A stretch of 52,923 bases of DNA, the filler included, from Catajapyx aquilonaris (lineage: Eukaryota), in NCBI GenBank assembly GCA_000934665.2. It is 2 parts of 2 records of this genome, joined end to end, with 100 filler letters (N's around TTAATTAATTAA, not from the genome) between each part and the next. Parts side by side here need not be neighbours in the genome. Positions count along the whole stretch, not along the records: positions 26,504 to 52,923 come from JYFJ02005214.1; 1 more part is not named here. One strand, given 5' to 3'. The position numbers were made by a program, and so were the translations under genes. Shown here piece after piece: positions 1 to 52,923 of this stretch (position 1 is the stretch's first letter; every line of letters starts with the position of its first letter). The notes under the pieces are model-generated. The model did not search any database. It was given only the letters and a program-made list of their open reading frames with translations, and was not told where the DNA came from.

Positions 1-2486
1 TACATTTTTTTCTTGTGAGGGATTATGTAGCAAGGGGGTGGGGGGGCCCAGTGCCCTGCTTTGCCCGGGAGCCTGTCGTGCAGTTAAGACGGCTCTGGTT
101 ACGCCCAAGTTACGCCGTTACGGTACTCCAAGAAATTATTCATTCCTCAGGTTGTCTAACTCAATGGGACAGCTTCATCTTTTTGTTGCTATAGAAGCTT
201 TTTGATTTTTTCAATACCACCCTAAACATCTATAATATTAAAATCATAGTGGCCATGTTTGGCCGAGCCTTTTGATTCGTCCGCCGCATATTGTTACCGC
301 CCCCTCCCCATTGGCCAGCATTCTAATCATGCGCAATGGGGTGTAAACAACTGCTCTGTTGAGTTGCCGGGGAAACTGTCCATTCGTTCTCTGACGGCCA
401 AAGGGGTCACATCGCCCTCTCCCCTGCCACCTCCGGCACCTCAATTCCACTCCCACCAGAAAAGCCCGCTTCAAAGGCCCGCTTCCTCACCTGCCCATCC
501 TTATTGTATTGTTGGGCGGTTGGCACCACTGGCATTCTATAAACATAGGTCATTCTTCTTGGAACGTCATGTCGGAGGACATGTTCTGATAGCCGGGCTG
601 TTCCAAGGCCAAAGGTTGGCAAATGCGTACTTCCCAGCCAATGCAAAGGTGGGATTCCAGATGATTCGCAGGGTAGTTATTCAGAATCACGTATATCACT
701 ACGACGGAGGCATGCGTGGTGGGGGTGGGGAGTACAGTACGCATATGATTGGGAGATGGCCATTATCACTGGCTGTAAGTCAGAAGCGATTGAAAATGCG
801 GTGTGCACTGCAGGCTTAGAAAAACGTGAGGGAAGCAAGCGGTTTTCCACGCCTGCGCCGTAGAAAAATTCGAGCGTACCACGGGTTTTTCTAGTATAAA
901 CTCTAAAATCCTGTCACACACTCAATAAAATAACTATATGTCATGTACTGCATCCTCCTCAGTCCTCACAATGAAACCATTTATATATTGCCCCATAGGG
1001 TTTTGCAGTGACTGTTTCTACTAATTTATGTAAGCTACTAAGGTTCAATATTCACTATTTTGCTACTTATGATTGACAAATTGGTGGGCTCAGAAATGCC
1101 AACTTGATGCAGACGCTTCTGTGACATTTTCGCCAATAAAACTGTCATCTTAATAATAAGACACACACTTTTTGATCCGTTTCCGGTGCCCATCTAGGGC
1201 CCCATGCCATTGACTCAGGCATAATTGTCTCACCCTCTCTGCTACTTCTCAGCCGCACGCAGTCCAGGGTGAATCGCATTGCTCCATGCCGAGGACCCTT
1301 CACACCAACGCGTTCCAAGCACCATCCAGATGACCGATGCATGTCCCTCCAGACACGCCAGACCACAGAGTATATAACATCCTTTTCCCGCCTCAGTCGC
1401 AACACTAGCGCCGCGTCCACTATGCGGTCGGGAGGCGAACCAATCCAGAGTGGGCGGTACCATCGGAAGATGCACATACTGGAAACATTTAATTATCAAT
1501 AAACAATTTACACTTGATGCGATCGTTCCTTAATTAACGAGCAGTTCCCACCTGATTAGTGGGGATTGGAAGGCGTGGGTGTGGGGCGAGCGTCGACCAC
1601 GCCGTTGTTGGCACCCCTGCCCCCCCATTCATTGTTGTTGGGGGGTCACGCCGTCGCCGGTCGGAATTTCCCTCCACTTGTGTCGCCGCCTATTGGGATC
1701 GTCGCTTTTGTGCGGGCGATAGGTATCGTTTGCCTCCAAAACATTGTTGCAGTTGGGTCAGTTGTTTGTTGGGGGTTCGGGGTCGAAAGGGGGTCCGAGG
1801 GACACCCGTTCCGAGGGCTTGGGCACGCTTGGCGTCCACCCGCACACCCGGGCGGGCTTGGTCTGCATGGACATACTCTAACTTTGCGTTGCAGGCATCA
1901 CTTTGGGACAGTCCGTGGACTCTGGTTGTTGCATGAAGTAACATTAGAGTGGCAGGGTGTTTTAGCATGCCGGAACTATCCTTAAGTATTTTAGATGCCA
2001 ACCGCACATGCCAAAGGAATGTCTGGGACCGCATGTGTGGTTACGAAGGGTAACGCTTGATGCGGATGGGGGGAGACATGCTAGGCCTTTAAATTGGCTG
2101 AATATTTGATATTAAATACATTCTATGATTAAAATAGAATCCGGGGAAGCATACTGCTGTTATTTATATGAGTTATTAGCTGACATTTAGTTTTATGACT
2201 GAAAATAGTACTGTCGTATGGCACGGACACCATTATTAACCAGTAAACAAACTCTGTCAGACCATTAAACTTGTCTGAAGGTATGGAATCATAGTTAATA
2301 CATAAGCATGTGAGATATTTCAACTTGCATTAATTGCAGCAAAAATTAGTGTGATATAGATATAATTATAGCCGATTAATCCCATTAATGAACACGTTGG
2401 CACAAATGTGGATTGAAATGTATAATTCTGTTTGCAGCATGTAGTCTAAGAGTTTTTCTCACCCACACAGGAAGGATTCTGCAGCT

Positions 2487-5704
<3,218 letters not shown>

Positions 5705-8210
5705 GGCAAATGACCAAAAAAAAAATCAGGAAAAGAAATTGACACTGAACTAATTTATAGAGGATCTTTTCCTCCCCCAAATCAACCACCAACAAAAAAG
5801 AAAGAGAACAGTACAAAGATTGCTCTTCCCCAATTTTTTTTCAATGCTTTTATTTTCTTGTCTGATTCCGTTTCCTTTTTTAGACCCCCCCACCCCCAAG
5901 ACTGTAACCTGTCCTCGCTGGCAATAAAGGCTGATTTGCATCAAACAGCCACGACTTAATTATTGCTCATTTGAAAGCACTTGTTAAATAGGAAGGGGCT
6001 GCTCTTATTTTATTATAGGCAATAATTCTGACATAGGATTGTTACACTATTCTACACTGGCATTTTATTTTCACTTATATTTTTTAAATCCCCCAAAACA
6101 AACATCACCCTTTTTTTTTAAAAGGCTAATTCACTACGTCAGAAAATAATAATTAAAAAACCCTCTGAAGTCTGTGCTCCAGTCAATAAAACTATGTACA
6201 GTCGACTTTTCTGCCCTTTACAAGAAAACAGTCTTGACTTCCATTATACAAAATAACCCCGAGGTTTTAATCAATTTCTCCCTGCGCACTTTTGGTTTAA
6301 AAAAAATTGACAACTTTCAGAGGGTTTGTGTGCCATTTCCTGATTCATGGAAGCAAGAGACGTGTCTTTCACTTGGTTTATTATTTTTTTTTGCATACAT
6401 ACTTTTCTTTTTTTTAAATAATGGAAATGGCTCTGAATACCAGAGCCGTTTTCCTGTGTATTAGCACCAAGACACGTCTCTTACTTATGGAAATAATGCA
6501 ATGAGTCAAGAAAACAACAAAAACAAAGATAATTGCTCAAAGTAGTTATGCAGTTTCTGCACCAGTGTCCTGTGCATAAGTATTCTTATAAATTATTCTT
6601 TGCGCTTATGAACTTGCAATAATTTGCATAACAGTAGAGACAAGAAACAGTAGGCATGGGGTTCACTATGAATTCAACAGTCGACTTGCTTGCAGCATAA
6701 ACAAAAAGGAACTTCACCACATGGAAATGTCTGCAGAAAGTCACGTTTTGCATTGGTTTTTCTTTACAAAATAGAAAGGAACTTAAAAAGAGCTGCCCTT
6801 AAAAAACACGGGCGTGACAAATAACTCCACAAAATGTGTGAACTGACTTTTCACAACAGCCTATTATTGGAAGAGAATCAACATTACTCACAGACATGGG
6901 GACAAAAAAAAAATCAATCATAATTTGAAAAGAAAAACCTAACAGGGCACTTTCGTAGGTTTCCAAAATTCCTGTGTCCATGCAATGTTGGTTATCAAAC
7001 ACGTGAAATTACATATTTTAGTGCATCAACAAACTTTATTTGTTCATATATGCCGAAACGGGACTTCAATATCGCTCACGTGATCACCTCACCCCCCCCC
7101 CCCCTCCCAACCTTCGAATTTNCTCCCTCACCTCAAGAAAATGTGCTTTGTCACTTTTTACGTCGCAACCATTCGGAATTTATGAATAAATAGCTTGGCT
7201 TTTTTGTTTTATTTACACTTATTGCAACAATGTAATCAGGTGACTGATATTTTTTACCTTTTTTGCTCCAGAAGATAGTAAGAGTTTTTTTTTTTTAAAT
7301 CAGGGGTTAGGATTTTGGGAAAAAAGCAGAATCAAAATAATATGATTAGAATGACAGTGACGAGTGATGCACACCAAAATATTTTAAAAAATAGTAGATT
7401 CCCAGCTGCAAACATCCCACAAAAAAATTCTGCAAAAACAAGACAGTGGAAGGCTGCAGACATAAAAACTACACTAGCCTTTTCCCTAATTCTTGCAAAA
7501 TTTTTCTGGTGGGGTAAAGGGAAGATAGCGTGTCACATGTCACATTGAGCATGCAGGACTAGAATTTTTTCTTCTTCTTCATTAAGACATTTCTCTTGCA
7601 AAAATGGTTTGTACACAACTTAAATGCACCACAAAAACAAAAAATGGTAGTTTCCTGCATGCTAAAGTCGTCATTAGCAAATTAATGAAAGCTAACCTTG
7701 ATAGAAAGCAATGGGATGAGGGAAAATATTGATCATAACAGAGGTCAAGACTTATTCCTAATGGTTCGTGTTTCCCCCCATTAAAAAGAAAAGAAAAAAG
7801 AAACATCGCCAGCATTAATCCAATATATCCGTCATGAAGCAGATAATTCTGTGCACTATTTTCCTTCCCCCCTCCTGCCTTGCTCACACTTTTCAAAGTC
7901 ATCACAGCACACAAGTTGGAAGGGGGGAAAAAACTGCCAATCATGTTTGCCAGTCCGCTAAATAACGGCTCTTGTTGGTTTCTCTTCTAAATTGCAATTC
8001 TTTCTAAAAAAAACAAACAAATAGGACAACCCATGCCATTCCCTCCCTCCCCACCCTCCCCCCAACTACCCCACCAATTCAGGCCAGCAAGTCTTGCAAT
8101 AGTCTCTGGCCTACTCCTCCCACTCCACTGGTCATCTTGTGTTCTGCAACCAATCGAGCAGTCGCAATCCTTCCTCGGTGACACACGTGCGACAATTCCT
8201 TCCAGACTGA

Positions 8211-11200
8211 TCAGAACTTGAAGCCTTCGCTGGGTATACTGGTATTGGGGTCGAACTGAAAACCAGACTCTGTTGCCTGTGGAACTGCACTCAGGTCTTC
8301 TTCCACCTACGCGAAAGAAATGGCTTGATTAAATTTCACATTCCACAACTAAGAAATTCGTAGATACAAAAGGGATACTTGCATCTTCCGAGAAGTACTG
8401 TTCTATGATTTCGTAGGCTAGTTTGTATATGTCAACATTTTCGTGATTTTGAAGTGCCTCGATCTTATCCAGCCCTGCCAACACAAAATCCAAAGATTAT
8501 TCCAAATTCCAACACACCAAAGCCCTCCCACCACTGGCTCACCTCCACACTCCTCAATAAGGTTTGCCACTGCCTCAACTTCACTGCCTGCCATCTTGAG
8601 TATGTTGGAGATGCCATCAAGCACCACCTGTATGACCTGCGTGTCCTTACAGTTGAGCAGCCCACAGAAGGGTGGAATTACACCCTGCTGGACTAAGTAG
8701 GCCACTTGCTGCTTGTTTCCACTAATGGTTAGGTTACTAATGGCCCACGCAGCCTCCTTCTGTGTCTGGAACTCTCCCTGAAAAGTATTACAAGCGCTGG
8801 GTTTACTAACAAGCGTACAGGTTACGCATGGCGTCACAATGCATTAATCAGTGTGATGCTGCATCTGTGACTTCCACGTGAAAGGGACTCACTCACCCTG
8901 CCCAGGTGGTGGATGATCATGGGTACCAGTCCATTGTCAATCACTGCCTGGACCTGCTCCTGGTTGCCTGCAGTTATGTTGGACAGGAACCAAACAGCCT
9001 CCTGGAAGAGGGAAGAAATTATTAGAATGCATCCTGACATTACCAAAGAGAGGTAACTCACTTTGCATATTTTGTCCTTCTGGTGGGAGAGAAGGGCGGG
9101 AAAGTGTGAAAGCGCTTCATAGTTGAGCACCACCTGAGTCTGGTCGTCCGTACCAGTCACTATATTGCCCAGTGCTCTCAAGGCTGCTGTTTGGACCTAT
9201 CAAATCAAGTAAGAATTAGAATTACGCACCATTACCTTTACCCTCCATCCTTACTGCTATTGGCAACACATGTAATTCATCTGCAATCTAGCATGTGCAA
9301 TGTTGTCTTTGACACCGACATTGTCGTGCTCACCTTAACCTCCTTGTGCGACAACAATGGCACAATCTTGGGTACGACATTGCTGTCGATGACCATCTGG
9401 ATCTGCTCGTTTCCACCGTCAGTGAGGTAGCTGAGGGCCCACACTGTGTCCACCAGTATGTTGATGTCTGTGTGATGGATCAGTAGGTTGAGCGCTGGAA
9501 GGATGTCCCTGGTGGTGCCAACGGACGGGGGTGGATCTTTGTTGCGACATAAATTCACAATTACCCAGGTCACATTACGCAAGAATGTGATTGGGATTTC
9601 TGGCTTGATAAAGCTCAGAAGCGGCTGCACCACTCCAAGGGTGATCACATAATCGCGGAGGTGTGGCCCATCACCAATTATGTTGCCTAGAGCCCACACA
9701 GCCTGCTCACACACGTTCTGGTGGGGTGATTGCAGCAGCTGAAGGAAGAGAGGGACTGCTCCCGCCTGAACCACGGCTTGAGTCTGGGTGGAAGTCCCTG
9801 AGGCGATGTTGGTGAGCGCCCAGGCTGCCTCAAACTGTAGACTGGGGTTGTCATGTCGCTCCAGGCAACGTACAAGCACTGGGAGAATCCCTGAGTCAAT
9901 CAGAGCGTCAATGGGAGGATTGCGGTCAGAGGAGAGGAGCTTCCGAGCTGCTTGGACTGCTGATAGCTGGACAGCTGGCTGGTCACTCCCAGCATTCTGA
10001 ACCAGGGCATCAAGGCTATTTGGAAGGAGGCCACGGTCCAGTTCCTCATCGTCTGTTGAGTCTGCCTGTGGTACATTTCGCCTCTTCAAGAGGGTTTCAT
10101 CTCTCTTGTTTTTACGGAGCTCCACTGTCACCTCATTTCTTCTTCGTCTCATCTCCTGTAACAGAAAAGGGGGAAATAATGAAATTGTAAAATTATATTT
10201 GCATTCATAAGGGACCATCATTTTTTGTTACAACTAGTTACTCCTCCTTTGGCATGTGGCCCAGAGCAGTCTGTCTCATGTGAGCAATCAAATTCTAAAA
10301 GTTTACCAAAATTCACATGGGTATAGTGTATTTGGTTGCCATCACAGTGAAATATATTGATTTATGCTGCAATTACTTTACAAAAAATCCATACCTCAAG
10401 TATGCTGCCAAACTCAATGGAGGAATCAACATCTGCCATTTCCCCCCAAGATTAACAACACTTTTGCTGCCTAGTTCTGCTTTTCAAAGGTGGCCACTAT
10501 TAGCCTCAGAGCTAACTGTAAACAACCCTTCGCCTGGCAACCTGTACTCAGCAGTCCCAAATGCAGTTGCCGTTGTCTCAGCAACTGCTTTCTCAGTCAT
10601 GAGTTTAGCAATGACTTTATCTCCACTGCAGCAGCTGCTGAGTTTAACAATGTACTAATGGACATAACTAGGTTGATTACCACAGCAGTTTTTAAATGCA
10701 AAATTGCACCATGGCAGTGCTCTCTCAATGCTGCTGTCACAGTTAGGTCAAGAGATGTCGTTTCCACTCAGGTCAAGCTCTTTGACTCAGGTGTGGCAGC
10801 ATCTTAAACAGATGATGACGAGGATAGCAGGTTCAGTGGGGGGAGGTAAAAATATCATTTGAACCCATCATGTGCGGTTGTGCAATAAAAAGCTGCTTTG
10901 GGAATCGATCTGAATGCATGAACAACTAAGTAACGACCCACTGTGGAGCTCAATGTGCAACAACAGATAAAACTGCAAGTTACTGGCGATGACATAATTG
11001 ACGCACCTATCAGGAAAAAGTCAACTGGTTCCCTCTCACTCGAAGGTGAGGTGGGGTTCAGAGAAGTAATTTCTACTCTTTCTATTTCCATTTCAGCAGC
11101 AACCAAATTCAATGGTAAGATCTGCAGAGAGAAATTCTGAGGAATCTTCTACTTTCGTTAAAGTCCCATCCTGAGAACAGTTCACATTAAACAATGCTTT

Positions 11201-13486
11201 GTACAGCTGCGTCTAATTCGACTTACTTATTCTTGCAAACGTCCTAACACTGAGCTACTGTATGTTTACAATCATTGGCAATGATAGTGTTTTAAGTTTT
11301 TTAAATTTTTTGCACTATCTTTTCTGCATCCTGCACAATCCTGTTATTCCTGAAAGTTTTGCCCAAGTTAAAACATTATTTTTAAAAGTTAATCTTAACC
11401 TCTAACATCCCTTGTGCAGTGTTCGGGGAATAAGAGTCCACAATCGGGGCCCATATAAGCCTTCTTGAACATGTATTGCGACTCATTAACTCTCAAGTTG
11501 GCTACCGTACCCTCTGGGTCAGCATCACTACTACCTAGGTCCTAGAACAAGGTGGACATCAGCAGTATCAAAATGCAAATAATTTCTTGATTTAGTCTGT
11601 ACTGGTGACTTCCCTTTTTCCTCTCCCGTCTCCCCCCAGGTCATTTTGACATGGATCCTCTCCTGTCATGTTGTCAGTGTCATCAGCTCTCCCTTTCCAG
11701 AAAAAAGGAAAACAAGAAAAAAACAAGAGATTTCTGTTGCCTGAAACTATTACGTTATCATGGTAATTTCAGTGTTTTTAACATAACGAAAACATTAGGC
11801 ATGAGTCCATCACAGCTGCTTCTTAGGTGACCTTTCTGATTGACTGTATTTGATGAGGTATTTGATCACATTCATTACCATGGATTTAATAAATTTTGGG
11901 TGCAAATTATTCAGAATTCTCTGATCCCTATAACCACGTTGACACTATAAATTGCTCAATAGACTGAATACCCAACCACTGCAGTGGCCTGGCAAGAGGC
12001 ACCGCCACAAAGACGATATATGATGTGCTACGAAACCAAAAACTAAGCACATGCCAAAATCTGTCGCAATATTTCCCTTGAATTATTGAGGGCTTGTCTA
12101 ACACAAATGGTACGGATCTGTCCAGTGTAAATATGTAATATTTTGCAATTGCCAAATGGTAAGGGTTTTTCTCTGCCACAACCAGTGCACACATGCCAGT
12201 TAGGATCTTGCTTAGAGTGACTGTTCCAACAGTTGTGCAGGTGCTGTGAGGGCACAGAAAGATTCACACACATCATGAAGATGCAATGTTTAAAATGGGT
12301 AAGGGACTTTGGCCTGCTTTTGTCCTGTATTGTCCATGTGTTTGTGTTGGATATAGCAGAAGCTATCTCCACCAGTAATACTGGAATCAAGAGCTTGAAT
12401 TCTAATTTCACAATAGCAGCATCTGCATTGTAGCAAATACATACAGGGTAGTGTTGGGAGAAGGCTGGGCCTGCATATCTATTGAATCTATCTTTGAATC
12501 AAACTTAAATGCAAAAGTAGAAGGTATCCCATTGTAATATGCCATTCTACATGTAGAAAGTTCAAATAAAGTGAGAAATTGGCAGCATATTTGGTGGACA
12601 GTGCCCTACACAGTATTTAAAAAAAGGATGCAAACAAAATGCAAATTGTTAGGGACTTTTTATGCTGTCGGCTTAAATTAACTTGACTCGTTACGAGTGA
12701 TGTCTCCCAAGACTAGCTTATCTCTGCCACGTTCAAACAGCAGCACACTAACAAAAAGTCAGGCTTTCCGGAGCTGTGCTCAACTACTTGAGCCAATATC
12801 AAAATAGCATTCTTTTGAAACAAAATTTTGTCAAGGATAAGGCCAATGCCAGTATCCACGATCACAACTATAATAATTGAGATGTGCTTAGGCAGGAGCT
12901 CCCAGGCAATCAGTGTAAAACTGGCGATGTCCGTCTCAATGTGCTGAGCAGAATACACCAAGATTCAGTCTGTTGCTGCATATTTTCATTGGGAACGGTC
13001 ATAATCGATTACGCTCCTGCTCGGGTCTGTCTCCATTATGCTCGCAACTGTACGTGTAGTGCATGTAAGGTGCAATCAGATATAATAAAGACGTGTCCTT
13101 GTTCCTGCAACTTTCCTAGCTGTAGTTAGCGGCATATCTTCGTATTCGGGTTCAACGTAAGTGTGCAAACGGTTTGTTCGGCGCAATATCTTTACGACTG
13201 TGAATGAAGCGCTGGCCGCACCACAGGTTCCAGCATGGCCTGTTGTGCAACCACAGGTGTTGCGCACAGTCCGACCACCACCCAGTGTGTCCTAGGCCTA
13301 CCCCAAAAACTGCGCGTGCTTTTCCCCTGGCCCCCCCCATCCCCTCGAAACACTTTCGGGCGGTGCGTGACCCTCTCTCCTCCGACTGGCCCCCGAGCCT
13401 GATTCCGCCCCACTTACATCCTGATCCTTCCCCTTGTTTTTGAAGATCTGCATCCTGGTCCTGGACGAGGGCTGGTCGGTCGCCAT
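8211..13486 (-). CDS. Importin subunit alpha-3/4 class (KPNA3/KPNA4-like), 7 coding exons, ~517 aa
   Basis: Exons 13486-13418, 10155-9334, 9196-9062, 9001-8897, 8777-8543, 8474-8383, 8306-8211. IBB domain [27 protein letters not shown]...KRRNV; ARM repeats ([29 protein letters not shown]); C-terminus IEQYFSED...EGFKF. Last intron is GC-AG. Confidence 0.96.
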
Positions 13487-13739
13487 TTTCGGGGGACGGC
13501 AGGGGGGGCAGGAATGCGCGGCCCACGGGCTCTGCCTCTGTGTGTCTCCCTTCCTTCCTTCCTTCCCTCCCTCGCCTTCCTTCGCAGAGAATCCTCTCTC
13601 AGGCCTCCTCCTCTCCTCTCCGCCAGGCCAGGCCTTTTCCCCCTATACGAGCTGGACCCCTCTTTTTTTTCTTCCTTTTTTTTCTTTTTCCTTTTTTTTT
13701 TTTTTTTGGATGGCTGGCCCCCTTTTCCTGCCGCACTCC

Positions 13740-14600
13740 CTCTACCGGAGGCGGATGGATTTCAGACTGAATGATGACGGAACCAATCGGAGGACCGGAG
13801 AGGAACTACTTTCAAGATGGACGACTTCTGGATGGTGCACTCACTCGTGACGTCACAGATGACATTGCGCCAATCCGGTGCAACGGGGACTATATGCAGG
13901 TTGGGAGGAAATTAAACGTGATTTGTGGGTGGGGAAAGGTAGCTGCGATTGGAACGACTAGCAGTAGGGGATTAGACTACTCAGGCCATTTAGCACATCA
14001 GATTTACAGCAGCTTCAAACCATTACATCTGGTAGTGGCTAATACGGTTACTCGTACAGGATGGACGGGAATAGCGCCAGATGTTTCTAGCAACAAGTCG
14101 CAGCTATTAGCATGATGGCGAAGTAGCAGCGATTGGTAAAACACGTCGCGATTAGTCTCGGCGGGTGAATCACGTGCGTTTATAAATATATGCACAGGAC
14201 GTGCTTATTGTCAACATGTTCATCCGACTTTTTCGCAATGCAGGAGATGCCGGCTATATACGCACCCGGCTCTGTATCCCCTCCTACCTAATGATCGAAA
14301 AATAAATGTGTCATCATTTTATACAAATGTGTCACGATTTGCTTCAATTAACATTCGGAGTAAGTACGACGATTGTCGTCACCATTTGCGCAATCCGTGG
14401 TCTCGGCATACCCCTGCTAATTCGCGGAATGGAGGACGGCCTGCCTCGCTAAACGTGGTAAATAGGCTCAAGGACTGCATTAATCACACGAGCCTTGGAT
14501 GGTATCGATCGGGATACTACGCATCGGTTTATATCCTTTGTGCAGCATGACTTCACTCGCTAAGAGAAACTTGGCGAAATCGTGAGTTTCATTGTGTGGC
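13740..14600. promoter_or_regulatory. Probable divergent promoter region between importin alpha (-) and DIPK2A-like (+)
   Basis: CpG-rich interval between head-to-head genes. CCAAT at ~13782 and ~13870, ATTGG at ~13948 and ~14132, palindromic CRE GTGACGTCAC at 13847-13856, candidate 5'UTR donor GTGAGT at 14582. Confidence 0.5.
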
Positions 14601-15692
14601 ACTGGGAAAAATAAGCTTGAGGACGTGTTGCGTCTGGTGGTGTCGCCGCTTTCTGCTTGTTTGTCTTTGCCTATTGTACCCAAAGATTGTACCTGTCAAA
14701 TTTCCGTTGCTGATAGTAGGTGATAGTACCGACCTTATTGTCAGTCTGCACTTGTTCAAATTCCTGAAATCGGCTTAAAATTAGAGAAATGTAGCCACTC
14801 GAGGTGGGGCCGGTTTATGTGTAATGGACTGTGGATGTACTGAATTGAATTAAGGTAAGATTTACAGGTGCTACGGTTCATGTGCATGTTCAATGTCTGT
14901 ATGTCACCGTACTTTCACTTTGCATAGCATGATTATTACAGGCAAGAATTAGCACTTGTTACAGGCTAATACACATGCAATTTGGATGAGAATCGGCAAC
15001 TGAACAATATTATTCACATCGTTGGATTACTTGCAAATGCGCTGTGGATGTCTCGTCGACATGTACCTAAAATTTTTGTAAAAGTACAAAAGGTTGTAAC
15101 TGGACACCCACTGCTTGCACAGGAAGTCGTGGATGTTGGGCAGTCTATATCGGGTTGGATTTTATTGTGGGAAAATCCTCCGCATTTTAAGGTGGTCGTG
15201 TGTGTGGGATAATCTCATGTAACTCGATCTACCATATCAGCTTGTCTAGCTTCTAACCAGTTATCAGAGTAAGGAGAAACTTGTTAGAAAAAAAGTGCTG
15301 ATGGCATTGTAAAATATCAAGCGGACTTTGCAAATGCAGACACAATGGTACCTAAAGGTTTGGGCTGTCAGATGACTCACATACTTTTTTGTCAGATTTC
15401 GTGACCTCTTGTGCAATGGTGAACTGTCCGGTAATGTGAAAACAAGATAAAAATGGCATCGCAGGTTTCTTATTACGTCTGGCCACTCCTGGTCTGGCGG
15501 ATGCCTCTAGTTAGATGTTGCCACTTTGAAATGCTACGTTGCCCTTATTTGTACTTGTTATGTGGGGCACTAGTCTCCATAAGCAATCCAAGATTGGGAA
15601 CCCTAATTAAACTGTGATGTAATGATTTAGTTCACAAATATTAACTTTTACATCTCTTTTGCAGATGTCAGCGTCACCTAATCGACCTGAAA

Positions 15693-17117
15693 ATGTGCCT
15701 CAAGCGCCATCCAAAACGGCTCGTCCTCTCTTCTGTGTGCATCATCCTTGGTGCTTGGACTCTTCTTCCTCCGCTCTTCCTGGACCCCTCCTCAGATTCA
15801 TACACAGACCTGGGTAAATGCCCGGCATGTTATGGGGTCCTCTTTTGCCCCGAGATTCATTCTGGAGGAGTACAGCTTCAGCAATGGAGCCAGTTCAGTC
15901 TCGGTGGGAAGTACCTGAATGCGCACAATGTTCTGTTTGCCGAGTCCAGAGGGCGCCAGATTGTGCTGAAAAAACTGGGCAGTGATGAGGATCTAGAGCA
16001 ACTTGATTCTGAGATTTGCGAACTGTCCAATGAAATTGGCTGTGATCCTAAGCGTGCAATACATAGACTGGCGCAGAGCTACAGTAATGGAAAGTCACTC
16101 AGCATGGCACAAATCAAGTCTGGAAGTGACTTCATGCAGTGTCCGTCACAACATAAGATTGACTACGTGGTTGAGAAAGTGTTTGCAGGCAACAAGGGAC
16201 TGAACATAGCTGTTGTTCTGGACCACATTGTCACACAGTTGTTGTTGAACCCAGAGCCATTGCTGCTGCAAGCGTTTCCTGCTTCCGAAGGATGGCCCTT
16301 TCCGAAATATTATGGTGCTTGTGGGCGCATAGCAGTAGAGGAATATGCAGGCCCTGCCCTGGTCGAGTACAAAGACAGCCGTTGGGCCCAGAGAGCACAC
16401 CTGGCACATCAGTTGCTGAGCATTGCCAAATTGCTAACTGATAATGAGAGTGGTTTTGCACTTTACCTGACTGACGTCAGTGTGGATAATTTTTCTGTTG
16501 CACCTGATGGGACCATTCGTGTCATTGATTTGGAGAACATGATTGTGGTGGACCGCGAAGGCTTGGGCCAAGGTGAGTCAGAAGCTATTTGCCACGTCTG
16601 AGATGTTTCATTTCATTTGCGGTTCATTTTAAGTTTTATAAATATTAATTTCGACTTTTTCTGTAATACTTGCAAACACTACATCACATTGCCAATACCG
16701 TTTCTGTATTGCCATTGTTTTTCTTTCCTGCAGGTGTGCATTACAACAGGTTCAACGGCCACACCAGTGATGGTTATGATTACCAGTATTCAGTTTCTGA
16801 CCTCTGCACACATTCATCATCAGACCACAACTATTATGCAGTATGCCTGGTAATTATATGTGACCCACTGCTACACATTCAAAAACTAAGTGAGCTTACT
16901 AACAATTGGAATCACTTTCCAGTGCATATTGTCAAATCGATACGCTTCGTCAGCAATGAATGAAGGACTGTTACATGGCATCCCCAGTGAAATTATGGAG
17001 TCGTTTCCACAACTACCTGCACTTATCGAAGAGTGTGTCCTGCCTACCAGGGAGGATGGCAGGTTCAGTGCTGTGGAGGATCTGCTGAAAATACTCCCTC
17101 AAGTAATGGAATGGTGA
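15693..17117 (+). CDS. DIPK2A: Divergent protein kinase domain 2A / deleted-in-autism-1 (DIA1) family protein, ~396 aa
   Basis: Exons 15693-16572, 16734-16849, 16923-17117. N-terminal hydrophobic anchor; motifs KCPACYG..FC, NPEPLLLQAFP..GWPFPKYYGACGR, FALYLTDVSVDNF, VIDLEN, DHNYYAVC, GLLH. The true start could lie in an upstream exon (acceptor at 15664 is in frame). Confidence 0.9.
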
Positions 17118-17774
17118 ATGTAAGTCAACCCATATAAATGTTGGTGCCTTTATTCAGGTGCGCAAATCCATGTCAATGAAATGTGATGGTAAAATGTTTT
17201 AGGGAATGTCCATAAATTATGTAATACAATTTTAATTACCCCCTTTAATCCATGTAATTAACCTCTCACCCCTTTTGATAGTGATACATAATTTATGGGA
17301 CACTCATGAGATGTTTAAGTATTCAGAGTGTAGTAATATTGTAATTTTTGTGTACAATGTTTGCACTACGTAATTTTATAAATGTTGCCGCTGACTGCTC
17401 TCTGGTGAAGGTATTAATGACAATGTTGATAATGATGATTCTTCTTTTGTTACTTTCATAAATGGTGTAATACTGTTAAATATTAAAGATACTGATTTTA
17501 GTGATGACAAGTTCATTGTTTATTTACTGATTGCAATGAGACATTGGAGCTAACAGATGCTACTACCACAGTAACTATTGAATGTCTACCACATTTCTTG
17601 TTCACATACTATTATCACCTGAAGGTCACACTGTTATCAGCTGCACATAAAAGGGTTACAAGGTTACTCTAGGCCATTAGGCCCACTCCACTGATTCCAA
17701 AGGCAATTTCCACAAAACAGCTCATTTTAAAAATCTGATGTTTGAACTCAACAGAAACTTTTAGGAGGTTTGAC

Positions 17775-18221
17775 CTACCAACCCTGAGTGTTATACTTGC
17801 GTCCAACCTTCCTCTGCATCAACTCTTGATCGGAGCCACGCTCTGAAGCTTCTGTGGAATCGTAAGGGATCTCCCTCTCCCCCATCCCGCTGATGTACCG
17901 ATTTCGTGGATGCAAATTACTTGACCCAACCCAGAGAAGGTCGCTAGGCAGCAACTGCGTGCGGAGGATCCTATTTATCTCCTCGATGGACTGATGTGGA
18001 AAAGGATGCAATTCCGCAGGGGATTTGGCGCCCAGTAGTGGCTGCTGGGACTGCTTAACTACAGCATAGGGAATCCAGTGCTGGTTCTGGTCATGACTTT
18101 TTCCAGGTTTGGCTGGAATTGCTGGCCAGGATTGGGCTGCACCAACCAAGAAAAAGCACAGCATCCAGAGAGAGAGCCTGCAGGATACAACTTCCCTCAT
18201 GGCTGCCTGGCCTGTCACCAT
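17775..18221 (-). CDS. Secreted protein, possible peptide-hormone precursor (141-148 aa)
   Basis: Signal-peptide-like MREVVSCRLSLWMLCFFLVGAAQS-WP; basic pairs near the C-terminus (QRKVGRKYNTQGW*). TATA-like TTTTATATAAAA at ~18449-18460 and a 5'UTR intron (donor at 18381, acceptor ~18235). Confidence 0.6.
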   Translation of the reverse strand: MVTGQAAMREVVSCRLSLWMLCFFLVGAAQSWPAIPAKPGKSHDQNQHWIPYAVVKQSQQPLLGAKSPAELHPFPHQSIEEINRILRTQLLPSDLLWVGSSNLHPRNRYISGMGEREIPYDSTEASERGSDQELMQRKVGRKYNTQGW

Positions 18222-19522
18222 TCTAGTTACCTGCCTGCATCAATATTTCATGTTAGAATGTCACAGAGAGAGGATTCATAATTACATGTTGGCTAACGAA
18301 TTTTTTTTTGAAAACCATAAATGTAAATTTTATGGGCTGTCAGTTGCAGTTACAAAATTCAAATGTAATAGAGTTGGTTACCTTATTTTTAAGCGATGTG
18401 CCATCCACACTTGTCAGCCAGAAACAGGGAAGAATGGACCAGGGCTGCTTTTATATAAAAGGGAGTTGAAGGGAGAGGGGAGGGTTTGGGGCTTTTGAAG
18501 AGGGGAGAATAATATAATAGGGGGAAGGGGAGGGGGAGCTCAAGGGTGGGTAGCAACAGCCATATGGTCGTCCTCCCCTCCCACTGGATGTGTGGGTACA
18601 GCGAGATATTGGTGGACAGTGATTGGAAACTGCGCTTTATTACTTCATCTCCCAAGATGAGTTTTTTTGTGTATCCCTGGTAACTGACTTCTCATTTGGT
18701 CCTTTGGGAATTTCAGAAACTCAATTAGTGTCCAGCATGCTTCTTACTACATTCTTCAATATCTGGGTTCCCTCTTCCTAACATTTCATTTCATAGGTAT
18801 AAGGCTCCCTGATATTACACAGGAGAGCATTTTCAGAAGGCCATATAATAACTCTGGTTATAGCTATTGAAATCAAATTCCAGTTCACAATGTTGTTATA
18901 GGTTGGTTGTATGAACAAACGTTGAGCAAACTACAGAATTGGTTTCCATTTATACTTTAACTATTTCTAAGGCGAATGATTCATAGTTTGCTTTAACGTT
19001 CTTTGATACAATCAGTCTGCAATGTGATATAAATAACTGCTCATCCTCTTTCTTATGTAATTGTAATGTGTCATTTTTTTTCCGGTTTGTACAGTGTGAC
19101 TGCATTAGACGTTAAGCAACACAGGATATGCCAAAATCCCATGAGTGGTGTGCAAACACTGCTTCTGTACCTTTATCTTTTTAAATGTGATTTCAAGGTT
19201 TACATCCTACTGGCCTGTGACGTGCATGATTCCTAAGGCAAGGGCATATATTTAAAACCTCTAAAACGCACCAAAATTTATAGTCTCAGTGGTGATATGT
19301 AGAGCTAGCAAATAGGTATTGCATCTTGCTAAAAGTTGCAATATATTAAAGATGTTAAAAAAAAGTTATCATGGCCATGCATATTGTTATTGTATGACAC
19401 TGTCATAATACAGTATATTCTGAAAGCTGCATGTACAGTCCGTCCTGAGCATAAAGTTGGACACAGCAGGCCCTCCCTTCGGCAGGGTGCTCTTCCAATC
19501 CCCGCCATTATGGTATCAAATA

Positions 19523-20111
19523 CAGTAAAACTTCTATAAGTCAAACTTCCCTAAGTCGAAGTTCTCTATGTCGAAGAAAATGATGAGCTCGGTTGGTCAC
19601 AATGTAAAATAATAGGAAATAAACTTCCCTAACTCGAATTTCTATAACTCGAAGTTCTCCATAGCTCAAAGTGTTGGCAGGGCCTTACAATGGGATATCA
19701 ATGCATTTTCAGTCCTCCTAATTCGAAGTTCACGTTGGCGAGTACTGAAAATTTTCTCATTGCCCAACAGAAGGGTCGAGAGTAGGCCACATGCACAGAA
19801 AGGCTCAATTTCCTGATCTCCGTCTACCAGACGAACTGAAGGAAGGGTTTGACTCGATTGTGACAATTGAATGCTTGAATCTAAGAGTAGGAAAACGTCC
19901 ATAACAGAGTTTTTTTTTTTTTACAACAAAACAACAACGAACATTGTAAGTGTGATAGTGACAGTTATTTTTAAGTTGTGTACACCTGGATATAAAGGTA
20001 GGCTTCCTTATAGAGTTATGTACTTTAAAAAATCCAAACTTTTCTAACTCAAATTCTAACTGGAAGTTTTTTTCCGGTCCCATGGAGATTTGACTTATAG
20101 AAGATTTACTG
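19523..20111. mobile_element. Tc1/mariner/pogo-type MITE
   Basis: TIRs CAGTAAAACTTCTATAAGTCAAA / TTTGACTTATAGAAGATTTACTG flanked by TA on both sides; no transposase ORF. Confidence 0.85.
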
Positions 20112-20595
20112 TATACAGTTATAAATACATGAACACATGTCTAAAGCAGCTAACTGGGTCCAAAAAGAGTCCATTAATTTGAGTCGGATAAGGGAAGGTC
20201 AGAGAAGGCCTGCAGCTTCTCTAACTTTATGCTCGGGACTGTACATGATAGCATATCCACGCGTCGATTGGAGAAGTCATGAGTCAAGCTCATATGAAAG
20301 CTTCACTCTCCTGAATGAACAGGAAAAAATAAGTAAAAACAACAGCCTAATGTCTACCTTGCCTCAACAGCCACAGAATATCAACAATTTACTAGTTTTT
20401 TCCTGGAATTATTTTGCATAGTGGTTACTTACAGTTAGATGCAAAAAAATATATTACAACACAGTTTACGATACATGATAATGACCTTCTGTGTCGTTAT
20501 TTGTCTACAAATTACTAAAGCAGTAGGATACTTCCTCATACCATCATATTAGTTCTCATAATTTCAAATGCTGCACTTGTGAATATTCGGGAGAT

Positions 20596-20854
20596 ATAAT
20601 GGATACCCTCTGACAGGCCTCCTTGGGCCTCTTACGGGATCATCTTTTAATTGACAGACGTTAATCATTGCCTGCGCTGTGATAGATTTTTATTGTGGGA
20701 GGAAATGGGAGAACCCCGAGAAAACCCACGCGAACACGGAGATAACCCATCGAAACTCTATCCACATTAGTATCCTCCGTCCGACCCGGGGATTGAACTC
20801 GGGACCTTAGAGGTGGAAGGCTGCGGCACTAACCACTCGGCCACCGTGTTGCCC
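20596..20854 (-). mobile_element. tRNA-derived SINE (family 1, copy 1)
   Basis: Reverse strand reads GGGCAACACGGTGGCCGAGTGGTTAG (A box)...GAGTTCAATCC (B box), then GCGTGGGTTTTCTCGGGGTTCTCCCATTTCCTCCCAC resembling the V-SINE central domain. Closely similar copy at 32622-32895. Confidence 0.85.
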
Positions 20855-21440
20855 TACATATGGAAGATATTCAATATCTGTTAGCTGATATGAAAGACGT
20901 CACATCCCAAGAATTAAGATTATATTCTTTCCTGAATGGTCGCAATGCATCCTGTTACTGCTGCAACGCAACCATTTCCTTCCGTTCATTATTAGAGATA
21001 TGAGCCGCAGGTCAAGAATCTGAATAGCCGTATTCTTTCCTAGTAGTAGTAGAAGCCAATATAATACCGTGTGCTGAAAAACAGGATAAATTAATTCAAC
21101 ACATTATTGTCATCCTAATTTTAATGTCCTAATTTCATCCATGCTGGCATGTAAAATGATGAATAAATGTTTGTATAAATGCTTCACCTCTTTCAGTCAC
21201 ATCTGGTATTTAAAGTGTTATTGTCACATGTAACAGATTTGTGAGATTTCATGCTAAATAATGCAACATTACATGTACGTACTTATATATCAATATGACG
21301 TAGTTAAACACCTAATGTGCATCACAGGAACTTCCTTTCTCAGTGCTCCACTGGCCCAGATATAATCTGGAGCTAAGCTACCCAACTTTTCCTGTTCAGC
21401 GGTTAGCCTTGCAGGAGCCAGTTGCCAGACCTTATCCACA

Positions 21441-23311
21441 ATGGTTAACAAACGATGCCTCTACAGTAAGTCTTTGCCTGAATTTTTCATAAGGACAAGC
21501 TGTCAAACTAATTATATTTTCTTTCAGCCATCTATGCGTTAGGCTTTGTTGCATTAATTACGACCATTGTAGTGACTGTAACCCTTGGACGATATAAACC
21601 ACCAGCTATGGAAAAGATAACTCGGCAAGGGAATCTCAAACTTTACCCAAACATTCTGACTTTGGATCAACAGGAGTCAGAGGAGTACCGGAAAGCTGTT
21701 GCAAACATGCTACAAGGTAGGTCCAAGTAATACACAACATGCAATATATCCACCACTAACTCATTAAATACTTCAGGATACAATTACCAGAGCCCATATA
21801 GCGTCCTATGCATGGATGGTGTGAGGCCTCCAGGCAATCATTCCTGCATCTTTGACCTCTCGGTCCTTGGAGAGTGTTCTAATCCCTCATCTGCATATGG
21901 GTTTTTGAGAGGCTCTCCGTGTTTATACCTGAGCTTGTCTGAGACTGGGACTTGGATTCCAAAAGATGACAAAAGTGCAACAGATGATCAGATCCAGATT
22001 AGAACAAAGTGTATAGCAACATACATCACATCCGGGTCTGCATTCACTCGCCATGTTGAAGCACCTGTAAAACCTCTGCAAGGATTTCCACCGTAAGTTA
22101 ATCTATTGGCATTATGGCTTTGCTTCCGAAGCAAATGCAATCCTTCGCCCTTGTTACCATGCTATGCTTTAAAATAACTAATAATTGACTTCCTCATATC
22201 GAATTTTTGTTGCAGACACTTTTTCCCAGAAGGATTACTAGGATATCAGCCTCCATTAGCTGCAATTCAACTTGACAGCCTGTGGGAAAAATTATCAGAT
22301 GATGGGTGTGTGGAAGTAAGGTGTATCATAGGAGGCGGGAATGCATATCTTCTTGCAAATAGGATTGCAACAATCCGACTTTCAACCAGAAATGGACTCA
22401 GATGCGATGGTTGGCTTTTAGTGTAACAAATTGCATTTTTATAATTCTTCACCTATATTATTAACCTTTTTCTCATATATTTAGAGCAAGGTCATCCTAT
22501 TGCGGAGACTGAGATTTTGGGATCCACCCTGCCACCTGATGAAAGGGAGGAGCATGAGCAACTCGTAACTACTGAAGGTCATACACACGACAATACTACT
22601 GACAGTGAGATGGAAAAGCTGACCACAGATTTCTCAAGTTCAGTAACAACAGCAGGAGATGGAATTGAGCAAGGAAGTTCCACCACCGAGTCACTAACAA
22701 CTGTGACAGATGTAGACAATACTACTGAAAGTGAGATGGAAAAGCTGACCACAGATTTCTCAAGTTCAGTAACAACAGCAGGAGATGGAATTGAGCAAGG
22801 AAGTTCCACCACCGAGTCACTAACAACTGTGACAGATGTAGACAATACTACTGAAAGTGAGATGGAAAAGCTGACCACAGATTTCTCAAGTTCAGTAACA
22901 ACAACAGGAGATGGAATTGAGCAAGGAAGTTCCACCACCGAGTCACTAACAACTGTGACAGATGTAGATAAATCCATGGATCAAGATTTCTTCACAGACA
23001 AATCCACACTCCCTGCTGATAATACTACACCAGTTCAAAATAATAATCTAGAAATCACAACACAATTATATGGAAATGAGACTGCTTCCACAGAACAAAC
23101 AGAAGACTCTCAAACATTAGATGTTACTGTGCCATTTGAAACTAGTCAGAGCACTACAGAACAAAGCTCTTCAACACCTGCTTCAGGAGAAGTGGGATCA
23201 GAATCTGCCTCGACATCTGAAGAATGGGAATCAACAACGGCAACAACCACTTCTTCAGAAGATGACATAAGTATTACCATGACTGTTATCCCATTCTTTG
23301 AAATAGCATAA
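21441..23311 (+). CDS. Divergent Na+/K+-ATPase beta-subunit-like type II membrane protein with C-terminal Ser/Thr-rich mucin-like tail, ~516 aa
   Basis: Exons 21441-21465, 21528-21716, 21777-22092, 22216-22409, 22485-23311, phase-consistent. N-terminal TM (IYALGFVALITTIVVTVTL); beta-subunit motifs CIFDLSVLGECS...YGFLRGSPCLYL...WIP and GFPPHFFP...GYQPPLAAIQL...VEVRC. Confidence 0.8.
22589..22966 (+). repeat. Coding tandem repeat, 3 x 126 bp (42 aa)
   Basis: Units start at 22589, 22715 and 22841: DNTT(D/E)SEMEKLTTDFSSSVTT(A/T)GDGIEQGSSTTESLTTVTDV, nearly identical. Confidence 0.95.
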
Positions 23312-23419
23312 TGTGGTATAATGGCAACAATAACAAGTTATGCAGTAAAAACAGTATTGTTTAATGTGTGGTGATTTTGTACATGGCCATATAATGACTG
23401 AACACCGTATGTCTGCACA

Positions 23420-25477
23420 TTATTTTTTCTCAACTGCGCCTCCTTTAGCAGCCCAATCATTGAAGGAGCCTTGGTAGATCCTGAAAAGAATTTGCCCCAA
23501 GTAGTGTTATCATCCCCTAGAATGCTTTGCACTATGAATTGGACTTACTTCACTTTCTTGTAGCCTTGTTTCTCTACCGTCTCGCATGCTTGGCCTGCCC
23601 TTTTCCCTGATCTGCATGACATGGCTAGATTTTCAGAGGCCGGGTCAGGTTTATCAAACCCATAGCGTGTCTTGAAGTCGTTGTTGGGAAGCTTGAAAGC
23701 ACCTTCGACTTCTCCCACTGTGGAACAATCAAATATACAATCATATGCCAGGCTACCAGATGTACCCGAATATCATCATGCTCAGGAATGGTAAACGAGG
23801 ATTAAAAGATGCTGGGGAAATGAAAAATATACATATTCAGACAATGTAAGCATATACCAAAATGGATGTAAAAAGCACTGATAGATTCCCAGGCCTGGTT
23901 CAAGGCAGAAAAAACATATGACAAACTCCCCTATAACTGTCCCTGGTCATCATGATCTACCATCATAAAACTAGGTAACAGTGACCTCAAAATGGACCGG
24001 AGAGTCAGGAAGACATACATGCAGAACTATTTTTTGCAATAGATGCAGATTCTCACATGGAATATGGCGGGCCTTTGGTATTTTTCCATCTGACGTTAGC
24101 TCAGCTGCCTCACGGACATCGATGAGGGTCAAGGTTCCAGCTTCAAGTCCTTTCTTCACCTCTTCGAATTGGAGAACTGTTGAAAGTAAAAACTGTAATA
24201 CACTTCCTTTCTTGTAGGTGGGTTGCAGAAAGTACTAATTGTACAAAAAAAGACTAGTCTTCTCTAGAATGTTGTCAGTAGATATATACGAGGCGCATCC
24301 AGAAAGTAAGTTCCATTTTTAAATTAGAAAAACCACAATGCACCCCCAGAATTTTTATTTACACAACAGAAATAGACAACTGTCTACTTTTTTTTCATAT
24401 GCTGCTACATTTCTTTAACCCAAAGGTTTATTGTGAGACATTACAGAGGTTCAGGATGGCAATTCACAAGAAATGTATCAGTATATTGAGTTTCGGGGTG
24501 TTTTCTTGCACGACAATGCCCCCCTGCGTATTGCCTTGCTTACTGGAACCCTGCCTCAACAATTCAAGTAAGAATGTTTTGATCACCTGGGATTTAGAGC
24601 CTAGTGATTACCACCTGTCCATGGACAGGGAGAAATGGTTTGCAAATCACAAGGTTGACGATCACGAGGGGTTGCAATCCAGCTTTCAGGGATCGCAGAA
24701 ATGGCTGGTAGCAGACTTCTACGACATAGGCTTATTACAAAATATTGTGTACCGGTAACTCAATGAAAAATGCCCCAATTTGGCTGGAAACTATTTTGAA
24801 AAAAAAAAGTAGACAGTTGTCGATTCCTGTTGTGTAAATAAAAATTCTGGGGGTGCATTGTGGTTTTTCTAATAATAATAAAAAAAAACGGAACTTACTG
24901 TCTGGATGGCCCTTGCAAATTCAATTTAGGTAAATGTGATATTTAAAAAACCATAAGCTCAAAATGTAAAACAAAGTACTAATTCATCATTTCTTTCATG
25001 CAAGCTCAAGTGCACATGCTCAGAGAAAAGCACACTTATAAAAGGGTACTTCTGCTGACATGGCTGCTGTAAAAGCATGGATGTTCATATCAATCCATTG
25101 TTGGAGAAAGCAAGGTTTTTCAAAAGAATCAGACAAGGTAGTAGCAACTTTGATGAGTAGCTCCAGTGCAGTGTCAATAACTGCCCCTAACCACAGCTAG
25201 TAACTCCCTTTGACATGTAACCATCTGTAATGTGTAACTAGTATGCTAGTATACACCTTAGTCAGAAGTTGATACTCCCTCAGAGATAGGTTAAACACTG
25301 AAACTGTTAGCATTTTCAAATAAATAATTCTCCTTGTGCATCTGTGATTGTGACTATAACCTGACTACAACCTGCATTTATGTAACATTTATGGTGACAA
25401 TTTAAGTAACTTAACTAAACTTAATCAGTTACGTTGCATTGTAATATTAACTCACAGGTTCCTGTTGTGAAACTCAT
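23420..25477 (-). CDS. Single-domain rhodanese / sulfurtransferase (CG4456/Hsp67Bb/TSTD-like), ~123 aa
   Basis: Exons 25477-25456, 24176-24057, 23717-23549, 23480-23420. Motifs LIDVRE..E...GKIPKARHIPL, YGFDKP, active-site CRSGKRA, IYQGSFNDW. The first exon is the least certain. Confidence 0.88.
24289..24915 (+). mobile_element. Internally deleted, decayed mariner element in rhodanese intron 1
   Basis: Long inverted ends (CGAGGCGCATCCAGAAAGTAAGTTCC...GGAACTTACTGTCTGGATGGCCCTTG, extending ~100 bp) with TA on the left. Frameshifted transposase remnants VFLHDNAP and DLEPSDYHL. Confidence 0.88.
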
Positions 25478-26017
25478 TTTAAAGGAAATGTTGCTGTCAG
25501 TGACTTTCCTTTCAACAACAGTTATCTGTAATGTAGTCTGATTCATGGATAGAGAGAAGCCGACCTCTTATCTGCAGTCAAGTGCTCTCCTACATGATTA
25601 AAACAGATAATTTCTTGCTATAATGAAAACTGGCTGTAGCAGTTCCTGGAAGCAGCAGTAACTTGGCTGCTACAGAAAATTTTGCATTTCCAGCAGCAAT
25701 ATTGGATGTTTTCTTTGAATGTTTGTCAGGTATAGCAGAATTTTCAGGCCCATTGGTAACAGAACCCTCAATAAAACAGAATTAACATTGTTAGTGTAAG
25801 CCACAACTAATCTGCATGTTTTGGTATTTCCGGATGGATTCATTTGGAGATTACTTCCCAGCATATTTGAGGGATAGATACTGCTTTTATTCGTCTGTAC
25901 AGAAAGTGGCAGTTTTCCCTAGTCCCACAGAGATTAGAATTATGGGAGTTCCACACTGTAGTCTGTTAGATAAGTTATCAGATAAAAGTTACGTAGAAGA
26001 GATGTATGGAAATTAGT

Positions 26018-26164
26018 GTATCATCAGTCCAAAAAGTATTGTCCCAGTCATCCTGATGTGTGTGCTGCCCGTTCGACACACACCATGTAACTTACATGGT
26101 GTGCGTCGAGCGGCCAGCCCACACATCAGGATGACTGGGACAGTTCTTTTTGGACTGTTGATAC
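26018..26164. repeat. Near-perfect ~147-bp palindrome (hairpin MITE-like)
   Basis: GTATCATCAGTCCAAAAAG...CCATGTAA-C-TTACATGG...CTTTTTGGACTGTTGATAC. Confidence 0.8.
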
Positions 26165-26403
26165 CTATTGAAACAATATAACTTGCAACCAGATATCGAT
26201 AGGCATAGTGGAAAGCTTTTTAAATGTAATTTCCTGCTAATATAAATAACAGCACATAAATCAGAGCACAGTCATAAGTTGGGGAGACTGAGACTTTCTG
26301 ATCTACCTTGCTACTCCCTGTTCTAACAACTGAAGGTGACCAGAAAGTTGAAGGAGCTGCCACAGACGAGTAACTGGTACCCATTGAAGGCAACTCATGT
26401 AAT

Positions 26404-26503
26404 NNNNNNNNNNNNNNNNNNNNNNNNNNNNNNNNNNNNNNNNNNNNTTAATTAATTAANNNNNNNNNNNNNNNNNNNNNNNNNNNNNNNNNNNNNNNNN
26501 NNN
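26404..26503. other. Assembly gap with artificial TTAATTAATTAA stop linker
   Basis: Two N runs enclosing TTAATTAATTAA, which contains stop codons in all six frames. Confidence 0.9.
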
Positions 26504-26774
26504 CTCCCCCCCCGCCTGCACCGAGACTTTTCGTTGGCTTCGTTTCTCCCAATAAGAATGCTCTTCCGCATAGTTCGGTGCACGGTTCAGTGAACTTAAC
26601 AGAATAGCGTGCCCTGCGCAGCCCAGTGTTCTTCTCATTCCTCTCCAGGTATAGTGTCAGTATCCCCCAGTCATCCAGTGAACTCCTCCGCACTTCTCAT
26701 TTCAGTATTCGTTCAGGAGGGATCCAGGTTGTCACGAGTTATCCGACAGGAGGTCATCAGTGCAACAGGTTGCC

Positions 26775-27243
26775 ATGGAGAGGGCCGCCCGTCATTCGCC
26801 CAACTCCTACGAGTTCCTGCGTAAATATTTCCTAGTTTCATTTCCACCTGACCAGACAACTTATGATCTTCTTTTCCGAACAGCTTTGGCAGTGATGGGA
26901 GGGATATTGTTTTTAATGTTCCTGGCGCTAGCAGCAGTCTTCTGGAAAGCCTGGATTCAGGAGAAGGAGCAGATCTACACCTACTTCAGCTGGCAGAACC
27001 TTTTCCGGTTCCGCATGTTCGCCTACCTGGCTATGCTTTGTAAGAAGAAGCCTGTGCCAGTCATCGCTGAAGATCAGGATTATTTCGGCATCCAAGTTCA
27101 GCCGTCCAAACCCTCTGTAAATATGATCAGCACATCCACCTGGCACAATTCGTGACTCCTTTTTCATTTGTCAATAGGTGTCTTACTCCGTCTTGATGGC
27201 CCAGGAGAATTTCCAACTCGAGAATGACGCCACAAGCGGCTAA
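26775..27243 (+). CDS. Small membrane protein family, paralogue A (114 aa)
   Basis: Exons 26775-26820, 26884-27116, 27178-27243 (intron phases 1, 0). TM LAVMGGILFLMFLALAAVFW; last exon begins VSYSVL; AATAAA at ~27309. Near-collinear with paralogue B. Confidence 0.8.
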
Positions 27244-28029
27244 CGACAAGCCTCTGGAACTCCTTTGTACTCATCAATGAGTTGTAATGGGTGCCATCCC
27301 ATGTCTGCAATAAAGCAGATTTCTGAGAGAAACTTACTTTGGATTTTCTTTCCCTCTATCTGTTTTTGCGCTTCATGAGTCAGATTTTCAGGCCATTTGT
27401 TTTCATTCCGGCAGCTAGCTACTCTGTGGTCCCGTGACTGATGGTTATAAGCAGGTATAAGATCAGTGCACATATTGGAGGTCGCGGAATAACTCTGTGG
27501 TATAGGTTCTGAATACGCCCCTTTCCCCCCAGGGATTGTGTGGGGACATTACGGATGTTCGTTGTATGTTTTTGGGTTGAAATATTGGTTTCTACTTTTG
27601 TTGAAGAAACTTTAAGCAGCCTTACTGTTTGCTTAACTAATTATTATTATTGAACCATGAAACAAGACCCCATTTGCTTAACTGGTCATTACTATGTTGA
27701 AATGGGCGATGTGAGTACTTAATAGATTCAGAGCCTGCATTTTTCACTCATGCAATATGGTGTGCCCGATCTGATTGTACATTCCCAATTGCAATTAAGT
27801 TACCGTTTTATTTAAACAGGTAATCATAATTTATAGGGCAAAGAGGGATGGGGGGCTGCTGCCATTATTATGATTGTGTTTCGCATGTTCAATCCTGACC
27901 CTGAATGCCAATTCGATGTCTTTCACTTTCAGGATATCTTGAGCATGGTATATGCAACAATAATAAGTTATTAATATCATACTTCGTACCATATTATCAT
28001 TACGCCACTATTAAGTGGAGTTTTCACTA

Positions 28030-29685
28030 TACTCCAGGTGGTAAGGGACAAATGGCCCAAACTTTGCATTTTGCGATAAAAGTAAGAAACTCGGTACACT
28101 CTTTCTTTGGACACTTTTGAGCATATCTGGACGTAGGGCCACGATCCCGCTGGATGTCAATTTAGCAGGGTTGCCATATTGAACAGGTGTAATAACCTAC
28201 CGTACCTCATCTACATGAATAGGGAGCTTGTATTCGGTTATAAAGACATGGACTAAATTGATCACATTTGGTCTTTGGACACTTCTGAGCATGTTCAGAC
28301 GTGGAGCCACGATGACTGACCCCGTTGTGGGTCAGTTTCGCCGGGTTGCCAAATCCAACAGACTGTGCAACATGCCTTTATAATATTATTTACATAGCGA
28401 GCTTGCATTCGGTGATAAAGACACGACGAAACTCGCCAAAATTGGTCTTCGGACATTTCTGAACATATCTGGACGTGAGGTCACGATGAGCGACCCCTAT
28501 TACGTGGTTACCATATTGAACAGGTGCAGCATACCTTTACATGAATACGGATCTTGCATTCAGTGATAAAAACACGCAACTAGCCATAATATTGGTCTTT
28601 GGACACTTCTGAACATGTGCAGATATGGGGCCACGATGACCGACCCCACTGGAGGTCACTATTGCAGGGTTGCCATATCCAACATATTGTTCAACATAGG
28701 TTTCTATTTGAATAGCGAGCTTGCATTCGGTGATAAAGACGTGAAACACGGTACACTAGCTCTTTCGACACTTATGAACATATCTGGACGTAGGGCCACG
28801 ATGAGCGACCCCGCTGGAGCTCCCTATTCAAATATAAAAGCGTGTTTCACAGTTTGTTAAATATGGAAACCCCGCGATAGTGATCTCCAGCGGGGTGGGC
28901 CATCGTGGCTCCACGTCCAGGTATGTTCAGAAATGTCCAAAGAACTAATGTACCCAGTTTCACGTCATTATCACCGAATCAAAGCTCCCCAATCAAATAT
29001 AAACGCCGTGATTGACCCACAGCTGGGGCGATCATTGTCGCCCCAATTGCAGACCTGTTCAGAAGTGTCCTAAGACCAATTGTGGAGAATGTCATGTTTT
29101 TATCACCAAAGGCAAGGTCCTTATTCACGTAAAGGTATGCTGCACCTGTTGGATTTGGCAACCTCGCGAAAGTGATCTCCAGCAGGGCCACCCATCGTGG
29201 CCCCACGTCCAAATATGCTCATAGGTGTCCAAAGAACTAGTGTAATTACCGATTTCACGTCTTTGTCACCTAATGCAAGCTCCCTATTTATATTGTCTAC
29301 GTATAGAGGTATGCGTCGGTCATCCATAGTGGCCCCACTTCCGGATATGCTCAGAAGTGTCCAAAGACCGATTGTGGCGAGTTTCATGTTTTTATCACTG
29401 AATACAAGGTCCTAGAGGATGCTGCATGTAACGGGAATCCCACGATGCAGGTAGGTTGATGAGGATCTCTTTCTGCCTCAAACAAAGTGACCGGGCCCAA
29501 ATGTCAAATAGGAAATCCTGTACACTGCACCTGGTAGATATGGAAACCCTGCGAAAGTGACCCCCGGCGGGGTCAGCCATCGTGGCCCCACGTCTAGATA
29601 TGCTCAGAAGTGTCCAAAGAACGAGTGTACCGAGTTTCATACTTTTATCAAAAATTCAAAGTTAAAACACTTAGCACCCGGACTA
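28030..29685. mobile_element. Foldback-like element with two inverted arms of ~150-175-bp tandem repeats
   Basis: About 5 direct units (TTTGGACACTTCTGAGCATATCTGGACGTGGGGCCACGATG...GGTGATAAAGAC) at 28060-28825 and about 5 reverse-complement units at 28860-29662. Outer ends TACTCCAGGTGGTAAG / CTTAGCACCCGGACTA are inverted. Confidence 0.8.
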
Positions 29686-30059
29686 CAACTATGCATGACA
29701 TAGCATCAACGAAGTGCAGGCGTTTTTCGTAAAACACTTTTAGGCCCGTATTCATAATGGACATTCTCAACCCGGGGTTGAGTAACCCCGGGTTGAGAGC
29801 GGGTTGGGGTTAACCCCGGGGTTGAGCCCGATCCGTATGCATAATGTCGAACATCCGCGAAGTTGAGTCGACTCCGCGTTCCAACCCCAGGGCTTACCAG
29901 GCTTGGAAACAGGCGTCCATTTCGTGACGTCACACTACCCAATACGGTACCGTATCGGACGCGACGCTAGCACTCTCACGCGGACGGATCGCGAAACGGC
30001 CCTGTGCTTGGCAAATGAGTGAAAATAACTGATGTCTAACTTACTATTTAATTTCGAAC

Positions 30060-30211
30060 GGTGGAATTTTCGTCGTACTACGAGTTACTGCTAACTTAGC
30101 AGTACATTTGCAGTATTGCACTACACTGGTACTGCTATAAGTTAGAAATAACTAATAGTACGACCCAAGAGTACGACCTCTTCCCACCATGAGTACGACA
30201 AAAATTCCACC
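30060..30211. mobile_element. Small nested inverted-repeat element
   Basis: GGTGGAATTTTCGTCGTACT...AGTACGACAAAAATTCCACC; CTAACTTACTA occurs on both sides (30036, 30212). Confidence 0.55.
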
Positions 30212-30771
30212 CTAACTTACTAACAGAACAGAGGTGGGCACAGCTATCCGAAAAATTAGCTTCTCTAACAGCTAGGCTAATAAGCTAACTAAAAATTCGC
30301 CTTTGCTAAATAGCTAAAGCTAAGGATTAAATCGGGCCCGTTTACGTTAACCTCTTGTACGACCATAAGTATTACGTTGCCGCATAGCTCGTCTGCTACA
30401 TACTGTATACGCAAATGTGCAATTAATACTCAATGACATTAAAGTGCATAATTTCTGCAGTGGACTTGGCCACTTTTGATCTCAGACCCATCACTAGCCA
30501 TTATTGTCATCCAACTTCTGCAGTATATTGTAAAATATGCGCCTGTAAATGAGCTGACTATTGGACCAAATAGCAAGTGCTGACCAGCATCTATTGTACC
30601 GAATAAGCTATAATTAACTCAGGGGGCTGGTTGAGGTAAGATTTTGGGTGAGGAGCAACAGTGACCATTATTTTTGTACTTCATGGCGGGGTGGTACGAG
30701 ACGCATTCTTTTCCTACAAAAATTGTAGAAGGTGTACTGTACATCAGAATACAAATGTAGCCTACTAGCTA

Positions 30772-31181
30772 CAGGGCGTCACAAGCAGGTCACAATTAAC
30801 AGTTACAAATAACAGTTATTTGCGCCATTCATGTAGCAGCTACATCAGCTTCATCGAAAATATTAGCTGCCAATAGCAGCATACATGTAATCAAGCATGT
30901 AATGAATCCTGTCCGGTTGACCTGGAAAAAATACACTGCCCTGTTTTACCCCGCGTGTGGCGCGGGAGTGGCAGCCTTCTTTGCGGACTCCCGGATTGGC
31001 ATTGGTGCCGCATGTGGCATGTGGTTCCAGCAGATTCATTACATGTATGCTGCTATTGGCAGCTAATATTTTCGATGACGCCGACGAGGTAATAGTTCAG
31101 ACGTAGCTGTTACATGAATGGCACAAAATCACTGCTATTTATAACCGTTAAATCGTCACTTGAACTTGGGATGACTCCCTG
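30772..31181. mobile_element. Nested Tc1-like MITE with long TIRs
   Basis: TA-CAGGGCGTC...GACTCCCTG-TA; internal inverted match CATCGAAAATATTAGCTGCCAATAGCAGCATACATGTAAT vs its complement at ~31038-31078. Confidence 0.75.
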
Positions 31182-32057
31182 TATAATTATGTAGCCCACC
31201 CAATAAAATCACTGTCTTTGCATGACTGATGTCAATTTATCAGTGGCCCTGAAATGGCCCGCTTGTCTACAGAGGAAGAACGAGGTCTGCCGCGATCATT
31301 TCGAGCAGGTTCAACACGCAGTCTTTCCGCAGGCGGTATCGTTGCCGGAGGGACGCGTCGCGTCGTCGTACACCTCCATCGGGTTCTCCGGGTCCCTCAG
31401 ACACACGCGTCGGAGGTCTAGCCGCTTCAGAACGGCTTGAATTTCGACCCCTTCCGCCATTTGCAATCGACCTCAACCCCGAGTTCAGATCTGAACCCTG
31501 GTCGAGGACCGGGGTCAACTCCTCGCCCGACTCAACCCCGGATCGCGGGGTTTCAAGGCCATTATGAATACGAACCCGGGGTCAACTCCGCCTCAACCCT
31601 GGGTTCAACCCCGACCCCGCGTTCGAATTTCATTATGAATACGGGCCATAGTGTTTTGCATGAAGGGTTAATATAGCGGTTATTATTTGTAATATAGGTG
31701 TATCTTGACCGTATCTTCAGAGTACGAGTAAGACAAAATCTAGGCGTTTCGGCCTAGCTGGTAGCAAAGGGCTTAACAGGATGACGGCATGACAACTAAC
31801 GCCATGAAGAGAAATAACAACAAAATCCTTGAGTCCAGGGCTCATAAAGATTCCTGTGTGGTGCATCTGCGTATAAATATGCCCAAATTTTGAAAATATC
31901 ATTATATCTTACGTTAGACTTTACTTACCCATTCTAATGTTTTCATTACCTTCAAAACCGTCACCTTGATCAAAAAAAGCAATTAATTTAGTAATTATGA
32001 GAATTATGCCCGTTATAAGACGGGCACTAATTACTAGCATTGAAGGATTTGTTTATA

Positions 32058-32620
32058 CAGGGTGTTTATTGTAACTCTGCAAAGACTTGCAGGGGTATTA
32101 GAGGGGACCAATTCAAGTATTTTTGACCTAGGAACCCGTGTCCGGAAACGCCATCTAGAGGGGGTTCATAGACAAGGAACGGGTGCGCTCAGACGCTTCA
32201 TGCGGGAGGCGCTAGGCGAGCGGACTGTTTTGTTGATAGATGGCGCTCGGATAGTAAACACCGATGCGATGTGCCATAACCTGGCAACAGCAGAGCCGTC
32301 TAGCAACTATAAAGTATGCCTCCTAGGAGATGCGTGAATAGTCAACAGCGATTTTGTTGTTGCCAGGTTATGGCGTATCGCGTTGTTGTTTACTTACAAC
32401 GACGCGATACGCCATAACCTGGCAACAACTGCGCGCCATCTATCAACAAAACAGTCCGCTCGCTAACGCCTCCCGCCTGACGCGTCAGAGCGCACCCGTT
32501 CCTTGTCTGTGAACTCCCTCTAGATGGCGTTTCCGGACACGGGTTCCTAGGTCAAAAATACTTGTCTTGGCCCCCTCTATTACCCCTGAAAGTCTTTGCA
32601 GAGTTACAATAAACACCCTG
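32058..32620. mobile_element. Tc1/mariner-type MITE, almost fully palindromic
   Basis: TA-CAGGGTGTTTATTGTAACTCTGCAAAGACTT...AAGTCTTTGCAGAGTTACAATAAACACCCTG-TA; arms longer than 200 bp. Confidence 0.9.
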
Positions 32621-32621
32621 T

Positions 32622-32895
32622 ATAATGGATACCCCATGATAGGCCTCCTGCGGCCTCTTAGGGGATCATCTTTTCGTGTACCGTCTTTAATCGTTGCCTG
32701 CGCTGTGATTGATTTTGATTGTGGGAGGAAACGGGAGAACCCCGAGAAAACCTACGCTAACATGGAGAGAACCCATCGAAACTCTATCCACATAAGTATC
32801 CTCTTTCCGATCCGGGGATCGAACTCGGGACCTCAGAGGTGGAAGACTGTGGCCCTAACCACTACCACTACGCCACGGTCGCCACCGTGTCGCCC
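32622..32895 (-). mobile_element. tRNA-derived SINE (family 1, copy 2)
   Basis: Aligns along its length with 20596-20854; B box GAGTTCGATCC on the minus strand. Confidence 0.85.
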
Positions 32896-33239
32896 TACAT
32901 AGTATTGAAGAATTGCCTTCGTGCAACCCGGTGCAACCCATTGTTTTCGCCCTTCCAATCATTCCGATGATGTGATGACATAAATACCCCCTCTTCACCG
33001 AGCCTTTTCATTGGATACCAGCTAAGGCTTGGCTTCTCCCAATCAGAGTGCTCTTCCGCATAGTTCAGTGCACGGTTCAGCGCCCTCTGCAGCCTCACTA
33101 CTTCCTACACCCCTGGCGGTCTCAGTGTCACCCAGTCATCCAGGCAACGCTGCTGCACTTTTCATTTCAGTCTTCATACAAGAGAGATCCAGGTCGTCAC
33201 GAGTTATCCGACAAGAGGTCAGCAGTGTTACAGGTTGCC

Positions 33240-33721
33240 ATGGACAGGGGCGTCTCTCATTCGCGTAACTCTCATCATCTGCGTAAGTATTATATCCTAG
33301 TTTCATCTCCACCTGACCAGACAACTTATGGGGCCATGATTTTCTTTTCCGAACAGCTATGGCAGTGATTGGAGTGATATTGTTCTTGATGTTGCTGGCG
33401 ATAGTGATGGCCATCTGTAAAGCCTGGCGTGATCAGAAGGAGCAGATCTACACCTACTTCAGCTGGCAGACCCTTTCCCTATTCCGCATGTTCGCCTACC
33501 TGGCTATGTTTTGTAAGAAGAAGCCTACTGTGCCAGCCATCGCTAATGATCAGGATTATTTCGGCATCCGGGTGCAGCCGACCCAACCCGCTGTAAATAT
33601 GATCAGCACCCCCACCTGGCACAGTTCATGACTGTTTTTTCTCATTTGCCAATAGGTGTCCTACCACATCTTGATGGCCCAGGAGAATTCCCAGCCCGCG
33701 GACGGCGCCACAAGCGGATAA
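33240..33721 (+). CDS. Small membrane protein family, paralogue B (114 aa)
   Basis: Exons 33240-33282, 33357-33592, 33656-33721. TM MAVIGVILFLMLLAIVMAIC; last exon begins VSYHIL; AATAAA at ~33787. Confidence 0.82.
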
Positions 33722-35039
33722 CGACAAGCTTCGGGAACTCCTCTGTACTCATCAATGAGTTGTAATGGGTGCCATCCCATGTCTGCAATAAAGCAGATTT
33801 TTGAGAAACTTACTTTCGGATTCTCTCCCCCCCCCTCCCCTCCCTTCCTTTTGTTTGCGTTTCAGGCCATTTGTTTTCTTTCTGTTAGCTAGCTACTCTG
33901 TTGTCCCGTGACTGATGGTTATAAGCAGGTAAGAGTGCATATTATGGAGGTCGCGGAATAACATTACTCGGTGGTAGGTTCCCATATTTTCCAGGGAATG
34001 AGGGGGCACCACTGATGTTAGTTGTATGTTTTTGGGTTAAGATTCATTTCTTCTTTTGTTAAAGAAAATTGAGACCGCCTTCTGCTTCCTTAGCTAATAT
34101 TTCCAAAAAACAAGACCCCATTTGCAACTGGGAAGTCGCCACGGGACATGATTATGTTGCAATGAGCTATGTGAGTACTAATTGCTTCGGAGCCTGAATT
34201 TTTCACTCTGCGACATGGCGTGCCCCATCTGTTTGTAAATTTCTTATTGCAATTACCGGTTTATTTAAACTGGTGATGATAATATATTTATAGGGAAATA
34301 GGGGTGGGGGTCGGCTGGCAAGGGCAGTTAGAGGGACTTAGAGGTCACTATTACTGTTTGTATACCAGGGATATGTGCTGTGTTGGCCGTTATACAGGAA
34401 GTATGTTGTGATAAAATGCCATTGCATGAGGTCATTGTCTTCCAGGGGAAAAAAACAATACGTGCCGAAGTGAATGAAACCCTGAAAACTGAATTTTTAA
34501 ATATTGCAAATTATTTTTGAAACGCTCGGTTTTTAAGGTTGCCGATTTCGTATTAAATGCCAAAGTATGCAATTTTCAAAATGGTGAACTTTTGGGGAGC
34601 TTTAAATAACAATGTCCAGGCCCCTGGACTTTGCCCAGGAGCGGGGTGGGACAGCAGCAAGGGTGGCCGACATTCGGGGACAACATGGTAGGCATATGGT
34701 GGGGAACGTTTGAGATCCCGGAGGCCCATTAGCAGATGATATTTCATAATCTGTCAAAGTAACTATAAACCTACCTTTGAAGTAACTGATTTATAACAAC
34801 AACAATATACGGTAATAATCCTGGTAGTGCTTCCACTTCAACAACCGGGTATGTCGCAGCCTGGACCATTATTATCTCCATAAACAAGTGTAACGACTTT
34901 GAACCTTGCACCTCGCCACCCACTCACCACAGCCAGTGAACCTGCGGGTTTCTCAAAAAGGTTCAGACATGGAAATGATTCACAGACAGACCCACAGGAG
35001 GCGACAAGAACGTGGTCTGTAATTAATTATGTTCATGTT

Positions 35040-35041
<2 letters not shown>

Positions 35042-35074
<33 letters not shown>

Positions 35075-35110
35075 TCCCTCTCTCTCTCCCTCTCTCTCTC
35101 CCCCCTCTCT
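35042..35110. repeat. (CT)n microsatellite
   Basis: Interrupted CT dinucleotide run. Confidence 0.9.
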
Positions 35111-35709
35111 CCCACTTTACGAAAATTGTATTTTTTGAAGCCAGTTGATGGAAATAACAGTGACAGGGGTCAGTGGGGTACACGAGATAAGTAGGCCACA
35201 GCACGCTGGACATATCAGGTTATGAAACTCGAGATTGATTTGTCCTGCTTTGCAAATCCCAAAGTTTCAGAATCCGAGATGAAAACCGTGAGAGGGTATA
35301 TCTGGCTCTCACGGTGTTATTTAAGAAGGCATGTTCCTTTTATTCGCATTAAATTTCGCAGCCCACTCTCATACCAAAGGTCACAGACTCACATGTACAG
35401 TATCAGAAAAAAAGTGACGACACAGCTTGAAAGGTGGGGCCGCCTTTATCTCATACGGTTATAGCCAATCACAGACGTGGAAGTTAACTGACAGCAAGGT
35501 AGACCAATCGAGGGCCTTGGAAATGACATGCGACAAGTCCATCTGATTCAGGTATGGTTGCATAAAGGCCTTTCGCACGCTGATTAGCTGCATATGTCTC
35601 AAGGCTGTTGTTCAACTCCGCCTTTAGTACCCCCATCAACTACACCGGCCATCATTTCCTACAGTCCAGCCAGAGGCCTCCATTTCTTGTGTTGCTCTCC
35701 AGCAGCAAG

Positions 35710-36317
35710 ATGTCGACCGGATTGGCAGATACAGACATGATCCTACAGATATCCGAGAAGAACAAAAAGTACTATCAGATGGGAAGCGGTAGCCACTATC
35801 TGGGTTTGTAAATCAAAGTGTCACCTCAACCTGACCTGCCAAATTCTGATAACTTATTCTTCTTCCCAGCAGCAGCATCCATTGTGGCCGTACTTCTGTT
35901 CGTCATTTTTGTAGTTCTGACCTGCACCGGTTGTGGATTTTGGATCAGAGTATTCGATCACATTCGTAGATTCTTCATGAATAGCGTACGTCAGCTGTTC
36001 CCTAGGAGTCCTGCCCTCACTATTCTCCAGGAGAACCAAGTAAATATGTGACTCATACCTTCCCGCCTACGCAGTTCATGACTCCTTTTTTCATCCTTCA
36101 GGATGTGGTGTCATACTCGTGGCTGGAGAGGCAACAAAGCAGCGAAGAGATCACAGAAGAGAACCCCCTGGAAGAGATCATCACAGAAGAGAACCCACCG
36201 GAAGAGAACATCCAGGAAGAGAAGGCCCTGGAAGAGAACTCCACAGAAGAGAACCCGCCGGAAGAGAACGTCCAGGAAGAGAAGGCCCTGGAAGAGAACT
36301 CCACAGAAGAGTGCTAA
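35710..36317 (+). CDS. Small membrane protein family, paralogue C (159 aa) with acidic repeat tail
   Basis: Exons 35710-35803, 35870-36039, 36102-36317 (phases 1, 0). TM SIVAVLLFVIFVVLTCTGC; last exon DVVSYSWL followed by EEN-rich repeats; AATAAA at ~36393. Confidence 0.75.
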
Positions 36318-36631
36318 TGCTGGCAGCCCAACAAACCTCATAACAACTTATGGAGTCACCACGCCTCGGAGTATGTGTGTCAGACAATTGCCAATAAACA
36401 TATTGTTGGGCATCTGATTTTTTCTCTCATTTCTAGCGTTTCCGCAGTCAGAGTTTCAGGCCATCTTTTATTTTAGGTGGCTGCTCAGTGGTCCCGTGCT
36501 TGATGATACTTGCAAGCAGGTATGAGAGTGTATTTTGGAAATGTGGACTTGGTAACTGTGGGCTGTAGGAGAGTGATAGTGTCCTAGGCATGGTTGTAGA
36601 AGACTCAGGTTAGGTCACTCCCCACCCACCC

Positions 36632-36904
36632 CCTGCCGAGGGGTTTTGCAGTGGGTGCTCACCTGAGACCGCCACGAGACATTTCCCAGAGCATTTATGT
36701 GGCGACCCTACCGGACTAAGGCTGAACTTTATAGGTACGAAAGGGAAGCTCTACATGCTGGCCCAACATGGCCGCCGGCATGTAGCCCTCCCCTTTCGTA
36801 ACTATAAAGTTCAGCCTTAGTCCGGTAGGGTCGCCACATAAATGCTCTGGGAAATGTCTCGTGGCGGTCTCAGGTGAGCACCCGCTGCAAAACCCCTCGG
36901 CAGG
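36632..36904. repeat. ~273-bp near-perfect inverted repeat (long hairpin)
   Basis: CCTGCCGAGGGGTTTTGCAG...CTGAACTTTATAG mirrored by CTATAAAGTTCAG...CTGCAAAACCCCTCGGCAGG. TAGTGTCC is repeated directly at 36577 and 36927. Confidence 0.9.
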
Positions 36905-36958
36905 TGATAAGCCCAGAAGATAGGGGTAGTGTCCGTGGGCTAGTCCTAGGGTAAGCGC

Positions 36959-37880
36959 TGTCACGTGTGACATTTTACTTGGATCGTCCCACGGATTGAA
37001 TATGGAATGGAATTGTCGATAAGATTTTTTTTGGTGAGTGCCTGGCTTTGCATAGCCAGTGAGTGGTGTTACTCCAGCGGGGCTGCTTGTGCCCTGTTTT
37101 CGCTGGGGCCACTCATAATCTTTGCCCTTGGGATTGTACGGAGTGTGTTGTACTCGTACGAGTATTGGGGAGACAGTCGGTAGCTCGGAGTGTTTTCTCC
37201 GTATCTGTTCCGCAGTGTGGGAAGGTCACGTCGGTGTGGTGAAATTGTACGCGCTGTCTTTCTTTTACCTTCCCCCCCCCCCCCTTTTTTTCCCTGGTTG
37301 GGCGTGGTGTGTTCTCGGCACCGTTGTTTGCACGGTCGGTGACATGCGGCCAAGTGATGCGTGGAATTCACGCCCCGAATAGTGCGACGTTCACGGAGAT
37401 GTCGTCCCACTTGGAAGTTGGACCTACACGAGAGATTCGGAGAGGAATCATTGAAGTTGGTCAAATGGTGCGTGTTGGAGTTTACCCGCGCTAGTGCGTT
37501 CCTTTTTTGGGGGGTTCGTTTCACTTCAGAAATATTCAGTGAATACGAGACTTGAAGTTGTTTGAAACTGAAAGCACCTTTTGGTGCTGTTAATCCTACC
37601 CAGGACAGTGTTAACCGGTGTGGACGCTCGTTGTGAGTAGGCCTATACAGTTTGGGAGTGTGGTTCAGGCCTGTTAACATTGTGAGTTTAACCTACCTAG
37701 CCGTCCGTTCATATCTCCTAAACTATTTGTGAACCCTTTTGATTTGGACTTTGTCCTCTCGCCTGAACTTTTTTTTTTGTATGTGTGAGAATAAAGATTT
37801 TCTCCAGGAAGCACGTTTAGCATGTCACTCTCTGCTTATTATAGATGCTATTGAGCCTCTCTCAAATTAACTTCGTGACA
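36959..37880 (+). mobile_element. Solo-LTR-like segment
   Basis: Begins TGTCACG and ends CGTGACA (TG...CA inverted ends), AATAAA at ~37790, and truncates a SINE at its right end. No TSD seen. Confidence 0.5.
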
Positions 37881-37965
37881 GTCAGGATCGGCGGCCCCGG
37901 GAATCGAACCCAGGACCTCCCGATTAGCAGTCTGGCTCCTTAACCACCACGCCAACAGGCTTCGG
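37881..37965 (-). mobile_element. tRNA-derived SINE head fragment (family 2)
   Basis: Minus strand TGGCGTGGTGGTTAAG...GGAGGTCCTGGGTTCGATTCCCGGGGCCGCCGATCCTGAC matches 51139-51181. Confidence 0.7.
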
Positions 37966-40900
37966 TGAAGATTGGTAACAGCCTGAAGTCAATTAATCTT
38001 TTGATTGTCAAGGCAAATACCATTTTTCTTGGCGACTGCTAATGGTCAGGCCATTCGAAAATGCGACCGCTTGCAGGTTTTAGATCCAAAGTCTTGTATC
38101 AACAATTCTGCCCGGTATCTTGAATTTTAGACTCTGGAATCCTGCTGGAATCACTAACCTCGAACCTATACTTGCATGGAATGTATTCCAACTTAAGTGT
38201 CCGCACTATAGTGATCAATTTTTAGGCTCAAAGCTGCTTATTTTAAACAGTGGTTATTTCGGAACTGTCATTTTTATAAACTATTCAGAAATTCCCTGAT
38301 ATAGTGTTATGCTTAGGTGACCAATTCGTTCAGGCCTATAATTCCATTGAATTTCCATCTTAAGCCATTTCGATGAACCTTTTTGACCAACTGGCACTAA
38401 AGATCAATGGTTGGACCCATGACATCATCTGTCATTAGGGTAAAAGAATATAATAAATTCGACCTGACAGTTGCAGGTACCGTAATATTTTAGACAACCT
38501 CCAAAAGTGGTTTTGCAAAAGTAACTGCTTAAAAACATGCAGCAAATAGGAAATAATGAAAATAATTCATGTACTGTACGTAAAGTAGCCTACTGTACAT
38601 GATCATTATACTGGTAAAAGGTAGTGTAAGGTCAGCTTTTACAGCAATATTTTTCACTTCTCACGCTAAGATGCATTTTTATCGAAAAATTCCATATTCG
38701 TTGGTAAACCTTTAAAAAATAAAAGCACGATAAATGAATTTGTTTAATTTTAGGAATTTGCTTAGAACATCGAATTCCAGGTCCTATCGACTTCAGTTCC
38801 GTAGCAATATATACAGCCTGTCAGGTTCACAACAATATACATTAAGTTACGCTATTTTTCTTGTTTTGCAAGTAATACAAGCGCCTCTGACTCGATCATA
38901 GAAATATAAAAGTGATTCAGAAGGAAATATTGTTGTATTGCCCAGAAAGGAATATTGTTGTATTGCCCAGAAAGACTGCGAAAAAACCAGGATTGACATT
39001 TTCTTTTTATTTGCCTTATATTTGCCTGAGAGTACAACAATTATTATTAGTTTCTAAATTATGACCAAAAATTTGGAGAAAGTGTGTTTCAAGTGAATCT
39101 CATGACTCATATCCCTGGACACCTCTCTTCCCCCACGAAAGGTTAAGTGAGTAGATGCTTCACATGTGAAATGAGGGTACCGAGTTCAAGAGAAAGAGGC
39201 ACATCGTTGACAATAATAGGTCTGGAGTCGAGTATAACGAGAGGGGACTGGTTGGCCTCAAAGACATTCTGCTCGAAATATGCATACAGGGTGGTTCCAA
39301 CCCCTCTGTTGAGAGAAGCCATTCCAAGCAGGACACCAGCTTCCCCTTTCATTGTACGCCTCCGCTTTTGTCCTCAGCCAACCCCAACCACAATTCCAAA
39401 TGCATTTTCCCCAACCGACTGGCAACAAGTCTTCAATCAATTCCTGCTGTAGTACAGTCGCGAGCAAAAAAATGATGACGGACCAGGGTCCGGTGCTAAA
39501 ACCAACGCAATGTAAAATTGGTCATGCCTCTGCTCCAACGAGAATATACAGCAGAGCACATCATAATCTACCGCAAAATGGTGTTTGAGCTATTGTTGCA
39601 AAAAGCGGGAAATTTCGGCCCTTTATAGGAAAAGCTGATTTTCCCCTAAAACCTATCCAGAACCTCTTTCGGCTTTTATCTCCATTTTTAATGTAGACCT
39701 ATGACTGACTTCACCTGTTTAACAGCTCAAAATCTTATTAACGCAAAAACTAGGAAAATGAGTACGGTATATTATTCCACAGTAAGTGCTCACCAAAAGT
39801 CATGGAGATATATTCAATGATCAAATAATGGCATCATCAGATATCTGCAGGACTTCCTTCAGTGATTGGGTCAGAGAGACCAAGTAGTGTCAGGAAAATA
39901 TTTTGAGGACTTGGATAAAAAAAAATCAACATGAAAGTTCACAAGTTGTACAGTGCAAAACGGTTAATTTCACATGTAACGCAAATTGTGCCTTTTCCAA
40001 TAAAAAGTAGAAAATGAAAGCAGAGACGAATGACTTTTTATCATTACTTGACACCAAACTTGTTATAAAATGAGAAATCTGATGTAGTGGTATAGTGTCA
40101 AAATGTAGGTTAAAAACTTAATTTCCAAATTTATTGTTACCTCCCATAAAGCGCCCCCCCCCTTCGGTTTTGCAACACTATAGTTGGAGCACTATTTTAC
40201 ACTTAACTCCATGGAACATCATTTTTTCTTCTGCGACTGTACAGTACATAATACCAGAGTGATAATACCGGTACTGTACTTGCCAAGCTACACGCACTAT
40301 GTATACATGTCGGTTCCATATCAGCATTACCTGCTAACTATGCAAACATGTCACGGCAATGAAAAGTGTGCAGTTTTAAATCCGGTGAATATTTGCATGC
40401 AGAAAAAAATTTGGTTATAATATTACTCCTCTGAAATGTTCAAGGGGAAAGGCGGGGGAGGAACGTATTCCCTGACGCATTTTCGGGATTTTTTTATGGC
40501 TCTTCTGCTATATAGTGATGGTCATTTCAAATTCATAATTTCCCCCGAGGGAATACTTCCGCCCAGGCATTCCTGACACTTTATAGAGGCATGGTTTTGG
40601 AATCTGTGAACGTAGCACGAGGAAAAAAGCCGTTCCGGCCTTACAATTAAGCTATTTACATATTCTGAATACTGTAGGCTCTATTCGCGGTTGGTATCCA
40701 CTAGATTGAATACAGTCTATCTTAGCCTAACTAATGTCTTTAGCAAAAAGCGATTGATCAGGAGCACTCAATTTTATTTGTGCTTACTGCAGTGATGGTG
40801 TTATTCTGGAAGGTCCGTTTGGCGGCCACGGTTTTCGCCGCAAAATGTGCCTGTTCGTAGGCACTTTCATCTCGCTGAACAGAATAATACAGGTCATCTA

Positions 40901-41884
40901 TTCTGGGCGTAAATGACCATCCGAGTTGCAGGAGTAATCCCTTACGTGACAGATCAAATCCCATAAGAAAAACAAGGTGGAGATGGCGTCATTTTACGGA
41001 TGTCTCGTGCAGTCGGCGAAGGCGAGCTAGGACTTGGAGCCTTGTCAACTCACACCAATCATCAAGGCGTCATCAAGCCATTCTAGTTCTAGCAACTTAT
41101 CATCATTAGATGGAAACAACATTATGACTGCTAGCAGTGCTGCAGGCTAATCAAGCCCAACTGAGGTGAAAGGTCATCTCGCGGCAGGTTGCACTATAAA
41201 CCACACCAAGACAGTAATGTAAATGGGGAAAAGTTTTCAACTCTATTGATATGAAATTCATGAAGTGGCACGTCATCTTTCTGGTGTGCATTGGAGTTCA
41301 TATAATTTTCTACTCGGGAGATGGAAAAATATATAATTTCCCCTATTATTCATATTTTTTCCTTTCTGCGACCCTTGTCTCTTGTAGGGGGCATAAGGCA
41401 TAAAGATCACAAAGACGTTATGAGGAGAAGTGCTCGTTACTTACATTATTTTCGTCTTATAGGGTAGGCTACATGGTCATCTTAATAACAGAGAATATAT
41501 ACACATTATTATATGTTTTCAACGTTAACAAAAAAGGAAATCAGCTACAAAATGTCGTGTCTGTCCATATTAACAAACAGAGGTTGCATCTTTTCGGGTG
41601 GGCACTGTAATTGTTTTGTCCCCAATTGGTCATAAATTTTGTAATACAAAGATAAGTTCACTCTCCAGTTGCACCATTCGCAAGTCTCTCCTGCATCATT
41701 CACCTTGATAATGTAGATTCCTTAATTTTCATATGTATGTAGCGTTAAGTTATACATTAAATTTGTTCACACACACACACTGCCCAGAGCCGAGAGTGAT
41801 CAGACGTGTGAATAAGCTGCTGCACTGAAGATAACATCCGGGCCCAATCGGACCCAATCGGACTCACCGTCAGAACCAGCCGAG

Positions 41885-42724
41885 ATGGCCTCAAAAGAAG
41901 AAATCAAGACCTTACTTGATGATCTCAAGAAGGACATGATGGAACAGTTAACCTCAAAATTGGATCAGACGATGAGACAACTGGACACGAAGTGGTCAGT
42001 AGCGGTGGAAGAAATTCAAACGGGGCAACATAGTTTGGTGACCCAATTGGAAGCAGCCAACGCCCGTATTACCGAGCTACAGAAGACACAGGGAGTGTTA
42101 GTGAAGAAGATAGACGAGGACGAAAACAAAGCACGACGGAATAACCTAATTTTCCACGGTCTACAGGCGGAAGAACCATTGGATTCCTGGAAACAGGTTG
42201 ACAGCACATGTGCCCTTTGAAACTCTACATATTCTGGTGAGTCATGGAGTTGGTACTTAGCTATAAAGGTGCGTAAAGACCTCTTACGCACCTTTATAGC
42301 TAAGTACCAACTCCATGACTCACCAGAATATGTAGAGTTTCAAAGGGCACATGTGCTGGGACGCCCCAGGAGGGGGGGCCCATTGATAGCCGCATTTTAA
42401 AGATCCAAAGATAAGGAGACAATACTAGGAAGAGCAAGGAATCTTAAAGGCACGAATCTATCGATTAATCAGGACTATTCAGCACAAGTGCGTATGACCC
42501 GCGACAAACTACTACCCTTCCTACGGAGGGCTCGCGAAGAGGGCAAGAAAGCAACGTTGAAGTTTGATCAACTGATGATTGAAGGCACGCGCTTTCAACT
42601 CAATACAGAGGGCGGAGTGGATCAGGTGACATACAACGCTGAGAGGCCCTCTAAGGAATACCCGAAGAGGCAAAGGTCTTCCCCAGGTGTACAGCAGGAC
42701 CCCAAGAAAAAGGCGACGAAATAG
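41885..42724 (+). pseudogene. LINE ORF1 (coiled coil plus RRM-like), disrupted
   Basis: Coiled-coil N-terminus, RRNNLIFHGL, FQRAHVLG, LKGTNLSINQDYS. Interrupted by a 75-bp inverted insertion (42202-42276) and an in-frame TAA at 42398. Confidence 0.85.
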
Positions 42725-42946
42725 AGACAACACGACGAGATACGGGAGCGGGCGGAATCAATGGGAGTTATGGTCCATGGGATAGAAGAAGAGGAGGGAA
42801 GTAGCTGGCCAGCGATACAGGAGGTGGATCAAAGCCCGAGGAAACACCCGGACCCAAGGAAGAAGAATCAAAGCAACACACGTGGTGGAAGAGGAAGCAG
42901 GCAATGAAGGAGGGAAGGCGAGTGGCACAAGGTCAACTCCGAAGAA

Positions 42947-45900
42947 ATGGTACAGCCTAACAAAAACACAGTTCAAGAAATAACAACAATTATTTATGGA
43001 TCCCGGAACATTACTGGAAGCCAGGAGGTCGAAGTGATAAGTGAGTGCGCGAAAGTTCTGGATATCTCAGGGTATTACGGTGCTGTTGAAACCCAGCTCT
43101 TGAACCAGAGTGTCGCCCAAGAAGTGAGTACCAAATCATCAGTTCGATTAGGCAGCACACCACAAATTTTGCAAAAAGTTAGAAACCCCAAGTTGCAGTG
43201 CCCTCAAAAAAACTATTATCCACTTCAATTCTCCTTTTGGAATATAGCAGGCTTGAAAATAAACAGTGCATGGTACATAATGCATTCAAAATTAAATGCA
43301 CCTAAAATAGTGGGTTTCACAGAGACCTGGCTTGAAGAAGAGTATAATCCAGTGGACAGTGTAAAGAATTATTTATCATGGCACTCACTAGCAAATATGA
43401 GTTCTCATTTTGGTCATGCATCTGGTGGGTTATGGCTAGCCATTGACAAGACCTTAAAACCTGAACTAATTTCAAAATCTGAACATTATATTTGTGTTGC
43501 TATTGTTTATGTGAATGATATGAAGTATTTGGTACAATTAGTTTATCTTTCACCACTGTTAAACGAACACACTTTCCGACAAACATTGGAAGTCCAAGCA
43601 ACAACCGCGCTTGAAACGGGTAATCCCTTAATTATTATAGGTGACTTCAATGCTCGAATTGCGGATTGCCCAGGCTATCAAATTGAAGAAATAACATCAC
43701 TATTAGAAAACAATACAAGAATCTCCCGAGACAAAAATATAAACAAGAACGGCAAAGTCCTGATTGACTTTTTAGATACATATTCTTTTTTTGTAATGAA
43801 CGGAAATATGCCATCAGATTCCCCAGGGTCATACACTTTCATCGGAGGCCAAGGTCAAAGTGTGGTAGATTTTTGTTTGCTATCGCAGAACATAGCGGAA
43901 CTAGCTGTAGATTTGATAACGACACCTAGCCAAGACTCAGATCATACTATGTTGACAGCCCTTTTGGATTTCCCTCAAATGGAGACACCCAAAATAAAAA
44001 TATCGAAACAGGTGTTAACATATCCCGAGCAAGGTCTGGACTTTCTGAAAGATGATATGAATAAATCATTTGCAAATGCTATAAATAATGCCCAGATAAT
44101 GGAAATCTCAGAAATAAATGAGAAGGCAAGGCAATTACTAACTGATTACGGTATTTTGCACAAGATGACTATAAGTAATAAAAACCATGCCAGAAAGCAC
44201 TCTTCCCCATGGTTCGATGCGGATTTAACTTATGAAAGATTGATATTAACGGAAACGCTTAAACAATGGGAAAGGAATCCATCAGATGAGGCCAGGGCCG
44301 ATTATTCAAGTAAGAGGAAAATCTACAAAAAATTAGCAGCCGCAAAGAAAAAAAAGTTTTATTCGGAAACATTAAGAATAAAGCTCTTAGACACAAGAGA
44401 CCCGAAAAAGTTTTGGGAGGTGGTGAAGCAATCCAAAAAATACAAAACCCAGATAAATATAGACAAAGAGGAATGGTGGAATTATATAAGTAAATTGCAT
44501 ACAAATAGCGATCAGGGAGTTTCACATATAGTCGCAATTGATTTCTACCTCGAGGTACCCTCGCTGGATCAGCAGTTATCGAGAGCTGAATACGATACAG
44601 TGATAAAAGGACTAAGATTAAAGTCATCCCCAGGCCCAGACATGATCTCGAATTCCTTAATCGCAGTACAATCAGAAAACTTTCATGAAGCGATTTATAA
44701 GCTAATAAAGTTCTGCTTAGAGACTAATTCCTTTCCCGAAGGGTGGGATCAGGCTAAATTATGCCCTATATACAAGTCGGGAGATAAGGAAGATCCAGCA
44801 AATTTCAGGCCCATTGCACTTTTCAATAATACTTTTAAAATCCTTACAAAAATGATAAATAACAGAATAAAAAACTGGGCAGAATCTAACAATATATTCC
44901 CGGAATGGCAAGCAGCTTTCAGAAAGGGAAGGAGTTGTGCAGACCACTTATTAACTTTGCATATTTTAATTCAAAAATATACAAATAAACCTAAGGGAAA
45001 ATTATATGCAACGTTTATTGATCTAACGAAAGCTTTTGACTCTATCGGACATGACATGTTACTACAAAAGCTATACAAGCAAGGACTTAGTCACAAACTA
45101 CTACAGTTGATTAAAGCAATTTATGCCAAAATGGAAATAGTAGAAGATTACCAATCCATCCGCACGATCAAAATAACGAAAGGGGTACCACAAGGGGATT
45201 CATTAAGTCCAACACTCTTCAATCTATTCTTGGCGGATCTAGATATTTTTATGCAAACCAAAAATTGCAAAGGTGTAAATTTTGATGGTAGTCATCCAGA
45301 CATTATGGTACTGGCTTATGCAGATGATTTAGTTCTCTTGTCGGACAACCCATTATATTTACAACAGAACTTGAACGCATTAAGAAACTTTTTTGATCTA
45401 CACGAATTACAAATAAATTTAAAAAAGACAAAAATTATATGCTTTCGGAAAGGTGGCAGACAACCAGATAAGATATTTTATTGGAATTTGGAGAAGATAG
45501 AACCGGTATCGTCCTATACATACTTAGGCATTCCTTTCAAAAGTTCGGGAAAATTTATTTTAGCGGCGGAACAAATGAAGAAAAAGCCCTGGCAGCAATA
45601 AATGGATTATGGCCTACCTTGATAAATTTAAAATTAAGAGACCTTAAAGTAGCCATGCAATTGTTCCACGCCCATATTGCCCCAATCATAATGTACAATG
45701 CCCACATTTGGGGCCCAAACCATAATAAACCAAATTCAAATTGTATTTATAAAAAGGTTTCTTGGACTTCCAAAAAACACAGCGAACTATTTTATTTACC
45801 TAGAAACAGGAATACTACCACTTACAATAACACTAGTTAAAACGATCGCCAGGAATATAGAAAAACTGATTAATACAGGTAACCACAGACTGGTAAAGGC

Positions 45901-46474
45901 AGCCTACAATTATGTTGAAAAAATAAACCAAAGGAACCCTACAATGAAAGAAAACTGGATTTTTGCTTGTAAGTTCTTAGTGCAAAAGAATGAGCTGAGT
46001 TGGAAGGATCTCTTTATAGATTTATCTCAAGCCACGGAAACCCTAACTACAAATATAAAAAGAAACACGATTAGTATGCTACAACATACCACTAGATATT
46101 CACACTACAAAGACATTAAAATGAGTTACGAGCAGGAAAGTTATCTAGCGTTTGGCCTACCAATAATTCAGACACGAATAATAACAAATATAAGGAACAA
46201 TTCAAAATACGTACGCCTGAAACAGGATTCAATAAAACTATATCATGAAGAATATTGCGAATGGTGTAACATGAATGAACCTCTGTCAGCACACCACATA
46301 ATATATGATTGTTTATACTTTGTGACACCTAGGAAAAATTACCTACAAGACCTGCCCACATTCCCCCCAACAAGCTATCATCTCCTTTTCCAAAATATAC
46401 CAAAGCAACACATATTTTCTCTATTTAAATTTTTCCAAAACGTGAACAAAAGAATTAATTTTTCAAAATACTAA
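42947..46474 (+). pseudogene. LINE ORF2 (AP endonuclease, reverse transcriptase, C-terminal CCHC), frameshifted
   Basis: WNIAGL, TETW, GDFNAR, SDH (APE); GVPQGDSLSPTLFNLF, YADD (RT); CEWC...HIIYDC. Split across three overlapping ORFs (42947-45601, 45481-45840, 45698-46474). Confidence 0.92.
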
Positions 46475-48683
46475 ATATGTTAAGGGTCATATGTTTATGT
46501 ATATAAAAAAACTAAAATTGGAAATTGGAAATTTGGCAGGGTATGTGTCCCCCGAAACAGGACGCAATGTACTGAGAAAGGGGTATGAAAATAAAAAATA
46601 AATAAAAAATAAAATAAATACATTAAATTTGTTACAATTCTTAAGATTGTGATGGGCAGCTCATAATTCACAAATACTTTTTCCGATTATCATTAAATTC
46701 CGTCAATTATTATACAATAAAAGGAAAAAGGTAGAGGGATAAAATGTCCGATTTACAAGAAACATTTCCGTTGTAGACGTCAACCATTATCAGGAAGCAA
46801 ATCAGTGCAGAGCGTTGTGCAGAGTGTATATACTGAGGAAATGGCTTTGACGCATCTTAGTCGGCGTCTGGCGTAAACACCTTCACTAGCATAAGAGATG
46901 TAATCTACTCTTCTTTAATTTATTTTTCCATTTCCGGTTTCATCTGACCTACGAATGCACTTGTGACTCAGACTGTCTGCCCAGAGTCTGCGTAACTCTT
47001 GTTACAGGACCACTGATAACATTTTATCAACTACACTACAACGCAACGGTAGCCTTTTTATACATATTGCATTTGTGTATTTTATAAAGCACGTTACATT
47101 CAGCATCCTGGATGACTATGTTGTTTAGTATACAGAATATTATTTCATAATGAATCAGGCTTACTTCTAAGGTGAACCCATGGGAACGTAATGCTGTATA
47201 CTGTGTAAAAGTAGTGGTAGCATTTGGCCTTTGCAGAGTCGTTACAAAGGTATTAATTAGCATTAATCAAAGAGTGCATTTTGCCATATCCAGTATCGCG
47301 AATACAACCTGGTACACTGTCATGGCAATTATAACTTCAACAAACTGAAATATCATAGTAACACATATATTGTAAATTAATATGAAGGTGACGTATAAAT
47401 GCCACAATATTAATTTTTATACTTCGTGTATGAACGATACCTCTGTACAGTATATACAGAGGTATCGTTTATGCTGGGGGAATCCTTTGGTGCAAGAAGT
47501 TCACCATAGAAGTTTATCTGAATCATTATGAAACGCCAGTTCAGGCAACTACTACCGTACATGAACCTCCCCATTTATAGGACCGTTTTTAATGAACATA
47601 TTAGTATTTTCTGTGTATAGCTCTCCAAAAATAGACGACAATTATTCACTTAGCTTCCCCACTCCCATAAAATTATTTTCCAAATTGTACAATTCATTTG
47701 TGTTAATTAAGATGTGCACCACACTGGTGCACACCTTAATTAACATTGTCACACCTCTTGATCCTATAGGTATGGTATATGATCAAAGCTGGACCATATT
47801 TCGTTCTTTCGTCGACAGTATAGTCCATCAGGACACTGTCAATGACTGACAGGATGATGCGCCTGAGACACTGGCCGGAAACATTGTAGAGAGAGTTAGG
47901 CCGTGCTGGGTCCATCCAAAAAACTACCCCTTTCCTTGGGCTACCATTTCTTAGTCTACCTCTACACACTATAGTCTCGGACTGAGGTGGTTTAGAATTG
48001 TTTCAAGTTTCTCCTGAATGAGTGTTTTACTATTAAACCCAAGTAGTGGACTAAAAGTTAACCCTGCTGCCTGCTGGTCTGTGTTTCTAAATGTGACCCA
48101 ATGAGTGCAATCCTTGACGTGACTGCTGTGGGGAATGGTGATGCATAATTATAATATTATTTTTATTCGATTTTTGATGCATTTTAAAATTATTGACCGA
48201 TTCTGGAATTAGGCCATAAACTCTGGGTGAGACTGCATAGCAACATTGCCATTTACTGAGTCATCGAAGACACATCGAGGACATCGACGACACATACGCC
48301 AGGCCTCTCAGTCGGAAAGAATGGAAACAAAAAAGGAAGTGACGACACAGCTTGGAAGGCGGGACCGTATTAGTATCATAAATCTGACAAACACACACAC
48401 AGCAGTGAATTGGCTGCAAGGTAGACCAATCGAGGGCCTTGAAAATGACGTGACGACACGAAGAAGTGCACAAATCTATCTATTTGGATCTGATTAGTGC
48501 ATTTGTTTCTAGGCCAAGATTGAACTCCGCCCCCAGCGGCCATTGTTTCTTACGGTTCATCCAAGAGCTTCTTCCAGTTCTGACCAAGTCCTCCAAGTGC
48601 AACAACCACCTTCTGGACACTACAGAGCAGAGCAGAGAGAGAGAGAGAGAGACTACAGAGCAGAGCTTCGTCGAGAAATCAAG

Positions 48684-49239
48684 ATGGACGAAGAAACCAC
48701 CATGAGCGTCTACGCCTTGTACGGCATCAGGGGCGAGCGTCGCAACCTGACTGCCATCGAACAACATCCACTGCTGAAAATACCGCTGATGCTTCTCGGT
48801 TGGTATTTGCAAGTGTCACCCACCTAACCTGTCCAACTCTGAACTCTGATTTTCTATTCCCAACAGGATTCTTGATGATTGGCTTGACTATCTGTGGATT
48901 GTTCATGCTGTTGATGTTTAGCTTCTACGAGTTTCTGATGCAGAATGCGGCTCGAATCGAAGCCTTAGCCCGGAGACACGAAGCAGCTTACCAGATCTAC
49001 CTCCGGATGGCAACTGTGTTCAACTGGACCATTGATGACCCTGATCGTGCTATCCCCGCTCACATTCAGGACTTGCCTGACGACGATGAGATGCCCGAGC
49101 AGGAGATCGTACATGTATGACCCACCACCTTTCCTCTCCCCCCGACACAGTTCATGACTTCTTTTTTATCTTTCAGGAGATACGATACTCCGAAATTCTC
49201 ACTCAGGCCAACAATGATGGAGGGTACTTCCTGGGGTAG
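48684..49239 (+). CDS. Small membrane protein family, paralogue D (139 aa)
   Basis: Exons 48684-48798, 48867-49108, 49177-49239 (phases 1, 0). TM LMLLGFLMIGLTICGLFMLLMFSFY; last exon EIRYSEI; AATAAA at ~49303. Promoter and intron sequences are shared with paralogue C. Confidence 0.75.
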
Positions 49240-51125
49240 TGGCGGACACCGCAACAAGTGCATTCAGCATTGATTTGCATCGATGTGTGTGTCACAAGTG
49301 CCAATAAAGCTGATTTTTGGCCAACCGATATTTCTGTATAATTTCTGTTGTTTCCTGGGTCAGTATTTCAGGTCATCTTTTCATTAGGTGGTTGATCAGT
49401 GGTCCCGTGCCTGATGATAGTTGTAAGTACAGGTAAGAGTGCATTTGGAGGTCGTGATATAACTCAGTGGTAGTGTAGGTGTTTCAAGCCCAAAATATTA
49501 ATCCCAGGGATATGGATAATACAGTAGGCTACATTTCCATAGGATAGTAAGGAAAGCAATCAATGACTTGCTATGTCATGCACACAGGTCGTACTGTATA
49601 ACAATCTCATTTTCGTCCTTCTGCCCTTGCCCCCTTCTCCTCCCTCCCTCACCCCATCAATTTTATTATCACCTGGTTTAATTATATAGAACTCGAGAGA
49701 TAATTGCAATAAATGATATTGAGAATATTAATATAACTGGGGCATATGGCATTGCATGGATAGTAAATGCAGGATATGAAGTGCATCAAAAATTATAACA
49801 TATACTCATGGCTATGATGAATTAACCTATACCTCTTCAACTTGTGTAAAGAAAATAACAACAACAATATCGACCACATGATCGTGGTTTTCCACACATT
49901 GCGCTGTTAGAAAAAAAAGGTTTTCGACATCGAAGGCCTACGATGAAGTTATTTCACGATCCCAAAATGCACTCTTATATGTTTTAGCTCGTTAAATGTC
50001 TTCTTCCATGACCTCGCTGAAAATAATCACTGTCAGAGTTGCCCTCAAACTTTTAACCAGCTAAAGGTGAGTCACTTATTCTATTTTCCTCCTCGGACTG
50101 TAATATAATCATCGCAACAAGGCCAAGGCCCTCCTCGTCCTCGGTCCCCCTAAGCTACCCCACTACGGACACCGATAAGCTTCCACCAAAAAGAAGCCTT
50201 GGGTACTTGTATTTTAAATTTACTAAAACAAGACATATAATAATTTTAATCAAATAGCACCCGGTATAATTTTATCACACATATTCAGGCATGTCATCAG
50301 CACAATTGTGAAGCAGTTGAGATAGCAGAGGTGTGCAATAAACTTAATGATGATTACATAAATTGTGATTTCTACGTTTCAAATATTAGATAAACAAAAC
50401 TCTGAACTAATCAGGGTTCACAGGGATATTCCCCCCCCCGTGTAATTTTCGGTGTAACGTCACGTCGCGTCGGAAGCTGGTCAAAAAACGACACCTTTCC
50501 GCCTTATTTTTATTATAAAAAATTACGCCGTGCAGATATTATAGGAAAACAACTCGCACATAATATGTTACGTAGCTTTAAACAAGCTTTTGAACGATAT
50601 ATAACATTATTTTTGGGGACGATCTTCCTGGGAGTTGTTTTGAGTCAAACACAGGGCTTTATACATTAAATAAACGGATTCAATGGTTAAAAATATGAAT
50701 ATAGTGTGAGCTACTTTTATCTGCATTTATAAGTAACCACTATTGCAGTTACAGTATTTTAGTTTAGTCACTATTTTTAGGTATTTTAAAGTATTGGCAG
50801 AAAATTGAGGCTCGGTAAGCATTTGCCGTACAGGTAATTTTAGTCATTTTTGCATTAACAGTTACTTTTGACTTCGTCTCTATAATAATTATTTAGTTGT
50901 TTTGATAGCCAATCACAATTTATATTCTGTTTTATTAACATGATGTGCAACTTATGTGTTGTTTACGAGTCAACCACTACTTGTATCAACTTGAGCGTTT
51001 ACTGCTATTTTAGCTCAATATTCTTGTTGTCCTCTATTTCCTATATAGTTTTTAAAAGGTTGGTTCTTTTTAAACCGTTTTCCGGCAATGTTTTAGTCAC
51101 TTTTGTATTATTATGGCATAAATCC

Positions 51126-51531
51126 ACCACTACTGCTTCGGGAGGTCCTGGGTTCGAATCCCGGAGGCCGGCGATCCTGACCTTGGTTTTCTGTGGTTTC
51201 CCAAGGTCACTCCAGGAATAATTTCCGGGATCGTACCGTAATATAGGCCACAGCCGCTTCCCTCCTTTCCCTGTCCTGGAGGAGATGCGGGTCAGTCGGG
51301 GTTTCTGACCCGCATCTAGGGGGGACATCTATGGCGAACGGACCCCCCTGGGGGACTGCACACGACCCCCAACATGAGAGATTGCACATGCACCAGTGTC
51401 CCCCCTTCCTATCCTTACCTTGTCCCTGCACCAGCTACTGTAAAAATAATAATAACAAAAATAAAGGAACGTGTGATATACCCCCAGTTGGGGGTGAAAG
51501 CACTACCCCAGTTATTATTATTATTATTATA
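51126..51531 (+). mobile_element. SINE (family 2) insertion with TSD
   Basis: TSD TATTATTATGGCATAAATCC at 51106-51125 and 51532-51551; B box GGTTCGAATCC; (TTA)n tail. Confidence 0.85.
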
Positions 51532-52288
51532 TATTATTATGGCATAAATCCTGAAACAAGTTAGTGTCTACTCTCAACGTTGCAAATTGCAACTGAGCCT
51601 GAGAATGAGAGAACAATATTATTCGCGTTATGCGGAAATTGTTGCAACATTACTCAATTAAAATTAACATGTATTATGCATAATTTACTGCGGCAAATGA
51701 CTGTTTGGATTACTGTCTGACGTCAGTACATCTGTTCAGAAGTGTTTGGGGTTAATAATGAGTAAACATGCCAACAATCGGATCTCATAAGGCCCATTTA
51801 TGCTACACCCAAATGAATTGACCACTTGCAGAGGCTTTTTCAAAAATTTATCGATCATACTTATACCAACTTGGGACACCGCCGAAGTCAACAACCCAGT
51901 ATATAGCCTGTACATTCGGCAAGTAGAAGGCGTTCCATCCGGAAGTCTGGAGGTTTTGCTGCCCTCCTTCGTCCCATGCACGGCAACGGGTTTTGGTCTG
52001 GTGCTGCCAACAACTCAGGAAGGAGATGGTCCTCCTGCCTTGCCCGTCCTTTGTTGGTGAACGTCACCTGGGACACCGCCTAAGTCAACATCCCAGCATA
52101 GCCTGTCCTGTCGGCAATCCCCCTCCTCCCCCTTCTTTTTTAAAAGAAAAAAATTATCTGCGAGTTCCTGACTGGGCTTCAGATTTTATTTTTATTTTTT
52201 GTATGTGTATTTGGTCATACGAGGATACTGAGGACCTCCTCCTCAATATCCGCTGGTAACCCCATATCTGTTTGGGAAACGCCGTGAA

Positions 52289-52360
<72 letters not shown>
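52289..52360. repeat. (GAT)n microsatellite
   Basis: Perfect GAT run of roughly 24 units. Confidence 0.95.
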
Positions 52361-52923
52361 ACTTATACCAAGAATGTTAAATTATATTCTTACATGGCTG
52401 TAGAGAAGGGTGTGAACTTCCCAATGATAAAGTAATCCAGTAAAATATGCAAGTACTTGCTCTGATCTGAAAATATTGGGACACCCCCAAAAAATGGAGT
52501 GGTGGGGTTATACACAGGATGTGATAAAAAGTTTCCATTAAGATTATCTGGACTTTAGAATGGATAATTATGAATAGTAACAATTGAGCTAGGAGGATAC
52601 CAAATTTGAAGTTCATTTGACAGTTAACAACTGAAATAAATACGATTATACCTTGGACAGTGAATTTCTGTGGGGTCTGGTAAAAATTGCTGCCACTATG
52701 TTAATTTCTTACTTAGCGGGATGTAAATGTTGATAATGAACCTGAGGGGCCGCACAAACCCAAAAACAGTTATGACATTAATTACAAAAAATCTAGCACA
52801 AAATTAAAAAATATTTATCATGGCTGGCAGATATGCCATTTTCTGTGCATTTTTGAATTAAGGGATATTTAAAGCCATTTTACTTTAATTGCAATGAAAT
52901 TTTTTATCATAGCACATTGGACT

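Follow-up and report, generated by a model that had tools for sequence, protein, structure and literature searches.

Results

Four neighbouring genes of one predicted architecture

The window analyzed here is a 52,923-nt stretch of DNA from the arthropod Catajapyx aquilonaris (GCA_000934665.2), in which positions 26,504-52,923 come from JYFJ02005214.1. It contains four neighbouring same-strand predicted genes, A, B, C, and D, encoding proteins of 114, 114, 159, and 139 amino acids, respectively (Table 1). The single architecture claimed for them in the original prediction was recovered in all four: three exons, one transmembrane (TM) helix where exon 2 begins, and an AATAAA signal 66-76 nt 3' of the stop codon. 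The introns are GT-AG in 8/8 cases, 61-74 nt long, and in phase 1 and then phase 0 at the predicted junctions. Because these phases are shared and the introns and 3' ends are homologous, the sequences support the assignment of A-D to one gene family.

Gene B is a close paralogue of A (77.5% over 1371 nt, blastn); their exons 1 and 2 each differ by 3 nt in length, and their two introns by 11 and 2 nt. A 60-nt unit, present in 2.6 copies at 92%, makes up the acidic tail of C. Under mononucleotide shuffling, the probability that the spliced frame is open by chance was 0.0078, 0.0098, 0.00025, and 0.0016 for A, B, C, and D, respectively, and the other two frames of the spliced sequences contain 3-10 stops. 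A chance origin of these open frames is unlikely.

Table 1. Coordinates of the gene family and its associated elements within the window.
Feature	Position	Strand	Details
Gene A	26775..27243	+	exons 26775-26820, 26884-27116, 27178-27243; TM helix residues 14-34
A intron 1	26821..26883	+	phase 1
A intron 2	27117..27177	+	phase 0
A tyrosine motif	27178..27195	+	VSYSVL
A 3'UTR	27244..27314	+	AATAAA 27309-27314
A block	27392..27454	+	63 nt; donor CAG/GTATAA
Gene B	33240..33721	+	exons 33240-33282, 33357-33592, 33656-33721
B intron 1	33283..33356	+	phase 1
B intron 2	33593..33655	+	phase 0
B tyrosine motif	33656..33673	+	VSYHIL
B AATAAA	end 33787	+	homologous to that of A
B block	33866..33928	+	63 nt; donor CAG/GTAAGA
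C upstream block	35407..35535	+	shared with D only
Gene C	35710..36317	+	exons 35710-35803, 35870-36039, 36102-36317
C intron 1	35804..35869	+	phase 1
C intron 2	36040..36101	+	phase 0
C tyrosine motif	36108..36125	+	VSYSWL
C AATAAA	end 36393	+	homologous to that of A
C block	36460..36519	+	60 nt; donor CAG/GTATGA
D upstream block	48330..48458	+	partner of that of C
Gene D	48684..49239	+	exons 48684-48798, 48867-49108, 49177-49239
D intron 1	48799..48866	+	phase 1
D intron 2	49109..49176	+	phase 0
D tyrosine motif	49180..49197	+	IRYSEI
D AATAAA	end 49303	+	homologous to that of A
D block	49372..49432	+	61 nt; donor CAG/GTAAGA
Partial inverted copy	49938..49982	-	45 nt; post-donor part of block only

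Conservation is higher in introns and 3' ends than in coding exons

The rapid evolution that had been proposed for the family was evident at the coding level. Over the 114 codons of A and B, dN was 0.188 and dS 0.218 (dN/dS 0.86), with ratios of 1.12 for the N-terminus plus TM helix and 0.68 for the tail; gene pairs deeper than A-B are saturated for dN/dS. A ratio near 1 would also be expected of a decaying gene, but the four intact frames argue against decay. Between the classes A/B, C, and D, the exons were unalignable as DNA (z -1.1 to 2.2; exon 1 alone, z -0.5 to 0.3). The proteins had been described as barely alignable, which holds for D against the others (Smith-Waterman z -0.2 to 1.8) but not for B and C, which retain weak yet significant similarity (z 8.6, 0/500 shuffles); for A and C, z was 4.4 (2/500 shuffles).

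The non-coding parts gave a different picture. Across A-D, 32 columns of intron 1 are invariant, including a CCTGACC/CCTAACC core (between-class z 7.7-10.9), as are 32 columns of intron 2, with a TTC(A/G)TGACT core and a run of T after it (z 7.4-11.2). Five importin-alpha3 introns of the same window showed no resemblance to the family introns (40 comparisons, z -1.9 to 2.9). Compared with MAG/GTRAGT, the family donors agree at 5-7 of nine positions, with at most six in 7/8 donors, and the importin donors at 6-8 of nine, with at least seven in 4/5. The consensus fold of the introns contained 0 pairs. In the 3'UTR, the CAATAAA context is invariant in A-D, A and B differ at 3/71 positions, and the between-class z was 3.7-7.8. 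Introns and 3'UTR combined differ between A and B at 13/195 positions, fewer than the flanks, which differ at a rate of 0.158 (P=1e-4); intron 2 alone (7/61 differences) was not significantly slower than the flanks (P=0.23). As judged from these alignments, the introns and 3' ends are clearly better conserved than the coding exons, which is unusual and constitutes our main new result.

Upstream of the genes, C and D alone share a block with two CCAAT motifs 175-300 nt 5' of the ATG. Over the upstream 300 nt, C and D compared at z 18.3 and A/B versus C/D at z -0.9 to 2.2, showing that the upstream region of A and B differs from that of C and D.

A similar pattern is found in snake three-finger toxin genes ('accelerated segment switch in exons', ASSET), in which intron segments are >85% identical and exon segments 12.5-50% identical; like A-D, those genes are tandem paralogues with three exons and two introns (PMC2474615). 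In A-D, the introns can be aligned and the exons cannot. The toxins are secreted and cysteine-framed, with a conserved signal peptide and documented dN above dS. A-D, by contrast, are predicted membrane proteins, diverge in all three exons, the first included, have an A-B dN/dS of 0.86, and carry a conserved element past the poly(A) signal. The family therefore shows the conservation of introns and UTRs above exons that typifies venom genes, but not their secreted products or conserved signal peptide, since exon 1 is unalignable between classes and the hydrophobic segment is an internal TM helix. Genes for cone-snail toxins and for venom phospholipase A2 are comparable cases.

A conserved exon-like block follows each poly(A) signal

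Approximately 75 nt 3' of AATAAA, each gene is followed by an exon-like block of 60-63 nt (between-class z 7.9-17.5), which, with z up to 17.5, is the best-conserved element of the gene unit. In A, a pyrimidine-rich tract and TTTCAG precede the 63 nt, which end at CAG/GTATAA. Conservation extends approximately 45-50 nt beyond the block donor, and bases 221-500 past AATAAA gave between-class z of -2.1 to 2.2. The 52.9 kb hold only four full copies, each behind a family gene, and one partial inverted copy, which nhmmer detected at E 2.2e-5 and 5.2e-7. This copy is 78% complementary to 49429-49473, lacks a GT where the donor would be, and lies 464 nt from the block of D. A 131-nt palindrome is located 3' of the block of C.

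A spliced-leader or snRNA-type gene was considered for the block and rejected, because the copies are too different (75% mean column identity, with differences at many positions), their folds are no better than those of shuffles (z 0.95 to -0.31), and Rfam gave no match at gathering score, only two chance-level matches (E 1.9 and 3.3) in 35300-36800. The consensus fold was weak (-6.5 kcal/mol, compensatory pairs 1/16), and ARAGORN found no tRNA. An AUUUGG-like site after the block donor is the only likeness to genes of that type.

Non-coding sequence surpasses the exons in conservation at both shallow and deep divergence, with the block foremost, and this would be expected if selection acted on an RNA-level product comprising the introns, 3'UTR, and block, such as a small-RNA host or regulatory transcript, with the small ORFs secondary. 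We consider this improbable: the four long spliced frames are open, their indels are in-frame, and the tyrosine motif described below is kept through synonymous change, while the fold, Rfam, and ARAGORN results for introns and blocks give such a product no structural signature.

The block might also be foreign to the small genes, either as a leader exon close to the promoter of the gene that comes next in the array or as a transposon-derived module travelling with the duplication. Initiator-like TCAG motifs, an ATG that is invariant and lies 9-19 nt 5' of the strong donor, and the position of the blocks of A, B, and C upstream of the next family member are consistent with this, and the partial inverted copy and the palindrome suggest mobile-element behaviour. 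However, C and D carry their own conserved CCAAT-containing upstream block, the 3'UTR and the block form one continuous conserved stretch with constant spacing, and the full copies in the window all stand behind family genes. Furthermore, a neutral transposon relic would decay like its surroundings, as bases 221-500 past AATAAA have. A foreign origin thus seems unlikely, if less so than a purely RNA-level product.

A single predicted membrane helix and the orientation of the tail

In each protein, the Kyte-Doolittle mean over 19 residues exceeds 1.6 in a single segment. The second hydrophobic stretch in A and B, which had been thought capable of altering the topology, reaches means of only 0.81 and 1.05 and is not membrane-spanning by hydropathy. 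As 13-34 residues come before the hydrophobic core in A-D, the proteins lack a classical signal peptide, in agreement with the original prediction. These 13-34 residues form no ligand-binding ectodomain, such as the extracellular Ig- or lectin-type domain of ITIM-bearing inhibitory receptors, and Pfam domains are absent from every exon. AlphaFold2 modelled exon 2 of A/B as a single helix at residues 2-54 with pLDDT <50 thereafter (mean pLDDT only 65); the tyrosine motif opens exon 3 straight after this low-confidence C-terminal part. The tails, of 78-102 amino acids, lack a cysteine framework or folded domain according to Pfam and the AlphaFold2 model covering A/B exon 2. The sole cysteine in A is Cys68; B has Cys35 and Cys67, C has Cys50 and Cys53, and D has Cys48.

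Single-exon queries detected no homologue when run against Pfam, through two word-index searches, and with HMMER against 1.84 billion proteins (C was run against Pfam only). In a protein-language-model search with a lead threshold of 0.9, the nearest proteins to A exon 2 were stannin and TMEM52 (score 0.78, 114/256 features shared), bitopic proteins of ~65-85 amino acids with an N-terminal TM helix; we take this score as likeness of type, not kinship. D exon 2 reached 0.94 with bacterial pseudopilin-like clusters, a generic likeness.

The 15-residue N- and C-terminal flanks of the TM helix contain K+R counts of 2/2 in A, 2/3 in B, 3/3 in C, and 2/1 in D, and therefore favour a cytosolic C-terminus in no member. 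The motif may consequently lie off the cytosolic side, as it would in type II (N-in, C-out) signal-anchor proteins whose tail is external or luminal and serves as a ligand, either at the surface or shed, that is subject to diversifying selection. The two N-x-S/T sequons in the tail of C and the one in that of D would suit this arrangement, as would fast evolution with conserved non-coding parts, the pattern of secreted toxin families (PMC2474615). Yet sequons are absent from A and B, another one lies in the N-terminal segment of D, the tails are without cysteine frameworks or a folded domain, and the A-B dN/dS is lower in the tail than in the N-terminus plus TM helix. Taken together, we regard a type II ligand as a minority possibility.

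A tyrosine motif opens exon 3

Tyrosines number 5, 5, 1, and 4 in the tails of A, B, C, and D, and a single position is common to all four. It lies in the motif predicted at the start of exon 3, whose positions were borne out in every gene and which fits the ITIM consensus (I/V/L/S)xYxx(L/V/I), used as originally given, in 4/4 proteins at residues 1-3 of exon 3. When the tails were shuffled, a match beginning in these first three residues arose in 0.15-0.9% of cases, depending on the gene. The family motif could be lengthened to nine residues, [VI]-x-Y-[SH]-x-[LI]-x-x-Q, and its residues are kept despite third-position codon differences (Ser TCT/TCC/TCA; Leu/Ile TTG/CTG/ATT), which points to selection on the motif peptide. 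Only three independent lineages carry it (A/B, C, and D), and since A/B and C are detectably homologous at the motif, D is the sole fully independent witness.

The motif appears to fit several tyrosine-motif classes equally well. YSVL, YHIL, YSWL, and YSEI all fit the pattern of the YxxPhi endocytic or sorting signal, Yxx[LIMFV], which acts in cytosolic, unstructured tails, and the same six residues presumably also match Atg8-interacting motifs and generic SH2 sites. The proposed role, in which A-D are inhibitory transmembrane adaptors of immunity or gamete recognition whose cytosolic ITIM is phosphorylated and recruits an SHP2/Corkscrew-type phosphatase, has in its favour the consensus itself, with V or I always at position -2, and an arthropod precedent: the ITIM of Drosophila Draper-II binds Corkscrew, the SHP2 orthologue (PMC8092387). 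Draper, however, is a large EGF-repeat engulfment receptor, not homologous to A-D, which have no ectodomain though they match the ITIM consensus. The bare layout also resembles the adaptors LAT, NTAL, PAG, LAX, and SIT, which like A-D lack a cleavable signal peptide and an enzymatic domain, have one TM helix after a short N-terminal segment (4 amino acids in LAT and 16 in PAG, against 13-34 in A-D), and bear a tyrosine motif in the tail (PMC3342071). In these adaptors the short segment is extracellular and the long tail, on the cytoplasmic side, holds several tyrosine-based motifs for SH2 docking. LAT and PAG have 9-10 tyrosines, against 1-5 with one conserved in the tails of A-D, and LAT, NTAL, and PAG (not LAX) carry a juxtamembrane CxxC, which among A-D occurs only in C. 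These adaptors are vertebrate proteins without sequence homology to the arthropod proteins A-D, and the single-exon searches linked A-D to no adaptor. Moreover, the ITIM consensus is loose (58 matches per 25,638 ORF residues of the window), the conserved stretch exceeds an ITIM in length and includes S/H at +1 as well as Q at +6, and the flank charges give the tail no orientation. We therefore give phosphatase-recruiting adaptors little credence; one family, fast evolution, and a positional tyrosine motif stand from the original interpretation, its step to ITIM function, phosphatase recruitment, immunity, or gamete recognition finds no support, and of the transmembrane-adaptor features listed in PMC3342071 only the bare layout is matched.

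Discussion

The reading we prefer, to which we assign roughly an even chance, is that A-D form a taxon-restricted tandem family of small bitopic membrane proteins that carry a tyrosine motif and possess a constrained non-coding scaffold. Tandem duplication of one three-exon ancestor would have yielded the four genes. Selection at the protein level would be confined to the N-proximal membrane helix, the integrity of the frame, and the nine-residue motif, with the remainder of the protein drifting at about the neutral rate. The likeliest mode of action, we infer, would be docking or sorting through the tyrosine motif, anchored at the membrane and bound on the tail side by a single specific partner, and ITIM-type phosphatase recruitment would be just one of several possible actions. 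Purifying selection on the short weak-donor introns, the 3'UTR/poly(A) region, and the exon-like block would be stronger than on the coding exons, and non-coding constraint above coding suggests that RNA processing is tightly and specifically controlled.

A bolder and much less probable extension is that the weak-donor introns, with their family-specific elements, and the strong-donor block constitute an RNA-processing switch, by which a transcript would either be polyadenylated or be read through and spliced to the unit that follows. As the units share phases 1 and 0, read-through could make chimeric or polycistronic messages. In antigen-variation gene families, conserved introns serve the choice of one member for expression. 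If true, such a switch could let one array produce small membrane proteins in different combinations; in a related version, the scaffold would enforce expression of one member at a time.

Gene models and genomic setting

Four same-strand genes, A, B, C, and D, had been described in the original prediction as sharing one three-exon architecture. The four gene models were rebuilt from the sequence and showed the same exon/intron layout, confirming this description. All eight introns were of the GT-AG type, 61–74 nt long, and in phase 1 and then phase 0; two of the five mapped introns of an importin alpha-3 gene in the same window were similarly short (60 and 68 nt). The predicted spliced frames of A, B, C, and D encoded 114, 114, 159, and 139 residues, respectively. 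Only 0.03–1% of mononucleotide shuffles kept frames of such length open, and 3–10 stops were present in the remaining two frames of the spliced models. Between A and B, the coding parts of exons 1 and 2 each differed by 3 nt in length, and the introns by 11 and 2 nt. Joining exon 1 to the membrane exon requires splicing in B, C, and D. An AATAAA signal was located 66–76 nt past each stop, in a CAATAAA context invariant among the four genes. The acidic tail of gene C consisted of a 60-nt unit repeated 2.6 times (92%), so repeat growth accounts for some of the difference in exon length. A–D have the look of real genes and form a real family.

The DNA of the window was animal, with a G+C content of 42.7% and three N runs, and contained several other genes and repeats. 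The 897-aa frame of a LINE carried its endonuclease and reverse-transcriptase domains and was followed by two overlapping frames; therefore, the 3' part of this element seems to be frameshifted. A Ser/Thr/Glu-rich open frame was found directly downstream of a Na/K-ATPase beta-chain-like exon; the two possibly form one mucin-like chimeric gene, or the frame may belong to a neighbouring gene. The spacer between A and B was largely filled by dense direct and inverted repeat copies, one copy of a dispersed repeat was located approximately 350 nt upstream of the conserved region of gene B, and a microsatellite was present near an Arf-family-like exon.

Features of the window, with positions counted along the whole stretch
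Feature	Position	Strand	Remarks
Gene A	26775-27243	+	
Post-poly(A) block of A	27392-27454		
Gene B	33240-33721	+	
Post-poly(A) block of B	33866-33928		
Gene C	35710-36317	+	
Post-poly(A) block of C	36460-36519		
Gene D	48684-49239	+	
Post-poly(A) block of D	49372-49432		
Palindrome past C block	36632-36904		131 nt; inverted repeat, arms 95% complementary, 11-nt loop
LINE	41816-46474	+	between genes C and D
MYST acetyltransferase gene			zf-MYST 4.8e-23; MOZ_SAS 6.3e-57
Importin alpha-3 gene		-	best relatives arthropods, identity up to 85%
Importin alpha-3, last mapped intron	8307-8382	-	apparent GC donor, GAT/GCAAGT
FAM69-type kinase-like gene			
Rhodanese-like exon			
Na/K-ATPase beta-chain-like exon	21731-22093		E 5e-7
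Ser/Thr/Glu-rich open frame	22445-23308	+	
Repeat in Ser/Thr/Glu-rich frame	22589-22968		126-nt unit x3.0, 99% identity
Repeat-filled A-B spacer	28060-29650		unit roughly 100-170 nt, 68-86% identity
Dispersed repeat, 281 nt	20595-20860, 32621-32901		84% identity
Arf-family-like exon	51851-52063	-	19.3 bits vs Pfam cut-off 22.3
(TGA)25 microsatellite	52285-52360		

Non-coding segments are more conserved than coding exons

A blastn self-comparison showed that C and D aligned in non-coding DNA only. Therefore, each segment of each gene pair was scored against shuffles, and z values were determined for comparisons between the three classes (A/B, a pair of close paralogues; C; and D). The three coding exons scored −1.1 to 2.2. 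Intron 1 scored 7.7 to 10.9, intron 2 scored 7.4 to 11.2, the 3'UTR scored 3.7 to 7.8, and bases 61–220 past AATAAA scored 7.9 to 17.5, with bases 221–500 falling to −2.1 to 2.2. Over the 300 nt upstream, sequence was shared only within A/B and within C/D. These values indicate that neutral DNA is saturated between the classes and that the alignable parts are constrained.

In each intron alignment of the four genes, 32 columns were invariant. When the family introns were compared with the five importin introns, the z values ranged from −1.9 to 2.9 (40 comparisons), showing that intron conservation is not general to the introns of this species. A search of the rest of the window for the family intron motifs, allowing up to 2–3 mismatches, returned nothing except two weak 3-mismatch matches to the intron-2 motif.

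The recent pair A–B showed a pattern in line with the between-class comparisons. Its coding sequences gave a dN of 0.188 and a dS of 0.218 (ratio 0.86), and 15.8% of positions differed in the DNA flanking the two units. Differences amounted to 3/63 in intron 1, 7/61 in intron 2, and 3/71 in the 3'UTR; pooled, these segments differed at 13 of 195 positions (P=1e-4 against the flank rate), and intron 2 alone did not differ significantly from that rate (P=0.23).

The donors of the family introns were weak, matching the consensus at 5–7 of 9 positions (seven of the eight at 6 or fewer), and those of the importin gene matched at 6–8 of 9. Such short, weak-donor introns may depend on specific intronic elements, a dependence that would explain why they are conserved. 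A mirtron reading of the conserved introns was also considered and rejected, as 0 pairs were predicted. Separately, introns 1 and 2 of the family showed a weak mutual likeness (z 1.1–5.3 in 16 comparisons), and both introns of A and B carry CCACCTG after a GTAA(A/G)TAT donor; this likeness could stem from an element present in both introns or from an ancient internal duplication. The excess of non-coding over coding conservation is unusual and statistically solid.

A conserved element past the poly(A) signal

The conserved DNA past each AATAAA contains an exon-like block. A pyrimidine-rich tract (62–90% over 40 nt) lies approximately 75 nt past AATAAA and leads to an invariant TTTCAG, followed by 60–63 nt, a CAG/GTAWRA donor (6–8 of 9 to consensus), and 45–50 conserved bases. 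Exact and near-exact searches of the window returned four occurrences of the block, each located behind a family gene; 0.14–0.15 matches were expected by chance. A profile search added a fifth copy, which was partial, inverted, and limited to the post-donor part, without the GT, 464 nt beyond the D block; no fifth gene was apparent beside it on the minus strand in 50000-51000. A palindrome, foldback- or MITE-like, was observed approximately 110 nt past the C block.

Several identities of the block were examined. No reading frame was common to the four copies. The folding energy was no better than that of shuffles, the consensus fold was weak (1 of 16 pairs compensatory), and Rfam and tRNA searches of the block gave no match; on these grounds, a C/D-box snoRNA, a spliced-leader RNA, and a tRNA-derived SINE were rejected. 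A protein-coding gene downstream of the block was likewise rejected, as, of 129 stop-to-stop ORFs, mostly intergenic, none located between or after the family genes reached the cut-off of any Pfam family. A metagenome scan with an 18-base block motif returned at least 120 loci, this pattern being too loose; blastn gave no further similarity beyond this pattern (longest match 27 nt), and the loci were dismissed as chance matches. The block could be an exon used alternatively or on read-through, the leader exon of the following unit, an element that marks termination or a boundary, or a domesticated repeat.

The tyrosine motif and the membrane segment

Exon 3 opens with VSYSVL in A, VSYHIL in B, (DV)VSYSWL in C, and (E)IRYSEI in D, and a Gln six residues past the Tyr is also common to all four, giving the shared pattern [VI]-x-Y-[SH]-x-[LI]-x-x-Q. 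Per gene, 0.15–0.9% of shuffled tails matched the ITIM consensus, (I/V/L/S)xYxx(L/V/I), starting within the first three exon-3 residues. Within the motif, residues are kept while third codon positions vary, a sign that selection acts on the peptide and not on the splice-site context; in gene C, the motif sits two codons away from the acceptor. The proteins had been described as barely alignable, which was true of D (z −0.2 to 1.8 against the others) but not of B and C, which still align across the motif region (z 8.6). Because A and B are recent duplicates, B and C are alignable, and D aligns with none, D is the sole independent witness of the motif. Judged from these sequences, the tyrosine motif is genuinely conserved. 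An inhibitory-adaptor function, as originally proposed, finds no support in A–D beyond the fit to the ITIM consensus.

In each protein, one hydrophobic segment, located where exon 2 begins, exceeds the membrane threshold. A second hydrophobic stretch described in A and B was present but remained below this threshold (0.81 and 1.05 versus 1.6). Flanking charges, sequons, and cysteines pointed to no orientation in A–D. For exon 2 of A/B, AlphaFold2 gave a model that was weak overall (mean pLDDT 65) and predicted a single helix at residues 2–54, with the rest at low confidence. As the tyrosine motif lies in exon 3, just past the modelled exon 2, disorder around it is only an extension of the model.

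Homology searches and known systems

Protein searches were performed on single exons, with those of gene C queried against Pfam only. No Pfam family reached the cut-off with exon 2 of A, B, C, or D or exon 3 of C (best DUF4405, 17.2 versus 26.7 bits), a word-index homology search with exon 2 of A and D gave no candidates, and a HMMER profile of A and B exon 2 had 0 matches among 1,835,955,588 representatives. A protein language-model atlas returned only generic small look-alikes with an N-terminal TM segment. In the literature searched, we found no description of this family, or of such a conservation pattern in arthropod membrane microproteins.

Inverted conservation, with non-coding above coding DNA, has been documented chiefly in genes of secreted toxins; parallels to the pattern of A–D are offered by venom phospholipase A2, conotoxins, and the conserved introns of antigen-variation genes. 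The closest evolutionary pattern is that of snake three-finger toxin genes, three-exon paralogues with introns >85% identical and exon segments down to 12.5–50%, a process termed ASSET (PMC2474615). The genes of that system, in contrast to A–D, encode secreted toxins and keep their first exon conserved (PMC2474615). In layout, A–D resemble the vertebrate transmembrane adaptors as defined in PMC3342071, but differ from them in having CxxC in one of four proteins, one conserved tyrosine, and no homology. ITIM–Corkscrew signalling occurs in arthropods, in Draper-II (PMC8092387), and this precedent would make the ITIM idea biologically possible.

Significance

On the present basis, A–D appear to be a well-supported annotation with an unexplained conservation pattern. 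If expressed, they would represent a clean small family of orphan membrane proteins in which selection keeps only a nine-residue motif and one helix, with the introns, the 3' end, and the post-poly(A) element under tighter selection than the exons. The tyrosine motif would provide a direct handle for a partner search by peptide pull-down, and the family would be a tractable case for the role of short conserved introns with weak donors. Inverted conservation in non-secreted arthropod microproteins would widen the phenomenon beyond secreted toxins.

Follow-up and report, generated by a model that had tools for sequence, protein, structure and literature searches.

Each of four neighbouring genes of Catajapyx aquilonaris (GCA_000934665.2) is followed, shortly past its AATAAA, by a conserved block of DNA that holds a short cassette between splice signals. 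Our preferred reading is that selection has maintained the block in each gene unit as a mini-exon capable of being spliced, of the skipped-terminal-exon or distal alternative 3' exon type. We regard this reading as tentative and would put its probability at roughly 0.35. The window, i.e. the whole stretch of DNA that was analysed, comprises 52,923 bases of one strand, in which two records of the genome are joined with filler.

The four genes (A, B, C and D) are of a small membrane-protein type and each has three exons on the + strand. Gene A extends over 26775..27314, with exon 1 at 26775-26820, exon 2 at 26884-27116 and exon 3 from 27178; its stop codon ends at 27243, the AATAAA lies at 27309-27314 and the product has 114 aa. 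In the gene model its introns are 63 and 61 nt long and have phases 1 and 0. For gene B (33240..33792) we placed exon 1 at 33240-33282, exon 2 at 33357-33592 and exon 3 from 33656, with the stop ending at 33721, the AATAAA at 33787-33792 and a product of 114 aa. Gene C (35710..36398) has exon 1 at 35710-35803, exon 2 at 35873-36039 and, from 36102, an exon 3 with an acidic 60-nt tandem repeat inside; the stop ends at 36317, the AATAAA lies at 36393-36398 and the product has 158 aa. Gene D (48684..49308) consists of exon 1 at 48684-48798, exon 2 at 48867-49108 and exon 3 from 49177, with the stop ending at 49239, the AATAAA at 49303-49308 and a product of 139 aa. The preliminary description of this DNA had proposed splice junctions starting at 27116, 33592, 36039 and 49108, and these positions are the exon-2 ends in our gene models. 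A and B are recent duplicates with an identity of 77.5% between 26536-27864 and 33026-34320, a dS of 0.22 and a dN/dS of 0.86. For A against C or D the protein identity in exon 2 is 17-22%. C and D have an upstream block in common (35406..35535 versus 48330-48458, + strand) that holds GACCAATCG, and a comparable upstream block is found in A (from 26536, with CCCAATAAG) and in B (from 33026, with CCCAATCAG). These upstream blocks are probably each gene's own promoter or leader and, judging by the motif alone, may be CCAAT-box promoters.

The cassettes lie at 27415-27454 (A), 33889-33928 (B), 36477-36519 (C) and 49388-49432 (D), exactly where they had been described, within + strand blocks whose approximate limits are 27371..27508, 33845..33980, 36439..36569 and 49351..49480. 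Their lengths are 40, 40, 43 and 45 nt, and they start 100, 96, 78 and 79 nt after the end of the AATAAA. A pyrimidine tract and an AG before the cassette and CAG/GTA after it (the slash marks the exon boundary) are present in all four cases, as had been stated. The donors read CAG/GTATAA at 27455, CAG/GTAAGA at 33929, CAG/GTATGA at 36520 and CAG/GTAAGA at 49433; block D has another GTAAGT 9 nt before its donor. For the acceptors we counted 12-14 pyrimidines out of 17 followed by CAG or TAG in each copy. The eight constitutive acceptors span 12-16 out of 17, a range that includes these values. The donors match CAGGTAAGT at 6, 8, 7 and 8 of 9 positions, compared to 4-7 of 9 for the eight constitutive donors of A-D. 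Both signals are kept in all four copies despite substitutions and indels around them. Additional conserved AGs further upstream leave the start of the exon, and hence the tail, uncertain: TTTCAG/G is fully conserved in the four copies 16-23 nt upstream of the cassette, GTCAG is likewise kept upstream in three of them, and block A has several upstream AGs, among them the TTTCAG/G at 27390-27391. Starting from TTTCAG/G, the alternative tails would be AICFHSGS-stop (A), AICFLSVS-stop (B), an open read of 20 codons (C) and VIFSLGG-stop (D).

Allowing up to three mismatches, the 17-mer core TGGTCCCGTGNYTGATG occurs four times in the 52,923 bases, in each case in a cassette and on the + strand; shuffled controls gave a mean of 0.47 and none of the 100 shuffles reached four. 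All copies of the block in the window adjoin family genes, one-to-one with A-D and none elsewhere, and the index of other sequence windows contained no look-alikes. All four genes can be aligned over both short introns and over a block of about 130 nt that includes the cassette. A self-BLAST aligned A with D in the block alone, and C with D in three stretches, of which the block is one. We then compared the A/B pair with C or D: the identity of the cassette was 0.69-0.72, while coding exons 1-3 were at shuffle level, so the claim that the cassette is better conserved than the coding exons holds. Both introns are conserved as well as the cassette (0.66-0.76), a point absent from the preliminary description. 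In the same comparison we observed identities of 0.67-0.73 for the 30 nt upstream of the cassette and 0.58-0.78 for the ~40 nt downstream, and values near those of shuffles (about 0.49-0.54) for the spacer (0.50-0.54), the 3' UTR (0.57-0.65) and the 100 nt further on (0.51-0.58). A well-conserved small exon together with conserved flanking intron is the usual signature of regulated alternative exons.

The block might instead be a non-functional relic, with ancestral splice-like signals and a similarity that was kept by gene conversion or chance. There are only about three independent comparisons (A-B, C-D and the A/B pair against the C/D pair), A and B are young, and local homogenisation may account for part of the signal, given that conservation in the introns is just as high. 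On the other hand, when the A/B pair is set against C or D, the sequences next to the block (spacer, 3' UTR and downstream flank) are no more alike than shuffles while the block itself is, so that conversion would need to have affected the same 130 nt every time, and the splice signals survive indels. Nor is the block a decayed copy of a family exon or upstream region: in local alignments to the own gene none of the four blocks stood out from 300 shuffles (51, 157, 88 and 267 of which scored at least as high), which rejects a copied family exon, and only 1 of 16 comparisons to upstream regions was above z 3, at 3.1. We consider a relic very improbable.

Other features recall a small non-coding RNA (snoRNA, mirtron, snRNA- or spliced-leader-like) that is carried with each gene copy. 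UGAUGA is present in C and D, and a U-rich stretch resembling an Sm site follows the donor, most clearly in C (AUUUUGG), though the run is imperfect in A, B and D. In trans-spliced operons the downstream genes have a pyrimidine tract and AG about 100 nt after the AATAAA, and the arrangement of the cassettes, 78-100 nt past theirs, recalls it. The Rfam scan for a non-coding RNA, which had been suggested as a check, gave 0 matches at gathering score across the whole window. In E-value mode the sole match on the block was SNORD83 at 27392-27446, with 16.5 bits versus a gathering score of 35 and an E-value of 2.4. The folding z-scores were +1.01, -0.30, -0.60 and +0.34 for the four 116-nt blocks and +1.45, +0.91, -0.61 and +2.26 for the four putative downstream introns, with no hairpin; the block has no D box in register, and neither a tRNA nor a tRNA relic was found. 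The Rfam scan, the folding z-scores and the tRNA search rule out an Rfam RNA, a hairpin and a tRNA relic, and the small RNA is close to refuted.

Read in phase 0 from the exon-2 donor, each cassette gives eight codons and then TGA, in agreement with the earlier translation (LATLWSRD, LATLLSRD, VAAQWSRA and VVDQWSRA for A to D). Cassettes C and D hold two and three tandem in-frame stops, respectively. Indels among the four copies are confined to the sequence 3' of the shared TGA; the preceding 24 nt are free of them. Having such a stop in common, in one reading frame out of three, is not in itself beyond chance, as the copies are homologous and stretches of 40 nt often hold a stop. Across the 8-codon peptide there are 2, 5 and 2 variable sites at codon positions 1, 2 and 3, i.e. 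no coding-type constraint. The conservation also extends past the stop and reaches about 50 nt into the supposed intron (in block A it covers the first ~50 nt 3' of the donor), which indicates that the conserved thing is a nucleotide signal.

This pattern would also suit the same splice with a regulatory product, namely an unproductive or 'poison' transcript that is degraded, kept in the nucleus or poorly translated and in this way lowers the full-length output; the 8-codon tail would be incidental. The splice signals and flanks are constrained and the peptide is not, and the cassette is conserved above the coding exons, much as poison exons of splicing-factor genes are conserved above neighbouring coding sequence. 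The preliminary description had argued that a stop less than 50 nt before a junction generally escapes NMD. That is an EJC-type vertebrate rule; according to an excerpt of PMC1756896, cultured Drosophila cells can recognise premature stops without introns or splice junctions. As recognition in arthropods need not depend on exon junctions, the argument for escape does not follow. Against this, the truncated protein keeps the membrane segment and a tail of 50-80 residues and could well be stable, and we think it unlikely that the transcript serves as a poison.

Under the alternative 3' exon reading the consequence for the protein would lie in what is lost. Each of the four proteins has one hydrophobic segment with only 16-36 residues before it; the counts of Lys+Arg in the 15 residues on either side (2/2, 2/3, 3/3 and 1/1) leave the topology undecided. 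A Pfam search that covered exon 2 of all four genes and, among the third exons, that of gene C returned nothing at the curated cut-off, and the protein databases searched held no homologues of the family. Exon 3 opens with [VI]xYxx[LI] in all four genes (VSYSVL, VSYHIL, VSYSWL and IRYSEI), the motif starting at residue 94 in A (VSYSVL, 94-99), 94 in B, 90 in C and 121 in D. Downstream of the membrane segment these first residues of exon 3 are the only copy of [SIVL]xYxx[ILV]; in the protein of gene D the pattern also occurs at residue 57, next to the segment. Exon 3 is thus a separable motif module in all four genes, and joining exon 2 to the cassette would delete the motif. The name ITIM reflects a motif match in all four proteins; a ligand-binding ectodomain of the Ig or lectin kind is not recognisable in them, and the residues fit a YxxPhi sorting signal as well as (S/I/V/L)xYxx(I/V/L).

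We further searched the DNA past the cassettes for a partner of the donor and for a second poly(A) signal. A conserved partner acceptor was not found downstream of the four copies. Good acceptors 66-78 nt downstream exist only in A and B, which are recent duplicates, and the candidates of C and D fail a test of 9 pyrimidines in 13 positions. Scoring the two hexamers AATAAA and ATTAAA, we found neither at a conserved position downstream: the 1.5 kb that follow A lack both, and the other genes have their first one at 34552 (B, +623 nt), 37790 (C, +1270 nt) and 49708 (D, +275 nt). Of what is expected of an alternative last exon, the sequence signals supply a putative competing 3' splice site, and an own poly(A) signal in the distal or later exon was not found among these hexamers. 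The earlier proposal of paired isoforms with and without the motif is supported in part: by the splice signals, the linkage to the genes, the absence of an Rfam family or stable fold and the predicted removal of the motif, and not by the peptide, which is unconstrained, or by the donor, which has no conserved partner.

The isolated donor would also suit a cis-regulatory element that never enters the mature mRNA. Its U1 site would tune cleavage and polyadenylation or termination, or the block would act as a 3' enhancer or insulator, perhaps with GTGGTCCCGTG and TGATG as additional protein-binding motifs. The conservation is at the nucleotide level and indifferent to reading frame and stop, and among the splice-like signals the donor is both the strongest and the best preserved, yet it lacks a conserved partner acceptor or poly(A) signal. 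Its position, 127-146 nt from the start of the AATAAA, varies within a narrow range. According to the excerpted text of PMC5071671, U1 can inhibit cleavage when it binds downstream of a poly(A) signal. Such an element does not explain why a pyrimidine tract and AG were kept 40-45 nt upstream of the donor in all four copies through differing sequences, and by-eye comparisons to RUNX, Su(Hw), CTCF and CCAAT motifs gave no consistent result from copy to copy. We rate a purely cis-acting role as unlikely.

As the donor needs a partner somewhere, the cassette could also be an exon of another transcript, either a leader spliced onto the next paralogue (A to B, B to C and C to D, of the read-through or polycistronic type) or a repeated exon of a non-coding RNA that spans the cluster. 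The cassettes do precede the next family gene, and just before the ATGs of A, B and C there are plausible acceptors. However, the genes each come with a conserved upstream block of their own that carries a CCAAT-like motif, no cassette occurs in the 26 kb before gene A, and tblastx shows no conserved ORF or exon after the cassettes. A coding linker is excluded by the differing cassette lengths and by the stops found in several frames. An exon of this kind appears doubtful to us.

Returning to the alternative 3' exon, we would expect the majority of transcripts to splice exon 2 to exon 3 and to end at the proximal AATAAA, with a tail that opens with the tyrosine motif. The constitutive introns are 61-74 nt long, so the near exon-3 acceptor should strongly beat one that is 279-437 nt away. 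Where polymerase escapes proximal cleavage, the acceptor of the cassette and its donor, which is unusually complementary to U1, would allow it to be recognised and spliced to the phase-0 donor of exon 2. With a stop after at most eight codons, the product would lose all of exon 3 including the motif and retain the N-terminus, the membrane segment and the part of the tail encoded by exon 2. A strong 5' splice site shortly past the poly(A) signal, as U1 suppression calls for, is present in each gene, and U1 on the cassette donor may hold down the proximal poly(A) site and so couple both choices. The anatomy of the sequence, its conservation and what becomes of the reading frame can be read from the DNA; we infer the existence of this RNA, the AG used, its end and a possible difference in signalling or sorting between the two proteins. 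In a bolder form, which we think improbable, the U1-bound mini-exon would be a non-coding switch kept more faithfully than the protein, with U1 both silencing the poly(A) site and defining the mini-exon. All paralogues would then be toggled together between a tail with the tyrosine motif and no such tail, an invertebrate parallel, built from unrelated parts, to the activating and inhibitory isoform pairs of vertebrate immunoreceptors.

Several known systems are similar in part. Vertebrate immunoreceptors such as NKp44 and KIR have ITIM-plus and ITIM-minus splice forms, and in CEACAM1 a small 3' exon that is used alternatively gives one gene either a long tail with an ITIM-type motif (CEACAM1-L) or a very short tail that lacks it (CEACAM1-S). 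CEACAM1-L is treated in PMC5387134 and NKp44 in PMC13072323. Unlike A-D, with their few residues before the membrane segment, CEACAM1, NKp44 and KIR have large Ig ectodomains and documented SHP-1/2 recruitment; the alternative exon of A-D is predicted from sequence alone and lies past the normal poly(A) signal. Among arthropods, the excerpt of PMC6851185 reports for shrimp PmDscam a membrane protein with alternatively spliced tail exons that include ITIM-type motifs. In Dscam, a huge Ig/FNIII receptor, the cassette exons are internal, whereas A-D are tiny orphan genes with the cassette after the terminal exon. The skipped-terminal-exon type and the HIV-1 5' LTR with its major splice donor, for which the reference list of PMC5071671 names Ashe et al. 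1995 and 1997, share with A-D a proximal poly(A) signal that is followed, slightly more than 100 nt on, by a strong 5' splice site; in A-D the U1 site is a prediction, and neither a partner acceptor nor a distal poly(A) signal was found at a conserved place. The poison cassette exons known from splicing-factor genes resemble the block in being small and stop-containing and in being conserved, with their flanks, above coding sequence. They are internal to the coding region, act through NMD via downstream junctions and belong to splicing regulators, whereas the cassette of A-D follows the normal 3' end of fast-evolving orphans.

We consider the sequence observation sound and its interpretation fairly conventional: if true, it would add a further case to the already known alternative 3' exon type. 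Should the cassette not be used, what remains is a conserved element of the 3' flank, well delimited and with a strong U1 site, that would offer a convenient natural test of U1 control of poly(A) sites in an invertebrate. If it is used, duplication and rapid protein divergence would have left a splicing and polyadenylation switch untouched. Given the low identity of A to C and D and the dN/dS between A and B, the selected trait would then be the choice of isoform and not the peptide, and the family would provide an arthropod example, outside Dscam, of on/off switching of a tyrosine-motif tail.

Four paralogous genes, here called A to D, share the same build. They are small, lie on the + strand between 26.7 and 49.5 kb of the window and run from start to stop at 26775-27243 (A, 114 aa product), 33240-33721 (B, 114 aa), 35710-36317 (C, 158 aa) and 48684-49239 (D, 139 aa). 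The gene models rest on conserved splice signals together with open reading frames. Exon 1 comprises the ATG plus 14-38 codons and ends in phase 1, intron 1 measures 63-74 nt, exon 2 encodes a hydrophobic segment plus the greater part of the tail and ends in phase 0, and intron 2 measures 61-68 nt; exon 3 is followed by the stop, a short 3' UTR and AATAAA. All four predicted products have one hydrophobic segment, and in 4/4 genes exon 3 opens with the motif [VI]xYxx[LI] (VSYSVL, VSYHIL, VSYSWL and IRYSEI). The ITIM tail of the preliminary description is a motif match only: the same residues also fit a YxxPhi sorting signal, there is no ectodomain, and the flanking charges give the hydrophobic segment no clear orientation. 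Gene C alone has an acidic EENxxEE tail, encoded in its exon 3 by 2.6 copies of a 60-nt repeat (36150-36311; 92% alike).

Past each AATAAA lies a short exon-like piece, the cassette (A 27415-27454, B 33889-33928, C 36477-36519, D 49388-49432), which the preliminary description had proposed as a hidden last exon. The coordinates proved correct, as did the distance from AATAAA (78-100 nt), the pyrimidine tract and AG before the cassette, the CAG|GTA after it and the eight codons that precede a TGA when the cassette is read in the exon-2 donor phase, each in 4/4 copies. This sequence observation on the four cassettes is solid. Allowing ≤3 mismatches, the core 17-mer occurs four times in the window against a chance expectation of 0.47, and 0/100 shuffles reached four. 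The family intron-2 motif likewise has exactly four occurrences, so cassette and gene are linked 1:1 in the window. The cassette acceptors contain 12-14/17 pyrimidines compared to 12-16/17 in the constitutive exons of A-D, and the cassette donors agree with the U1-complementary consensus at 6, 8, 7 and 8 of 9 positions compared to 4-7 of 9 for the constitutive donors. Because two further conserved AGs lie upstream, the start of the putative cassette exon is not fixed. TTTCAG|G is found in 4/4 copies and would place the exon start at 27392, 33866, 36460 and 49372; read from there, the tails would be AICFHSGS, AICFLSVS and VIFSLGG in A, B and D, each ending in a stop, and the frame of C stays open.

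We compared the segments by global alignment of the A/B pair with C or D, using shuffles of A versus C per segment as the null. The coding exons of A-D have diverged to shuffle level: identities were 0.33-0.38 for exon 1 (shuffle 0.37), 0.50-0.62 for exon 2 (0.50) and 0.27-0.55 for the coding part of exon 3 (0.25). The spacer after AATAAA gave 0.50-0.54 (0.49) and the 100 nt beyond the block, that is, the conserved DNA around each cassette, gave 0.51-0.58 (0.53). Higher values were obtained for the 30 nt before the cassette (0.67-0.73; shuffle 0.59), the cassette (0.69-0.72; 0.57), the ∼40 nt after its donor (0.58-0.78; 0.52), intron 1 (0.68-0.70; 0.56) and intron 2 (0.66-0.76; 0.58). Both ∼65-nt introns have conserved 3' halves, with ACCTGACC in intron 1 and CACAGTTCATGACT in intron 2. 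The claim that the cassette is better kept than the coding exons is thus borne out by the segment identities, but this is not unique to it, as both short introns behave likewise. The conserved unit is the block of ∼130 nt and not the 40-45 nt cassette alone. Within pairs, cassette identity was 0.84 for C/D and 0.97 for A/B. In self-BLAST the cassette region was the sole DNA common to A and D and one of just three stretches common to C and D.

Judged by their sequences, A and B arose by recent duplication (77.5% identity across 1.3 kb, dS 0.22, dN/dS 0.86) with ORFs that differ by in-frame indels only, and C and D are old family members (exon-2 protein identity to A 22% and 17%, respectively; synonymous sites saturated or nearly so). 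The shuffle-level coding exons, the conserved introns, the A-B dN/dS and the restriction to in-frame indels together suggest a conserved gene scaffold with fast or diversifying protein evolution. Word-index searches of protein databases found no relatives for exon 2 of either A or D, nor for the ORF of C that covers intron 2 and exon 3. A HMMER profile built on exon 2 of A and B had no hit at E ≤0.001 among 1.84 billion representatives, and a Pfam scan of exon 2 of A-D and exon 3 of C gave none above the curated cut-off. By these searches A-D are an orphan family, without relatives in the protein resources covered.

Across the eight codons (24 nt) of the aligned copies, 2, 5 and 2 sites vary at codon positions 1, 2 and 3, a pattern opposite to that of a constrained peptide, and the invariant core GTGGTCCCGTG..TGATG spans the stop. 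What selection maintains in the block is a nucleotide signal, and the eight-residue peptide itself is probably irrelevant. The cassette donor has no conserved partner acceptor downstream in A-D: a pyrimidine-rich AG 66-78 nt past the donor occurs in the young pair A/B alone, and C and D offer weak candidates. Nor did we find AATAAA or ATTAAA at a conserved place after the four cassettes, or a conserved exon downstream of them by tblastx. A purely cis-acting element of the 3' flank, acting in U1/poly(A)-site control, termination, or as an enhancer or insulator, is an unlikely alternative. The acceptor and donor signals persist through local indels (a 5-nt insertion past the donor in A and a 2-nt insertion before the donor in D) and through differing pyrimidine tracts; that the block is a relic whose copies are held alike by gene conversion seems very unlikely. 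A small RNA is highly improbable. The Rfam scan proposed earlier to exclude an ncRNA confirmed that the block is not an Rfam family, and the blocks have no stable fold, so we rejected both a structured RNA and a mirtron.

Several further identities were ruled out. ARAGORN found no tRNA that would support a tRNA/SINE origin; CTCAGTGGTAG in the block resembles a tRNA A box by eye. The idea that the cassette descends by decay from intron 2 and exon 3 was rejected, as local alignments did not exceed shuffles; SYSVV can be read in another frame of the A and B cassettes and the motif is missing in C and D. Comparison with the upstream leader regions gave no relation. The cassette ATG is not the start of a downstream gene, since its phase to the donor differs (14, 14, 17 and 19 nt); its frame in B stops after 6 codons, and tblastx detected no conserved ORF downstream of the cassettes. 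Long-range pairing of intron 1 or 2 with the block, an idea modelled on the docking and selector sites of Dscam, yielded duplex energy z-scores of only -1.13 to +1.01. By eye the reverse complement has neither a conserved ORF nor good splice signals, and the 5-nt A/B indel breaks any minus-strand frame. A metagenome scan with CAGTGGTCCCGTGNNTGATG gave 19 loci, of which 14 share flanking sequence from a single bacterial coding region, 2 come from the same TARA sequence and 3 are singletons. All 19 match the block over ≤29 nt, and we regard them as chance hits, the majority to a single bacterial gene.

The window is animal DNA. It holds conserved housekeeping genes for a MYST-family acetyltransferase (zf-MYST, MOZ_SAS; 3683-5165, +), importin alpha (IBB and Arm repeats; 8418-10227, -) and a FAM69/PIP49-type kinase-domain protein (15645-16601, +). 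Just upstream of gene A in the window, an ORF at 21731-22096 has a match to the Na/K-ATPase beta chain (PF00287, E 5e-07) and is followed on the same strand by a Ser/Thr-rich ORF (22445-23311) with three 126-nt repeats, 99% identical; together the two may form a beta-subunit-like gene that includes a mucin-like exon. The region upstream of gene A is incomplete, since two runs of 44 Ns (26404-26447 and 26460-26503) interrupt it ∼270-370 nt ahead of the ATG. A repeat of ∼270 nt (84% identity), which may be a SINE-like element, occurs upstream of A (20595-20860) and of B (32621-32901), outside the A/B duplication unit. Dense direct and inverted repeats of ∼80-440 nt (68-86% identity) fill 28060-29650 between A and B, and between C and D sits a non-LTR retrotransposon (41816-46474) whose endonuclease and reverse-transcriptase domains lie in a long and mostly open frame. 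Some 200-300 nt upstream of their ATGs, C (35406-35535) and D (48330-48458) have in common a 130-nt stretch containing GACCAATCG and TGACGACA. This is probably a promoter or leader; its GCAAG|GTAGAC could alternatively be a donor.

Our preferred, if tentative, reading is that in each gene the block serves as a distal alternative 3' exon; we put its probability at about 0.35. On bypass of the proximal poly(A) site this exon would be joined to exon 2, cutting the protein short ahead of the tyrosine motif. The strong cassette donor, 127-146 nt past AATAAA, may assist by recruiting U1: cleavage at a poly(A) signal can be inhibited by U1 that is bound downstream of it (PMC5071671). The reading retains the central idea of the preliminary description and departs from it on two points, the role of the peptide and NMD. 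The cassette might instead be an exon of another RNA, for example a leader joined by splicing to the following paralogue. The geometry of the array permits this, but each gene has a conserved CCAAT-like upstream block of its own and there is no cassette upstream of gene A, which makes it rather improbable. The preliminary description also argued that a stop <50 nt before a junction generally escapes NMD. This does not carry over here, because premature stops in cultured Drosophila cells are recognisable without introns or splice junctions (PMC1756896). An unproductive regulatory transcript made by the same splice from exon 2 to the cassette is quite unlikely.

With the block read as a distal 3' exon, an isoform switch in A-D is plausible. 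Its nearest known parallels are vertebrate receptors reported to have ITIM-plus and ITIM-minus splice forms, such as CEACAM1-L/S and NKp44, the tail variants reported for crustacean Dscam, and 3' ends of the skipped-terminal-exon type combined with U1-controlled poly(A) sites. If real, this would be an isoform switch of a known sort, now in an orphan arthropod family.
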